Shown here in pieces: positions 1 to 64,000 of a DNA stretch of 64,000 nucleotides (its first letter is position 1; every line of letters starts with the position of its first letter). A program made the translations under genes and the position numbers. Source of the DNA: Candidatus Latescibacterota bacterium (GTDB taxonomy: Bacteria > Latescibacterota > UBA2968 > GCA-2709665). The stretch is taken from assembly GCA_965203805.1 (NCBI GenBank), contig OZ241917.1, positions 3,936,001-4,000,000 of the forward strand. The letters run 5' to 3'. The notes under the pieces are model-generated. The model worked only from the letters and a program-made list of their open reading frames with translations. It was not told the DNA's origin and did no database searches.

Positions 1-6
1 GATCGA

Positions 7-820
7 GTGATTTGGGCAGATGTAAGTTCAGGAGGTCTCGTAATGTCATTGCGAATAGTTCGTCACATCCAACGATACTGGAGAGGGTTACCTCCTACTG
101 GTTTTGCGTTTATATGCTTCGGGTTCTATGTACCAATGCCGCTCGAAGCCACAACACAGCAATACGCCAATGAGCTATATGAAACTGCGGTAGAGCAGGC
201 CGGTCGCGTCACCGTCGAGCAGAGCCTGGAGGCTTTCCAGCGAGTATTGAATTCGGACCGGGACTTTGCGCCGGCCCACTACGAAATCGCAATGCTTTAT
301 ATGTCCCTTGACACGCCCCTGGATCGCCAGAGCGCACGCAGGTCGCTGGATGATGCGATTCGGCTGGAGCCGGGCAACGGGGATTATCAACTGATGCTCG
401 GTGAGTTGCTCGGCAAGCAGGGACTCTGGCCAAATGCCGAAGGGCATTATGAGAAGATATACGAGAACTTTCCTGAACATCGCGCCCAAGCAGCTTACAT
501 GGTTGGATTTTTTCCGTGCAAGCTTTCCTGAAGTATCTTGAGATGGAGCCTGTAGAAATCGTCGCAGGTGGAGTAGGGTCGCCAACGTACCGCCATGTCC
601 GCTGGGAAGAACACGGAACGCGGGATAGAGATAAAGCACTGGCATTCCTGATAAAAAGCATCGAGGTCGATCCTGAAAATCGAGACGCGCATTACGACTT
701 GGGACTGATACACTATGAGAGCGAGAATCCGAGGGGGTTGGTATTGGCATCAAAGCCGTGCCTGGATCAGTTTCCCGAGGACAAGGACGCGTAGCTCAAT
801 TGTGGGTTGGGGTACCAATG
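7..820 (+). pseudogene. Decayed 5' fragment of a TPR + GWxTD family gene
   Basis: ORFs 7..531 and 516..794 join if one T is added to the T6 run at 508-513 (GFFSVQAFLKY). A TAG at 792-794 sits in DKDA*LNCGLGYQ where paralogs read DKDALLFCGLGYQ, and similarity stops near 820. The N-terminus closely resembles the 35178 gene (YETAxEQxGRVTVExS...APAHYEIAxLYxSLDTP). Confidence 0.8.
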
Positions 821-889
821 CAAACTCGACTTCCGGTTCAGGATAGCAATGGTCCGATTTGCATTTTTGAATGGCAGGAAGGTAACGTC

Positions 890-3800
890 ATGCGGTTGAT
901 CATTTGGAGTATTCTCGTATTCGCATTCTGCATTCTGGCAACCCCCTGTCTTGTCGAAGCGTCGGACCGTGATTATCTCACGGTAACGTCAGTGGCCGGG
1001 GATCAAGCAATTGCAGTCCAACGTGGCAAGGGTGCCACTTCCGTCACTGAAATCTGGATTGTCTCGTTTGAGGACACCCAACCCAGGAGGATCAAAACCT
1101 ACCTTGGAGAACTGGGCGATCTCTTTTTTGATCCAGCTGGCGATACCTTAATTTATCTGGAACGAAGCCTGCGACATCACGCCTGGGCATCCTATTACTA
1201 TGGTGGGCTGTCTCTTCCGATTGCAAGGAACACGGTGTGGAAGTTGAGCTTGCACGGCGGCGAAGAGGAAGAGTGGCCCCTTCCGAAGGATCTTCAACCT
1301 CTCCAATTCGGGCTTTCTCCTGATGGACGGTCATTGGCGGTCATTGGTTATCGACGCAGTGCTTTCGAGCGCACAAGACACGGCCTCTGGACAGTCGACA
1401 GACGGGGAGACATCAGGCTTTTGTTTGCTGGTAACGTAAGTGGGCCTGTCGATTGGTCAGATGATGGAAAAACTGTTTCATGCGGTGTCAAGGACGACGG
1501 GGAGGCGATCCGTGTTCACGTGGAGACGGGCGAAACTGTTCCGTCGATTCCGAAGGAAGGAATTCCTGCGAACGGAAGACAAGATCGAGATTCCTTGTCC
1601 AGGGCGAGGCCCACGAACGCTTTGCGTCAGTCCGATTCGTCAGATATCCCCCTACGTTTGATCAGTTCCGGCCTGAACCTATACATACGCGGCAGAAATG
1701 CCCTCCACAGAGGAAACGAAGACAATGCGAAAGAACTGTTCGAGCATGCCAGACGCGAATTCAAGAGACTCTACGATCAGGCCGCGACGTACGGATTGTC
1801 GAGGAATAGTTGCGCAAGATATATCAAAGCTTGTGAGATTTGGATCAAAGCAGACGCCAGGAAGGCCGACAGACGCAACTGCCAGGAGCGCTTGACGGGG
1901 ATGCTCCGGCTGATGGACGAATTCAAGCGCGCCCGGAACAACAACGAACCCGCGGACCTTGCTGAATTGCATCAGTGGGCAACGCGGAGGATTGTTGCAG
2001 ACGCGCCGGCAGGAAAGGAACTGGATGACAGGAAAGCGATCCTTGGCGTGCTGTTCTCGTGCCCGTCAAACCGGGACTACACATTTCTCAGCGATTATCT
2101 GTATAAGCACCAGGGATTGCCAGGCGCGCCGGCCCTGGCCTGTTTATGGCACCGCGGCGAGCAGATCGACGGTGTCGCGGACCTCAAGGGCGGTCACACG
2201 GAAATTTCGCGCATACCCGCAGCACGGGTCGACAGCCTGGCATCCACCGGGCGCCGCGCCATGGACGCGAATGAGCTGGACCGGGCGCGCCTGATCTACC
2301 GGAACGTCGCGCGTCAACGGCCGAGGGATCCCGACGCGTTTATCCACCTGGGTCACATTCTTCTGAAATTGAGACGATTCGAGGAATCGAAGGACGCGTT
2401 TTACCGCGCCATGATCCTCGGCAGCAAAGCGCTGGCGCACCACGGCCTGGGTATGCTTTACGCGATGTGGCCGATGCAGCGGCATTTCGCGATTCACCAT
2501 TTTACCGAAGCGTTGATCAAGGACCGGGACTTCGTGGACGCGCGATATCGGATGGCCAAAGTTCGTTATGAGATGAAACAGCGTGACGCGGAGCTGGAGC
2601 TGAAACGGGTTCTGAAAATGGACCCCGGCCACGCGGACGCTTATCTGATGATTGCGGACTATTACCTGAACCTGTCCTGGGAATTCGAGAAGGCCGTCGT
2701 GTGGTATACGAAATACCTCGCGCTTCGCCCGGAAGACGCGGCCGCGCAGCGCCGGCTGGGCGTTGCGTACCTGAAGGTGAGGGACTATTCGAAGATTATG
2801 GGCCACCTGCTGGACTTTGTCAGGAAACATCCGGAGTCCATCGAACTGATGCCGATCGTCGCTATTTCTGCCATCGAACAGGACAGTCTGGATATGGCAA
2901 TGAGGTTTTTCGAAGGCTACGTTGCCAGGGTTTCGCCCGATGTACGGCGTCGGTACGAAGATATATCACTCGTTGCTTCCAGGGATGAACTCAGGACCCT
3001 TGACGAAGCCGCGAATGCCCATCGCGAGACGTATTTGAGTCGTTTCTGGAATGGAAAGGACCCGGACCTGTCCACGTCCGTGAACGAGCGTCTGCTGGAA
3101 CACTACCGACGGGTCTGGTACGCGCTGACGGATTTTTCGGAGGGCAGGCAACCATGGGACGCGAGGGGCGAGGTCTACATTCGATTCGGGGAACCCGACC
3201 ACCGGTCCAGGTCGGACGACCCAAACTTCAGACAGAGCCTGGCGGTGCAGCGGGTCAAGGAGCGCCTTGCAATCAACATTTACAAGGGCGACGTACGGGC
3301 GCATACGTTCGTGGGTCCTGTTTATCCCATCCGCAGCATCAAACAGCTGGACGGCGCGTGGTACGACCTGAAGGACATCGGAATTGGAAACCCGAACGCA
3401 TCGGCGCGTGAACCGGGGGACGACGAGACTGGCACCCCCGACGACATGGGAAGAAGCTCTTCGGGTGATGAAGGAGTCACAGAGTCGTCGCCCGCACCAA
3501 ACGATACCGTCCGGTTCGGCATTTTGTCCTTGGACGAGCGCTTGGGATTCGGCGACTATCACCCGGTTACAGCTGGTGATGATCCGAGTACAGTGCCTTG
3601 GGAAACGTGGGTTTACACCGATGTGGCAGGCGGAGTTGAAATCACCTTTACCGACGAAATCGGTTCCGGGACCTACGATTACGCGCCCATGCCGCCCAAC
3701 CAGGGTGACATAGAGATCCGCCAGACCACTGCATTGAGAAGCCACTCACCAAGAGAGATCTACAAGAGAGCGGCACGTATAGCACCCAATTACTATCCGG

Positions 3801-4636
3801 CGGAATACGAGAATTCGCATCTTGACTTCCACTATTCACTGGCCGACTTCCGAGGTGAGGGCGACAAGAGCCTTCTCGAAATCTACTACGGCGTCCCGAT
3901 TTCCCCGGCCCACTACCAGGCGGACGAGGACGTCACGCGCCTGGTTCTGACGCACCACGCAGCACTGATTTCATCCGCGCTGGACACGGTCTATCGGAAG
4001 ACAAATGAGATTGACTACAAGGCTGAGGGTAATCAGGCCGGTGAAGGTCAGCTGGTGCCTGACGTGCTGAAATTGAACCTGCCGCCCGGCGCTTATCGTT
4101 TAGAGGTAAAGTCGCAGGATCGCGCAAAAGGGAGAATGGGCATCTATCAGCAACAGGTCGTGGTGGAGCCCTATGGCGGGGATGGATTGCAGATCAGCGA
4201 CCTGGAATTGGCCTGGAGGATTACTGCCGAAAAGTCGGAGGGCAGATTCGCCAAGGGAGATCTGCAAGTAATACCAATGCCTTCCCGGACATACCGGAAA
4301 GGCCAAAGCGTTTTTGTTTACTACGAGGTTTACAACCTGAAAAAAGACGAATTCGGACAGACGAACTACAATGTCTCCTATACGATCACATCCAGTGACG
4401 CACCTCAACAGGCGAGCAATATCTCTCGTCTGTTCAGATGGGGAACGGGCACGAGGGAAGAATTGGCCGTTTCGTACGAACAACTGGGTGACGCTGCTCG
4501 AGAAGTGGAATACGTGGAACTGGCGCTGGACGATCAGGTTCCAGGCCGATATTCATTGAAGGTTTCGATAAACGACAGGAACAGCGGCACTTCGGTGGAG
4601 AAAGACGCGGTCTTTGTCATTGCTCGAAAGGATTGA
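890..4636 (+). CDS. Exported multidomain TPR + GWxTD-type protein (long class: TolB-like region, pilin-like segment, TPRs, PWDxRG variant, C-terminal beta-sandwich region)
   Basis: Part of ORF 758..4636. ATG 890 follows GGAAGG and starts a signal peptide (MRLIIWSILVFAFCILATPC). Motifs: FWNGKDPDLSTSVNERLLEHYRRVWYA, PWDARGEVYIRFGEPD, LQISDLELAW, VFVYYEVYNL. Confidence 0.85.
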   Translation: MRLIIWSILVFAFCILATPCLVEASDRDYLTVTSVAGDQAIAVQRGKGATSVTEIWIVSFEDTQPRRIKTYLGELGDLFFDPAGDTLIYLERSLRHHAWASYYYGGLSLPIARNTVWKLSLHGGEEEEWPLPKDLQPLQFGLSPDGRSLAVIGYRRSAFERTRHGLWTVDRRGDIRLLFAGNVSGPVDWSDDGKTVSCGVKDDGEAIRVHVETGETVPSIPKEGIPANGRQDRDSLSRARPTNALRQSDSSDIPLRLISSGLNLYIRGRNALHRGNEDNAKELFEHARREFKRLYDQAATYGLSRNSCARYIKACEIWIKADARKADRRNCQERLTGMLRLMDEFKRARNNNEPADLAELHQWATRRIVADAPAGKELDDRKAILGVLFSCPSNRDYTFLSDYLYKHQGLPGAPALACLWHRGEQIDGVADLKGGHTEISRIPAARVDSLASTGRRAMDANELDRARLIYRNVARQRPRDPDAFIHLGHILLKLRRFEESKDAFYRAMILGSKALAHHGLGMLYAMWPMQRHFAIHHFTEALIKDRDFVDARYRMAKVRYEMKQRDAELELKRVLKMDPGHADAYLMIADYYLNLSWEFEKAVVWYTKYLALRPEDAAAQRRLGVAYLKVRDYSKIMGHLLDFVRKHPESIELMPIVAISAIEQDSLDMAMRFFEGYVARVSPDVRRRYEDISLVASRDELRTLDEAANAHRETYLSRFWNGKDPDLSTSVNERLLEHYRRVWYALTDFSEGRQPWDARGEVYIRFGEPDHRSRSDDPNFRQSLAVQRVKERLAINIYKGDVRAHTFVGPVYPIRSIKQLDGAWYDLKDIGIGNPNASAREPGDDETGTPDDMGRSSSGDEGVTESSPAPNDTVRFGILSLDERLGFGDYHPVTAGDDPSTVPWETWVYTDVAGGVEITFTDEIGSGTYDYAPMPPNQGDIEIRQTTALRSHSPREIYKRAARIAPNYYPAEYENSHLDFHYSLADFRGEGDKSLLEIYYGVPISPAHYQADEDVTRLVLTHHAALISSALDTVYRKTNEIDYKAEGNQAGEGQLVPDVLKLNLPPGAYRLEVKSQDRAKGRMGIYQQQVVVEPYGGDGLQISDLELAWRITAEKSEGRFAKGDLQVIPMPSRTYRKGQSVFVYYEVYNLKKDEFGQTNYNVSYTITSSDAPQQASNISRLFRWGTGTREELAVSYEQLGDAAREVEYVELALDDQVPGRYSLKVSINDRNSGTSVEKDAVFVIARKD

Positions 4637-4750
4637 CATCCGAACACTTCGGGTATCCTGAATACAAAGTGAACCAGCCTGGATTTACTTGATTTACCTC
4701 AGATACGATATAGAGATGTTCACAAGTTCGATCATGAATGATAGCATCTG

Positions 4751-4833
4751 ACAAGCTGATCGTTACCGTGAAGGATCTCTATACGGGGAAAATCGCGAAA
4801 CGGCACGTGGTGTTCCGGGTCGTGGCGTGAAAT
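4751..4833 (+). pseudogene. Orphan 3' end of a GWxTD-family gene (KLIVTVKDLYTGKIAKRHVVFRVVA*)
   Basis: 83 bp matching 39966-40048, the end of the 37673 gene, with about 8 mismatches by manual alignment. No upstream gene body. Confidence 0.8.
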
Positions 4834-4978
4834 CGAAAAACCCCCGGCAGCGAGGCTCGAGCGGTAACGTGATCTTCGCATGCGTTGGAGGGCAAAGGAC
4901 CCCAAGCCAACCAACAACCGTCAATCGACACGGAAAAGCACGCCTTTGCTCTGTACAGGTTAGGGGTGGGAAACCTCT

Positions 4979-7483
4979 ATGATTCGGATTCTTTATCACT
5001 CAGTTCTGGTTGCCGGCATTGGATGGGTTTGTCATGGAGACGTCGTAGCGACGGAATTATCCCGACAGACCGAAGTTCGGGTGAATCGGCTGTATGATGC
5101 CGGAATGGAACTGTTGAAGCAGGGCCGCCTGGTCGAGTCGGGAAAACAGTTTCGAAATGCAATTGAAATTAACGGGAAACATGTGCCCTCTTTTGTCGGC
5201 TTGGGTCACGTATACTTGAGGCAAGATAGTCTGAAGGCTGCCGAGCACGCCTTTATGAATGCCCGACATGTAGATGAAGAGTATGCGCCGGCCTATAACG
5301 GGTTGGGTTTGGTCTACTGGAAGAAGAAGACGGGACGCCTGTGGGCTATTCAATATTTCCGCACTGCGTACCAGCTCGATCGCGGTTATTCGGAGGCCTA
5401 TTACAATGCGGCTGAGGTCTACCGCGAGTTGGGCGATACGAAAGAGTTGGATACGTACGAGAGATTGGTGGACGCATCTCCCGGGCATCATGACGCCTGG
5501 TTCCGCATAGGGGAGATCCATCGAACGGGCGGAGCAGGACGGTATCCGAACTTGCTTGAAGCCGAAACAGCCTATCGAAAACAGCTTGATTCGAACACCG
5601 GCCACCGTGAGGCAAGGATCGGTCTGGCCGACGTGCTTGCCGGGCGAGGCGAAACCGATGAAGCGCTGGCCTTGTTGGAGGCGTTTGAAGATACCTCGGG
5701 CGTGCAAAGTCGTGAAGTTCTGTTACAACAGGCCAGGATTCATCAAATTCGCCGGGAGCCGGACAGGGCTGAGGCGCGTTATGAGAAATACATCGAATCG
5801 TTGGATCCGGAGGAGCAACTGTGTTATTTCGATCTCAGCCTCGTGGCGGCCGGTGCGGACCTGGAACGGTTCAGGTCGGCGCCGAAGTCGGAATGGAGGG
5901 AACTGTCGAACAGGTTCTGGGCGGGCAAGGACCCGGCGCCGGTGACGGCGGCGAACGAACGCCGTAACGAACACTTCCGGCGTGTTGCATTCTCCCGGGC
6001 GTCCTACGGCCAACACGCATTTCCATGGGATGTGCGAGGGGAAGTCTACGTCCGGTACGGGGAACCGGATCATGTCAGCAAGTCCGCTGATATCCAATTC
6101 GAGACGGCGCCCAGGGTCGTGGCGGTAAAGGAGCGCCTCGTCAATCAGGCCGGTGATGCTGTTTTTGCGTTAACGAAGAGCAGGGATGACGAGATGCTGG
6201 AATATATCGTCACGGAAACGATAAGTTACGCTGACCAGGACCGGGAGATTCAGATTGGACCGATGAGTTCCAGGCAGAGAGAGATCGCGGAGACCGGCAA
6301 TAGCCGCACTTATACTGCTTTAGATGACGACCCGATGGCAAAGATGCGAAAGAGCGGAATTAAACGCGACAAATTCGGAAGTCTTCAGGTGTCGTCGGCC
6401 AGTATTCTCGGATGGCCTGTACACCCCGTACCGGGCAAGGTCTGGGAGTACTGGATCTACACCGACGTTGGCCCGGGCGTTGAGATCACGTTTGTGCAGT
6501 CGTACCATCCCGGACCCTATACCTATGCGGATATGCCTCACGGGATTGGCGAGGGCGGCGGCAGCGTCTCTCGATCCTGGCGCGAGATGAATCCAGCGGT
6601 TGTGGTGAACAGGGCAATTGCGAAAACTCCTGAGGTGTACAGGCAGGATTTCGCAACCGCCCCACTGGATTTCTTCTATGATTCTGCGCGATTCAAGAGA
6701 GACGACCGTTCCGTAAATCTGGAGGTGTACTATGGTGTTCCAACGGGAGACATTGCCTACGAAGCGGGCGAGGATGGCCGGCGAACCGCGCGTTTGAGAC
6801 GGGGCGTCGCGTTGTTCGACGAGGCCGGGCGTCAGGTATACAGGTCCGATGATGACATGGAACTCTACGCAAGCGGGGACCCGGACACAATGGGCAAAGC
6901 TTTCGTGCCTTTTATGGACCGGATTTCGACCGCGCCGGGCAGATACCGGATGGCCGTTCAAATCTTGGATGTCTCGTCAGGAAAGTCACAGGTGTACAAT
7001 CAGCGGGTAGCAATCACCGCATACGGCGACAGCTATCTGCGCATCAGCGACATACAGTTGTCCGCCTTCATCCGCTCCGGAAGTGAGGGCAGGTTCCAGA
7101 AGGGTGATATCGACGTCGTGCCGAACCCGAGCCAGGCCTACATTTCCGGTCAACCAGTACATATCTACTATGAAATGTACAATCTGAAGAAGGATGAATT
7201 CGGCGTGGTACGTTATCGTGTTTCCTTTCAGGTCGAATCGATAGAGCAAAAGTCCATCGCCGTTCGAATTCTGGGAGGGATCGGCAAGTTGCTCGGCGGA
7301 AGGGAGGAGCGTGAGTCGATCACAGTCGATTACGAACATGTCGGACACCGTTCGGATGATCCTGGGTACCTGGAACTCGACATGACCAAGAGCGAACCGG
7401 GGAGGTACGTGCTGAGGATTAATGTAACGGACATGAATTCACGCCATGAAGCGGTCGCTTCCAAGCTCTTTACAATCAGGTAG
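4979..7483 (+). CDS. TPR + GWxTD-type protein (short class, PWDVRG variant)
   Basis: 834 aa ORF with an N-terminal hydrophobic signal and TPR helices (APAYNGLGLVY, SEAYYNAAEVY). Motifs: FWAGKDPAPVTAANERRNEHFRRV, PWDVRGEVYVRYGEPD, ISDIQL, IYYEMYNL. Confidence 0.85.
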   Translation: MIRILYHSVLVAGIGWVCHGDVVATELSRQTEVRVNRLYDAGMELLKQGRLVESGKQFRNAIEINGKHVPSFVGLGHVYLRQDSLKAAEHAFMNARHVDEEYAPAYNGLGLVYWKKKTGRLWAIQYFRTAYQLDRGYSEAYYNAAEVYRELGDTKELDTYERLVDASPGHHDAWFRIGEIHRTGGAGRYPNLLEAETAYRKQLDSNTGHREARIGLADVLAGRGETDEALALLEAFEDTSGVQSREVLLQQARIHQIRREPDRAEARYEKYIESLDPEEQLCYFDLSLVAAGADLERFRSAPKSEWRELSNRFWAGKDPAPVTAANERRNEHFRRVAFSRASYGQHAFPWDVRGEVYVRYGEPDHVSKSADIQFETAPRVVAVKERLVNQAGDAVFALTKSRDDEMLEYIVTETISYADQDREIQIGPMSSRQREIAETGNSRTYTALDDDPMAKMRKSGIKRDKFGSLQVSSASILGWPVHPVPGKVWEYWIYTDVGPGVEITFVQSYHPGPYTYADMPHGIGEGGGSVSRSWREMNPAVVVNRAIAKTPEVYRQDFATAPLDFFYDSARFKRDDRSVNLEVYYGVPTGDIAYEAGEDGRRTARLRRGVALFDEAGRQVYRSDDDMELYASGDPDTMGKAFVPFMDRISTAPGRYRMAVQILDVSSGKSQVYNQRVAITAYGDSYLRISDIQLSAFIRSGSEGRFQKGDIDVVPNPSQAYISGQPVHIYYEMYNLKKDEFGVVRYRVSFQVESIEQKSIAVRILGGIGKLLGGREERESITVDYEHVGHRSDDPGYLELDMTKSEPGRYVLRINVTDMNSRHEAVASKLFTIR

Positions 7484-7938
7484 CAGACCGGAGCTAGAAG
7501 ATATCGAACCATTCTACCGCCGATTCATCCCGTCTCACAGCGTTGCCCACCCTCGCCGACGTTGCCTAAACCGCCTCGGTCAGGCGCATTTGCGAACCGG
7601 GCGACTCGTCAGCTGAATTCAAGCTACGTATTTCCGGGTCAGAACACTCGGAATATCACCCTCTATGTGCATTCTCAATTGTGGAACCGCTCCATCAACT
7701 TCCGCCATTTTGAAATATCGTCCCGATCTGTTGGAGTCCCTTTCCGTCGTCCCGTTCCTTTGGCAGGCTAGTACATCGAACCCAAACGACGTTATTTGAA
7801 ACTCTGCTGGTATTTCAATACAACATAATTTATGAAAATATCAGTCGCAATGCTGCTTTCGATTTCGGTCTGTCTGTCGGTCGAAATGTAAACGGTGCGA
7901 CCATCACATAACTAAACAAAGCGGCTCAAGGGAGCACG

Positions 7939-8988
7939 ATGCGACGATATATCCTTTTTGTAATGTGTGCAATTGGCGCACTGCTGGCTTTTTGTCAAGA
8001 TTCGTTCGCACAACCCGCCGGCAATGCCGATTTCGACGGCAATGGCATCGTGGATTTCGGGGACTTCATTCTCTTCGCCCAGGCCTTCGGGTCGAATCAA
8101 TCTCAATTCGACCTCGACGGCAACAATAACGTGGATTTCCCGGATTTCATCCTCTTCGCGAGCCGGTTTGGGGAAGGTATGCCTGAAGAGAAGATTACCG
8201 TTACGCTTCCGGGAGGCGAAAAGCTGGAGATGGTCTGGATCCAAGCGGGCAGGTTCCTGATGGGATCGCCCGTTTCAGAACCCGGGCGCAGGGATGACGA
8301 AGGTCCCCGGCATGAAGTCACAATCACACAGGGATTCTACCTCGGAAAATACGAAGTCACCCAGGCGCAGTGGCAGAGCGTGATGAATACGCGTCCGTGG
8401 GAGCGATTGGGAGCAACCGATGAACTTGAGAAGGCAAAATACCCGGCTCGCAGCGCACGTTGGGAGTGGATACAGTCATTCATTCGGAGATTAAACCAGG
8501 CGGAAGGACGGGATATTTTCCGGTTGCCGACGGAGGCGGAGTGGGAATACGCGTGCAGGGCAGGCACTACGACACCGTGGTTTTTCGGAGCCGACTCGAG
8601 CCGTATCGGCGATTATGCCCGCTATCGTGAGAACTCTCGGACGGCGACGGTGATGCCCGACGGCCGCACTGTCTATGGAAGCCGGGAGCCTCAGGAGACG
8701 GGAGGCGTATTGCCGAATCCGTGGGGCCTATACGATATGTATGGAAATGTTATGGAATGGGTTCAGGATTACTGGGCACCGTATTCAGGAGAGGCACAGA
8801 TCGATCCCAAAGGGCCGCACGAGCCTGCCGAGTTTGACAATGTCAATGCGGGATGGCAGGGGTCATTCCATGTTGCCAGAGGGGGCTATTTTTTCGACAC
8901 CGCTCTCAGAATGCGGTCGGCGATGCGTGTTCGCGGTGCGGGTGCGAGTCACCGAATTGGGTTTCGTTTGCTGATGGAACATCGGTGA
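7939..8988 (+). CDS. Dockerin-like EF-hand + FGE-sulfatase (SUMF1/C-type lectin fold) protein, copy 1
   Basis: Signal peptide. Duplicated Ca-loop DFDGNGIVDFGDFILFAQAFG / DLDGNNNVDFPDFILFA. FGE motifs FLMGS, EGPRHEVTI, RLPTEAEWEYAC, NPWGLYDMYGNV, RGG, GFR. Confidence 0.9.
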   Translation: MRRYILFVMCAIGALLAFCQDSFAQPAGNADFDGNGIVDFGDFILFAQAFGSNQSQFDLDGNNNVDFPDFILFASRFGEGMPEEKITVTLPGGEKLEMVWIQAGRFLMGSPVSEPGRRDDEGPRHEVTITQGFYLGKYEVTQAQWQSVMNTRPWERLGATDELEKAKYPARSARWEWIQSFIRRLNQAEGRDIFRLPTEAEWEYACRAGTTTPWFFGADSSRIGDYARYRENSRTATVMPDGRTVYGSREPQETGGVLPNPWGLYDMYGNVMEWVQDYWAPYSGEAQIDPKGPHEPAEFDNVNAGWQGSFHVARGGYFFDTALRMRSAMRVRGAGASHRIGFRLLMEHR

Positions 8989-9212
8989 GTCGCCTGACGG
9001 CAAATCAGAATCAAAGGGGAGAGATCTTCATGTTCAGGTAAGGCGGTGGACATCGCCTTTTACGGGACTTGACTTATATCATATAATCATTCTTCTTATT
9101 CTTGGTGACGGATCTTGCTGGTTTCGACGTACCTGGGCTCTCTGAGATTCGAGTCCCTTCCCGGGATTCCCGTGCCTTTTCGCGTTAAGCGGTTTAAAGG
9201 AGCCGTGGAGAC

Positions 9213-10244
9213 ATGAGACGGAATACGTTCTCGCTGATATTCGCCGTTCTAGGTATGCTGAGCCTGAACCAGCTTGTGATGGCGCAGTCTCGCGATGCTG
9301 ATTTCGACGCCAACGGAATCGTGGACTTTGGGGATTTCATTTTGTTCGCGCAGGCTTTCGGGTCCGATCAATCCCAATTTGACCTCGACGGCAACGGAAG
9401 CGTGGACTTTCCGGATTTTATCCTTTTCGCGAAGCAATTCGGTGAGGGTCAGCCGGAAGAGGATATTACGGTGACGTTGCCCGGCGGCGCGAAGCTGGAG
9501 ATGGTCTGGATCCAGCCGGGACGCTTCCTGATGGGGTCGCCCGATTCTGAGCCCGACCGGGACGATCACGAGGGTCCCCGGCATGAAGTCACGATTACAA
9601 CGGGATTCTACATGGGCAAGCACGAAGTCACGCAGTCGCAATGGGAGAGCGTGATGAATACGCGTCCGTGGCTTATGGGAGTGGTTTCTCAGGTTCCCGG
9701 GAAAGAGAACTTTCCGGCGAATAGAATGCGCTGGCGCGAAATCGAGACATTCATTCGTGAATTGAACGAGGCCGAAGGATCGGATATTTTCCGGTTGCCC
9801 ACTGAGGCGGAGTGGGAATACGCATGCAGAGCAGGCACCAAGACCCCGTGGTCGTTCGGAAACGACACGACCCGTATCGCCGATTACGCGCGATATTTCG
9901 GGAACTCACGCGGTGCCACCATTCTGGACGACGGGCGAAGAGTCTTTGGACCTCCGGAGGTGCAGGAAACAGGGGGCGTTTTCCCGAACCCGTGGGGCCT
10001 ATATGATATGCACGGAAATGTACGGGAACTCGTGCAGGATTACTACGGTCCGTATTCGGAAGCGCCGCAGGTCGATCCCAAAGGGCCCGACGGACCCGCT
10101 GGAGGACGCACTTCGGATGGCAGCCGCGTTGTGAGAGGAGGATCGAGTTTCGACCGCCCCCCGTGGATTCGGTCGGCTGCCCGTTCGTTCGGGTGGGTGC
10201 CGGACGCATTCACCGGGTTTCGTTTGCTGATGGAACATCGATAG
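9213..10244 (+). CDS. Dockerin-like + FGE-sulfatase domain protein, copy 2
   Basis: Same motifs as copy 1, AAGGAG RBS, ends MEHR*. Confidence 0.9.
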   Translation: MRRNTFSLIFAVLGMLSLNQLVMAQSRDADFDANGIVDFGDFILFAQAFGSDQSQFDLDGNGSVDFPDFILFAKQFGEGQPEEDITVTLPGGAKLEMVWIQPGRFLMGSPDSEPDRDDHEGPRHEVTITTGFYMGKHEVTQSQWESVMNTRPWLMGVVSQVPGKENFPANRMRWREIETFIRELNEAEGSDIFRLPTEAEWEYACRAGTKTPWSFGNDTTRIADYARYFGNSRGATILDDGRRVFGPPEVQETGGVFPNPWGLYDMHGNVRELVQDYYGPYSEAPQVDPKGPDGPAGGRTSDGSRVVRGGSSFDRPPWIRSAARSFGWVPDAFTGFRLLMEHR

Positions 10245-10373
10245 ATCAAGCGACGAAAGATACGTGGTTTCTTCCCGGTTGTCTGCGACGTACCTGGGCT
10301 CTCCGAGATTCGAGTCCCTTCCCGGGATTCCCGTGCCTTTTCGCGTTAAGCGGTTTAAAGGAGCCGTGGAGAC

Positions 10374-11405
10374 ATGAGACGGAATACGTTCTCGCTGATA
10401 TTCGCCGTTCTGGGTATGCTGAGCGTGTACCAGCTTCTGATAGCGCAGTCTCGCAACCCCGATTTCGACGCCAACGGAATCGTGGATTTTGGGGATTTCA
10501 TTTTGTTCGCGCAGGCCTTCGGGTCGAATCAATCCCAATTCGACCTCGATGGCAGCAAAAGGGTGGATTTTCCGGATTTCATCCTCTTTGCCAAGCGCTT
10601 CGGGGAGGGTATGCCTGAAGAGAAGATTACGGTTACGCTTCCGGGAGGCGCAATGCTGGAGATGGTGTGGATCCAACCGGGCAGGTTCCTGATGGGTTCG
10701 CCTCTTACAGAAGGAGAACGAGATGACGACGAGGGTCCCCAACATGAAGTCACGATCACGAAGGGGTACTATCTAGGCAAATACGAAGTGACGCAGGCAC
10801 AGTGGGAAAACGTGGTAAACACACGTCCGTGGCTAGTGGGATCGACTTCCGAGGTAGCAGGGAGAGAAAACTTTCCGGCAAATAGAATGCGCTGGCACGA
10901 AGTCCAGACATTTTTCCAAAGATTGAACGAATTGGAAGGAACTGATGTCTACCGACTACCGACGGAGGCGGAGTGGGAATACGCATGCAGGGCTGGCACC
11001 ACGACTCCGTGGTCATTTGGAGCAGACTCGTCTCGTATTGCCGATTACGCGCGATATTATGAGAACTCCCGTTCGTCAGTCGTCCTTGAAGACGGGCGCA
11101 CAGTCTACGGAAGCCCAGAGGTACAGGAAACCGGGGGCGGATTCCCGAACCCGTGGGGCCTGTACGATATGCACGGGAATGTAAGGGAGCTCGTGCAGGA
11201 TTACTATGGACCGTATTTGGAAGCGCCACAGGTTGATCCCCAAGGGCCCGACGGCCCCTCTGGAAGACGATTTCCACAATACAGTCACGTCGAAAGAGGA
11301 GGTTCTGGTTTCGACCGCCCAGTGGGGATAAGGTCGGCTGCACGATCCCTCGGTTGGATACCCAATGCCTTCACCGGGTTTCGCGTTGTGATGGAACATC
11401 GATAG
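10374..11405 (+). CDS. Dockerin-like + FGE-sulfatase domain protein, copy 3
   Basis: Same motifs. Upstream region nearly identical to that of copy 2. Confidence 0.9.
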   Translation: MRRNTFSLIFAVLGMLSVYQLLIAQSRNPDFDANGIVDFGDFILFAQAFGSNQSQFDLDGSKRVDFPDFILFAKRFGEGMPEEKITVTLPGGAMLEMVWIQPGRFLMGSPLTEGERDDDEGPQHEVTITKGYYLGKYEVTQAQWENVVNTRPWLVGSTSEVAGRENFPANRMRWHEVQTFFQRLNELEGTDVYRLPTEAEWEYACRAGTTTPWSFGADSSRIADYARYYENSRSSVVLEDGRTVYGSPEVQETGGGFPNPWGLYDMHGNVRELVQDYYGPYLEAPQVDPQGPDGPSGRRFPQYSHVERGGSGFDRPVGIRSAARSLGWIPNAFTGFRVVMEHR

Positions 11406-11533
11406 ATCAAGCGACGAAAGATACGAGGTTTCTTCCGGGTTGTCTGCGACGTACAGGGGCGCTCGGCGATTCGAGTCCCGCCCGCGATTCGGTGGCCGTT
11501 TCGGGATAAGCAGTTAAACGGAGCCGTGGAACC

Positions 11534-12565
11534 ATGAAACGAAAGTCGATCACGCTGATATTCGCCGTTGTGGGAATGCTGAGCGTGTACCAGCTTCTGA
11601 TAGCCCAGTCTCGAGATGCCGACTTCGATGCCAACGGAATCGTGGACTTCGGGGATTTCATCCTGTTCGCGCAGGCGTTCGGGTCGGATCAATCTCAATT
11701 CGATCTCGACGGTAGCGGAAGCGTCGATTTTCCGGATTTTATCCTGTTTGCGAAGCAATTTGGTGAGGGTCCGCCGGAAGAGGATATTACAGTGACCCTA
11801 CCTGACGGCGCAAAGCTGGAGATGGTCTGGATCCAACCCGGGAGGTTTCTGATGGGATCGCCCGATTCTGAGTCGGGTCGGTATGACGACGAGGGTCCCC
11901 AGCATGAAGTCACGATCACGAAGGGGTTCTACCTGGGCAAGTACGAAGTCACACGAGCGCAATGGGAGGGAGTCATGCACACACGGCCGTGGGCTTGGGC
12001 CGGCACTTTCGAAGATCCCAAGAAAGCCAAGTATCCAGCCGTCAACGTGGCCTGGCGAGCAGTTGAGACGTTCATTCGTAGATTAAACGAATCGGAAGGA
12101 AGGGAAATTTTCCGATTGCCCACGGAGGCGGAGTGGGAATACGCGTGCAGGGCTGGTACGACAACCCGCTGGTCGTTCGGGGAGGATTCGACCCGTATCG
12201 CGGATTACGCACGTTATAACGAAAACTCGCGGGCCGTGATCGTCAGAGATGACGGTAGCATAGCGTATGGAAGCCCGGAGGCACAGGAGACGGGTAGCGT
12301 CTTTCCGAACCCCTGGGGGCTATACGATATGCACGGGAACGCACGTGAGTGGGTGCAGGATTTCTATGGTCCGTATTCGGCACAGCCCCAAACTGATCCC
12401 ACGGGTCCAGAGTGGCCAACCGAAGGAAACGCACCGCAAGATAGCCACGTCGAGCGAGGGGGAGGATACAACGACCGCCCCGGATCGGTACGGTCTGCTG
12501 TCCGTTATCGCGGCTTGGGGCAGAGTATCCTAACTGGTTTTCGTGTGGTGATGGAACATCGATAG
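11534..12565 (+). CDS. Dockerin-like + FGE-sulfatase domain protein, copy 4
   Basis: Same motifs, MKRKSITL leader. Confidence 0.9.
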   Translation: MKRKSITLIFAVVGMLSVYQLLIAQSRDADFDANGIVDFGDFILFAQAFGSDQSQFDLDGSGSVDFPDFILFAKQFGEGPPEEDITVTLPDGAKLEMVWIQPGRFLMGSPDSESGRYDDEGPQHEVTITKGFYLGKYEVTRAQWEGVMHTRPWAWAGTFEDPKKAKYPAVNVAWRAVETFIRRLNESEGREIFRLPTEAEWEYACRAGTTTRWSFGEDSTRIADYARYNENSRAVIVRDDGSIAYGSPEAQETGSVFPNPWGLYDMHGNAREWVQDFYGPYSAQPQTDPTGPEWPTEGNAPQDSHVERGGGYNDRPGSVRSAVRYRGLGQSILTGFRVVMEHR

Positions 12566-12693
12566 ATCAAGCGACGAAAGATACGAGGTTTCTTCCGGGT
12601 TGTCTTCGACGTACAGGGGCGCTCGGAGATTCGAGTCCCGCCCGCGATTCGGTGGCCGTTTCGGGATAAGCAGTTAAACGGAGCCGTGGAGCC

Positions 12694-13734
12694 ATGAAAC
12701 GAAAGTCGATCACGCTGATATTCGCCGTTGTGGGTATGCTGAGCGTGTACCAGCTTCTGATAGCCCAGTCTCGAGATGCCGACTTCGATGCCAACGGAAT
12801 CGTGGATTTTGGGGATTTCATTTTGTTCGCGCAGGCCTTCGGGTCGAATCAATCCCAATTCGACCTCGATGGCAGCAAAAGGGTGGATTTTCCGGATTTC
12901 ATCCTCTTTGCCAAGCGCTTCGGGGAGGGTATGCCTGAAGAGAAGATTACGGTTACGCTTCCGGGAGGCGCAATGCTGGAGATGGTGTGGATCCAACCGG
13001 GCAGGTTCCTGATGGGTTCGCCTCTTACAGAACGAGAACGAGATGACGACGAGGGTCCCCAACATGAAGTCACGATCACGAAGGGGTACTATCTAGGCAA
13101 ATACGAAGTCACGCAGGCGCAGTGGGAGAGCGTGATGCATACCCGGCCTTGGGCGAGGTTCGGAGCATCTGGTGATTCAAAAAAAGCGAACTTTCCGGCT
13201 TTCTACATGGAATGGAGGGAGGTACAGTCGTTTTTACGCAGATTGAACGAGAATGAGGGGAGGGAGGTTTTCCGATTGCCGACGGAGGCGGAGTGGGAAT
13301 ATGCGTGTAGGGCTGGCACGAAAACAACATGGTCGTTTGGAGAAGATGAGAGTCAGCTAGACAGTTACGCGCGCTATTACGAAAACTCACGGAGCGCCAC
13401 GGTTCTGGAGAACGGGATTATCGTGTACGGAAACAGAGAGCCCCAGGAAACAGGCGGCGCTTTTGCGAATCCGTGGGGTCTTTACGATATGCACGGAAAC
13501 GTATGGGAGTGGGTGCAGGATGTTTATGGCACGTATTCGGAACAGGCGCAGACCGATCCAACAGGACCTGATCATCCTTCTCACTCTGAATTGTCCGGGT
13601 ACACATATCCTGACGGATATATAGTTATAAGAGGGGGTTCCTATTTGGATGACGCCCAGGAAGTTCGGTCTGCTGTACGTAGGAGTGGTACACGTAGCCG
13701 CACTGGGTTTCGTGTGCTTATGGAACACCGATAG
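12694..13734 (+). CDS. Dockerin-like + FGE-sulfatase domain protein, copy 5
   Basis: Same motifs. Leader matches copy 4 and the next ~320 bp match copy 3. Confidence 0.9.
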   Translation: MKRKSITLIFAVVGMLSVYQLLIAQSRDADFDANGIVDFGDFILFAQAFGSNQSQFDLDGSKRVDFPDFILFAKRFGEGMPEEKITVTLPGGAMLEMVWIQPGRFLMGSPLTERERDDDEGPQHEVTITKGYYLGKYEVTQAQWESVMHTRPWARFGASGDSKKANFPAFYMEWREVQSFLRRLNENEGREVFRLPTEAEWEYACRAGTKTTWSFGEDESQLDSYARYYENSRSATVLENGIIVYGNREPQETGGAFANPWGLYDMHGNVWEWVQDVYGTYSEQAQTDPTGPDHPSHSELSGYTYPDGYIVIRGGSYLDDAQEVRSAVRRSGTRSRTGFRVLMEHR

Positions 13735-13862
13735 ATCGTACGTAGGTGGATACGCGGTCATTCTTAAGCAGATTCTCGTTGGCCAAATGTCCTGAAGTAT
13801 TGTGCTTCAGGATGTTCTTTTCGCAAGTTGTACCCGGGATAGGCCAAATGGCCGATTCGAAC

Positions 13863-16800
13863 ATGCAAATCAACCGAAAGACCGCCCGGATGGCTCCCGG
13901 TTCCGGTCTGGCGGTTGTGACGGTATTGCTTGTCGCAACGCTGCTATGCCCTCGGCCCTCCTCGTCAGCGGAGGTTCGCCCCGTGTTGTCTCCAGCCGAC
14001 CGGATGCGCGCCTGGGCCGTCCAACGCGGCGAACGGAGGGCATTGCTGACGGAAATATGGGTGTCGCGAGACGGCGGCGCCAGTCGCGAAAGGATCAGGA
14101 CCTACCCCGGCGCCGCGGGCACCCTGGAATTCCTGCCGGATGCCAGCGCTCTGGTCTATCTCGAACGGAGCCTCAGATATCCCGCCTTCGGATCGTACCT
14201 CGCGGGCGGCCGCACCCTGCCGATTGTCAAGAACCGTATCTGGCTCGTCAACGCCGACGGTTCGGACGAGTCTCGCTGGCCGCTTCCTCCCGAACTCAAT
14301 CCGTCGGACGTTGCCGTCTCGCCTGACGGTAATTTTCTCGCGGTGCGAGGCGAGTGGGACGCCTCGGTGGACTGGGGTCAGCCCGGGCTATGGACGGCGG
14401 ACCGAACGGGAAAGACAACGCAACTCTTGAAACTCAGGACAACCGGCAACCTGCGGTGGTCTCGTGACGGAGCGAAGGTCTACTTCGTCGCGAGCGATAC
14501 GACGCCTGAAGAAATGAAGTTCGTACACGTGGAGACCGGCCTGGTGGACACGGAGACCGCCTCCGAAGTGGCCGGCATTCCTGTTGTCCCCGGGTCGGCG
14601 GCGCCCGGTTTCGACACCACGCTGTCCGCCGGCGAACAGGTCTCGCTGCAGCGGGCGCTTGGCGCGCTTCAAAGAGGATTGATTCGATACAGCCGGATGA
14701 ACTCGGCCGCGCATAGGGCGGACCGGCACAGGGAGAAGGACGCGCGAAAGGCCGTGGAGCGGATGTTCGAGGCTCTCCACAAGCGCCACAAGAAACTCGG
14801 CATCTCTAGAGCAAGTTGCCTTGCGTACGTGGCGACGCTGCGCGAACAGCAACTTCGACCGAAGACCGCCGCAAATGAACGTGTCTGCCTGGAACACATG
14901 CTCGTGTTGAACGACCTGGCGCGCGGGTACGCGAAAAAACACGACGCACTTCCTCCAGGCCACGCCACCCTCCAGGATTGGGTAAAACACAAAGCCGAAA
15001 TGCAGGCTACCAGCGAAGCGGAGCGCGAGAGAGACGCGGAAGTCCTCGACATTCTCTTCAGCTGTCCTGCAATTTCAGAATCGGACCCGCAGGTCAAGTA
15101 TCTCTACAGACCCCAGGCCGCGCCCGGCAGGCCGGTCCTGGCCTGTTTCTGGCATCGGGACCGGTATCTCCACCTGACGGAAACGGCAGACGACCGGCGG
15201 CTTGAAGCCGAGGACATGCGTTCCGATACGGTCGACTCTCTCTTCGCCGTCGTGCTGGAGCACACCCGGGAGGACCGGCTCAAGGAGGCGGCGGCCCTGT
15301 TCCGGCTTGTGGCCGTCCAGCGGCCGAAGGATGCGCCCCTCCACATTGAATTGGGACATGCGTACCACGAGGCGGAAGACTACGAGCGCGCGATGTGGGC
15401 CTTCAAGAAAGCCATCTCGCTACAGGGCGGCGCCAGAGCCTATTACGGGGTGGGCCTGGTGTATGCGGAACTTCCGAAGGAACGCAACCTGGCCATCCAC
15501 TATTTCCAGGAGGCGCTCGCCCGGGACCACGGGTACGTGGACGCCAGATATCAGATCGCCAGAATGCGATACCTGATGAATGAATACGACGTGGGCCGCG
15601 CGGTCGACCGGGTGCTGGAACTCGACCCGAACTACGCGGACGCATTCCGTCTGATGGGCAATTGGCACGCCGACTTCTGGAAGGACTACGAACAGGCCAT
15701 CATCTGGTACACCCGCTACATGGCGCTGCGACCCGGCGATTCCAGCCTTCGCAGCCGGTTGGGCATTGCGTACCTGATGATTGAAGACTACGACAAAATC
15801 ATGGCGAAGTTGCTGGGTTTCGTGGAGCAGAATCCGGATGCGATTGAACTCATGCCCATCGTGGCCCAGGCATCGATGAAACAGGAAAAGCCGGACATGG
15901 CGATGGAGTTTTTTCAGGACTACGTTTCGAAACTCCCCGCCGAAGAGAGGTTATTGTACGAAGATATCCGGCTTGTTTCGTCGTCCGAGGAAATTGATGA
16001 GTATAGAGATACTCCCGAGCCCGAACGCGCCGCGTACCTGAAACGGTTCTGGAACGACCGGGATCCGGACCTGTCCACGCCGGTAAACGAGCGCCTTCTG
16101 GAACATTACCGGCGCGTCTGGCACGCGCTCACGGAGTTCTCGGAGAACAAGCAGCCCTGGGACGTCAGAGGCGAGGTATATATCCGTTTCGGAGAACCGG
16201 ACCACCGGTCCAGGTCGGATCAACCCAACTACCGGCAGAGCCTCGCGGTCCAGCGGGTAAAGGAACGTCTGGCCGCGGGCATCTACGGCGCCGACGCAAT
16301 GGAGGCGACGTTTATGGGGCCGGTCTTTCCCATACGCGGCAAGCGGCGACTGGAAGGGTCCTGGTACGAGTTTCCCGACCCGGAGACGCCGAGATTCAGT
16401 CAGACGGGAGCAGGCGCGTCTGATGCGGGCGGGGGCCAAGAAGGTGGGGGCGATGCCTCTTTTGTGGGCGGCGGGGTGAGCGAAGCTGTACCGTCTGAGG
16501 ACGTCATGGATACGGTTAGGCTGGGAACCCTGCCTATGGACAAACGGCTGGGGTTCGGCAACTACCATCCGGTCACGTCGGGTGAAGACATGAGCACCAT
16601 CCCGTGGGAAACATGGATCTACACGGACGTGGGCGGCGGCATTGAAATCACGTTTACGGACGAATTCGGCGCCGGGACGTACGAATACGCCCCCATGCCG
16701 CCCAACCGGGGGGACATAGAGCTCCGGCAGACCGCAAAGTTGAGAACTCACTCTCCAAGAGAGGTCTACAAGAGAGCCGCGCGAGTAGCACCCAATTACT

Positions 16801-17636
16801 ATGCGCCCGAAGAGGAAGCGCCGCCGCTGGATTTCCACTATTCGCTGGCTGACTTCAAGGGCGAAGATGGCCGCAGCCTCCTGGAAATCTACTACGGCGT
16901 CCCTATCCTCCCTGCCCACTACAATTCGGAAGAGGACGTGACGCGGCAGGTACTCACGCATCACGCAGCGCTGATTTCATCGTCGCTGGACACGGTCTAC
17001 CGGCAATCGGACGGGATGACCTACGAAGCCGCCGGCAACCTGGCCGGAGAGGGTATCCAGGTCCCCGGTGTGCTGAAGCTGAACCTGCCGCCCGGCGCCT
17101 ACCGGCTGGAGGTGAGGTCGCAGGACCGGCTCAGGGGCCGCGCGGGCGCCTATCGACAGCACGTTGTCGTGGAGCCGTACGGCGACGATCGGCTGCAGAT
17201 GAGCGACCTGGAACTGGCCTGGCGGGTCGTCCGTGACGAAGGTGACGTCAGGTTTACGAAGGGCGATCTGTACGTCGTGCCGATGCCATCCCGAACCTAT
17301 AAAAAGGGACAGAGCGTCTTCGTCTACTACGAAATCTATAACCTGGCGAAGGACGAGTTCGGGCAGACGGATTACAATGTTTCATATACGATCACGTCCG
17401 CGGACGCACCCGTCACAATGAGCAACATCTCGCGCCTGTTCCGGTGGGATAGCGGCAAGAGAGAAGAACTGGCCGTCACGTACGAACAGCAGGGGGAGAC
17501 CGCGAAGGAAGTCGAATACGTCGAATTGGACCTCGCCGAGCAGATACCGGGTCGATATACGCTGAAGGTAACGATCAACGACAGGAACAGCGGCCAATTG
17601 GCGGAGAAAGACGCGGTCTTCGTCATTGCGCGATAG
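13863..17636 (+). CDS. Long-class TPR + GWxTD-type protein
   Basis: Part of ORF 13746..17636. Start uncertain (13848, 13863 or 13890). Signal LAVVTVLLVATLLC, TEIWV..RTYPG region, pilin-like segment, TPRs, PWDVRGEVYIRFGEPD, ends KDAVFVIAR. Confidence 0.85.
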   Translation: MQINRKTARMAPGSGLAVVTVLLVATLLCPRPSSSAEVRPVLSPADRMRAWAVQRGERRALLTEIWVSRDGGASRERIRTYPGAAGTLEFLPDASALVYLERSLRYPAFGSYLAGGRTLPIVKNRIWLVNADGSDESRWPLPPELNPSDVAVSPDGNFLAVRGEWDASVDWGQPGLWTADRTGKTTQLLKLRTTGNLRWSRDGAKVYFVASDTTPEEMKFVHVETGLVDTETASEVAGIPVVPGSAAPGFDTTLSAGEQVSLQRALGALQRGLIRYSRMNSAAHRADRHREKDARKAVERMFEALHKRHKKLGISRASCLAYVATLREQQLRPKTAANERVCLEHMLVLNDLARGYAKKHDALPPGHATLQDWVKHKAEMQATSEAERERDAEVLDILFSCPAISESDPQVKYLYRPQAAPGRPVLACFWHRDRYLHLTETADDRRLEAEDMRSDTVDSLFAVVLEHTREDRLKEAAALFRLVAVQRPKDAPLHIELGHAYHEAEDYERAMWAFKKAISLQGGARAYYGVGLVYAELPKERNLAIHYFQEALARDHGYVDARYQIARMRYLMNEYDVGRAVDRVLELDPNYADAFRLMGNWHADFWKDYEQAIIWYTRYMALRPGDSSLRSRLGIAYLMIEDYDKIMAKLLGFVEQNPDAIELMPIVAQASMKQEKPDMAMEFFQDYVSKLPAEERLLYEDIRLVSSSEEIDEYRDTPEPERAAYLKRFWNDRDPDLSTPVNERLLEHYRRVWHALTEFSENKQPWDVRGEVYIRFGEPDHRSRSDQPNYRQSLAVQRVKERLAAGIYGADAMEATFMGPVFPIRGKRRLEGSWYEFPDPETPRFSQTGAGASDAGGGQEGGGDASFVGGGVSEAVPSEDVMDTVRLGTLPMDKRLGFGNYHPVTSGEDMSTIPWETWIYTDVGGGIEITFTDEFGAGTYEYAPMPPNRGDIELRQTAKLRTHSPREVYKRAARVAPNYYAPEEEAPPLDFHYSLADFKGEDGRSLLEIYYGVPILPAHYNSEEDVTRQVLTHHAALISSSLDTVYRQSDGMTYEAAGNLAGEGIQVPGVLKLNLPPGAYRLEVRSQDRLRGRAGAYRQHVVVEPYGDDRLQMSDLELAWRVVRDEGDVRFTKGDLYVVPMPSRTYKKGQSVFVYYEIYNLAKDEFGQTDYNVSYTITSADAPVTMSNISRLFRWDSGKREELAVTYEQQGETAKEVEYVELDLAEQIPGRYTLKVTINDRNSGQLAEKDAVFVIAR

Positions 17637-17740
17637 GATTGTCGATTTAGTGAAGGTCGATGGAAGTGCCGCGGTGTTCAACCACAGGTTGCCAAACCGT
17701 ATTCCAGAGTCTGAGATCAGCAGACGACGTGAGGCAGAAG

Positions 17741-19300
17741 ATGGGTCATCTAAAACGACACAGGGCATGGGGTTTCAATATCTGGCTGATCATAATAATC
17801 GGCGCCTGCGCCAGCTGCAGCGACAAGGGTACGCCACAGGGCCCGGCGCCATCCCAGGGCCCGGCTCAGTCGAGCACGTCTATCAGTCTCTCCCTCGGCG
17901 ATGTCAATCTGACGATGCGGGAAATTGTCTCACAGCACGATGACATGCGGGCGCTGCGACCCGCAGTGGATATTGCACAGGACATCCGGGTGACTCTGCA
18001 GGATAGCCTCATGATCTTTCCGCTTCCGGATTCGGGTTGGGGAGGCAGGCAGGAAAGTACGGGGTGGACGACGTCGTTTGTTACGATCAAATTAAAGCCT
18101 ACCCGGCTCGAAGTCGTCGAGACTCAGATCTTATCAGGGGAAATGCGTTTTGACATGCACAACAATATGCCGGAAAACGTACGGATAAAGCTGTATTTCG
18201 ATGACATCAAAAGGAACGAGGTCATAAACGTGTCCGATGTCATTCCTGCCAACTCCGTCAAGACTGTTCGATTACCCTTGGGAGGGACTGTCTTCAGACC
18301 TCAATTGAGTTCCAGCGGAAGCGATTTCATTAACAACATTTCAGGAAATATGGACGTAGAAACGACAGGCCTTCGTCTGCTCAGCGAACGGATGGTGGAT
18401 TGGTACTACGTTCCATCTCCAATCGCATTCAATACGCTGACGGGCCGTATCGTCGATATGCGAATCCCGTTTCAAACCGGACCTGTAGAGGTCTCGTTGC
18501 CACCGGACTTCCAGGGGATACAGTCTGCGACACTCGAGATCAATCTCGCCAATGGAATTATATTCTCGAAGGAATTGAACTTGACCCTTGTTGCTCGCGA
18601 GGATACGACCGGCGGGAGGTCCATGTCCCTGGATTTGCCCGAGGAACTTCGCCCACTCGTCGAAGGAAACCCCGATAATCCCGTGCTTGCGTCGCTTCGT
18701 CTCGACGAAACGAACTCCAACATTGTTGAGTTGCTTAACCTGAAGCCTGAAGTCATTGAAATCAACGGAGACATTCTCCTGGGCGGTGTCAGCCAGTCGG
18801 CGGTAAGGCGGACGGACGGCATCGATATTCAGGTGGCCATTCGCTCGCCGCTGGAAGCCGCATTCGAGGAACATACAGCAGTCTCCGAACCGAAAAACAT
18901 CAGTGTCAACACAGTCACCAGAGGAAGAATCGCGAAAGCCACGGTTGGAACACTCACTCTGGATTTCGCCAATGGTCTGCCCATTGGTGTCGGAGTCCGT
19001 GTTCTTTTGGGCACAGACGCCGAACGGCTCCTGGAGTCTCCGGCATTGAGGGTCCCTCGTGAGGGCGACATTACCGTTGGCGCGGCGCCGGTTGACGCTG
19101 CCACTGGCCTGGTCAGAGAACCCGCGGTTCACAGCGAACAGGTGACGCTCACGGCGGCAGAGGCGGCTTTGTTTTCCAGGTCGGGCCTCAAATCCCTGAT
19201 GGTGATCAAGACGGGATCCACGAACGGCCGCAAAATTCGCATCGTGGATAGCGATGCCGTCAAGATGTCTGTTCAGGCCAGGATACAAGTCACCGAATAG
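17741..19300 (+). CDS. Hypothetical lipoprotein, probably beta-rich
   Basis: Part of ORF 17660..19300. Hydrophobic stretch and lipobox-like IIIGACASC followed by a Pro/Ser/Gln linker. No recognised catalytic motif. Confidence 0.6.
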   Translation: MGHLKRHRAWGFNIWLIIIIGACASCSDKGTPQGPAPSQGPAQSSTSISLSLGDVNLTMREIVSQHDDMRALRPAVDIAQDIRVTLQDSLMIFPLPDSGWGGRQESTGWTTSFVTIKLKPTRLEVVETQILSGEMRFDMHNNMPENVRIKLYFDDIKRNEVINVSDVIPANSVKTVRLPLGGTVFRPQLSSSGSDFINNISGNMDVETTGLRLLSERMVDWYYVPSPIAFNTLTGRIVDMRIPFQTGPVEVSLPPDFQGIQSATLEINLANGIIFSKELNLTLVAREDTTGGRSMSLDLPEELRPLVEGNPDNPVLASLRLDETNSNIVELLNLKPEVIEINGDILLGGVSQSAVRRTDGIDIQVAIRSPLEAAFEEHTAVSEPKNISVNTVTRGRIAKATVGTLTLDFANGLPIGVGVRVLLGTDAERLLESPALRVPREGDITVGAAPVDAATGLVREPAVHSEQVTLTAAEAALFSRSGLKSLMVIKTGSTNGRKIRIVDSDAVKMSVQARIQVTE

Positions 19301-19404
19301 CAATCGCGGGAATGCGCAAACCGCAAACAGATTTGCAGAGAATTCTTGTAGCAGGAAGTAGGCCGGAAAACCCATTCCAGGTCTGCTTTGAGGACGGAGT
19401 ACAT

Positions 19405-19530
19405 ATTACAGAGAGCACTCTGCAGTTTACACTATTACACACCCTGGCTCCCTGAGCCGCTCCCTGAGCTTGTCGAAGGGTCGGCGAAGGGTCAAAAAAG
19501 CACCGAAACACGGGTGCCTCGACAAGCTCA
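19405..19530. repeat. Intergenic leader repeat containing a REP-like palindrome (CCTGAGCTTGTCGAAG...CGACAAGCTC)
   Basis: Similar to 27254-27409. The arms GAGCTTGTCGA and TCGACAAGCTC are reverse complements. Confidence 0.7.
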
Positions 19531-19545
19531 TCTAACGGAGGGTCT

Positions 19546-22500
19546 ATGAGATTTCTACTTGAACGCCTACGAACGATTCGACCTGCTCTGGTCACGTTTT
19601 TCGTCGGTATATCCGCGGTTATTTGCTCCATTGGCGACGTCGATGGAGAAACTCGCCGGCAGTCGATTTCCGTCACCAGCGATGGACAAACGGCCTGGGC
19701 CGTCTGGCTGGAAACCGGACCGGTCGCCGTTTCGGAGATCTGGGTCGCGACCGAAGGAGGCGCGCCACGTCGTCTGGGCATCTTTCCCGGTCTTCCGGGA
19801 AGCCTGGCGTGGGTACCGGAAGGGGACCGGCTTCAGTACCGCGAAACGACCCTTAATGTCGCGTTGTACAGTCTTTCAATCGCACCGAAGCGATCCGTCC
19901 CCCTGGTGTCGCCAGGAGCCTGGGAGATCTCGATCCGTAATGGATCCATCCGGCGTCTGGCGGGAATGGAAATTGATAAAACCGGAACGCCTTCGGATGC
20001 GAGGGTTGCGGGACCACCTCCCCCGAGCAAAGGCGCGGAATCAGTTCTGGCGGGCGTTGCGGCAGCATTCAAGGCCACGGCCCTGGCGTACAGCACCCTG
20101 CATCGATGAAATTTCGAAGAGGCAGAGGAACGGTACCGAAAGGCCGCGAAGTCCTGGGAGGCTCTTTCCGGGAGATTCAGCAAACACGGCCTGTATGAAG
20201 AGCCAGTGTCGGCCTACGTTAAAGCGCTTGGCGCAATGGCCGCGAAGGCCAGAGAACCGTCCGGCGCACGATGGGTCTGCCGGGACCATTTAACCGTTAT
20301 CGGAGACCTCCTGCAGGCCCACGAGCAGGGCCACGACGGCCGGCGGCCGGCGGATCTGGGCGCGCTGAGGGCGTGGGTTGAATCCCATACGTTGACGCGC
20401 GCTGACTCGATCGTCATGAAGACCCTGTTTCGATCACCGGCCGACCCCGAGGAAGACCGTCTGATCAGCTACACCCACGGATACCGCCGGGAAGCCGCCG
20501 CCGGAGAAGCCGCGCTCACGAGTTTCTTTCATGGCGGTCACCTGGTCGAATCCGTCCGCAGCGACACGGGCTACCAAACGATTGACCGGCGGGTGGGCCG
20601 GACGCAGATAGATTCGCTCTTGACCCTTGGGGTCGAATTCACCCAAAGAGATCCTCTGAGGGCCATTTCCACACTGGAGATTCTGGCCGGCGTGGCGCCG
20701 GACTTCGCCATCGGCCACAGCAAGCTTGGCTTCGCCTATCTTGAAGTCGGGAACCTGGTTCGCGCCATCCACGCGTTCGAAGGCGCGATCAAAGCCGACC
20801 ACACGCTCGCTGAGGCCTATTACGGACTGGGTCTTACCTTCCGAAGGTGGCCCAGGGGTTCCTACGACGCCATTCGCTACCTCCAGAAAGCCCTTCAGTA
20901 TAAGCGGGACTATGTCGAAGCCCGATACAATATCGCCGAGATCCGGCACAAACTGGAAGAACACGACGCCCGTCTCGACCTGGAAAAGGTGATGGCAATA
21001 GATCCCAGGTACGCCCCGGCCTACCTGCTGATGGGAAGATGGTATGAAGAATTCGAGAAGGACTTTGAAAACGCCGCGCTCTATTACGCCCAATATATCA
21101 GCCTGGCGCCCGAGGATCCCGAGGGCAGGAAGCGCCTTGCCGCGGTCTACCTGGAAACCCGCAACTTCGCGCGTATCGCCGAAATGTTGCAGGAATACGC
21201 ACTGGAACATCCCGACGACGTCCAGATCCTGCCGATTCTCGCGCAGGCCTGTGTCAGGTTGGAGGCCTTCGACAGGGCGGAAGCCTTTTTCAGGGATTTC
21301 CTTGAGTCGGCTGATTCTGCCGAGCGGACGCACTATGAGGATATCCGCCTGGTCGCCTCGTCGGAGACGATGGCGGCTTTTGAGCGGACACCCCGGTCGG
21401 ACAGAGGGGCATTTCTGGATTCGTTCTGGTCCGATCGAGACCCGGATCTGACCACGGCCGCTAATGAACGCCGGCTGGAGCACTACCGGCGGGTGTGGTA
21501 CGCGATTCAGAATTTCTCGGAAGGCAAGCAGCCGTGGGACCAGCGCGGGGAAGTCTACATCCGGTTCGGCGAGCCGGACCACCGGTCGCGATCCGACAAC
21601 CGGAACTTCCAGCAATCTCTGGCGGTCCAGCGGATTAAGGAGCGCCTTTCCGCAGCGCTTTACGGGGCGGCTGTATCCCCGCACATGTTTCTCAAGTCCG
21701 ATACCGATCTGGATGGAATTGGCAACGTCCGGGGCGACGTACCGATTCAGACTTCGGGCCCCGGTGCAACGTACGCCGGGCCGGTCTATCCTGTGCGAAG
21801 CCACAGTGCGGTGAGCGTGGGTGAGTCTCCGGGGTTCAGTGCGGAATATCAGGGTGATGGCATCAAAAGGAAACAAGCTGCCCGGATGGGGATTGACCGT
21901 ACGGAGCAGGAAGAACAGATACTCGGCGCCGGCAGGGGCAGCGGCAGGCCGGTTAACTTCAAACCCGTGACCAGCGCGGAGGATGCCTCCATCGTCCCCT
22001 GGGAGACATGGGTTTACGTGAACGTGGGCGGGGGTATCGAGATCACTTTTACCGATGAATTCCACAACGGCATCTACAACTACGCGCCCGCGCCGCTTGA
22101 CGCACGCATACCCAGCCGGCAGCAGGCCATGCTGACCCGCTACAACCCCCATAACGTATACCGGATGGCTGCCGCGGCAACCCCCGATTACTACGTGACG
22201 CCGGAAAACGAGGATCCAATGGAGTTCTACTTCGACTCGGCCGATTTCAGAAGCTACCAGGGTTACGATTCGGCCCTCGAAGTCTACGCGGGGATCCCGC
22301 GTCACGAGGGTCAATACCTGGACGCCGACGACCGCACGGAGATCGAAGCCGACCGGACAGTCGCCCTTCGCAATCGGACGACCGGAGCGGTTTACAGGAG
22401 CCGGGAACGGATACGCTTTGCGGCCAGAGGCGACCTGACCGCCGAAGGAAGCGCGTTCGTCCCGGACGTCGCTCGAATGGACGTGCCGGCCGGGCTCTAT

Positions 22501-23034
22501 CGAATGGAAGTCAAGATGAAAGACCGACTGTCCCCGCGGCACGCGCGTTACCGGCAGGACGTTGAAGTCGAATCCTACGGCAGCACGGGCCTTCAGGTGA
22601 GCGACCTGGAGATGGCCTGGCGGATTTCCCGGAGTAAGAGCGAGGACAAATTCAGCAAGGGCAGGCTTTGGGTCATTCCAATGCCCACGCGGACGTATGA
22701 AAAGGGCCAGAGCGTCTTCGTGTATTACGAGATCTATAATCTGACCCGGGATAAATTCGGGCAGACGAACTACGAGGTCTCCTACACGGTCACCTCAGAC
22801 GACAATCCGGTCGCAGTGGGCATCATTTCCAGCCTAACCCGGTGGAGGAAAGGCAAACGCGAAGAACTCTCGGTCACGTACGAGCAGCAGGGTACGTCTG
22901 CCCGGGAAGCGGAATTCGTGGAACTCGAGCTGGAAAACCGCCCGGCGGACAAATACCTATTGAAAGTAGCGGTCAGAGATGTCAACAGCGGCGAAACCGC
23001 CGAGAAGGACGCCGGGTTCGTCATCGCGGAATAG
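19546..23034 (+). pseudogene. Long-class TPR + GWxTD-type gene interrupted by one in-frame TGA at 20107-20109
   Basis: ORFs 19546..20109 and 20206..23034 are in the same frame. Reading through gives HR*NFEEAEERYRKAAKSWEAL versus the paralog HRWEFRSAVKRYRKASRAWAAL at about 52160. PWDQRGEVYIRFGEPD present. Confidence 0.8.
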
Positions 23035-23116
23035 GATTGACGGCGTTACGTGCGGGTCAATGGAAATTTCGTTTTAATCGGTTCAATACGAGGAGCGCCA
23101 GCAACAGACGATACCT

Positions 23117-23232
23117 TGAGCTTGTCGAGGGATAGCGAAGGCGGGCATTTCGACACCCTTCGACAAGCTCACGGACCGAGCTCAATGCAGGCATGCTTAC
23201 TTCGGCAAGCTTGCTTCGACAGGCTCAGCACC
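23117..23232. repeat. Cluster of REP-like palindromic units (GAGCTTGTCGA / TTCGACAAGCTC / TTCGACAGGCTCAG)
   Basis: Same core motif as at about 19466 and 27337, in several degenerate copies. Confidence 0.65.
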
Positions 23233-23297
23233 GGCAGTGCAAGCAGCACAGGCAATGACTACGCGCAGAAATATTAACATCGACAGAAAAACACCAA

Positions 23298-24395
23298 ATG
23301 ACCGGTAGAATCCTATCCGCGCTAATCATTGTCTGGAACATGACAGGCTGCGGCAGAGACGTGCCGACTTCTTCGGAGATTGGCACAGAACTGAAGGGGT
23401 TCAAGTTGGCGGGACGCATGAACTTTCAGCGTTTCTGGCCGGCGTCAGTTTTGCTTCAGGACGGAAGGATTCTGATCACCGGTGGTTCCCGGACGGACCG
23501 GCCCTACCATTCGTCGCGCGCGTTCCGTCATGCCTCAGCGGAGCTGTTTGATCCTGATACCGGAACGTCGACTGTAACGGGAAACATGTCGGTCAGTCGT
23601 TTCAGAGACCGTGCGATGTTGCTTCCGGACGGTCGGGTCCTCATTAAAGGTACCCCTTTTGATCCACCAGAAGTCTACGATCCACGGTCAGGAAGTTTTA
23701 TCGCGATGGAGGACAGGCCCGAACTGACAAGGGATGCAACGATTACGGCGCTTCCCACTGGTGATTTGCTAACGACGGACACACAAGGAAATGTGAGCCG
23801 CTTCGATCCCGATTCCTGGCAGTTCGAATTTCTGACGAAAATGGACGTTCCCCGCTCTGACCATTCCGCCACTTTGTTGCGGGACGGTCGAGTTCTGATC
23901 GTCGGTGGCGCCAATGCCACCGGCGCCCTCAAAAGAGCAGATTTCTACGACCCGTCGTCAAATACTCTTGTCCGGGTTGGCGATCTGCGGCACGAACGAT
24001 GGGGACACTGGGCTGTACTGCTTCCTGATGGCACGGTGTTGATTCTTGGCGGAGAGACAGGCAACGTAGATGATCCCGAGGACGAAACCGCCGCGGAGCG
24101 GTTTGACCCGGCTACGGAGTCGTTCACGCCAGCGGGAGGTCCACGCATCGCCCCACTACATGCAGTTGCCCTGTTGCCCACGGGTATTGTGTTTCTGATG
24201 GGCGGCATAAATGGCCATGTGATTCTCTACGATTCGAGTACCGATAGTTATCATCGCAACGGAGACAATGTCGGATATGAACGCATGTGGTATTCGGTGA
24301 CGGCCCTTCGGGATGCCCGTGTGCTCGTTTTCGGAGGGATGATCAACGGCGTATCCACAGATCAAGTCCTGGTGTACAGACCTCAGTCGTTGTAG
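23298..24395 (+). CDS. Kelch/galactose-oxidase-type beta-propeller lipoprotein
   Basis: Lipobox MTGC. Repeats of LLxDGRVLIxGG, AELFDP and R.xHSATLL. Confidence 0.85.
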   Translation: MTGRILSALIIVWNMTGCGRDVPTSSEIGTELKGFKLAGRMNFQRFWPASVLLQDGRILITGGSRTDRPYHSSRAFRHASAELFDPDTGTSTVTGNMSVSRFRDRAMLLPDGRVLIKGTPFDPPEVYDPRSGSFIAMEDRPELTRDATITALPTGDLLTTDTQGNVSRFDPDSWQFEFLTKMDVPRSDHSATLLRDGRVLIVGGANATGALKRADFYDPSSNTLVRVGDLRHERWGHWAVLLPDGTVLILGGETGNVDDPEDETAAERFDPATESFTPAGGPRIAPLHAVALLPTGIVFLMGGINGHVILYDSSTDSYHRNGDNVGYERMWYSVTALRDARVLVFGGMINGVSTDQVLVYRPQSL

Positions 24396-24553
24396 CGACG
24401 GCGCCCGGTCACCTGACGAATAGAGATTCATGTAAGGTCAAGGATGTCATCAGCGGCGAAACCGCCGAGAAGGAAGCCGGGTTCGTCATCGCGGAATAGG
24501 ATTGGCAGACAAAACCCGTCGCGCGTTCGATCGGTCGGAAGGGAACAGTGACG

Positions 24554-26965
24554 ATGTTACGCAACTACATGACACTTGCTTTCAGAAGCATGTTCAAGAG
24601 CAAACTGGTTTCGTTGATCAATCTCGGAGGACTGTCCGTCGCGCTCGCATTCGGAATGCTTGCCGTTGTATTTGCATATAGTGAGTTGACCTACGATCAC
24701 TTTCATGTCAATGCAGAGCGCATCTATAGAATCAACCAGAAATTCGGCGATCGAAGCATGAGCCGGACAGCGTGGCCTCTCGGGCCCGCCACTGCGCATG
24801 AATTGCCGGATGTCACGGTGGTGCGGATTTTCAAGCGCAGCGGTTCTGTCGCGTTCGGGGAGAAATCGTTGAGGTTTCGGGTGAGTTACGTTGATCCCTC
24901 ATTTCTGGACGTCTTTTCGTTTCCGATGGTCTTGGGAGATGCGTCAACCGCGCTTCGCGACGTGCGTTCAATTGTGATCACCGAGAAGGTGGCGAGAAGA
25001 CTGTTTCCGGGCACAAACCCGGTAGGCGAGGTCATCACCATAGACAAGGGAAAGGCCTATACGGTCACCGGGGTGCTGTCAAGACTACCGGAAAACTCCA
25101 GTCTTGTGTTCGATTGTCTGATACCCTCCGATGCCGCGGATGAGTTACTGAATTCATGGGTGTCTGTAAACGTCCGTGTTGTTGCGAAGGAAGGGTCACC
25201 CTCCGATGCCGCACGTGAAACGCCAAATTTCGGTTTGTGGATGGTTCCCGTCGCCACGACCTTTGTCTTCATACCCGACCATATGGAGCCTCGAAATGTC
25301 GAGGAAAGGCTGCCCGATATCGTGCGGAGAGCGCAGGGGCTGCTGGCAACCATTCCGATAAGCATGTCGCTGCAACCTCTTAAGGAAATGCGTTTCGATC
25401 GGCACGCTTTCGGCGTTGAACGAGCAATCAATCCGGTGTACATCTACGTCTTTCTCGGAATCGCGCTCGTTGTGATTACGATTTCGAGCGTCAACTATGC
25501 TGCACTGGCCATTGGCCGCGGGTTATCTCGCGCTAAAGAAGCGGGCGTTCGCCGGCTTTTCGGCGCCGGAAAGCCTCAGTTTATCTCTCAGTTCCTCATG
25601 GAATCGATTTTGATGGCGCTGATGGCCCTTGTTGTCGGCCTTGGCTTTGTGAGTGCGATCCTGCCGCACTTCAATTCCCTTGTCGGGGCCAAAATCAGCA
25701 TGTCCGGGCAGTTGAGCGTTACAACGTTGTTGTTTGTGCTTCTTCTCACCATGGCGGTTGGCATAGGGGCTGGCCTTTATCCTGCCCTGGCGTTATCGCG
25801 CCTGCAGCCGGCCGACGTCCTCTATGCCCGTCCCAAGAGCGTGAATCCCGGTTTTCTCATGCGCATGCTACTCGTTATCCAGTTGGCAATGTCAATGATC
25901 ATGATGATGGGTGCCCTTGGGATGTCGGCCCAGCTCAATCTCCTTGTTAACAAAAACCCCGGATTCCGCACTGATGGCGTCATTGCTGTCAGAACCGGGG
26001 GATTGCGAGAATCTTCGCCGGGCCTGGTGGATGTATATGCGCGGAAAATAGGATCATATCCGAACATCATCGGGGTTGCCCGGGGACAACATCCACTCAG
26101 CAATCGAAAATCAATCGGCGGCTTTGCCGAAGCTGAGGGCAGGAAAGTCCATGGCGTGGAGACGATCGCTGTGGACTATGGTTTCTTGAAGACACTTGAG
26201 TTTCCGATGTTGGAGGGCAGGGATTTTTCCAGGTTGCTATCGACCGACCGCAACGCCGTCATTATCAATCAGGCCCTCATGAAACAGCTTGGATGGCAAA
26301 GCGCTGTAAACCGGGTCGTCGACTGGAACGGCAACGGAGACGCGCCAATCATCGGCGTGGTCAGAGACTTCCACTTCAAGTCCTTCCACCAGCAGGTGGC
26401 GCCCGCGGTTATCTTCCTGAAACCTGAGTTCTGCGACCTTTTGTTTGTCGTGCCGACGTCCGGCGAGAACGGGGACATACTTGATATTCTACGCGAGGAA
26501 TGGCATGAAATCGCGCCGTCTCAGCCCTTTCGGGCAGGGTTTCTCGAAGATGAACTGAGGGACCAGTACAAGAAGGATGAAAAATGGCTGAATGCCATTC
26601 GACTCCCCGCAATTCTCGCATTGGGTCTTGCGTGCCTCGGCGCCTTTGGTCTGACCTCTTTCTCCGTCGCCCGGAGGACAAAGGAAATTGGAATCCGAAA
26701 GGTGTTCGGCACGTCTATTTCCCGTCTGATGGCGCGGCTTTCGATTGACTTCACGAAGATCGTCATCCTGGCTGCCATCGGCGCCGGGCCTGTCGCGTAC
26801 TTCGCCCTGAGGGAGTGGCTTCAGAGTTTTGTCTATAGAATCGACCTGATCGCACCCATCCTCGCGGGCGGCGTGTTGGCGTCTGCTTTCGTGATGCTCG
26901 CGGTCAGCTGCAAGACCTATGTGGCCGCAACGCTGAATCCGGCCGACACGCTCAGAGACGAGTGA
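24554..26965 (+). CDS. ABC transporter permease, MacB/FtsX family with duplicated architecture
   Basis: MLRNY..LAFR..KSKLVSLINLGGLS, YDHFHVNAERIYR, GAGLYPA, IIGVVRDFHF, RRTKEIGIRKVFG, LNPADTLRDE. Confidence 0.9.
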   Translation: MLRNYMTLAFRSMFKSKLVSLINLGGLSVALAFGMLAVVFAYSELTYDHFHVNAERIYRINQKFGDRSMSRTAWPLGPATAHELPDVTVVRIFKRSGSVAFGEKSLRFRVSYVDPSFLDVFSFPMVLGDASTALRDVRSIVITEKVARRLFPGTNPVGEVITIDKGKAYTVTGVLSRLPENSSLVFDCLIPSDAADELLNSWVSVNVRVVAKEGSPSDAARETPNFGLWMVPVATTFVFIPDHMEPRNVEERLPDIVRRAQGLLATIPISMSLQPLKEMRFDRHAFGVERAINPVYIYVFLGIALVVITISSVNYAALAIGRGLSRAKEAGVRRLFGAGKPQFISQFLMESILMALMALVVGLGFVSAILPHFNSLVGAKISMSGQLSVTTLLFVLLLTMAVGIGAGLYPALALSRLQPADVLYARPKSVNPGFLMRMLLVIQLAMSMIMMMGALGMSAQLNLLVNKNPGFRTDGVIAVRTGGLRESSPGLVDVYARKIGSYPNIIGVARGQHPLSNRKSIGGFAEAEGRKVHGVETIAVDYGFLKTLEFPMLEGRDFSRLLSTDRNAVIINQALMKQLGWQSAVNRVVDWNGNGDAPIIGVVRDFHFKSFHQQVAPAVIFLKPEFCDLLFVVPTSGENGDILDILREEWHEIAPSQPFRAGFLEDELRDQYKKDEKWLNAIRLPAILALGLACLGAFGLTSFSVARRTKEIGIRKVFGTSISRLMARLSIDFTKIVILAAIGAGPVAYFALREWLQSFVYRIDLIAPILAGGVLASAFVMLAVSCKTYVAATLNPADTLRDE

Positions 26966-27156
26966 GAGGATTTCACCGAATCCTGTCCGTTCGGATAGCG
27001 ACAACCTGTTCTTGTGCCGCTTCGCATTCATCATCACTACGAAACGATCGGTAGATAAGCCAGGTGGCCGCGCCTGATGCGTTGGTCCGTGCGACTGAAT
27101 AGAAAGGAGACGGCGCAGCCCCGGTTACCCAAAATTCATTGTCCAGGCGTGAAAAG

Positions 27157-27189
27157 AGTCCGGAAGACGCGGTTTCCGGGCTTTTTTTT
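27157..27189 (+). terminator. Intrinsic terminator-like hairpin plus T-run
   Basis: GTCCGGAAGACGCGGTTTCCGGGC followed by T8. A near-copy lies at 40292-40322. Confidence 0.6.
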
Positions 27190-27253
27190 GAACCCATGGC
27201 GCCAGGCCGGTGTCTTTTAGGTAGGACGGGTACGGCGGAAATTAGTCTCAGTT

Positions 27254-27409
27254 ATTAAAGGGAGCACTCTACAAATTACATTATTACACACCATTGGCCT
27301 GGCACCCTGAGCCGCTTCCTGAGAATGCGGTGCCCTGAGCTTGTCGAAGCGTCGGCGAAGGGTCATAGAGGCATCGAAACGTGAGCGCTTCGACAAGCTG
27401 GTGGATCGC
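27254..27409. repeat. Second copy of the intergenic leader / REP-like element
   Basis: AGCACTCT....TTACA.TATTACACACC...CCCTGAGCCGC...CCCTGAGCTTGTCGAAG.GTCGGCGAAGGGTCA...CGACAAGCT shared with 19405-19530. Confidence 0.7.
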
Positions 27410-27552
27410 TGAGGTACTCGACAAAGCTGTAGTATGACAAATGGCCATTCCTCGGATGGACGATTCGGGAGAATACGAAGCGGCTGATACCGCAATGGTT
27501 TGACGAAATCCGTCGCTATGGCACCTCGATACATCTTCGGAGGGTCAGGGTT

Positions 27553-29922
27553 ATGAGACATATAGTGGCTTTCATGTCGGTAGTACTGGCGACAAGCCAG
27601 GCACTCGCCTTGACGAAGCAGGCCCGAATGGATTCGCTTTTCAGGGAGGCATTGGCGCACGTCGGTCAGGTGCCGCCAGAAGTGAGCATCAAGGCACTCG
27701 AGCAGGTATTGAAGCTGGAATGGCATTACGCACCCGCTCACTACGAGATCGCGAAGCGGTACATGGAAATGAACACGCCGCTTACACGCCAGAGCGCCCG
27801 CAAGGCGCTGGATGAGGCATTGCGGCTCGACCCGGAGAACACGGACTATCAGATGGCCTTGGGTGAGTTGCTCAGCAGACAGGGTTTCTCCTACATTGCG
27901 GAACGGCAATATCGCAAGCTGTCTACGGACGATACCGGAAACGCGGAAGCGGCGTACTGGGCTGGATATTACGCTGTTCAGGAATATATCGCATTGATCG
28001 ACAAGAAGCAGTTTGTACGCCTTGACAAAGGTGGCAGGGGTGTGATGTACTACTGGAGGACTATCGCGGAGAATGCTTTGGAACGAGCAGAGAGATATCT
28101 AAATCGGAGCATCGACGCTGACCCCGAGTTCAAGAGCACTTACAACCTGCTAGGGCTTCTTCATGTCGAGACCGGAAAGCCGCAAGCATTGATTCTGTTG
28201 GCTAAGCGTCTTCTTGATCATGCGCCCGATGACAAGGACGCGCTGTTGTTCTGCGGTCTCGGGTACCATATACAGGGCAAAATGAACATAGCCTACAGTT
28301 ACTACAGGCGAGCTATTGAGCGAATGACCGGCGATGAGAGGTCTATGATGGAGTCGGTGGACATTATCGCGTCGGACGAACAGCGGACACGAATGGTGCG
28401 GGCGACTGCGTACCGGGACACTGACAGGGACAATTGGAGCATTGACAGACACACACGCTTTTGGCGTAGCCAGGATCCGCTCTTCCTGACGGAGTTTAAC
28501 GAGCGCAAGATGGAACACTACGCCCGGGTGGCATATGCAAATCTGAGATTCACCCGGCCTTTCAAGGGAATCGATGGGTGGCAGACAGACCCGGGAATGG
28601 CATTTATCAAATTTGGACGCTATGTCGGACGGGATGTCTTCGTTGCACGGAAGGCATGGTATTATGGTAAGTTCAGCATCTGGTTCGAGAACGGCGACGG
28701 ATTGGACGGCTGGCGCTTTGCACGAGGATCAGAAACGGGTAAAACCGCGCGAGAGTCGACTGAAACAATCTGGGTGCATGTGTGTGGTCGCATGTATAAG
28801 ATTACACGAATGCGAAACAGACCAGGCGATTTCTATTCCGGTAAGGACCGAAAGGAGGCTTTGTGGAGAACCCCTCGAACGGCTGCACGTCAGGTGTTTC
28901 ACGATACACCGCAGCGGTATATTGACCCCTATCGCGAACGCAGATATCGGATGCCCCATCAGGTTGCAGCATTTCGTCAAGGCGACAGTATTCGCGTGGA
29001 ATTCGCATACGCGATTCCCAAGGCACGGGTTCGGGTTTCCGATCCGGATGGCTTCATGGTTCTGGAAGATGGGGTGTTTTTATTTGATGAGCAATGGGAC
29101 CAGGTCTACGAACGGAAGACGTTAGTAAACATGCGGTGGCCGGTATTTGACCCGAACGTTGAGACAAAAAGCGACAGTCTGCGGCGTAACCATGTGGTGT
29201 CGTTTCGAACGGTGCAGGTTGCGCCTCGTCCCCATCGCATTGTCGTCGAGGTCCGGGACCGCGGCACTGGTTCTATCGGGACTTTCCGCGAATTGCGGGC
29301 ATTCGAAGCCGGGGATTCACTGTTGGTCGTCAGTGATCTTCTGCTAGCCTCCGACATCAAGCCGAAGACCTCGTTCCCTGAGGGTCGAGATGATCTTCAC
29401 GTCACGCCCAACCCGTTACACACCTACGCCCGATCAGAGCCGGTCTTCATCTATCTTGAAATCTACAATCTAAAGATGGACAGGTTTGGCCGAACCAAAT
29501 ACCGGATTTCCTACCGGCTGACCAACCCCGATAGCGAGGAAATTCGGCCCGAACGGTTTGCGGCCATAGACATGCCGAGCGTGGGCGCTAAGGTGCAAAT
29601 TCAGACCATCATCGAAGAGGGGATGGACGACACCGAAGACGAAATATGGGAGGATGAACCGAACGTAACGTATCGCGTAAAATACATCCTGCCGAAGCGA
29701 AATAAAATCTCCGAGGAGATTGAATCCGCGTCTCGTGCACGTAAAGGTGCGGAAACCACGGTGACCTCGAGTTACGAGGGATCCCAGAAGGATGATTTTA
29801 CGTTTCTGGAGGTCGACGTGAGCAGCGCCCCCGCCGGTTTCCACAAGCTGATCGTCAGCATGAAGGATCTTAACACGGGACATACCGCCGAACGGCACGT
29901 AGTATTCAGGTTGGTTGAGTAG
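27553..29922 (+). CDS. TPR + GWxTD domain protein (short class, canonical motif)
   Basis: Signal peptide and TPRs. FWRSQDPLFLTEFNERKMEHYARVAYANLRF...GWQTDPG. Ends VVFRLVE. Confidence 0.9.
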   Translation: MRHIVAFMSVVLATSQALALTKQARMDSLFREALAHVGQVPPEVSIKALEQVLKLEWHYAPAHYEIAKRYMEMNTPLTRQSARKALDEALRLDPENTDYQMALGELLSRQGFSYIAERQYRKLSTDDTGNAEAAYWAGYYAVQEYIALIDKKQFVRLDKGGRGVMYYWRTIAENALERAERYLNRSIDADPEFKSTYNLLGLLHVETGKPQALILLAKRLLDHAPDDKDALLFCGLGYHIQGKMNIAYSYYRRAIERMTGDERSMMESVDIIASDEQRTRMVRATAYRDTDRDNWSIDRHTRFWRSQDPLFLTEFNERKMEHYARVAYANLRFTRPFKGIDGWQTDPGMAFIKFGRYVGRDVFVARKAWYYGKFSIWFENGDGLDGWRFARGSETGKTARESTETIWVHVCGRMYKITRMRNRPGDFYSGKDRKEALWRTPRTAARQVFHDTPQRYIDPYRERRYRMPHQVAAFRQGDSIRVEFAYAIPKARVRVSDPDGFMVLEDGVFLFDEQWDQVYERKTLVNMRWPVFDPNVETKSDSLRRNHVVSFRTVQVAPRPHRIVVEVRDRGTGSIGTFRELRAFEAGDSLLVVSDLLLASDIKPKTSFPEGRDDLHVTPNPLHTYARSEPVFIYLEIYNLKMDRFGRTKYRISYRLTNPDSEEIRPERFAAIDMPSVGAKVQIQTIIEEGMDDTEDEIWEDEPNVTYRVKYILPKRNKISEEIESASRARKGAETTVTSSYEGSQKDDFTFLEVDVSSAPAGFHKLIVSMKDLNTGHTAERHVVFRLVE

Positions 29923-30337
29923 TGCCGGTTTCGTGAAAAGTACAACGTGTGGGGAGGGACGGTCCCCATCTCGACAGCGTTCGACACTGCCTGCTCGTCC
30001 ACCGTGTTAGACATCCTGATCGACAGCACCAGACAACAATGTCAGAGCCCCGATTCGTTGAAGTGCAGCAACGATTCACCCAGACATCCGTTACGCATAT
30101 TTGGCTGGTATGCGATCTCCTGAACTCGTAGGCTTGCGTAGACTCGTCAGAGTTCTCTATAGGCATTGGCTATGATATCGCGACAATCGTTGCGAATCAT
30201 TCGCCGCAGCTTTCGGACGAATTGGCACATTGCCACCCTTTTGGGTCATCCAGATTGGTGAATTGTAGGACTACTCACGCAGAAAGCACAACATGACTCT
30301 TGCCGCACGACACCGGATGTCGACGGGGAGGGAATTC

Positions 30338-32674
30338 ATGAAATCCAGGATACTCTATTCCATACCCGGTATACTCTTGCTGTGCTATTTCGGATGTTCA
30401 CCAAAGGAAACGGTGACCGTATCAGGCGCTGTGAGCCATCCTGGAGGCGTGGCTTACCGGCCTGAATGGAGGGTTCAGGACTACGTGACCGCCGCCGGCG
30501 GATACCTGGCCGAGGCGGATACAGGTCGCGTCGCTCTGGTCCGGTCGATGCCGGATAGCCTGACTACAGAGAAACGGACAAGTTCGGGTAGATGGATGTT
30601 AAAGGACGCCCCTGCTTTGATGCCTGGCGATCTGATTTCTGTGCCGCTGAAAGCATATCGGGTGAGGTTCGATACGGTGCTCGTGGTTGAGAATATGAGA
30701 CTGACATGGAATGAGCACGTTTATCGCCTGGAGCGCGGACGGGCTGTGCCCGTCATGACAACGCGGGGCGCCGTAGCTGCTGTGGTTTTCGGCAAGGGGG
30801 AGGTTGTCCGGGCGGCCACCGGGAAGGTGGTTGGTCCGTTCCAATATCTGTATCTGACGATGCATCCCGACAGTTACGAAGCGCTTGTACCGGCGTTGAG
30901 GAAGCCGGTCACGGATCGGGACGCGCAAGAAGATGCCGAAGCGTTGCACCGATCTTTGTTCCAAAAGTCAACGTTCTGGTACGGCAGCCTGGCGCAACTA
31001 CCTCCCCAAGGTCATTTTCGTGTCCAGGCCGGCGTCTGGCTCAAACCGAAAAATGATTCCTTTCCCGGAAGGGGCGTCCGCAAGCATCATTACGGGGACG
31101 GCCGAGTGTGGACGACGTTTCCTGATGGACGGCAGCGATGGCGATACCCGGACGGTCGTGTGGTGATGCGGTTTCGCGATAAGACTCGGGAAATGCGGTT
31201 TCCCGATGGCTCGGTCCGATTTGTGAACACGCTGGGTGGCGTGAAAACGACGTTTCCGGACGGACGGATGGTGTTCAATGACGCCGACGGCAATCAGCAC
31301 CGTATGTACAAAGACGGACGCCAGGAATGGAAGCGTGCGTCCGGGAACCGGATTACGATTTATCCCGACGGGCGCCGTGTGCATCGGTTTGTAAGCGGGA
31401 CTGTGCGTACGGTGCATCCGAATGGCGTGGAACGGACGTCATTCACGGACGGCACACGCCATGTTCTCTATCCTGGAGGAACGGTGGAAATCACGGTACC
31501 GGGCGGTGTACGGGAGACGCGTTATCCAGATGGAAGTGTCCTTGCAATCACACCTGCCGGGCATCGGATAAAGGTCTTCAGAGATGGGCGGGAGTTTACG
31601 CTAATGAATGACGGGACGACGATTGACCAGTTTCCGGATGGACGAAAAATACAGAAAAATCCCACCGGAGTGAAAGTGGAGATTTCTGCGGATCAATCCC
31701 GGCGGACCGTTTATCCGGACGGTTCGGAAACGGTACGTCGTCTCGATGGCGTGCGGGTTGCGCGGCTTGCAGACGGGACGGTGATCGAGGAGTTTACGGA
31801 TGGGAGGATTTTGCAGACCGATACATCAGGAGTACGAGTCGAGTTTCTTGCTCCTGATCGACATTTCGATACGGATCAAGGGGGGGACCGTGTACAGGAG
31901 CATGCTGATAGTACATCCGTGAGACAACTCGTGGAACCGTACCGGTACCGGGGCCCAATCCGGCGGGACCTGATCCGGCTGGAGCGTTTTCCGGAGCGCA
32001 TTTCTCCGGGCAGGGCTTCGTATGTCCAGGGATCAGTTGAGGAAGCCGTTAAAGAGATGTCAATGGCCGTGTTCTCGCTTCCGGACGGGGACGTGCAGGA
32101 TATGGAGATCGTCCATGACTCGGGGTATTTTGATGGAAGATTGCAGGTGGAAGAGCCTGGATTCTATCGGTTACAGATCCAATGCGAGCTGGAAGACGGC
32201 GATGTTGTAATGCTGGAAGATCGCATGCTGAAGGTCGGCAACCCGAAGCAACTCGAGACGCCTGTTTTTGAGGTTGCACCGTTTCCAGGCAACGCGGCTT
32301 CCGGCCGGCGGCTGGTGGAGATGGTGAATGAATTGCGCGTCAGGCGGGGGCGGATGAGATTGGAGTGGGCCGACGACCTAGCCGCCGCGGCGGCGTCCCA
32401 TTTGGAGCATTTGCTGGCGTACGGATCGCTGTCGCACTGGTCGCCTACACTTGGAGACCTGGAAAGCCGCCTCGAACGGCAGGACATTTCGTTCGTGGTG
32501 GCGCTCGAAAATCTGGCAACGGCGCCCTCACTGGAGGAAGCTCACTGGCAACTGACGTTAAGTGCCGAACACAGACGCAATATCCTGGATGACCGATTGA
32601 CGCATATCGGAGTTGCAGCAGCACGGGAGTTGGGTCAAGTGTGGGTGGTGGAAATTTTCAAGAGTGACAAGTAA
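30338..32674 (+). CDS. Lipoprotein with a long (Y/F)PDG beta-hairpin repeat region (TCP10/CENP-J G-box-like) and a C-terminal CAP/SCP domain
   Basis: Part of ORF 30293..32674. Lipobox LLLCYFGC. More than 20 DG/NG/GG turns about every 9 aa. CAP motifs VNELR, AAAAASH, ENLA, SAEHRRNIL, THIGVA. Confidence 0.75.
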   Translation: MKSRILYSIPGILLLCYFGCSPKETVTVSGAVSHPGGVAYRPEWRVQDYVTAAGGYLAEADTGRVALVRSMPDSLTTEKRTSSGRWMLKDAPALMPGDLISVPLKAYRVRFDTVLVVENMRLTWNEHVYRLERGRAVPVMTTRGAVAAVVFGKGEVVRAATGKVVGPFQYLYLTMHPDSYEALVPALRKPVTDRDAQEDAEALHRSLFQKSTFWYGSLAQLPPQGHFRVQAGVWLKPKNDSFPGRGVRKHHYGDGRVWTTFPDGRQRWRYPDGRVVMRFRDKTREMRFPDGSVRFVNTLGGVKTTFPDGRMVFNDADGNQHRMYKDGRQEWKRASGNRITIYPDGRRVHRFVSGTVRTVHPNGVERTSFTDGTRHVLYPGGTVEITVPGGVRETRYPDGSVLAITPAGHRIKVFRDGREFTLMNDGTTIDQFPDGRKIQKNPTGVKVEISADQSRRTVYPDGSETVRRLDGVRVARLADGTVIEEFTDGRILQTDTSGVRVEFLAPDRHFDTDQGGDRVQEHADSTSVRQLVEPYRYRGPIRRDLIRLERFPERISPGRASYVQGSVEEAVKEMSMAVFSLPDGDVQDMEIVHDSGYFDGRLQVEEPGFYRLQIQCELEDGDVVMLEDRMLKVGNPKQLETPVFEVAPFPGNAASGRRLVEMVNELRVRRGRMRLEWADDLAAAAASHLEHLLAYGSLSHWSPTLGDLESRLERQDISFVVALENLATAPSLEEAHWQLTLSAEHRRNILDDRLTHIGVAAARELGQVWVVEIFKSDK

Positions 32675-32777
32675 CTGAGAAATCGTAAGGCAAATTGACC
32701 GGCAGGCAAAGACCACTCACTTGTCCTTCCCGGTACAACTCCCCGGATTTGCCCGTCTGAGACGATTGGCTGCAACT

Positions 32778-35003
32778 ATGAGAGTTCGCTTTTCTATTCT
32801 GGTCATTGGAATAGCGCTGTATAGCGGCGGTTTAGCATTCGCAGACGACAGTAGAACGGCCGACGAATGTTACCGGATTGCAATGGAGCAGCTCGGCCAC
32901 GTGTCGGTCGAAGAGAGCGTCCGCGCATTAGAAGCCGTGCTGGTTCTGGATGGGAATTACGCTCCCGCGTACGGGGAAATCGCGAAGCTGTATATGTCCT
33001 TGAATACACCTCTGCATCGCCAAAGCGCAGAGAAGATGATTCGCAGGGCTATTCGCCTGGAACGCGAAAACGTTGCGTATCAGTTGCTGCTCGGCGATCT
33101 CATGTGGGCGCAAGGGTTTTTGTCGAACGCAAAACGACAATATGAAACCGTCTTAGCGCAGGAGCCCGGAAACGCACGAGCGGCGTTCGGCCTAGGTCAA
33201 TACTATTCGAAAGATTACATGAAGTATCGAAATATGATCGACGTGGAAGGCGAAGCCCTTCCGGTCGTATTGGAGTGGCGGCATTTCGCAAGCGAGTACC
33301 GTGAACGGGCAATCCGAAATCTCAGGCAGAGCATTCTACGCGACCCGGGGTTTAAAGATGCCTATTACCAGTTGGGCTTGGTTTATATGGAGGATATGAA
33401 ATCTGCCCCCGTCGCTGCGGGCAGAGCGCTGGTCAACGTCGCCAACTCATTATTAAAGGAGTACCCCGGGGACAAGGACGCATTGCTGTTCGTCGGTTTG
33501 GGCTATCATACCAGCGGATACCTGGATTATGCGCTAGGTTTTTACGTCCGGGCGCTTGATCGGATGGGCGTGGAGGAACGAATGATCATCGAATCGGTGG
33601 ATGTCGTCGCCGATGATGAAGAGCAGGCGCGTGTCTCGAACGCGGACTCGCTGATGAATAAGAAGGGCGCTCGGTGGGTGGAAAGTCCTGAGCGTGAACG
33701 ATTCTGGCTCAGACAGGATCCACTGTTGCTGACCCAGCACAACGAACGGCGAATGGAGCACTACCGGCGGGTGGCCTACGCCAATTTGCGGTTCAGCAAG
33801 CCGAGGAGGGGAATAGCGGGGTGTCAGACGGAAATGGGGAGGGTCTACGTCAAGTACGGAGACCCGCTCGGTCGGACGGTGACGCGCCCTGAGGTCGACC
33901 AGCGGGGACGAACCGTTCAGGCACACACCGAACTGTGGGCCTATGAGGGCTTTTCTTTTCGATTCAGGAACTGGAACGGGCTGGACGGGTGGCATTTTGA
34001 CGTGAGTTCTCTCGTATTTCCGTCCGGAGAATGGGTCCTCAAGCGCACGCCGCAGCGATATGTCGATCCCTATCGTCAGTTGAAATACAGCATGCCGTAT
34101 CAGATTGCGGCATTTCAAGATGCCGGCAAGATACGCCTGGAGGTCGCCTATGCCATTTCGAAAGAGAGATTGAAGATGTCAAACACGGGCGCCGTCGACC
34201 TGCAGGACGGGCTCTTCCTGTTTGACGGCGACTGGAAAGAGGTCTCACGGGCGGTGTATGCTACGCAGCGGCTTGAAGATGTTGGAGCACACAGTGTGAG
34301 GGGACGATACCTGCTTTCTAAGTCCACGCTGATCGTTGAACCGGGGTACTATAATCTCGTTGCTGAGGTTCAGGACCGCAGGACCCGGTCAATCGGGACG
34401 TTCAGGAAGACGTATTCGTTTAAAGCGCAAGAGACTTCGCCAGCAATGAGCGACTTGTTGTTGGCAACCAGCATTGAGATGGACGATCCATTTCCGACGC
34501 GGCGGCAGGACTTGAAGTTGGTGTTGAATCCACTACACACGTTCTATCGGACGGAATCGATATACATCTATTTCGAGATCTATGGTCTCACGCAGGATGA
34601 TTTCGGACGCACGAACTACGAGATTACGTACCAAATCGGCAGACCTGAAGAAAGCCAGGTTGCTCCCGAGAAATTCGAGTCCATTGGGCTGTCAACGCCG
34701 CCGGGAAATGTGAGTTTAATCCTTGGAACTGCCGCGTCGGATGCGATGGAGGAAATTCGGGTGAAATACACTCCATCCGAGCGAAACCGGGTAAACGAGG
34801 CGTTTCGCAACTACGAACCGGACAAAGGGGAAACCGCAGTTTCCGTTCGTTACGAAGGAGATCAGGAGAATGACTTCACCTACCTGGAAATCGACCTTCA
34901 GGAGATACCTGCAGGAGTCCATGCATTGACCGTAGAATTGAAGGATTTGAAAAGTCACGGACAGGGTGACGACCGTCACATGGTGTTCCGGGTGATCGAG
35001 TGA
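32778..35003 (+). CDS. TPR + GWxTD domain protein (degenerate GCQTE motif)
   Basis: Part of ORF 32721..35003. QDPLLLTQHNERRMEHYRRVAYANLRF...GCQTEMGRVYVKYGDP. Ends MVFRVIE. Confidence 0.88.
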   Translation: MRVRFSILVIGIALYSGGLAFADDSRTADECYRIAMEQLGHVSVEESVRALEAVLVLDGNYAPAYGEIAKLYMSLNTPLHRQSAEKMIRRAIRLERENVAYQLLLGDLMWAQGFLSNAKRQYETVLAQEPGNARAAFGLGQYYSKDYMKYRNMIDVEGEALPVVLEWRHFASEYRERAIRNLRQSILRDPGFKDAYYQLGLVYMEDMKSAPVAAGRALVNVANSLLKEYPGDKDALLFVGLGYHTSGYLDYALGFYVRALDRMGVEERMIIESVDVVADDEEQARVSNADSLMNKKGARWVESPERERFWLRQDPLLLTQHNERRMEHYRRVAYANLRFSKPRRGIAGCQTEMGRVYVKYGDPLGRTVTRPEVDQRGRTVQAHTELWAYEGFSFRFRNWNGLDGWHFDVSSLVFPSGEWVLKRTPQRYVDPYRQLKYSMPYQIAAFQDAGKIRLEVAYAISKERLKMSNTGAVDLQDGLFLFDGDWKEVSRAVYATQRLEDVGAHSVRGRYLLSKSTLIVEPGYYNLVAEVQDRRTRSIGTFRKTYSFKAQETSPAMSDLLLATSIEMDDPFPTRRQDLKLVLNPLHTFYRTESIYIYFEIYGLTQDDFGRTNYEITYQIGRPEESQVAPEKFESIGLSTPPGNVSLILGTAASDAMEEIRVKYTPSERNRVNEAFRNYEPDKGETAVSVRYEGDQENDFTYLEIDLQEIPAGVHALTVELKDLKSHGQGDDRHMVFRVIE

Positions 35004-35177
35004 AATCTATTGTACGATTGCGTGTCACACTCAACTTCGACGGCCGAATTGTGTCTTGCCTCGCGTCTCTTGCGTGAGTCGCTCGAGACGTTCTAAATCT
35101 TGTCGTTACCGAACCGACGCAAACGGTGTCTTATTGGCTTTCAGTTACAACTCGACGCGACCTTGAGAACTTGTGCG

Positions 35178-37619
35178 ATGTCAGACCGACGTAGACACAA
35201 TACAAAGAGTAGCGGGACGCGCTTGGCTGCGATAGCCTGCGCAGTTGTGTGCGTCGGATTCTGTCTCGCGTCGCCGGTTGCCGCCAGCACGAAGCAGGCA
35301 GCCGAGAGGCTCTACGAGACGGCGCTAGAGCAGGTCGGTCGCGTCACCGTTGAGGAGAGCGTGAAGGCCTTCCGTAAGGTATTGAAGGCGGACCGGGACC
35401 ACGCGCCGGCCCATTATGAAATCGCGAAGCTGTATCTGTCCCTTGACACGCCCATGGATCGAGAAAGCGCAATGAAGGCGGTCAAAGAGGCCATTCTCCT
35501 GGATCGTGACAAGGTGAGTTATCGACTGTTGAAGGCGGATATCCTGTGGACGCAGGGATCCTGGTACAATGCGGTAAACGAGTACAAGAAAGTGCTGAAG
35601 TTCGATCCGAAAAACGCAAAGGCAGCCTACATGATCGGGCGCCATGGAATCAAGAACTTCATGAAATATAACGATAAGTTCATGATGAACGGGATATCGG
35701 GATTCAGCCGAAGAGAACATTCGCGAACCAGACACTCGTGGAGCTTTTTTGGCATTGAGGAGTTGGATGAAGCCGTCACGTACCTGAAGGCGTGTATCGA
35801 GGCGGATCCTCAGTTCAAAGATGCGTACTTTCAATTGGGGCTCGCCTGCTATGAAGCAAATCGGCCTGATGAATTGATACAGGTGGCAAACCTGCTGATA
35901 GAGCGCGTGCCTGAGGACAAGGATGCGCTGCTCTTCTGCGGACTCGGATACCAGGCTCTAGGCGACGAGACATCGGCGCATGAATTCTATATGCGAGCGC
36001 TTCAGAGAATGGCGCCGGCTGAGCGTGCGGTGATGGAATCGGTAGACGCCATTATGCCGGACGCGGAGCGTGCGAACCTGGACGACCTTCATCGTGAACG
36101 GGAGACGGTCGGAGGCACGCGTCAACCCTGGGTCGACAGTGTGGAACGAGTTCGATTCTGGCGGCGGCAGGACCCGCTGTATCTGACGGAATTCAATGAA
36201 CGCCGCATGGAACATTACGGCCGGGTCGCTTATGCGAATTTACGGTTCAGTCGACCCACAAAGGGCATTGAGGGCTGGCGGACGGATATGGGCAAAGCGT
36301 ATATCAAACTGGGACGATATCTGGACAGACGCGTGCGGCGCCCGACGATAACTTCCGTCATTCCGATAGACAGGCCCAGCGTCTTCGGCAGGTCTCTACC
36401 AGGAAAACGGATACCCTGGAGGCTGATGATGCAGCAAGAGACGTGGTTCTACGAGGGATTTCGGGTTGATTTTCAGTTATCGGACGGATTCCACGGCTTT
36501 TCTCCATCTCGTTTGCCAGACCGGACGCGGTACGTCGATCCTTACGGCCGGATGAAATACCGCGTGCCTCACCAGGTCGCGAGTTTCAGGAACGGAGACA
36601 GCCTCAGGGTGGAACTGGCGTATGCGCTGCCCAGATACAATGTGACCGTATCGGAATCGGACAGGAGCATTGCGCTCGAAAACGGCGTATTTCTGTTTGA
36701 CGAGCGTTGGGACGAGGTCTATCGGAAGCGGTCGGACCTTAAACTGAAGTGGCCCAGGTTGGCGCCCAGCCGATATCCCGCCGCGGACAGCCTGCGGAAT
36801 AATCATCTGGTTTTCCAGGTACTGTTCAGGCTGGCGCCGGGCACGTACCACCTGGTTGGCGAATTGAGGGACGCCGTGCGAGGATCCATCGGCACGTTCC
36901 GGCAGCACCGGGAATTCGAGGCGGTGGGGTCTTCGCTGGCGATGAGCGACCTGCTGCTGGCCGCACAGATCGATTCGAGAACGGCTTTTCCGGAAGAACG
37001 GAAGGACCTGGACATCGTGGCCAATCCGCTGCGGACCTACCATCGCTCGGAGCCTGCGTTTATCTACCTGGAAGTGTATAACCTGGAGCGGGACGAATTC
37101 GGTCGATCGGAGTACGAGATCGCCTATCGGATAGGACACACGGAGCAGAGAAGGATCGATCCGTACCTGTTCGTGGCGCAGCGGCTGCCCCAGGGCGGCA
37201 GACATTTGGAAGTGTCTCGTGTCTCGAGGACTCATGAGCCGGGTATGCGCCGTCCACCACGAATTTCGGAGGAAGAAGAAGAAGAACAGCGGCGCCAGGG
37301 TCTGCCCGTGGTGCAGCAAGAGGTCGTTCCGGACTATTTCGATGCGAAGAGGAAGGATGAGTTGACGTACCGGGCGAGATTCGTATTTCCCGAAGAGGAT
37401 AAGCTTGCCAGCCGGATCAAAAAGATGGGCCGGAGCAAAGAGGGTGTGGAGACCACGATCACGGCCCAGTATGTGGGCAACCGGGAGGATGACTTCACGT
37501 ATCTGCAGATTGACCTGAGTCACGTGCCTGCGGGTGTGCACCGTCTATCGGTGCGGGTCAGAGATATGCATACTGGCCAGGAAGCGTCGCGGGAGGCGTT
37601 GTTCCGGGTGATCGATTAG
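35178..37619 (+). CDS. TPR + GWxTD domain protein
   Basis: Part of ORF 35100..37619. Motifs QDPLYLTEFNERRMEHYGRVAYANLRF and GWRTDMGKAYIKLG. Ends LFRVID. Confidence 0.9.
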   Translation: MSDRRRHNTKSSGTRLAAIACAVVCVGFCLASPVAASTKQAAERLYETALEQVGRVTVEESVKAFRKVLKADRDHAPAHYEIAKLYLSLDTPMDRESAMKAVKEAILLDRDKVSYRLLKADILWTQGSWYNAVNEYKKVLKFDPKNAKAAYMIGRHGIKNFMKYNDKFMMNGISGFSRREHSRTRHSWSFFGIEELDEAVTYLKACIEADPQFKDAYFQLGLACYEANRPDELIQVANLLIERVPEDKDALLFCGLGYQALGDETSAHEFYMRALQRMAPAERAVMESVDAIMPDAERANLDDLHRERETVGGTRQPWVDSVERVRFWRRQDPLYLTEFNERRMEHYGRVAYANLRFSRPTKGIEGWRTDMGKAYIKLGRYLDRRVRRPTITSVIPIDRPSVFGRSLPGKRIPWRLMMQQETWFYEGFRVDFQLSDGFHGFSPSRLPDRTRYVDPYGRMKYRVPHQVASFRNGDSLRVELAYALPRYNVTVSESDRSIALENGVFLFDERWDEVYRKRSDLKLKWPRLAPSRYPAADSLRNNHLVFQVLFRLAPGTYHLVGELRDAVRGSIGTFRQHREFEAVGSSLAMSDLLLAAQIDSRTAFPEERKDLDIVANPLRTYHRSEPAFIYLEVYNLERDEFGRSEYEIAYRIGHTEQRRIDPYLFVAQRLPQGGRHLEVSRVSRTHEPGMRRPPRISEEEEEEQRRQGLPVVQQEVVPDYFDAKRKDELTYRARFVFPEEDKLASRIKKMGRSKEGVETTITAQYVGNREDDFTYLQIDLSHVPAGVHRLSVRVRDMHTGQEASREALFRVID

Positions 37620-37672
37620 ACTGCCGCAAACGGCGGTTGAATTCACAGTCGTCATGCCGGAGGGGCAAAGCG

Positions 37673-40045
37673 ATGAGACACCTGGTGGTCCTGGTGCTGG
37701 TGATGCTGGCGGCCGGTGAAGTACGCGCCGGGGCGACGGATGCCAGGATAGATTCGCTTTATCGTGAGGCAATGGCGCGGGTTGGCGAAGTGTCGGCAGA
37801 GGTGAGTATAAAGGCATTTGAGGACGCACTGAAGCTGGACTGGGAATTCGCGCCCGCGCACTATCAGATCGCCAGGCTTTACATGGAAATGAACACGCCG
37901 CTCACGCGCCAGAGCGCCCGCAAGGCGCTGAAGCAGGCGATGCGGCTCGATCCTGAAAACACGGACTATCGTATGACGCTGGGCGAGTTGTTCAGCAGGC
38001 AGGGATTCTGGTGGCATGCCGTAAGGCACTATGAGAAATTGGCGGACACGGAGCCGGAGAACGCCGAGGCGTCGTACTGGGCCGGGTATTATGCAGCGCA
38101 GGATTATCTACGTTATATCGACAGGCAGGATCCCTTCATCTATGTCGACAAAAACCTGGGAAGGATGTTCTACTGGAAAAACTTCGCCCTGCAGGACCTC
38201 GAGCGGGCCAGGACGCATTTTCAGCAGAGCATTGATGCGGACCCCGGACTCCGAGGCCCGTATTACCAGCTTGGACTCCTGCATTATGAGACCGGGCAGC
38301 CGAAAGAGATGATCCTGGTCTTCAAGCGATTTCTGGAACAGGCGCCTGAGGACAAGGATGCGTTCATGTTCTGCGGTCTGGGGTACCAGATGCTGGGTGA
38401 CATGGACGCGGCGGACAGCTATTACACGCTTGCCCTGGAGCGGATGAGCAACGAAGAACGCGCCATGATCGAGGCGGTGGATATTCTTGCATCGGCGGAG
38501 GACCGGAAGCGCATGGCGGAGGCGATCGCGTATGCCGACAACGGCGGGGATGAATGGCCGGACGTCGCGCGCGACCGTTTCTGGCGCAGACATGATCCGC
38601 TGTTTTTAACGTCGTTCAACGAGCGGAAGATGGCGCATTTTGGCCGCGTGGCGTACGCCAACCTGAGGTACAGCCGGCCTTTCAGGGAAATCGCAGGATG
38701 GCGGACGGACACGGGCAAGACGTTCATCAAGTTTGGCCGTTATATCAAACGAGTTTCCACAGGCAGGGCGAAAACCTGGTTTTACGAGTCGTTCAGCATA
38801 TCGTTCAAAAGCAGCGACGGGATGGACGGATGGCGGTTCGGTCTCGGGAAAGCCGGCGGAGGGAGCATCGGCAGGCAACTGGCAGATGTCCGGGTAACGG
38901 ACGGTCGGGATATGTACAACGTCACACAATGGAGGGATGACCTGGGCGACTTTTATTCAGGTAAGAATCGAATGGTACTGCAGAACCGGCCTTCGCCGCC
39001 CTCCCGGCATGTGTTTCGCGATACGCCGCAGCGGTTCATCGACCCCTATCGCGACCGGAAATACCGCATACCCCGGCAGATCGCCGCCTTTCAGGAGCGC
39101 GACAGTGTTCGCGTGGAGTTCGCCTATGCCATTCCGAAGTCACGGGTGCGCGTGAACGAACCGGAGGGCCTTCTGGACCTGGAGGACGGGGTGTTTCTGT
39201 TCGACGAGCAGTGGGACGAGGTCTACCGGAAGACAATGGACGTCACCATGCATTGGCCTGAATACGACAACGCGCCTGAAACGAAGAGTGACAGCCTGCG
39301 GCGCAACCACATGGTGTCGTACCGGACGCTGAGGGTAGCCCCGCGGCGGCATCGTCTTGTTGTGGAGGTCCGGGACCGCGGATCCGGAACCATTGGGACC
39401 TTCCGCGAGTTGCGGACATTCGGATCGCACGATTCGTTGCTGGCGATGAGCGATCTGCTGCTGGCGTCCCGGATCCGGCCGAGAACCGCGTTCCCCGAAG
39501 GCCGCGACGATCTGCTTGTCACCGCCAACCCGCTTCACACCTTCGGCCGGTCCGAGCCCGTCTTCCTGTATCTCGAGATCTACAATCTCAAGAAAGACAG
39601 ATTCGGCCGGACAAAATATCGGATTTCCTATCGGCTGACCCGGCCGGACCGCGAAGAAATCCATCCCGAACGCTTCGCCGCCCTGGAGGCGCCGGGCGCC
39701 GCCGCCAGGGTGGAGGTTCAGACCATCATCGAGGAACCTGTAATTGCCAGCGAGGACGACCTCTGGCGGGATGGGATTCAAGAATCCGTGAGGTATCGTG
39801 TGAAGTACATCCTCCCGGAACGAAACCGAATCTCCGAGGAGATCGAGAATACCCCTCGTTCATTGGAAGGCACTGAGACGACGGTCACGGCGCGATACGA
39901 GGGAGATCGGACGGATGACTTCACCTTCCTGCAGATTGAATCGAACGATACTCCCGCCGGTTTCCACAAGCTGATCGTTGCCGTAAAGGATCTCTACACG
40001 GGGCAAATCGCGAAACGGCACGTCGTGTACCGGGTTGTGGAGTGA
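37673..40045 (+). CDS. TPR + GWxTD domain protein, close paralog of the 27553 gene
   Basis: Part of ORF 37637..40045. MRHLVVLVLV signal and GWRTDTGKTFIKFG. Long shared peptide stretches with 27553..29922. Confidence 0.9.
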   Translation: MRHLVVLVLVMLAAGEVRAGATDARIDSLYREAMARVGEVSAEVSIKAFEDALKLDWEFAPAHYQIARLYMEMNTPLTRQSARKALKQAMRLDPENTDYRMTLGELFSRQGFWWHAVRHYEKLADTEPENAEASYWAGYYAAQDYLRYIDRQDPFIYVDKNLGRMFYWKNFALQDLERARTHFQQSIDADPGLRGPYYQLGLLHYETGQPKEMILVFKRFLEQAPEDKDAFMFCGLGYQMLGDMDAADSYYTLALERMSNEERAMIEAVDILASAEDRKRMAEAIAYADNGGDEWPDVARDRFWRRHDPLFLTSFNERKMAHFGRVAYANLRYSRPFREIAGWRTDTGKTFIKFGRYIKRVSTGRAKTWFYESFSISFKSSDGMDGWRFGLGKAGGGSIGRQLADVRVTDGRDMYNVTQWRDDLGDFYSGKNRMVLQNRPSPPSRHVFRDTPQRFIDPYRDRKYRIPRQIAAFQERDSVRVEFAYAIPKSRVRVNEPEGLLDLEDGVFLFDEQWDEVYRKTMDVTMHWPEYDNAPETKSDSLRRNHMVSYRTLRVAPRRHRLVVEVRDRGSGTIGTFRELRTFGSHDSLLAMSDLLLASRIRPRTAFPEGRDDLLVTANPLHTFGRSEPVFLYLEIYNLKKDRFGRTKYRISYRLTRPDREEIHPERFAALEAPGAAARVEVQTIIEEPVIASEDDLWRDGIQESVRYRVKYILPERNRISEEIENTPRSLEGTETTVTARYEGDRTDDFTFLQIESNDTPAGFHKLIVAVKDLYTGQIAKRHVVYRVVE

Positions 40046-40087
40046 AATATCCGGACTTAGCCTTAATTCGAAAGAAAACTACCGTTA

Positions 40088-40225
40088 AATTGGCCACAAA
40101 AAGCCCAAAGGGGATCGGTGCGAAACGGCGTGTGTCGTAACGCCGTGGCCCTGAACGAATTCCCATGTCTTTCGGCGACACGCACTGTAACAGAATAGCT
40201 GTTTTTGTGCCGCTTGTGGCAATTT
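40088..40225. repeat. Imperfect inverted repeat (GCCACAAAAAGCCCAAA ... TTTGTGCCGCTTGTGGC)
   Basis: Arms at about 40088-40109 and 40204-40225 are approximate reverse complements. Confidence 0.5.
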
Positions 40226-40291
40226 GCCTTGCATCGAAAAATCCAGCAAGCCGACACTGTGGAGAAGACTTCCGGAACGGGCCGAACGGTC

Positions 40292-40322
40292 GTCCGGAAG
40301 CCGCGGTGTCCGGGCTTTTTTT
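40292..40322 (+). terminator. Terminator-like hairpin plus T-run, copy of 27157-27189
   Basis: GTCCGGAAGCCGCGGTGTCCGGGC followed by T7 and GAACCCATGG, which also follows the first copy. Confidence 0.5.
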
Positions 40323-40367
40323 GAACCCATGGTTATACCATCAGATGTGAGAGAATGGGCGCATGAA

Positions 40368-41456
40368 ATGAAGAAGAGACACCTGGCTGCAATGGCGGTT
40401 TTCCTGTGTCTACATGCCTGTGGATCAGATTCGCCGACGCCCTCGGAGTCTGAAGGCGATCCCGGAGGTTTTGAAGCCGTGGGAAGAATGACAATATCGA
40501 GGTTCTGGCACGTTGCGGTGCAATTGAAGGACGGCCGGGTTCTCATCGCCGGTGGTACCGAAACGGATCGACCCGGTCATTCACAGGCGGATATGTATCA
40601 CGACAGCGCGGAACTGTTCGATCTTGAAAGCGGAACATCGTCGACAACCGGAAAGATGTCGCAGGCTCGCACGCAGGACACGGCAATCCTGTTGAATGAC
40701 GGTCGGGTCGCGATGATGCGTTCGGGCAATTATCCGGTGGAGATATTCGATCCGGGAACCGGGAAATTCACGGCCGCATCATCCATCCCGACGTTCGGCC
40801 CCGGCAACAACCTGACGCTCCTCCTCAATGGAGATGTTTTCGTATCGGACGGACAGGGCAACGCGGCCATTTTCAACCCGGACACGGGAGCGTTTTCGTC
40901 GATCAAAAGGATGATCGCTTCCCGCAGCGCCTACACGGCGACCTTGATGCGCGACGGGCGTGTTTTAATCGCAGGTGGAACAAATGGCGGCGATATGGTC
41001 AGGAGTTGTGAAATCTTCGATCCTTCGACCGGGGACTTTACACGTGCCGGCGATTTGAACAACGAGCGATGGCGGCACAAAGCGATGCTGCTGCAGGACG
41101 GAAGGGTGCTGATTATTGGCGGGCGCAGGGACGACGTCGCGTCGGACGACGTGCAGCATGTGACGTCAGCTGAATTTTTCGACCCTGCAAGGGAGACGTT
41201 CGCGCCGGCCGGCGACACGGGACTGCCATCCGTCGATGCCGCGTTTCTGTTGCCCACGGGCAAGGTGTTTGTATTGTCCGGCAGAGACGTGGCGATTTAT
41301 GATCCGGCGACAGGTACTGCCACACGCACCGGACACAGCATCGGTCAGGATCGGATCCTGTATACGGTTACGCCGCTCAGCGACGGCAGGATCATGGTTT
41401 CGGGCGGGATGAAGGATCTGGTTTCGACGGATGAAGTGCTGGTCTACAAGCCATAG
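40368..41456 (+). CDS. Kelch-repeat beta-propeller lipoprotein
   Basis: Part of ORF 40224..41456. MKKRHLAAMAVFLCLHAC lipobox and DGRVLIAGG repeats. Confidence 0.85.
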   Translation: MKKRHLAAMAVFLCLHACGSDSPTPSESEGDPGGFEAVGRMTISRFWHVAVQLKDGRVLIAGGTETDRPGHSQADMYHDSAELFDLESGTSSTTGKMSQARTQDTAILLNDGRVAMMRSGNYPVEIFDPGTGKFTAASSIPTFGPGNNLTLLLNGDVFVSDGQGNAAIFNPDTGAFSSIKRMIASRSAYTATLMRDGRVLIAGGTNGGDMVRSCEIFDPSTGDFTRAGDLNNERWRHKAMLLQDGRVLIIGGRRDDVASDDVQHVTSAEFFDPARETFAPAGDTGLPSVDAAFLLPTGKVFVLSGRDVAIYDPATGTATRTGHSIGQDRILYTVTPLSDGRIMVSGGMKDLVSTDEVLVYKP

Positions 41457-41469
41457 CGGAAGGCCGGAC

Positions 41470-41504
41470 GCCTGCCTGCGCAGCGTACTGCGCTGCAGGC
41501 AGGC
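41470..41504. terminator. GC-rich hairpin between convergent genes
   Basis: GCCTGCCTGC...GCAGGCAGGC 10-bp outer stem between the Kelch gene (+) and the PepSY gene (-). No T-run. Confidence 0.4.
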
Positions 41505-41538
41505 CCACAAGGGGCGCCCGGCTGGATGACGCGACGGG

Positions 41539-42312
41539 TCATGCCTGTTCCACCCTGGACTTGCGCCGGTACGTGCGCAGCTTCACATAGGCGGGACGGA
41601 TGATGAAACCCGTAATCGCCAGTGCCAGGACGGCGATGCTCAGCACGTCCACATAGATCCACTCACCCTCGGCGCCGAAGAGGGCTTTGCCGGTGTGCAG
41701 GTCCAGAACCAACTTGCTGAAGCTGACGACCTCGGGAAGGGGGACTTCCACCATGGTTGCGTTCACGGCCGTCAGCTCCGTCCACGTCGCGCCCAGGTCC
41801 GCGGTGACGAAGAGGCCGTTGCTGCCCTGTATGTGGACGATGCGACCATCTTCTGCAAAGGTTGCCGCTCCTCTGAAGTTGGAAATGCGCTTCCACTGCT
41901 CCGCCTCGAAGAGCCAGGTGCTTTCCCGCGTGCCGACCAGGATGCGCTCTCCCTGTTGGTCGATGTTGAAGATGTCCAGGCCCTCCAATTCCGGAACGCT
42001 GCGGTATTCGCTCCCACTCAGGTGAAGCAACCCTTTGCGCGTCCCGATGTACACCTCCTCATTGCCTGCAAGCAGGGCGCACTTGATCTGTCCCAGGCGA
42101 CTGGCGCTGGTCTGGTAGCCGGGAAACCACCGGCTGGGCACGCCCACGCTGCCCAGGCCCCAGCCGCTGAGATGCTCCAGCAGGATCGCGGTCACGCACA
42201 CGAGCACCGTGAAGACCAGTGCGAAGATGGAGGTCCAGGCATGCCAGCGGCGAACGCCTTTCTTGTAGCGTCCCTTCACTTGTCGGCGGCCCCGGGCCGT
42301 GCTCTCGTTCAT
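41539..42312 (-). CDS. PepSY-associated TM helix domain protein
   Basis: RRWHAWTSIFALVFTVLVCVTAILLEH and LVLDLHTGK...ITGF. GAGGAGG RBS before the ATG at 42312. Directly downstream of a TonB-dependent receptor. Confidence 0.8.
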   Translation of the reverse strand: MNESTARGRRQVKGRYKKGVRRWHAWTSIFALVFTVLVCVTAILLEHLSGWGLGSVGVPSRWFPGYQTSASRLGQIKCALLAGNEEVYIGTRKGLLHLSGSEYRSVPELEGLDIFNIDQQGERILVGTRESTWLFEAEQWKRISNFRGAATFAEDGRIVHIQGSNGLFVTADLGATWTELTAVNATMVEVPLPEVVSFSKLVLDLHTGKALFGAEGEWIYVDVLSIAVLALAITGFIIRPAYVKLRTYRRKSRVEQA

Positions 42313-42338
42313 CGCTTTTTCCTCCTCAAAGGACGCAT

Positions 42339-44645
42339 TCACAGGCTATAGCCGAGTGACAGCAGAAAGTTCCTGGGCGTTCCCGGCATGATCCGGTCAC
42401 GACGCCATGCGTTCTGGTAGTACCCCACATCGGTGAGGTTTTTGACGCTCAGATCCACTCTCAGGGTCTGCAGCCGGTAGGTGAGGGTGGCATCGACCCG
42501 CACGTAATCGTCAAGGAGGAAGTCATTGTTCAGATTGCCCTGGCGCTCTCCGGTATAGATCACGCCCAGTCCCACCGCCAGACCATTCGTATGGCGGTAG
42601 TTGCACCACAGACTGGCGCTGTGTTCGGGCGTATTGTCGAGATGGTTGTCCTCCCACGCGGGGCGGTCAGCATCCCTTTCGATGCGCGCGTCCACATACG
42701 CATAACTGGCGATAGCACGCAGTTGGGGGATCGGCTGCGCGGTCAGGTCGAGATCGAGGCCCCGGCTGCGCTGGCGCCCGATCTGAACGCGGTAAATGCG
42801 GTAGCGGGGATTGGTTTCGACTACGTTGGTGCGTGCCAGATCGTACAGCGCCAGCGTCGCGCTCAGGCGGTTGTCGGCGTCGGTCCACCGTCCTCCCACC
42901 TCCAATTGCGCCGCCAACTCGGGGTCGACCGGTACGACCATGTCTGGAGTTATCGGTGTGGTGTCGTCCTCCGGTTCATCGAGGATCTTCTCGCCCGACT
43001 TCGGCCTGAAAGAGCGGCTGTAGCTGGAGTAAAGGGAGAGACCACCACCGGGCTTGTAGACGACGCCCAAGCGCGGGCTCAAACTGCCGTCACTGCGGTC
43101 GTGGGTTCTGTAGGAACCGCGCTGGTTCGTACGTTCGTCGAAATCGACCCCGTCATAGCGCAAGCCCCCCAGCAGAACCCATTGGTCGCCGAGTTCCACC
43201 AGGTCTTGCAGGTACATGCCCCAACTGGTCTCTTCGCGCTCGCGGTTGCGGAAGAGGGCGAAATCCTGGGGAATGGTCAGTCCGTAGTACGGCTCCGGAT
43301 CGTAGATGTCGATCTTCAGCGCGTCGGCATCCTCCGCTTCCGGCGTGCCCTCTCGATGGACCCGATCGCCGAGCACTTCACGCTCTTTGTAGAAGGAGAG
43401 TGCCACGCCCAATAACAGCGTATGCCGAAGAGTACCCCCCTTCTGCTTGTAGCTCAGGTCGTGACGCATCGTGGTCTCGCGATAGAAGATCTCGTTGTCG
43501 TAAATGGCGCGATTGAGCAGGTTGGTGTCGCTGTCCGGATGTCCTGCGCCACCTGGCAGGCCAACGACACCGCCCCGCATGGCTTCAACCGACATTTGCT
43601 CGCGATCCCATGTGGTCTTGTAGTGGCTGAGGGCCGACGTGTGCGTCAGGCTACGAGTCCAGTTCCGGGTCGCGCGAACGGTGACCGCGCCGTTTCTCAT
43701 GGTTTCCTTGTTGTAGAGCGGATCTCCGTAGAAGCGATCGATGGGTACCGACGCAGGCTGATCCAGGATCGCGACGATGCCGGCATCGGCCGTTCTCTCG
43801 TCGCGCAACAACTCCAGATTCAGTTCCAGCGCTGTCGATTGAGACCAGCCCCAGTAGACGGAAGGGTTGACGTACCAGCGATCCTGCTCGACGAAATCGC
43901 GGAAACTCTCCGCTGTCAATCGGGAGCCGTACAGCCTGTAAAGCACTCTTCCCTCGTTGTCGAGCGGACCGGACGCCGAAAATCGGGGGCTGATGTGGCC
44001 ATAGCTGCCCGCGCTCAGGTGCAACTGGCGCGTGGAGGTTGTAGACGGTTGGGGGGTAATGGTGTTAATAATCCCCCCCGGCTCGATCGCGCCATAGAGG
44101 ATGGAGGCCGGGCCCTTGAGCACCTCCACCCGTTCGAGATTGCCCGGCTCAGCGGCAAACCGATTGTAGTACGGCACGCCATTGTGGTAGTAGTTACGCC
44201 TGGGATCCAACCGGAAGCCGCGAATGACGAAATCTTCGGAGACTGCCGAATTCGTACCGCGACTGAAAACGCCGCTCACATTCTTCAGGCCGTCCCAAAG
44301 GGTGGTGGCCAGCTGATCTTCGAGTACCTGTCTCTTGATCGTCAGAACGGATTGCGGTGTGTCTTCCAGCGGAATGGGAACCCCGAGAGCCGTGCCGCTG
44401 TGGGTGAAGGAATAGCCCGTATCGGGATCGGCGGAGACGACCAACTCAGGCAGGGTATACACCCTTGTTTCCTGCGAGGAATAGCCCGTGTCAGGTTCGG
44501 CGGAGACGACCGCGGCAGTCTCGACTGCTTCTTGCTCGGCCCAGGCGGGACTGAACAGGGGGCTGAGGATAACGGCCGAGAAAAGGGGAATGGCTCGAAC
44601 TCTTGAGGCGCTCAGCAACAACCAAAACTTCCGAAACGCTTGCAT
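42339..44645 (-). CDS. TonB-dependent (siderophore/metal-type) receptor
   Basis: Plug motifs DTPQSV, FVIRGF, NLERVEVLKGPASILYG..EPGGIIN. C-terminal KNLTD..Y...PGTPRNFLLSLGYSL. Confidence 0.92.
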   Translation of the reverse strand: MQAFRKFWLLLSASRVRAIPLFSAVILSPLFSPAWAEQEAVETAAVVSAEPDTGYSSQETRVYTLPELVVSADPDTGYSFTHSGTALGVPIPLEDTPQSVLTIKRQVLEDQLATTLWDGLKNVSGVFSRGTNSAVSEDFVIRGFRLDPRRNYYHNGVPYYNRFAAEPGNLERVEVLKGPASILYGAIEPGGIINTITPQPSTTSTRQLHLSAGSYGHISPRFSASGPLDNEGRVLYRLYGSRLTAESFRDFVEQDRWYVNPSVYWGWSQSTALELNLELLRDERTADAGIVAILDQPASVPIDRFYGDPLYNKETMRNGAVTVRATRNWTRSLTHTSALSHYKTTWDREQMSVEAMRGGVVGLPGGAGHPDSDTNLLNRAIYDNEIFYRETTMRHDLSYKQKGGTLRHTLLLGVALSFYKEREVLGDRVHREGTPEAEDADALKIDIYDPEPYYGLTIPQDFALFRNREREETSWGMYLQDLVELGDQWVLLGGLRYDGVDFDERTNQRGSYRTHDRSDGSLSPRLGVVYKPGGGLSLYSSYSRSFRPKSGEKILDEPEDDTTPITPDMVVPVDPELAAQLEVGGRWTDADNRLSATLALYDLARTNVVETNPRYRIYRVQIGRQRSRGLDLDLTAQPIPQLRAIASYAYVDARIERDADRPAWEDNHLDNTPEHSASLWCNYRHTNGLAVGLGVIYTGERQGNLNNDFLLDDYVRVDATLTYRLQTLRVDLSVKNLTDVGYYQNAWRRDRIMPGTPRNFLLSLGYSL

Positions 44646-44680
44646 TTCTCTTCCTGTCGTGTGCGCAAATGCGCGTGTGT

Positions 44681-44706
44681 ATTGATAATGATTATTCATT
44701 ATCAAT
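44681..44706. promoter_or_regulatory. Fur-family operator palindrome (11-4-11)
   Basis: ATTGATAATGA-TTAT-TCATTATCAAT is a perfect inverted repeat about 36 bp upstream of the receptor ATG. It resembles the Fur box GATAATGATAATCATTATC with one extra base. Confidence 0.8.
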
Positions 44707-44847
44707 AAGAAATGGAATTCACGATCACATCCGTACCTTTTTTCATGATCGAAGGTACAGGATCACAAAGACGAGCGGATGTTCGGTCTCTCGTGGCGGC
44801 CACCGGACATGACAGGAGCACAACCGCCGGAAAGCCCGCTTCTAAAC

Positions 44848-44867
44848 GATAATGATAATTCATTATC
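44848..44867. promoter_or_regulatory. Second Fur-family operator palindrome (8-4-8)
   Basis: GATAATGA-TAAT-TCATTATC. Confidence 0.75.
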
Positions 44868-44974
44868 ACTAAATAGGCAAGAAAAAATATCCGGGATACC
44901 GGTTGTGCGCAGCCTTTCGGGGTGAATCGATTCACATCTACCGCGCCTCGAACCTGGAGGCCGGTGGATCGGCA

Positions 44975-46000
44975 TTAGGCCGCCGGCCGGACCTCGAAGA
45001 TAACCACCTTGCCATCTCGCTGTCCAACTGCCAGCCTGCCCCCACGGCGCCACCGCAAGCAACTTGCGGATGATGAAAGCAGAAGCCCGCCAATGACCTT
45101 GTCGTGCTCGATGGGATCCCACACAAAGAGCCATCCATCCGCGTCTGCCGAGGCCAGCAACTTCCCATCGGGCTGAAAGACCAACTGAGTCAGCTTGCTG
45201 GAATGCGCGTCGTACTGGCGTGGTTTCCGGCCCGCCGGCCCTTTCCCGCTGCAATCCCACAGACAAACCGATTCGCCGCCGCCGGTTGCCAGCCATCGCC
45301 CGCTGGAATCCCAACTCAACTCGAGCACCTTGGTAGGGAAGCCCCACATCTGCGCGTCTTCGCCGGACTTCACATGCCAGAAATGGACCGTCGAATCTTG
45401 TTCGCCGGTTGCAATGTACTTCGCGTCGGGACTCCATGCCAGGACAAGGCTCGAACCTTTCCAGGTGTACTTCCGCGGCCGGCGCTGCCTGCCGGGAACA
45501 TGCAGGGTGATCCCGTTGTAAGCAGCCGCGGCGATCCCGGATCCGTCAGGATTCCATCCTACATCGGCGATTGTGCTTGCGTGTTCAGAAGACTCATAGA
45601 AAGGCTCGCGTTTGTCGTTCCAAACCTTGAGATGCCGGCCGGCAGCCGTTGCCAGAACATTGCGACGAGGATTGTAAACCGCCTTGCCGACCCACGGATC
45701 GCCCGCATGCAACTCGCTTAGAAGCTGCCCCGATTTCGCGTCCCAGCATTTCACCATCCCGTCGTGCCCGGTCGTGGCGAACTCCGTCCCGTCGGGACGC
45801 CAGGACAGCGAATTCGCGCCACCGGCATGTTGGCCAATGAGCCTGGGTTGTGCCGAATCGCCGTGGTCGTCGATCAGGGATACCGAACCTTCCACCGTCA
45901 CCGCGCCTAGCCTGGACGCATCGGGGGACCAGGCGATATCGATGATATAGTCGTCCAACGCGACACACCAGGACTCCGCGAGCAGTCCCTCGTTCAGCAT
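44975..46000 (-). CDS. WD40 repeat protein of the type found beside COG0523 genes
   Basis: Part of ORF 44975..46105. Repeats AWSPD, WRPDG..FATTGHDGMVKCWD, DGWLFVWD. Confidence 0.88.
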   Translation of the reverse strand: MLNEGLLAESWCVALDDYIIDIAWSPDASRLGAVTVEGSVSLIDDHGDSAQPRLIGQHAGGANSLSWRPDGTEFATTGHDGMVKCWDAKSGQLLSELHAGDPWVGKAVYNPRRNVLATAAGRHLKVWNDKREPFYESSEHASTIADVGWNPDGSGIAAAAYNGITLHVPGRQRRPRKYTWKGSSLVLAWSPDAKYIATGEQDSTVHFWHVKSGEDAQMWGFPTKVLELSWDSSGRWLATGGGESVCLWDCSGKGPAGRKPRQYDAHSSKLTQLVFQPDGKLLASADADGWLFVWDPIEHDKVIGGLLLSSSASCLRWRRGGRLAVGQRDGKVVIFEVRPAA

Positions 46001-46008
46001 AGAATGAT

Positions 46009-47352
46009 CTACGTCAAGCATGCGCTGAACCCTGCATTGAGTGCCTCGCGATCCAGATTGCGACCGATAAAGATCAGCGAGTTGCTTCGCTCTCCCTCGC
46101 GCCACGGTCGATCCACACGACCATCGAACAGCATGTGAACGCCCTGGAACACGTACCGTTTCTCTTCGCCGCCAAACGCCAACACGCCTTTCATGCGGAA
46201 GATGTCCGGACCCTGGTTGGCAAGCAAATCTTGTAACCAGCCTTCGAACTTTCCGAGATCCAGATCGCCCGGCGTGTTGATTGCCACCGACGTCACCTCT
46301 TCGTCATGCTCGTGGTCCGGCTTGTATTCGCGCGTGAACAGAGCTTCGACGCGATCACCTTCTCCGTCGGTAACGAATGCTTCGAACTCATCAGGATGAT
46401 GCTCGGTGAATAGCGTGTACGCACCCGCCACCGGGACTCGCAAGACGTAAACCGGTTCGTCTCCTTCAAGATCGATTTGGCTCAACTGCTCACCCGGTTC
46501 GATCACCGCGCCGGATTGCAGGTCGATTTCATCGTCCGAGAAAACGAGCACCGCCTCTTCGACGGTGTCACGCATGGCCGACTCGGTCGCCGCCGAAGCG
46601 GAGCGAAAGTTCAATTTCATCGCTGGGTCCGGGCCCGGCTTCAGCACCAATCGATGGTCGCCCGCTGGAAGGTCGAACACACCACTCCATTCAAACGGAT
46701 ACTCGGGTTCCATGAATTTCGGATCGACGTCGAGAGCCCTATCCAGATCGAAACCACCGAGATTGAGCACCCTATCCATGTCGATCGCCGCGTCGCGGGT
46801 GCGAAAAATCCTGGCCGCCGCGTTCATCGAGTGAATTCGGGATTCCAGTTGGTCAAGCTCGGCGGATGAAACCAGATCGACTTTGTTCAGTAGAATCACA
46901 TCGGCGAACGCGATCTGCTCCCTCACTTCGTCGCTGTCGTCGATATGCAAGAGCACATGCTTGGAATCGACCAACGTAACGACGCCGTCCAGGCTCAGTG
47001 CCTCACGGAGCTCGTCATCCATGAAGAACGTTTGCGCGACCGGCCCCGGATCAGCCATCCCGGTCGTCTCGATCATGATGTGGTCAAACCTGTCCCGACG
47101 TTTCATCAAGTTGCCGAGGATGCGAATCAAGTCTCCCCGGACGGTGCAACAGATGCAGCCGTTGTTCATTTCGAAGATCTCTTCTTCAGCTCCGATCACC
47201 AGGTCGTTATCGACGCCGATCTCACCGAATTCGTTTTCGATCACGGCAATTCGTTTGCCGTGGTTTTCGGATAGAATTCGATTGAGCAAGGTGGTCTTGC
47301 CGGATCCCAGGAAACCGGTGAGCACGGTTACGGGAACAGTTTCTTCCGTCAT
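46009..47352 (-). CDS. COG0523 / CobW-family G3E GTPase metallochaperone
   Basis: [40 protein letters not shown] and the CobW_C motif IFRMKG...VFQGVH. GGAGGA RBS. Confidence 0.93.
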
Positions 47353-47381
47353 TGCATCTTCCTCCTTTTGGTCTTGGATGA

Positions 47382-47756
47382 CTACGAACTGCATTTGCTG
47401 CATTGTCCATACAGCGTGATCTCGTGCCTTTCGACCTCGAAGCCCGGCGGCGCCAGCTTCTCGATCCCCCCCGGACACCCGCTGATATCGAACGCTTCCT
47501 CGCACTCACGACAGAGAAAATGGTGATGATGAGTCCTGTCGGTCAGCTCGTAACGCGCGTCGTTGACGCCCAGTTCCACGACCCGCACTTCACCGGCCTC
47601 TTGGAGGCGCCTGAGCTGCCGATAAACCGTCGCAATGCCCAGCGTCGGCACGATGCGGGATGCCAGGTCCAGGATTTCCCGGGGGCTGAGCGGGCCGGGG
47701 GCGTCGCGCACAACCCGCACTATGGCACTGCGTTGGCTGGTGCGTCTGTTGCTCAT
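47382..47756 (-). CDS. Fur-family transcriptional regulator (Zur-like by context)
   Basis: [27 protein letters not shown]-terminal GQCSKC. AGGAGG RBS. Confidence 0.9.
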
Positions 47757-47932
47757 GAGGATACCTCCTGACAGCGGCGGCCTGTCAGTCCGTTGAAAGA
47801 GTCCATCCGGTCTGCGTCCGGCCCTTGTGACCGAAATACGGCGTTGCCTTCCTGCGCCAGGCAACGCGCGGCAGGCAGGCGCTCCCTCCCCGAATCCAGG
47901 GATTCGCGCCGGTCGCCTGCAGAGCGGCTTCT

Positions 47933-48400
47933 TCAGCGGACTGCTATGGTGGGTGACTGTGACTGCCTGCAATCGGATTTCTCACAGGGTTCGGAAACAG
48001 CGAACCGTTCAAATCGGTGGCGATTCAGTTCAGCGGGCAGTTCGAGTAAAACATCCGCGTCACGCGAGGCGACGGCCCAATCCAGGAGCAACTCGTATTG
48101 CCACGGTTCCTGGATGCCGCCAAACCACTGCGTCCCCTGAGATGAGATCACACAAACGACATTGGCCAGATCGCACGGGCCTAGGCATCCGGAGATCGTC
48201 AGTTGCACCGACCTGGCGAGTCTCGCCTCTTTCCACTGTTTTTTGATCCAGTCGCGGGGGAACGGCTTGAACCCCTTGTCTGTACGACCGCAGCAACAGC
48301 CTTCGCAGAACACGATCTGACCAAGAACGCGGCTTCGTGCCGTAGCCAATGCTTCGTGTCTGCCGAGCGTTTCGTCGATGCGTTCAGTCTGAGCATTCAT
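47933..48400 (-). CDS. Thioredoxin-like (2Fe-2S) ferredoxin-fold protein, CbiW-like
   Basis: FCEGCCCG and SGCLGPCDLANVV cysteine motifs. Confidence 0.65.
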   Translation of the reverse strand: MNAQTERIDETLGRHEALATARSRVLGQIVFCEGCCCGRTDKGFKPFPRDWIKKQWKEARLARSVQLTISGCLGPCDLANVVCVISSQGTQWFGGIQEPWQYELLLDWAVASRDADVLLELPAELNRHRFERFAVSEPCEKSDCRQSQSPTIAVR

Positions 48401-48462
48401 GTGCGTGCCTTCTTTGGCCGCTGGATACCGGACCGGTTTGACGGACTTCAGTTGGCCGGCCG

Positions 48463-49371
48463 TCAGTACGCCCGTTTTCCTGTGGCGAATTGCGATTGTT
48501 GGCCGAGCGCTTGAATCAGCGTTCCCAGATTGTGCTCGAACATCTTCTCGTAGCTGGTCGCGGGGCCGCCGCGTTCCGAGAGCGCGTCGGAGAACAGCCG
48601 GCCGGCGATCTGAATTCCGGTTTCGCGCGCGATCTGTTGAATCAGGGACGGGCTGGTGATGTTCTCAACGAACAGCGCGCCGGCGCCGACTTCCTTGAGG
48701 TGATCGATCAGCCTGGCGAGGTCCCGTGCCGACGGCTCGGCATCGGTGTCGATCCCGACCGGGGCCAGAAACGTGAGCCCATAGGCTGCCTCAAGGTACC
48801 CGAAGGCATCGTGGGCGGTCACGACTGTGCGCCGGTCGGCGGGCAGTTTCTTGAGTTGATCGAGCGCACGGTTGTGCAATTCCTCGAGTCCGGCAGTGTA
48901 GGCGCGGGCGTTGGCCTTGTAGACTTCCGCATTCTTCGGATCGATTTCCGCCATGCCGTCCGCAATATTGGCGACATACTTCATGCCGTTCGTGAGTGAA
49001 TTCCAGGCATGCGGGTCGATTTCGCCGTCAACCCTCAAAGGCGTTATGCCATCCGTCGCGACGAACACTCTGGCTTTGGTACCGGATGTTTCGATCAGGG
49101 TTTGCGACCAGGTCTCGAAGCCCAGACCGTTGACAAAGATCACCTCAGCGTTTGTCACTGCTTTGGCGTCGGCCGCGTTGGGCGTGTAAACGTGCGCATC
49201 CGCGTCCGGGCCGACAATGGTTGTCACCTCGGCCAAATCGCCGGTGGCCTGGCGCACCATATCTCCGAGGATGGAAAAGCTGGCGACAACCTTGATTTTG
49301 TCCTGGGCGGCCGCCGGGATCAAGGTCAAAACCAGGCCCGCCAGCAGCAGTGCCGGGAAGCGTCTTTGCAT
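48463..49371 (-). CDS. znuA: Cluster A-I metal ABC transporter substrate-binding protein (ZnuA/AztC/TroA type)
   Basis: Signal peptide, VVASFSILGDMV, DAHVY, DPHAW, AHDAFGY, SDAL (3 His + Asp ligand set). Metal specificity not proven. Confidence 0.88.
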   Translation of the reverse strand: MQRRFPALLLAGLVLTLIPAAAQDKIKVVASFSILGDMVRQATGDLAEVTTIVGPDADAHVYTPNAADAKAVTNAEVIFVNGLGFETWSQTLIETSGTKARVFVATDGITPLRVDGEIDPHAWNSLTNGMKYVANIADGMAEIDPKNAEVYKANARAYTAGLEELHNRALDQLKKLPADRRTVVTAHDAFGYLEAAYGLTFLAPVGIDTDAEPSARDLARLIDHLKEVGAGALFVENITSPSLIQQIARETGIQIAGRLFSDALSERGGPATSYEKMFEHNLGTLIQALGQQSQFATGKRAY

Positions 49372-49412
49372 GGGTCTTTCCCTTGGTTTGAGTTCTGGTT
49401 GGTGGACAGGGG

Positions 49413-50261
49413 TTAGCGGCGGTACGGATTGAGGCGTGCGCCGACATGAAATCCTTGCGGTGCGAAGTTCAGGCTGAAGATGAAAAAGACCGCCGCAACC
49501 AGCACGATTGCGGGACCTGCCGGCACGTCCGGCAAATAGAACGACACGATCAGCCCGATCCAGCAGCTCAGCAGCGCGCACGTGAAGGTCACGATCAAAT
49601 AGCCGGTGATCGTCGAGACCCAGTAACGCGCCGCCGTCGCCGGCAGGATCATCAGCCCCACCGCCATCAGCGTGCCGAGCGCCTTGAAGGCCCCCAACAG
49701 ATTGAGCACGACCAGAAACATGAACCAGTGAGTCACGAGGCCCGGGCGCCTGGACTGGCTCTCATGGAAGACCGGATCGATTGTATTGATGATCAGCGGC
49801 CTGATGATCAGCGCGAAGCTCACCAGTGTGATTGTAGCCGTCGTCCCGATCAGAATGAGGGTTTCGTCGTCGATACCGAGGATCGAACCGAAGAGGAAAC
49901 TCTTCAGCGGCACCGCGGAGCCGGCGGCGGACAAGATGAAGATGCCGAGCGCAAGGGCGATCAGGTAGAGCGACGCCAGACTCGCATCCTCGCGGATGAT
50001 CGTCATACGGGCGAGCAGGCTGGTCAGCGCGGCGATGGTGATACCGGCGGCCAACCCGCCAACGATCATGGATCCCACCGACAGACCGGCGATCACGAAA
50101 GCGATGGCGATTCCCGGTACGATGGCGTGAGCCATCGCCTCGCCGGCGAGCGACAGGCGCCTGAGCACCAGGAATGCTCCGACCGGGGCGACGGAGAAAC
50201 TCAGCACCGTCGTCGCGGTCAGTGCCCGGACCATGAACGCGTAGTCGAGCCACTCAAACAT
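49413..50261 (-). CDS. znuB: Metal ABC transporter permease (ZnuB/AztB type)
   Basis: FMVRAL, GAFLVLRRLSLAGEAMAHAIVPG, FLFGSIL, PAATAR, PAGPAIVL. Confidence 0.9.
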   Translation of the reverse strand: MFEWLDYAFMVRALTATTVLSFSVAPVGAFLVLRRLSLAGEAMAHAIVPGIAIAFVIAGLSVGSMIVGGLAAGITIAALTSLLARMTIIREDASLASLYLIALALGIFILSAAGSAVPLKSFLFGSILGIDDETLILIGTTATITLVSFALIIRPLIINTIDPVFHESQSRRPGLVTHWFMFLVVLNLLGAFKALGTLMAVGLMILPATAARYWVSTITGYLIVTFTCALLSCWIGLIVSFYLPDVPAGPAIVLVAAVFFIFSLNFAPQGFHVGARLNPYRR

Positions 50262-51015
50262 CGTTTGCTTTCGATTGCAGGTACATGCCTTCGATCCAGG
50301 CGGCCTGGCTTTGCGACAGGTACCGGTAAGCGACCAGATTGTGGGGCGTAAGCGTTTCTTTCGGAGCACCGAAAAGCGCGCGGCCGTCTCCCAGGAGCAG
50401 CGCTGAGGTGCAATGTTGCAGAACGGCGGAAAGATCGTGCAGAACCAGGATGATCGTGCGTCCTTCCGCGGCCCAGCTGTCGATCAACGCCAGCAGAGCC
50501 GCTTCCGTTGACTGGTCGACCGCCGTAAACGGCTCATCCAACAGGATCAGCGGCGCATCCTGAACCATGGTCCGGGCAAATAGCGCCCGTTGCAACTGAC
50601 CCGCGGATAGTTTGTGCAAAGGCATGTCGGCGATCTCGGCTGTGCCCGTGCGCTCGAGCGCGCACCTGATCCGAGCCCGGCACTCACTATCGATGCGGCC
50701 GAGAAACCCCAGGTTGGGCCACGCGCCCATTGCCGCCACGTCGCGGGCCCGGATGGGAAAGCGGCTGTCGAACTCGGTTCTCTGGCCCAGATAGGCAATT
50801 GTCCGCGGCCGCCCGGTGGGCCAGTTGAGCGTGCCGGCAAGTGGCGGCAAGGCGCCCAACAGTGTTTTGATCAGGGTCGATTTTCCCGATCCGTTGTGAC
50901 CGACAACAGCGAGCACATCGCCGAGCGCAAGGTTGAACGCGACGTCTTCAGCGACGGTCTCGGTCCCATAGCCGAGCGCGAGTCCGGTTGCCGAAAGGAG
51001 GTTTGGGTTCGCCAT
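50254..51015 (-). CDS. znuC: Metal ABC transporter ATP-binding protein (ZnuC/AztA type)
   Basis: Walker A GHNGSGKST, signature LSAGQLQR, Walker B LILLDEPF, VLHD. Confidence 0.92.
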   Translation of the reverse strand: MANPNLLSATGLALGYGTETVAEDVAFNLALGDVLAVVGHNGSGKSTLIKTLLGALPPLAGTLNWPTGRPRTIAYLGQRTEFDSRFPIRARDVAAMGAWPNLGFLGRIDSECRARIRCALERTGTAEIADMPLHKLSAGQLQRALFARTMVQDAPLILLDEPFTAVDQSTEAALLALIDSWAAEGRTIILVLHDLSAVLQHCTSALLLGDGRALFGAPKETLTPHNLVAYRYLSQSQAAWIEGMYLQSKANDV

Positions 51016-51030
51016 CGGCTCTTGTCGGAC

Positions 51031-51162
51031 TTAAATGCCGAGGGTTGCGGCGATGATGGCCCAAAGTCCCGCGCAGGCAACGCTGACTGCAATTAGATGA
51101 TGGAGCGTACTGGCAGCTGTAAGATCAAATGCCGCCAGGCTTTGAGACAGTAAGTCTTGCAA
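51031..51162 (-). CDS. Small 43-aa membrane protein upstream of the ABC ATPase (not in ORF track)
   Basis: AAGGAGAG RBS and TTG start. MQDLLSQSLAAFDLTAASTLHHLIAVSVACAGLWAIIAATLGI*, with a C-terminal hydrophobic helix. Confidence 0.6.
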   Translation of the reverse strand: MQDLLSQSLAAFDLTAASTLHHLIAVSVACAGLWAIIAATLGI

Positions 51163-51217
51163 GTTCGTAATTCTCTCCTTCGGGTACGCCCGACCGGTGA
51201 TGGGTTTCAAAATGCCT

Positions 51218-51234
51218 GGCAGGTCTTCCGGCTC
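51218..51234 (-). ncRNA. Cobalamin riboswitch B12-box-like remnant
   Basis: The minus strand reads GAGCCGGAAGACCTGCC, matching the conserved 3' B12 box. The rest of the aptamer is not evident. Confidence 0.45.
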
Positions 51235-51259
51235 ACGGTTGACCTGGACTCGACCTCAA

Positions 51260-51288
51260 ATAATACTGCATTATCATTAAGAAGTCAA
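51260..51288 (-). promoter_or_regulatory. Sigma70-type promoter overlapped by a Fur/Zur-like box
   Basis: Minus strand TTGACT-17 bp-TATTAT. The overlapping CTTAATGATAATGCAGTATT matches the 44848 palindrome at 15/20 positions. Confidence 0.7.
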
Positions 51289-51602
51289 TTCATCCTGAGG
51301 AGGCCGCTTTGCCTGCCAGCGCATCATTGGCAGGCGGGCCGACGAAGGATCTACTGCGGCATGGGACCGTCCCCGCGCGAATTGCCGGTGTCGATACCTG
51401 AGAGGCGGCACGTCCGTCCATTCGTAGAACGGAAGTGACGGTTGATTCTTCGCTGCGCTCAGAAAGACCTGCTGGCGGCTAACTATTCGGGAAAAGCTTG
51501 CACTGGAAGAAAAAATCGCATAACATGCTGGATCGGAACGGGGTACGGCGAAGAACGGTAGTGCAAAGAACGCGACCTCCCGATCAGCATAAGGATGATG
51601 TT

Positions 51603-54600
51603 ATGGTACCAGTACTTGAATCTGCGCGCGTGAAATTTTGGCGTCCGGCCCTGTTTTCGGCCGTGATCATCGCCGCGTCCTGCCCCCTGGGGGGACTCGG
51701 CGCGGAAGTTCGTCAAACCGTGATATCGGCCTCCGGCAGGGGGCAAACCGCGTGGGCGGTCGGGCTGGAAACGGGTTCGTCCGCCATTACTGAGATCTGG
51801 GTCGAAACCCGTGGAAGCCAGCCTCGCCACCTCGGTACCTTTCCCGGCCCGCCAGGGCGACTGGAGTGGGTTGCGCACGGGGAACGTCTTCGCTTTCAGG
51901 AGACTGCCTTAAAGGTCCCCCTGCATACGCTTACCGTGCTCCCGAACAGGTCCTTGCCGCTGGTCGCATCGGGCGTCTGGGAGATCTCCGTTCTGGACGG
52001 ATCGATCGCGCGTTCGAAAACAGACTTCGAGGCGGAACCGGTAACGCCGCCGGTCGTGGCGACCCGAAACGCGCCGCGCCCGAGTCCGGCTGCCAAGGCC
52101 GTGCTGTGGGGCGTTGCGACGGCATTCAACGCCTCGGCCCTGGCCTACACCACCGTGCACCGCTGGGAATTCCGATCGGCGGTAAAGCGTTACCGGAAAG
52201 CCTCCCGGGCGTGGGCGGCCCTGCCTCCCAGATTTAAAAAGTACGGGCTCTACGAAGAGCCGGTGCTGTCCTACGCGGAGGCGCTGGCCGCAACCGCCAG
52301 GAAGGCCGGGGCAAGGCGCGGCGCCCGCTGGGTCTGCGAGGACCATCTGACCGTCATTGGCGACGCCCTCTCTGCATACGAGAAGGCTCATGAAGACCAG
52401 CGGCCGACCGACCTGGCGGCCCTAAAGGCGTGGATCGAAACCCATACGCTCACACCGGCGGACTCGACCGTTCTGAAGACGCTGTTTCGCTCGGCGAAAG
52501 ACCCTGAAAAAAGGCCGCCGGATCAGCTACACGCACGGATACCGCCCGGAAGCCGGGGACGGCGAAGCCGTTGTCACCAGTTTCTTCCACGACGGTTACC
52601 TGGTTGAAGCCGTCCGCAGCAGCACGGGATATCGCACCGTCGACCGGCGCGTGGGCAAGGCGCAGATCGACTCCCTCCTCTACCTCGGCACTGAACTCAC
52701 CCCGCATGAGCCGCTGCGGGCGATCTCCACCCTTGAAATCCTGGCCGGCGTGGCTCAGGATTACGCCCGCGGGCACAGCGGGCTCGGGTTCGCCTATCTG
52801 GAGGCGGAGAAGCTGGAGCGCGCCGTCAAATCCTTCGAACGCGCGATCGAATGCGACCACACGCTGGCCGAGGCCTACTTCGGCCTGGGTCTCACCTTCC
52901 GCAAATGGCCCAGGGGAAATTACGACGCCATCCGCTATTTCCAGAAAGCCCTCCAGTACGACCGGCACCACGTGGAAGCAAGGTTCAATATTGCCGATAT
53001 CCGGTACAAACTGGACGAACACGACGTACGGCGGGAAGTCAAAAAAGTACTGGCAATTGACCCCCGCTACGCGCCCGCCTATCTGCTGATGGGGAAATGG
53101 GTGGAGGAATTCGAGAAAAACTACGAGAAAGCCGCGCTCTACTATGCGAAGTATATGGGCTTGCGGCCCGGCGACCCGGAGGGGCGCAAGCGGCTGGGAT
53201 CAATCTACCTGAGAACGAAGGACTACGGCCGCATCCTGGAAGTCCTGGAGGATTACGCCATAGAGAATCCGGACGACGACCAGGTGCTGCCCATCCTGGC
53301 CCAGGCCTGCATGAAACTGGGGGCCTATGACAGGGCCGCCGCCTTCTTCAGAGACTTTCTCGAAGGGGCCGATGCGGCCGAGAAGGGGCACTACCACGAT
53401 ATCCGGCTGGTGGCGCCCAAGGAGACGCTGGCGGCCTTCGAACAGACGCCGCCGGAAGAACGATGGGACTTTGTGAGGAAGTTCTGGGCGGACCAGGACC
53501 CGGACCTGACCACGGCCGCCAACGAGCGCCTCCTGGAGCACTACCGGCGGGTGTCGTTCGCCATGCAGAATTTCTCCGAAGGCAGGCGGCCCTGGGACCA
53601 GCGCGGCGAAGTCTACATCCGCTTCGGTGAACCCGATCACCGCTCCACTTCCAAAGAGTTGAACTTCCAGCAATCCATGGCGGTTCAGCGGGTCAAGGAA
53701 CGCCTTTCCAGGACGCTCTACGGGGCTGCGCGCCCGCCGCGCCGTGGAATCGGCCTTCGCGGCGCCAGTTCAACGTTCGTCGGTCCGGTTTATCCCGTGC
53801 GCAGCCAGGGCGGCAGGGGTCCGGGGGGGTCCTACAGACCGGTCACGGCGACGTACGACGGCTCGATGGTCCCGTGGGAAACGTGGACGTACGTCGACGT
53901 GGGCAGCGGCATCGAGATTACCTTCACCGACGAGTTCAGCAACGGAAACTACAACTATGCGCCTGAACCGCTGGATGCCGGGATTCCCGCCCGCCGGCTG
54001 GCCATGTTTACCCGCTACAGCCCCCGCAATATCTACCGCATGGCCGCCGCGGCGCAGCCGAACTACTTCGTGCGGCCGAAAAACACGCTACCGATGGAAT
54101 TCTATTTCAACTCGGCTGACTTCAGGAGTGAAACGGATTTCCGGACCGCGCTGGAAGTCTACGTGGGGATACCGCGGCACCAGGGGCACTATATGATCGA
54201 TGACGACCGGACGGAAATATTGGTCGACCGGACCGTGGCGCTGCGAAATCCGGCAACCGGAGCGGTCTACCGCAGCGAGGACAAGGTACAATTCGCGGCC
54301 GAGGGGGACGTGACCGCGGAACGCAGCGCGTTCGTGCCGGACCTCGCGCGGCTGGACGTGCCCCCCGGGCGTTACAGGATGGAAGTGAAGATAAAGGATA
54401 ATCTGTCCGTTCAGCACGGGCGGTACCGTCAGGACATTGAAATCGAGTCCTATGAACGGCACAGCCTCCAGGTGAGCGACCTGGAACTGGCGTGGCGGAT
54501 ATCCAACCGCAAGGACGAGGATAAATTCAACAAAGGCACACTGTGGGTCATTCCGATGCCGACGCGGACCTACAGGGTAGGACAGAATGTATTCGTCTAC

Positions 54601-54909
54601 TACGAAATCTATAACCTGACGAAGGACGATTTCGGGCAGACGAACTACCAGGTATCCTATACCGTCACGAAGAAGGGCGGCTTCAGCCCCCTGGGTATCA
54701 TTAGCAGCCTTATAAGGTGGAAGAAGGGCAAGCGTGAAGAGCTGGAAGTGACGTACGAGATGGTGGGCGAGGATAACATGGAAGTCGAATACGTGGAACT
54801 CGAGCTGGAGAACCGCCCTGCGGGCAAGTATTTCCTGAACGTCACCGTCATCGATATGAATAGCGGTGAGTTGGCCCAGAAGCAGGCCAGTTTCATCCTC
54901 GCGCAGTAG
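51603..54909 (+). pseudogene. Long-class TPR + GWxTD-type gene with a frameshift in an A6 run (52507-52512)
   Basis: ORFs 51498..52607 and 52651..54909 fuse if one A is removed, giving DPEKGRRISYTHGYRPEA versus the paralog DPEEDRLISYTHGYRREA. PWDQRGEVYIRFGEPD present. Could be a sequencing error. Confidence 0.75.
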
Positions 54910-54990
54910 GATCAGGATTAGAGACCGAAAACAGGATCAGGATTTGCAGGATTAGAGGATTAAGCAGGATTAGAGAACAAAATCAGGATC
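54908..54990 (+). repeat. Degenerate (C)AGGATT short-repeat cluster
   Basis: About 8 AGGAT(T/C) units directly after the stop codon. Confidence 0.6.
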
Positions 54991-55184
54991 GAAATCGAGC
55001 AGGAAAAGGCCAGGAGCAGGGCCGATGCTCACGATTCCGGTCCATAGAGATAAATCCGAATCCCTGCAGACCTCGCGTCGTCACTCCGGCTATTCAGATT
55101 CCGTGTTTCATTAACCTCAATTCGAAAAAAGAAACACGTTTTACGTTCGTGATCCGATTTGCCGACGCTTCGGGAGATTTCGTG

Positions 55185-58100
55185 ATGCATTGGATGAAGA
55201 TCCTACTCATAGGCGCGGGTGGCGCCCTGATCATGCCGGGAGAAGCCGCGTCGGCGTCTGGCGGGGTCCCCACCGCGAGTACGGCGGATGGCGGGCACGT
55301 CGCCTATGCTGTCCGGCGGGGCGACGGGTCGATTTCGATATCGGAAATATGGGTTGCCTCGCAACAGGACAACGGAGCCAGGAAGATCGCGGCCTATCCC
55401 GGAGAACCCGGCGGTCTCTGTTTCCATCCGGACGGAAGCGCGCTGATCTATCTCGAGCGAAGCCTGCGGCGGGAAGCGTGGGGGTCGTACTTCTACGGCG
55501 GGCAGTCGCTTCCGATAACGAGAAACAGAATCCGGAAGTTGAGTCTGGACGGCGCGAGACAGGAAACGTGGCCGCTCCCGGGCGACTTTCAACCCCTCGA
55601 ATTCGCGCCTTCTCCCGATGGACGGTCGTTGGCGATTGTCGGGTATCGGGGGAATCCGTTCGAGCGTACCGGCCACGGGCTTTGGGTCGCGGACGATCAC
55701 GGCGGCGTCAGGCCCCTGTTCGAGGGAAACGCCGCGGGCCCGTTGAACTGGTCGCCTGACGGGACGGCGGTATTTTTCCGCATGGCGGATGGCTCGGGAT
55801 CGATCCGTGTTGACATCGCCAGCGGAGAGAACTTTCGATCTGATCCGCCCAACCATATACCAAAAAGAGGTTATCCGGATCGCGAGGCCGTTTTCCGGCC
55901 GAATCCGGGTGCGGTTCCGGGTGGGGACGACGCGATCGATTCCGCCCTGGGGGTGATCGGCACCGGACTGGACCTGTTTATTCGCGGCAGAAATGCGCTC
56001 CACAGAGGAAACGAAGCCAGCGCGGAAAAACGGTTCCAGCAGGCCAGGAGTGCATTCAAGAAGCTCTTTGATCGGGCGCCGAAGTACGGGATGTCCAGGA
56101 AGGGCTGGGCAAGGTATATCGAAGTCTGCGAAGACTGGATCGATGCAGACAGCAACACGGCGCACAGACGCAACTGCCAGGAGCGCCTGGCGGGGATGCT
56201 CCGGTTGATGGTGGCGTTCGAGCGCGACCGGAACGGGGACGAACCGGAGGACCTTGCCGAATTGCATCAGTGGGCGACGCGGAAAATCGTTGCAGAGTCG
56301 CCGGCCGGAAAGGAACGGGATGACAGGAAGGCGATCCTTGGCGTGCTGTTCTCCTGTCCGTCAAACCGGAACTATACATTTCTCAGCGATTACCTGTATA
56401 AGCATCAAGGGTTGCCCGGCGCGCCGGCCCTGGCCTGTTTCTGGCACCGCGGCGAACAGGTCGCCGGCATGGCCGGACGCGATGGCGTTCACACGGAGAT
56501 TTCACGCATACCCGAAACACGGGTCGACAGCCTGGCATCCAGCGGGCGCCGCGCCATGGCCGCGAATGAGCTGGACCGGGCGCGCCTGATCTACCGGAAC
56601 GTCGCGCGTCAACGGCCGAGAGAACCGGACGCATATGTCCACCTGGGTCACATTCTCCTTGACTTGAAACGATTCGAGGAATCGAAAGACGCGTTTCACC
56701 GCGCCATGACCCTGGGTAGCAAAGCGCTTGCCCACCACGGCCTGGGAATGCTCTACGCCACGTGGCCGATGCAGCGCCATTTCGCGATTCACCACTTTAC
56801 AGAGGCGCTGGTCAGGGACCGGGACTTTGTGGACGCGCGATTTCGGATGGCCAAAGTCCGTTATGAGATGAAACAGCGTGACGCGGAGCTGGAGCTGAAA
56901 CGGGTCTTGAAGATGGACCCCGGCCACGCGGACGCTTATCTGATGATTGCAGACTACTATCTGAATCTGTCGTGGGAATTCGAAAAGGCCGTTGTCTGGT
57001 ATACGAAGTACCTCGCGCTTCGTCCGGAAGACGCCGACGCGCAGCGAAGGCTGGGGGTTGCATACCTGAAGGTCAGAGAGTATTCGAAGATTATGGACCA
57101 CCTGCTGGACTTCGTGAGAAAGTACCCCGAAGCCATCGAGTTGATGCCCATTGTCGCCGTTTCCGCCATGGAACAGGAAGAGCCGGCAATGGCAATGGCG
57201 TTCTTCGAAGACTACATTGACAAACTTGCGCCGGATGAAAGACGATTGTACGAAGATATATCGCTGGTTGCCTCCGGCGAGGAACTCAGGACGTGCAACG
57301 AGGCACTGGGCGCCCACCGTGAGACCTGTCTGCAGCGATTCTGGAATGGAAAGGACCCGGACCTGTCCACGGCCGTGAACGAGCGGCTGCTGGAACACTA
57401 CCGAAGGGTCTGGCACGCGCTGACGGAATTCTCGGAAGGCAGGCGCCCGTGGGACGCCAGGGGTGACGTCTACGTCCGATTCGGAGAACCCGATCACCGG
57501 TCCAGGTCGGACGAACCCAACTTCAAGCAGAGCCTGAAAGTACAGCGGGTCAAGGAGCGGCTCGCGTTCAATATCTACAAAGGCGATGTCCGCGCGCACA
57601 CGTTCGTCGGCCCTGTATATCCCGTTCGCAGCCTCAAACAGTTGGATGGCGCCTGGTATGAACTGAAAGAATTCACAATCGAGAACGCAGATCCATCGGC
57701 GTGTGAGATTGCCGGCATGACGAACGAAGGTACGGAGGCGGCCGACGCCGACCTTAATCAAGATGGAGGAAGCGAGTCTTTTTTCGTCAATGACGATTCC
57801 TTGAAGATCGGTATCCTGCCCCTTGACGAAAGCCTGGGATTCGGCGACTATCACCCGGTTACGACCGACGAAGATCGCAGCACCGTGCCCTGGGAGACCT
57901 GGATCTATACCGACGCCGGCGGCGGCATTGAAATCACTTTTACCGACGAAATTGGTTCCGGCGCGTACGATTACGCGCCCATGCCGCCGAACCAGGGAGA
58001 TATATCCATAGGCGAAACCGCTGCGCTGAGCAGGCACGCGCCCCATTCGGTCTACAGGCGTGCGGCTCGGGCCACACCCGATTTCTATGCACCGAAACAT

Positions 58101-58922
58101 GAGACGCCGCCCCTCGATTTCCACTACTCGCTGGCCGACTTCAAGGGCGAGGACGATAACAGCCTTCTCGAAATCTACTACGGCGTCCCCGTCGTCCCGG
58201 CGCATTACGTTGCGGCGGAGGATGTCACTCGGCAGGTCCTGACGCACCATGCGGCGCTCATTTCGTCGTCGCAGGATACCGTGTACAGGGAGACGGATGA
58301 AATGACCTACGAAGCCGCCGGAAACCGGGCCGAAGAAGGCCTGCTGGTACCGGACGTCCTGAAGGTGGACCTGCCGCCCGGCGCCTATCGTCTGGAGGTG
58401 AAGTCTCAGGACCGCCTGAGAGGAAAAATGGGCATCTATCAGCAGCAGGTTGTCGTGGAACCATATGGCGAAGATCGCCTTCAGATCAGCGACCTGGAGC
58501 TGGCCTGGCGGGTTGGCGCGGAAGATGCGGAGAGCAAGTTTACGAAGGGATCCCTGAACGTTGTCCCAATGCCGTCCCGAACGTACCGGAAGGGGCAGAG
58601 CGTGTTCGTCTACTACGAGATCTACAACCTGGAGAAAGACGAATTCGGACAGACCGGCTACAACGTCTCCTACACCTTTGCGTCGAAAGACACACCCGGG
58701 CAGGCGGGAAACATCTCACGCCTGTTCCGTTGGGGAACCGGCAAACGCGAGGAACTGGCGGTCACGTACGAACAGCAGGGTGAGGCCGCCCGCGAGAACG
58801 AATACGTCGAACTCGCACTGGATGAACAGGTCCCGGGGCGATATTCGCTGAAAGTGTCGATTAACGACAAGAACAGCGGCGAATCGGCGGAGAAAGAGGC
58901 GACGTTCGTCATCTCGCGATAG
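55185..58922 (+). CDS. Long-class TPR + GWxTD-type protein, close paralog of the 890 gene
   Basis: Part of ORF 55149..58922. Long near-identical peptide blocks with 890..4636. PWDARGDVYVRFGEPD. Confidence 0.88.
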   Translation: MHWMKILLIGAGGALIMPGEAASASGGVPTASTADGGHVAYAVRRGDGSISISEIWVASQQDNGARKIAAYPGEPGGLCFHPDGSALIYLERSLRREAWGSYFYGGQSLPITRNRIRKLSLDGARQETWPLPGDFQPLEFAPSPDGRSLAIVGYRGNPFERTGHGLWVADDHGGVRPLFEGNAAGPLNWSPDGTAVFFRMADGSGSIRVDIASGENFRSDPPNHIPKRGYPDREAVFRPNPGAVPGGDDAIDSALGVIGTGLDLFIRGRNALHRGNEASAEKRFQQARSAFKKLFDRAPKYGMSRKGWARYIEVCEDWIDADSNTAHRRNCQERLAGMLRLMVAFERDRNGDEPEDLAELHQWATRKIVAESPAGKERDDRKAILGVLFSCPSNRNYTFLSDYLYKHQGLPGAPALACFWHRGEQVAGMAGRDGVHTEISRIPETRVDSLASSGRRAMAANELDRARLIYRNVARQRPREPDAYVHLGHILLDLKRFEESKDAFHRAMTLGSKALAHHGLGMLYATWPMQRHFAIHHFTEALVRDRDFVDARFRMAKVRYEMKQRDAELELKRVLKMDPGHADAYLMIADYYLNLSWEFEKAVVWYTKYLALRPEDADAQRRLGVAYLKVREYSKIMDHLLDFVRKYPEAIELMPIVAVSAMEQEEPAMAMAFFEDYIDKLAPDERRLYEDISLVASGEELRTCNEALGAHRETCLQRFWNGKDPDLSTAVNERLLEHYRRVWHALTEFSEGRRPWDARGDVYVRFGEPDHRSRSDEPNFKQSLKVQRVKERLAFNIYKGDVRAHTFVGPVYPVRSLKQLDGAWYELKEFTIENADPSACEIAGMTNEGTEAADADLNQDGGSESFFVNDDSLKIGILPLDESLGFGDYHPVTTDEDRSTVPWETWIYTDAGGGIEITFTDEIGSGAYDYAPMPPNQGDISIGETAALSRHAPHSVYRRAARATPDFYAPKHETPPLDFHYSLADFKGEDDNSLLEIYYGVPVVPAHYVAAEDVTRQVLTHHAALISSSQDTVYRETDEMTYEAAGNRAEEGLLVPDVLKVDLPPGAYRLEVKSQDRLRGKMGIYQQQVVVEPYGEDRLQISDLELAWRVGAEDAESKFTKGSLNVVPMPSRTYRKGQSVFVYYEIYNLEKDEFGQTGYNVSYTFASKDTPGQAGNISRLFRWGTGKREELAVTYEQQGEAARENEYVELALDEQVPGRYSLKVSINDKNSGESAEKEATFVISR

Positions 58923-58950
58923 GTTCCGCGAAGCGAGGGAAGGACACCGA

Positions 58951-60033
58951 ATGTCCGGAAAAACGGGTTCCGCGCTGCTTGTTATCTCGTTCTTTATGGG
59001 CTGCGGCAATCCCGTGCCCACGTCTCCGGAAGCGACGAGCGATCTGCAGGGCTTTGACGTCGCCGGAAGAATGACGGAGCGGCGCTTCTGGCACGCGGCG
59101 GTCCTGTTGCAGGACGGCAAGGTACTCATCACGGGCGGCGCCGCAACGGACAGTCCGGGTAATGTCCCTTCGTCGCTGTTTCGCGCCAGCACGGAAGTTT
59201 TCGATCCTGTGACGGGAACTTCGAGCAGAAGGGGCGACATGTCCCGGGCTCGCGCACTCGACATGGGAATGCTGCTGCCGGACGGCCGTGTCCTGATCGC
59301 AGGCGCTGCTCAGGCCCCTCCGGAAATCTACGATCCGCAAACCGGTCGAGTCACACCCGAGCCGTATGAACCCGCCTTCGCGATCATCTCGTCGATGACG
59401 TTGCTCGCCAATGGTAAGATCCTCACCTATTACTCGCTGGGCGTCGCCACATTCGATCCCGCCACCGGGGGGTTCGCGGCGCTACCGGGTACGGTCCGCA
59501 TTCGAAGGGGCCACACGGCGACCCGGTTGCCGGACGGGCGCGTACTCATCGCCGGCGGCAGCAATGCCTCGGGTATGGTGAAGGAGTCCGAAATCTACGA
59601 CCCTTTGTCCAATACGCTTACGCGCACAGGCGACTTGAGATACGAACGTCGAGAACACAGAGCGATTCTTCTGGGGGACGGCAGCGTGTTGGTCATTGGC
59701 GGGACCACCGACGACGAGGGATCTGAAGTGTCGGTTACGGCCGCCGAGCGGTACGATCCTGCAACGGGGATGTTTTCATCGGAAGGGGATCCGGGACTCG
59801 AGCTGATTCACGCGGCCGCGTTACTGCGATCGGGCGACGTGTTTATCATTGGAGAAAGCGGCGAGGTCATTCTCTACGATCCCGCTACCGGCGCGTTCGG
59901 CCCGACCGGAGACAGCATCGGCGAGAATCGCGCGTTTTACACGACAACGCTGCTTCCCGACGGCCGCGTGCTGATTGCCGGCGGATTGAAGGACTTCGAG
60001 GCCACGGATCAGGTTCTGATTTACAGACCCTAG
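58951..60033 (+). CDS. Kelch-repeat beta-propeller lipoprotein
   Basis: Lipobox FFMGC and DGKVLITGG / DGRVLIAGG repeats. Confidence 0.85.
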   Translation: MSGKTGSALLVISFFMGCGNPVPTSPEATSDLQGFDVAGRMTERRFWHAAVLLQDGKVLITGGAATDSPGNVPSSLFRASTEVFDPVTGTSSRRGDMSRARALDMGMLLPDGRVLIAGAAQAPPEIYDPQTGRVTPEPYEPAFAIISSMTLLANGKILTYYSLGVATFDPATGGFAALPGTVRIRRGHTATRLPDGRVLIAGGSNASGMVKESEIYDPLSNTLTRTGDLRYERREHRAILLGDGSVLVIGGTTDDEGSEVSVTAAERYDPATGMFSSEGDPGLELIHAAALLRSGDVFIIGESGEVILYDPATGAFGPTGDSIGENRAFYTTTLLPDGRVLIAGGLKDFEATDQVLIYRP

Positions 60034-60664
60034 CGTCGAAAACCGGTGAGACGCAAGACGGTAGATGACATCCTCGCCCGATTGGCTCTACCCTTATGCC
60101 TCCGGCGCAAATTGAAGCCGGACGCGGCGGACAATCTCTCCCCTCTTACATCTCCCCGTTCTTCAGGCACTCATCTCCCGTCTCCCCTCTACCCTCTCAC
60201 CGCTTTTGAGGGGCCGGGGGGAGAGGTCTGCGCCCCCTCTGGTAATGCCACATCCAGGCGCTGAAGTCGACAGACTCGGTTATCGGTTAAAGCTGAAGGC
60301 CGATTGCGAACGGCAGTCCTCATCACTAAGGTGTCAATCGGTCTCACAAATGATATCCTGACCGGAGGACTCCCAGAGCAGAGCGCGCGGTTCCGTCCAG
60401 CTACTCAGATCGATTTTCTACTGTGGCTGTCAGGGCAGAAAAGTGTGTGTATCCTGTGAGTGGATTCGCGCTGTGCCTGTGGCAGGCCCCGCGCCCAGCG
60501 GCGACTTTTGGTTCCTTTTGGTCGCTTCAAAAGGAACCCGCCGGAGGCAGGGAATTTGGGGAAAAGGGGATTTTGAATCTGATTCTGGATTTTTGATTCA
60601 AGCCAAATGCTGACGTGAACGGATTGGGTTCTTGATTCGAGCTCGCTGTCCCCAGAGTTGATCG

Positions 60665-62257
60665 ATGGCATATACACGACATGCCCCGATAGCCATTCCG
60701 TTAAGTATCTGTCTCTGCACTTTTTTTCCTATTGCCTTCGGGTGGATTGTCGGCCCTGTGGCGTCTGAAGGGAAACCCCCGGCCGTCCCGTTCGACGGGC
60801 CGACAAGCACTGATTGGTACGCAGTTTTCGTAAAGTGGGATCAAGCGTACGGGGACAATTATCTGGACGGACGCGACGGGGGATCGTTCGCCTGGGGTCC
60901 TTCGGCCTACGTACAGAGGATGTACCTGAATCTCTTTCGGGCATTCAATGAGAGGGTCTGGCTGGACAAGCTGGCAGGGCAGATCGACCGCATTCTGGCG
61001 TCCGGGTCGGACGTGCCGCCGTACGAAGTCTACGATCCTCGATACGCGGACGGTTACCGGGGCTGGGGACAGAACCGCTACCGCCAGTACAAGCCCGAAT
61101 ATACCGAATGGCTCTCTGACGACGGGTTGATCGTCAGCCCCATCCTGGCATTCGTGGAGCTCGTCCGGGACGATCCGTACCTGCACGCGGCCTATAAGGC
61201 CAAAGCGGATGACTACCTCCGCATTGTCGAAGCGGACGTGATCGCGAAATGGTACGCCAACTGGGCGCCGGATCGCGGGTGGACGAAAGAGGACAGCAGC
61301 CGCTACCGCGAAGACGCGGGATACCACGTGTACGAATGGTCCGGATGGAAACGCCAGCCGCTGAATATGTACCTGTCGTTTACGGATGCGCTGATAACGC
61401 TCCGTCGACTTTCAGAATCGCCTTATTACAAACCTTACAAGGAGGCGTTTGTACCGTTCTACGCTGAACAGAGCGAGCAGATGATGCGGCACTTTCGCCG
61501 CCAACTGTCGTACGATACGGAAACCGACGCCTATACGTGGAAATACGGTCCTGAAAGCCACTGGCCCGACATGATGGAGGACGTCGGGCATGCCTTTATC
61601 GACATTCAGGCGGCGCTTCAGGGGGTGCAAAGCGGGCTGAGTTTCACCCGGACAGATCTTGCGAGAATGGCCAATACGTTTGTACGCCGTGTCTGGAACG
61701 GAAGCCTGGACGAGCCGGCATTCAAATATTACATCGGCGGCCCACCGGATAAGCTCGACGCGGAACGCGGATTCAGGGGGTGGGGCTTTCTCTACCTGGC
61801 CGGGTACGACTACCGGATCTGGGAATCGATGGCCGCGTACTTCGAAGAGCAGGTTTCAATGCACGGCGCACCGTCGCATATTGCGGCAACGGCCGCGATG
61901 CTTGCCATATCCGCGCAGGCGCACGACCGATGGGCCCCCGGCGCTCCACTTCACGTCGAAATCATTCGTAGCGGACAGGACATGCGGATTTCGTGGCGCC
62001 GTCCGGAAGCCGACGCCGACGGCACCGCGCTTACCGGACTGCAAGGATATTTCGTGTACCGGGCATCGGGGCCGGAAGGACCCTTCGACGCTCTGAACGA
62101 GGTTCCCCTGGCCGCAACGCAATACGTGGATCGCGGCGCGTTATCCGGACCTTATTTCTATCGGATCACCGCCGTGGACTACCGGCGCCCTTCGAACGAG
62201 GGTCCGCCGTCCGAGGTCGTGACGACGTCGAACAGTCGTCCCTGTCCAGGGCCCTGA
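60665..62257 (+). CDS. Exported hypothetical protein: aromatic-rich helical domain plus C-terminal fibronectin type III-like domain
   Basis: N-terminal hydrophobic segment. C-terminal APGAP..V..ISWRRP...GYFVYR...YVD...YFYRITAVD...NEGPPS. Confidence 0.65.
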   Translation: MAYTRHAPIAIPLSICLCTFFPIAFGWIVGPVASEGKPPAVPFDGPTSTDWYAVFVKWDQAYGDNYLDGRDGGSFAWGPSAYVQRMYLNLFRAFNERVWLDKLAGQIDRILASGSDVPPYEVYDPRYADGYRGWGQNRYRQYKPEYTEWLSDDGLIVSPILAFVELVRDDPYLHAAYKAKADDYLRIVEADVIAKWYANWAPDRGWTKEDSSRYREDAGYHVYEWSGWKRQPLNMYLSFTDALITLRRLSESPYYKPYKEAFVPFYAEQSEQMMRHFRRQLSYDTETDAYTWKYGPESHWPDMMEDVGHAFIDIQAALQGVQSGLSFTRTDLARMANTFVRRVWNGSLDEPAFKYYIGGPPDKLDAERGFRGWGFLYLAGYDYRIWESMAAYFEEQVSMHGAPSHIAATAAMLAISAQAHDRWAPGAPLHVEIIRSGQDMRISWRRPEADADGTALTGLQGYFVYRASGPEGPFDALNEVPLAATQYVDRGALSGPYFYRITAVDYRRPSNEGPPSEVVTTSNSRPCPGP

Positions 62258-62515
62258 AACCCGTCTGCGAAACTGGCGGTCGGTCCGGGCGGGGGCCGCC
62301 GCCGACAACGATTGCGAGATCGATAAATTATCTTATATTTGCATATTCATTTCCTGTTTCGGCAATATTAATTGTGATTTCGGATAAACTCACATCGCGA
62401 ACAGCCAGTTTGCGGCACGGAAAATTCAACTCGCGGTTTACGGTTTCCAGGCTATTTGAGAAGAAACCAGCATACCTACCGTCACGGTTCGACAGCCTTC
62501 GGAGGGAGCAAGGAA

Positions 62516-63172
62516 ATGGAAAAGCGGGTGTCACCGGTGTTGAAAATGGTTCGCCACACCGTACCGGATGAGGACTTCAAGGACAAATCGGATGGGTATT
62601 CCTCAGACTATGGCGTGTCACGGTCCTTGACCGCGCTGCGTTGTTCTCACGATGTCACGCAGGCTGAACTTGCGGAACGGGCGGGCTGCACGCAGAGCAA
62701 GATCTCGAGAATCGAGAACAGCCCGAACGATCGGCTTAAATTGGAAGCCCTGGCGATGTACGCACGCGCTTTCAACATGCGAGTCTCCTTTGACTTCGAG
62801 CGGGAATTGCCCGCGGCGGACGCCATCGGAGGCCTGGCGCGCCAGATCCGGACCAGCCTCGACGACGTGGACGAGACGACCCGGAACGACGGGGCCGCCG
62901 AGCGGGGTGCGGAACGGACTTACGAAGAATTCCTGTTCCAAATGCTGGACCTGTTTATGGAGAAGCTGGAGGCGCTCCGGTCGCGCCGCAACGGATCCGC
63001 GGAATCAGGGGTGGCGACGAGGGCGGAAAACGGAAGGCCGAACGATACGTTAGCTCGGAGCGAAACGCCAAGCCGTGAAAGACGGCAGAACGGCACTGCA
63101 GGAATCAGGATATGCACGCCAATCGACGCAAGCGAAAAGAACGGCAGGACCGAATCCCAACCCGAGCAGTGA
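62516..63172 (+). CDS. XRE/Cro-C1 family helix-turn-helix protein
   Basis: Part of ORF 62456..63172. LTALR...VTQAELAERAGCTQSKISRIEN. Confidence 0.75.
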   Translation: MEKRVSPVLKMVRHTVPDEDFKDKSDGYSSDYGVSRSLTALRCSHDVTQAELAERAGCTQSKISRIENSPNDRLKLEALAMYARAFNMRVSFDFERELPAADAIGGLARQIRTSLDDVDETTRNDGAAERGAERTYEEFLFQMLDLFMEKLEALRSRRNGSAESGVATRAENGRPNDTLARSETPSRERRQNGTAGIRICTPIDASEKNGRTESQPEQ

Positions 63173-63273
63173 AGAAGCCGGTTTGAAGGTGGGGCGGACA
63201 TTCCTGTCTGCCCGCTTCGCCAGGCGCCTCTCGTAGAAGACTCACGGAAAGACAGTAGAAATGGAGGAAGAAG

Positions 63274-64000
63274 ATGACAGCCCGAATCGCAATAGCATTG
63301 TTGGGGATCTCAAGCTTCTGGGCTTGCGGGAGCGACTCGGTGACGGCACCGGAGCCGCCGGCCCATGAAAGGGGTCTCCACGAGGTTGGCGCGATGACCC
63401 GGCCGCGCTTTGAGCACGCAGCGACGTTATTACAAAGTGGAAAGGTCCTGATCGCCGGGGGCAACGCGGAAATACCTCCTTCTGAACCTGGAGTACCTTT
63501 CAGGTCCAGCGGTCTTGTCAGCGCGGAGATCTTCGATCCTGAAACCGGGGTCTCAACACCAACGGGAGACCTGACCGCAAGTCGATGGGACGACCACGGC
63601 ATATTGCTTCCCGAAGGACGGGTCCTGATGATATCCAGATTTCTTAGACTCCCCATTGAGATGTACGACCCCCACTCCGGTAGATTCGATTCCGCAGCAA
63701 ACGCGCCGTGGTCAAATGGAACGAGTACTGCCACGCTGTTGCCCAACGGAGAGGTCCTTTTAATCGGAGGGTCATCCGCGGGTCGCGCACGTGTCCTCGA
63801 TCCCGCTTCAGGCACACTTTCCGACACATTCAGGATGGACCATCCCGGATATGGCCATACGGCCACTTTGCTGAAGGACGGCCGCGTGCTGATCGTTGGA
63901 GGAGCCCGCAGGGGAGTCGAGTTGACGGGACGGAATCTGATCTACGATCCCTCATCCGAAGCCTTTTCAAGAGCAGGCGACCTGCAGTTCGACCGCGCGC
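63274..64000 (+). CDS. Kelch-repeat lipoprotein running off the window end (not in ORF track)
   Basis: GGAGG RBS. Manual translation MTARIAIALLGISSFWACGSDS...RFEHAATLLQSGKVLIAGG, and later GHTATLLKDGRVLIVGG. Confidence 0.85.
   Translation, partial: MTARIAIALLGISSFWACGSDSVTAPEPPAHERGLHEVGAMTRPRFEHAATLLQSGKVLIAGGNAEIPPSEPGVPFRSSGLVSAEIFDPETGVSTPTGDLTASRWDDHGILLPEGRVLMISRFLRLPIEMYDPHSGRFDSAANAPWSNGTSTATLLPNGEVLLIGGSSAGRARVLDPASGTLSDTFRMDHPGYGHTATLLKDGRVLIVGGARRGVELTGRNLIYDPSSEAFSRAGDLQFDRA

Follow-up and report, generated by a model that had tools for sequence, protein, structure and literature searches.

A reshuffled array of genes for probably exported TPR-GWxTD proteins in Candidatus Latescibacterota and its possible relation to outer-membrane barrel modules

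Introduction

SusC/SusD-type uptake loci are one known system with which the genes described here can be compared, and no match to the SusD family was found among the scanned operon neighbours. A second system is the type IX cargo that has a cognate shuttle barrel, i.e., the PorP/SprF-type pairs described for Flavobacterium johnsoniae (PMC12618676). The operons linked to GWxTD genes resemble these pairs in that a CTD-like cargo gene is paired with its own barrel. However, the linked barrel is PorV/PorQ-like (NF033709) rather than PorP, and the operon also holds a TonB transporter and a small barrel. Profile searches do not place GWxTD proteins among the CTD cargo, which sets them apart from type IX cargo. 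The Oar subclass of TonB-dependent transporters is typified by Myxococcus xanthus Oar (PMC6434023), with which the linked transporters share a CarboxypepD_reg N-terminal extension and a plug; the account of Oar, as excerpted, mentions no GWxTD partner. Vibrio cholerae RbmA is a tandem FnIII scaffold (PMC5605196), and it has no GWxTD or TPR part. In this sponge-associated lineage of Latescibacterota, TPR and Kelch repeats are expanded, as in the eukaryotic-like proteins of sponge symbionts; the paper on those proteins (PMC12993501) counts TPR alone, and its main text mentions no Kelch, dockerin or type IX. The GWxTD family (TIGR04514, PF20094) has no assigned function, and a literature search found no paper on the GWxTD domain.

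The GWxTD array

The window, i.e., the whole stretch of DNA analysed, comprises 64,000 nt of contig OZ241917.1 (positions 3,936,001 to 4,000,000) from Candidatus Latescibacterota bacterium (GCA_965203805.1). The curated TIGR04514 cut-off (28 bits) was passed by 10 of its 37 scanned ORFs, with scores of 43.7-63.2 bits. All ten lie on the + strand, and all have TPR matches in a Pfam search. The starts of copies A, C and F to J are inferred; bit scores are for TIGR04514.

1..824 (match about 19-824), +, degraded remnant of the 5' part of a TPR-GWxTD gene, covering the signal peptide and the initial TPRs
890..4636, +, copy A, long form, PWDARG, 54.2 bits; signal peptide, propeller-like repeats, Cys domain, TPR, GWxTD, Ig-Ig
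4753..4824, +, 3' scar of an E/H-type copy (tblastn), matching the 3' end of H at 90% over 83 nt
4979..7483, +, copy B, TPR-GWxTD (PWDVRG)-Ig-Ig, 46.3 bits
13887..17636, +, copy C, long form, PWDVRG, 61.0 bits
19546..23034, +, copy D, long form, PWDQRG, broken by an in-frame TGA, 63.2 bits
24413..24504, +, 3' scar left by a D-type copy, matching the 3' end of D at 94% over 69 nt
27553..29922, +, copy E, TPR-GWxTD (GWQTD)-Ig-Ig, 49.2 bits
32778..35003, +, copy F, TPR-GWxTD (GCQTE)-Ig-Ig, 57.5 bits
35178..37619, +, copy G, TPR-GWxTD (GWRTD)-Ig-Ig, 50.7 bits
37673..40045, +, copy H, TPR-GWxTD (GWRTD)-Ig-Ig, 43.7 bits
51603..54909, +, copy I, long form, PWDQRG, frameshifted, 61.3 bits
55185..58922, +, copy J, long form, PWDARG, 47.0 bits

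The initial annotation had counted ten near-full paralogs, one decayed fragment and two 3' scars. Ten co-oriented genes do pass TIGR04514, but two of them, copies D and I, are broken. The TGA of copy D (20107-20109) is read from the assembled sequence only, and three congeners keep whole frames of 1179-1185 aa. The extra base near 52507 in copy I is present in run X1 and absent from X4 and X11, which makes the frameshift sample-specific; this copy is whole in four congeners (87-97% identical). Both scars and the fragment were confirmed by tblastn and blastn. The translated fragment changes frame near 510-530 and then meets stops, and tblastn aligns it in two frames to copies E-H at 34-46%.

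The array extends upstream of the window: four more copies adjoin it on that side, and a fifth lies 17 kb beyond them. Copy B is placed in the tree as the sister of the upstream copy at C1:3906726, and in two congeners D and Kelch are followed by another D-like gene.

Neighbouring genes

The following genes lie between or beside the copies; the starts of the CAP lipoprotein and Kelch-repeat lipoprotein 2 are likewise inferred.

7939..13734, +, tandem run of five genes for exported proteins of the FGE/sulfatase-modifying fold (PF03781, 130-141 bits), with a dockerin-like EF-hand segment at the N terminus
17660..19300, +, lipoprotein-like ORF of 546 aa upstream of copy D, at the locus in 3/5 congeners
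23298..24395, +, Kelch-repeat lipoprotein 1 (Kelch Pfam matches; Kelch propellers lead its PDB matches)
24548..26965, +, ADOP-like duplicated MacB/FtsX permease (TIGR03434 257 bits, below the cut-off of 622.3)
30338..32674, +, SLBB-Tcp10 repeat-CAP lipoprotein, paired with copy F (Pfam)
40368..41456, +, Kelch-repeat lipoprotein 2 (Pfam)
58951..60033, +, Kelch-repeat lipoprotein 3, starting 29 nt after copy J
60665..62257, +, exported protein of 530 aa with weak C-terminal FN3 likeness (no FN3 chain better than E 0.013)
63274..64000, +, Kelch-repeat lipoprotein 4, truncated at the edge of the window; a further three Kelch lipoproteins lie beyond

Neither the 546 aa ORF nor the 530 aa protein has a Pfam or NCBIfam match. 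True FGE has a catalytic Cys pair; the five FGE-fold proteins have one Cys in the mature part and are therefore likely not formylglycine-generating enzymes, and they score 20-23 bits against NF041540, below its cut-off of 29. The proposed linkage of GWxTD genes to Kelch, FGE-fold and CAP lipoprotein genes is supported. Of the four paralogues of the SLBB-Tcp10-CAP lipoprotein, three are immediate neighbours of a GWxTD gene, each at a different locus, and three of four paralogues of the 530 aa protein lie near one. The MacB-type permease, also put forward as a partner, fails in this respect: one of 18 paralogues lies within 6 kb of a GWxTD gene. Its place beside the array, kept in 3/5 congeners, is likely incidental.

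Copy number and turnover

The host genome holds 35 GWxTD copies, and TIGR04514 matches number 24-36 in each of the 14 congeners vs. 0-6 in other classes of the phylum. A high copy number is thus routine across the genus, so that as far as numbers go one of the refuting conditions set in the initial annotation applies, and the idea that the locus is exceptional is not supported; a literature search found no paper describing such numbers. The suggestion of birth-and-death evolution, on the other hand, is supported by gene order and content, which are shuffled in 5/5 congeners, by the scars and the sample-specific frameshift, by a converted segment (residues 501-600 of copy A are 94% like the J copies vs. 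80% like their own orthologue) and by whole-gene dN/dS values of 0.11-0.30 in 19 pairs, which indicate purifying selection. The array has thus been kept while undergoing gene conversion and loss.

An origin of the array as neutral debris or through misassembly is extremely improbable, a reading for which the genome contamination of 9.3% and the broken copies, fragment and scars could be cited. The cores of the copies are 22-73% identical (45 pairs) and are not assembly duplicates, the array recurs in all five congeners fetched, and contigs from independent runs span copies I and J. These congener arrays and contigs, with the dN/dS values, already largely refute it.

Upstream of the GWxTD genes, a bipartite promoter pattern of the ECF sigma type, AAC-N15-18-CGT, occurs in 6/35 regions vs. 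16% of background, with gene starts being approximate. The words enriched in these regions come from recent duplicates.

The shared core

The motifs NER..[EA]H..RV, SD[LI].[LM][AS] and Y[YLF]E[IVM]Y[NG]L were each found in 10/10 window copies, as the initial annotation had it. Of its GWxTD-like motif, three copies have the literal form, one has GCQTE, and six differ from the typical family in carrying PWDxRG at the same aligned place. PF20094 (cut-off 26.9 bits) lists seven of the ten copies, two exactly at the cut-off and five below it, and leaves three unlisted. Public relatives carry the name 'GWxTD domain-containing protein', and 13,994 clusters (50% identity) match the GWxTD core at E 0.001 or better.

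In the predicted structures (copy I core, pLDDT 87.9; GWxTD domain of copy F alone, pLDDT 93.1), the shared core consists of the GWxTD domain and two Ig-like domains. The core occurs in both orders, GWxTD-Ig-Ig and Ig-Ig-GWxTD, with both parts common to both (HHalign 99.9). The window copies have the GWxTD domain before the Ig pair, opposite to the short GWxTD form, and they differ from the rest of the family in adding TPR, propeller-like and Cys domains. The predicted fold of the GWxTD domain appears to be without a match among solved structures, the best hit being an unrelated helical bundle (Z 4.3, rmsd 3.2, 65 aligned). No chain of BLIP-like fold, the fold of the BamE/SmpA/BLIP assembly factors, was among the 50 rows listed, and there was no Pfam match to that fold at E <=1.

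The best whole match of the predicted Ig pair is RbmA (PMC5605196), which ranks first in Foldseek (TM 0.35) and first among two-domain VIA matches (Z 10.5, rmsd 10.1, 196 aligned). However, this likeness is limited (TM <=0.35, rmsd 10-11 Å, 11-15% identity), and single hydrolase Ig domains score as high: top VIA rows include glycoside hydrolase companions with Z 10-11 and rmsd 2.5-3.0 over about 100 residues. The C-terminal F-x-V/I ending exists as the last Ig-like strand of the predicted structure, but it is not a type IX signal by profile.

Across 34 cores (28% mean column identity), W49, D53, R63, R70, G89 and G96 are invariant and E66 and H67 are kept at >=90%; D57, R67, H71 and R74 are kept at 90% or more in a 133-row alignment. 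Polar residues retained across such divergent copies, the company that Ig domains of this type keep with glycoside hydrolases and the size of the family would suit an enzyme or ligand site of undescribed fold, in which the N-E-R-x-x-E-H-x-x-R helix and the W-D/T-x-R-G turn would bind or process a glycan, a peptide or a metal of the envelope while the Ig pair and TPRs position the domain. However, no enzyme fold matched the GWxTD domain, large insertions vary freely in its middle, and buried polar networks can be structural; this reading is considered unlikely.

Link to transporter operons

Outside the window, the host genome has six operons of the order OMP, TonB transporter, CTD cargo and PorV/PorQ; the cargo CTD was judged by eye, and the linked cargo is not among the TIGR04183 matches. 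A co-oriented GWxTD gene lies within 6 kb of 4/6 operons (rotation mean 0.18, P about 0.001); in two cases the distance is as short as 85 and 398 nt. In five other genomes, 7/48 PorV/PorQ genes have a GWxTD gene within 12 kb, a distance chosen after the data were seen (rotation mean 1.06, P 0.0005). In other Latescibacterota, the slot after PorV holds the short Ig-Ig-GWxTD form in four genomes (G029, G024, G030, G078) and the GWxTD-Ig-Ig form in three (G017, G022, G038); the short form lies 3 kb further from PorV in G061 and G062, of another family. Of the 14 loci examined for this slot, 8 were preselected for a link suggested by coordinates, and 2 of the 6 picked blind show the link. Among 70 loci chosen by likeness to copy I alone, 16 have a same-strand PorV, including nine relatives at 44-53% identity.

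The link was not seen in G016 (0/11 PorV) and G065 (0/5). Module-linked copies are 5/35 in the genome, all among the 25 outside the window, and no such operon adjoins any of the ten copies within it. In the tree, five window copies share a starred clade with a module-linked copy, and the four with a GWxTD-type motif fall in a clade without a module-linked member. The short GWxTD form of this genome has housekeeping genes as neighbours. Short GWxTD genes from distant relatives mostly have no transporter-operon context: 58/91 listed neighbours are housekeeping genes, and among 35 long metagenome loci the full order occurs in two near-identical loci, with a TBDT near about five.

GWxTD is present in 51/52 genomes with the cargo family, while nine GWxTD-bearing genomes have no cargo match at 1e-10 and family f4 has GWxTD in 0/63 genomes and cargo in 1/63. 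This co-occurrence partly tracks kinship, because the cargo profile was built from this genome, and it rests on few independent events. PorV, found in 139/140 genomes, does not need GWxTD. PorV copy number is 2-14 in families f1/f2, where GWxTD is expanded, vs. 1-3 in f4. This difference, the TPRs with a small alpha/beta subdomain, and the barrels and lipoproteins among the neighbours are features expected of assembly chaperones for outer-membrane proteins or lipoproteins, BamD/BamE- or pilotin-like, with one variant per client. However, f4 builds PorV barrels with no GWxTD gene at all, and no BamE-like chain was among the 50 rows listed, the supposed BamE likeness being one of motif; a chaperone role is very unlikely.

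Export and location

The proposal that the proteins are exported is supported by signal-peptide-like N-termini in 10/10 window copies (hydrophobicity heuristic), and no membrane segment was found after the N-terminus. The host genome encodes the T9SS component SprA (621 bits vs. a cut-off of 200) and has 13 type A CTD matches (TIGR04183), of which none is among its 35 GWxTD genes. HHalign of Ig2 against the genome's 12 own CTDs gave a probability of 0.64. The lack of a type IX signal by profile fits retention of GWxTD proteins in the periplasm.

Another reading is that a sponge symbiont displays these proteins on its surface, or releases them, to interact with its host, the eukaryotic-like TPR and Kelch repertoire being diversified against host or phage partners. 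The array DNA occurs in metagenomes from sponges, corals and the sea, the leading eukaryotic-like domain of ten sponge Latescibacterota MAGs is TPR (PMC12993501), the N-terminal domains diverge fastest (58-87% vs. 74-94% for TPR), and RbmA, the best Ig-pair match, is a biofilm scaffold. However, no outer-membrane export signal was found in the searches above, dN/dS gives no sign of diversifying selection at whole-gene scale, the RbmA match is generic, and a copy I relative in a lake-water MAG (by title, L101) adjoins PorV and cargo. A host-interaction role is given a low probability.

Discussion

What is new is a core of GWxTD and two Ig-like domains in both domain orders, together with an operon slot beside barrel modules. 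The reading that we tentatively prefer is that the window is part of a genus-wide reshuffled array whose GWxTD-Ig-Ig proteins, likely Sec-exported, serve as soluble periplasmic adaptors assisting outer-membrane barrel modules. The core would dock, through its invariant W/D/R/H/R/G residues, on a TonB-dependent transporter from the periplasmic side, most likely at the CarboxypepD_reg N-terminal extension, or on the periplasmic face of a PorV/PorQ barrel, and partner choice would be set by the TPR, propeller-like and Cys domains. The window copies, having no adjoining transporter, may be variants acting in trans with the co-encoded Kelch, CAP and FGE-fold proteins, and the array would then be a pool of adaptor variants.

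A bolder and rather doubtful extension is that GWxTD-Ig-Ig is a circularly permutable periplasmic docking module with a new fold and the last component of an undescribed machine for import or surface display, encoded by five genes, namely a small barrel, an Oar-like TonB transporter, a type IX-exported surface protein, its own PorV/PorQ barrel and the GWxTD adaptor. Such a machine might be a type IX-based counterpart of SusC/SusD. The adaptor would have left the operon to become a recombining library of 24-41 variants in sponge-associated Latescibacterota, retuning a few transporters with Kelch and FGE-fold partners.

Within its genus the locus is nothing unusual. The GWxTD domain defines a large orphan family, for which the permuted core and the conserved operon slot supply named candidate partners; these can be tested with recombinant proteins even though the host has not been cultured. 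The copy count suggests that part of the 'TPR eukaryotic-like protein' load reported for sponge Latescibacterota is the GWxTD family, whose site of action may be within the envelope and not on the host.

Composition and integrity of the array

The locus had initially been annotated as ten near-full paralogues accompanied by one decayed fragment and two 3′ scars. A scan of 37 ORFs in the window placed ten above the TIGR04514 cut-off of 28 (43.7–63.2 bits), confirming the ten-copy array (copies A–J); all ten genes lie on the + strand and each carries TPR matches. A simple hydropathy rule found an N-terminal hydrophobic segment, and no membrane segment further on, in 10/10 copies. The decayed fragment at the window start is real, and both scars were recovered (4753-4824 and 24413-24504). 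The three motifs named in the annotation are present in every copy; its GWxTD-like motif is literally GWxTD in only 3/10, six others having PWDxRG and the remaining copy GCQTE. Likewise, "near-full" describes eight of the ten, whereas copies D and I are broken. In the assembled sequence, copy D is interrupted by an in-frame TGA at 20107-20109, a codon that is TGG in its paralogue, and copy I contains one additional base near 52507; congeners have intact frames of 1131-1187 codons for both. A contig from sequencing run X1, possibly the source sample, covers 51337-56590 with zero differences. Since the additional base is in X1 and absent from runs X4 and X11, the frameshift of copy I is a real, sample-specific loss. 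Rfam gave zero matches in the window.

Features of the window
7939-13734: tandem run of five FGE-fold genes whose N-terminal segment is dockerin-like
41539-51015, - strand: zinc-uptake island that interrupts the array, with AztA/B/C-like ABC genes, a Fur-family regulator and a CobW GTPase, and further a WD40-like ORF, a TonB receptor and a PepSY membrane protein
56121-56498: Cys domain of copy J (equivalents in A, C, D and I), ~125 residues with up to three conserved Cys and one His
62456-63172: XRE-type HTH gene that separates the 530 aa gene from the Kelch run, an arrangement kept in 4/5 congeners

Distribution and evolution

The initial view of the locus as exceptional did not survive comparison, as the array size is ordinary for the genus: the source genome has 35 GWxTD matches in 35 separate frames, four of them directly upstream of the window, and 14/14 congeners have 24-36 each. 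Another 26 relatives of the order have 8-41. Across the phylum GWxTD was matched in 60/140 genomes, the highest per-genome counts of this survey being read as at least 31. Families f1, f2 and f3 were positive throughout (52/52), and family f4, which belongs to their class, was negative in all 63 genomes; nine genomes of other classes had 1-6 matches. A profile of the short form, in which the order is reversed to Ig-Ig-GWxTD, found nothing in 5/5 complete f4/f9 genomes, in a search run without a positive control. Related loci come from records labelled Ca. Latescibacterota or Gemmatimonadota. The DNA is present in 20 of the 21 runs listed, from seven studies, the labelled ones being sponge, marine and coral metagenomes. 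According to PMC12993501, TPR is the leading eukaryotic-like domain in sponge Latescibacterota. That the array is a host-facing repertoire is one reading, which we regard as unlikely. The fastest-diverging part of the copies is their N-terminal domains.

Birth-and-death evolution, as originally proposed, is supported by several lines of evidence. The array is kept in 5/5 congeners fetched, with differing order and content; the frameshift in copy I is a genuine loss; and dN/dS is 0.11-0.30 over 19 orthologue pairs from six copies, a set that leaves out copy D and includes some saturated dS values. In addition, residues 501-600 of copy A share 94% identity with J copies versus 80% with their own orthologue, and this pattern of identity points to gene conversion. 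In a tree of 34 cores (the GWxTD domain plus two Ig-like domains, short form excluded), the ten window copies require five label changes, at least four of them forced by starred branches, so that the locus collects several old lineages rather than a single burst. Contigs from RNA run X19 cover copies I and J, with depth in all 30 bins; as these include intergenic bins, the depth cannot be taken as transcription.

Short intergenic repeats at 47780-47920, 51290-51480, 54925-54975, 60340-60580 and 63180-63225, each with 9-55 blastn matches in the genome, are possibly miniature mobile elements or recombination sites. At another locus (L004:9749-15154), transposase-like frames, recognized by eye, lie on both sides of one GWxTD gene adjoining a transporter operon.

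Genomic neighbours

The zone within 6 kb of a GWxTD gene makes up 5.9% of the genome. It holds 8/11 FGE-fold genes (at three loci), 5/10 Kelch genes (all at the window locus), 3/4 CAP lipoprotein genes and 3/4 homologues of the 530 aa protein. Of the PF19572 matches, 3/5 were near GWxTD genes. The proposed association with a MacB-type permease was rejected, since only 1/18 ADOP-like permeases lies in the 6 kb zone. Among 70 loci selected for their similarity to copy I, neighbours on the same strand throughout were Kelch (19), FGE-fold (17), PorV (16), transporter (5) and ADOP (4). The dockerin-like segment of the FGE-fold genes is matched by ~50 proteins in the genome.

The XRE-type HTH gene is a possible local regulator. 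At L017:6534-10923, an ECF sigma factor and a zinc-finger anti-sigma factor stand directly upstream of two GWxTD genes; no ECF promoter was found in 35 regions upstream of GWxTD genes with approximate starts. A UshA-like (seleno)protein with a cytochrome c554 region, below the cut-off, is located upstream of a GWxTD gene at L013:5495-8086. At L014:4388-7335, 8 kb upstream of the array, a DUF4297 anti-phage-associated protein (over the cut-off) and a HerA gene split in two frames adjoin polysaccharide-synthesis genes. The zinc-uptake island, including its siderophore-type transporter, was judged unrelated to the array; runs X4, X11 and X19 skip 47769-48481 inside it.

Domain anatomy and fold

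The AlphaFold2 model of the copy I core (pLDDT 87.9, pTM 0.81) predicts a helical and alpha/beta GWxTD part (1-240) followed by two beta-sandwiches. The sandwiches resemble generic Ig domains (best Z 11.1, rmsd 2.6, 96 aligned). The top Foldseek row for the pair was RbmA (PMC5605196), but with a TM of only 0.35. Modelled alone, the 174-residue GWxTD domain of copy F reached a pLDDT of 93.1; Foldseek returned nothing for it at E 0.001 from PDB or viral models, and 0/48,161 chains reached Z ≥5 (best 4.3). Sequence searches of solved structures with queries A2, A3, A5 and A6 returned nothing below E 0.03, and Atlas matches to the GWxTD part were all <0.8. The missing matches do not prove a new fold, and an enzyme of new fold is an improbable reading of the domain. 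A BamE-like fold, suggested by its motif, gained no support from Pfam or among the 50 structure matches listed. A conservation table of 343 sequences was set aside as partly circular, because 274 were anchored on the motif.

The single short copy in the genome, 458 aa in length, places the Ig pair ahead of GWxTD. Each of these parts is homologous to its counterpart in the long copies (HHalign 99.9), and HHalign also relates one Ig domain to the other (88 and 93). Homologous parts in reversed arrangement make this one module in two orders, which suggests that it acts as a unit. The parts of the module can also be encoded separately: in six distant metagenome loci (L173, L183, L189, L194, L195, L215) two GWxTD genes precede a 740-770 aa frame with an Ig-type domain only, and three of the six have a stand-alone Ig-pair gene upstream. 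Five long copies additionally carry propeller-like repeats and the Cys domain, which has no family match and retains a single Cys in the D/I lineage. This domain, which at first looked pilin-like, had no match in Pfam, PDB or Atlas. The C-terminal Ig domain as a type IX signal failed by profile, though the genome has SprA.

Transporter–cargo–PorV operons

Six operons in the genome combine a CarboxypepD_reg-extended TonB transporter, a ~800 aa exported protein and a PorV/PorQ barrel, most with a small barrel in front.

Paralogous operons of the source genome (G000:C1 coordinates)
1882288-1889851
2096327-2103712
2525287-2533525
2914141-2921351
4443154-4450696
5002461-5008939

The ~800 aa cargo protein has a CTD-like end, as judged by eye, belongs to no known family and has no PDB match. 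A co-oriented GWxTD gene lies within 6 kb of 4/6 operons (P about 0.001, rotation). In five other genomes, a co-oriented GWxTD gene lies within 12 kb of 7/48 PorV/PorQ genes versus 1.06 expected, with the distance picked afterwards and genome lengths rounded; genomes G016 and G065 have no such PorV/PorQ gene. The order transporter-cargo-PorV-GWxTD occurs in 8/8 loci picked for it and in 2/6 selected blind; six loci have the short form and four the long order. The cargo family occurs in 52/140 genomes, 51 of them GWxTD-positive, a co-occurrence that partly tracks kinship.

Against a general link, the window has zero such operons, and only two near-identical loci among the 35/80 metagenome loci readable by length have the full order. 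A transporter is near about five of the 35, and most of the 58 neighbours scanned, out of 91 listed, are housekeeping genes. PorV also counts against it, being present in 139/140 genomes, which rules out co-dependence of GWxTD and PorV.

We tentatively favour GWxTD proteins as periplasmic adaptors of outer-membrane barrel modules: they would be exported, retained in the periplasm and docked on the barrel modules, through a partner surface that is a guess. A role as assembly chaperones is very unlikely, because family f4 builds PorV barrels without GWxTD.

PMC11285876 raises possible type IX systems in further FCB phyla, PMC12618676 demonstrates type IX cargo with cognate shuttle barrels, and PMC6434023 describes the Oar extension. 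The GWxTD family is named, with no assigned function and no paper devoted to it in the literature searched; supplements may hold annotation tables naming these genes. New here are the core in permuted form and an operon of five genes that includes type IX-type cargo and a PorV/PorQ barrel, and the six paralogous operons merit study as a system of their own. The array is real, ordinary for its genus and undescribed in the literature searched, and it gives a testable lead.
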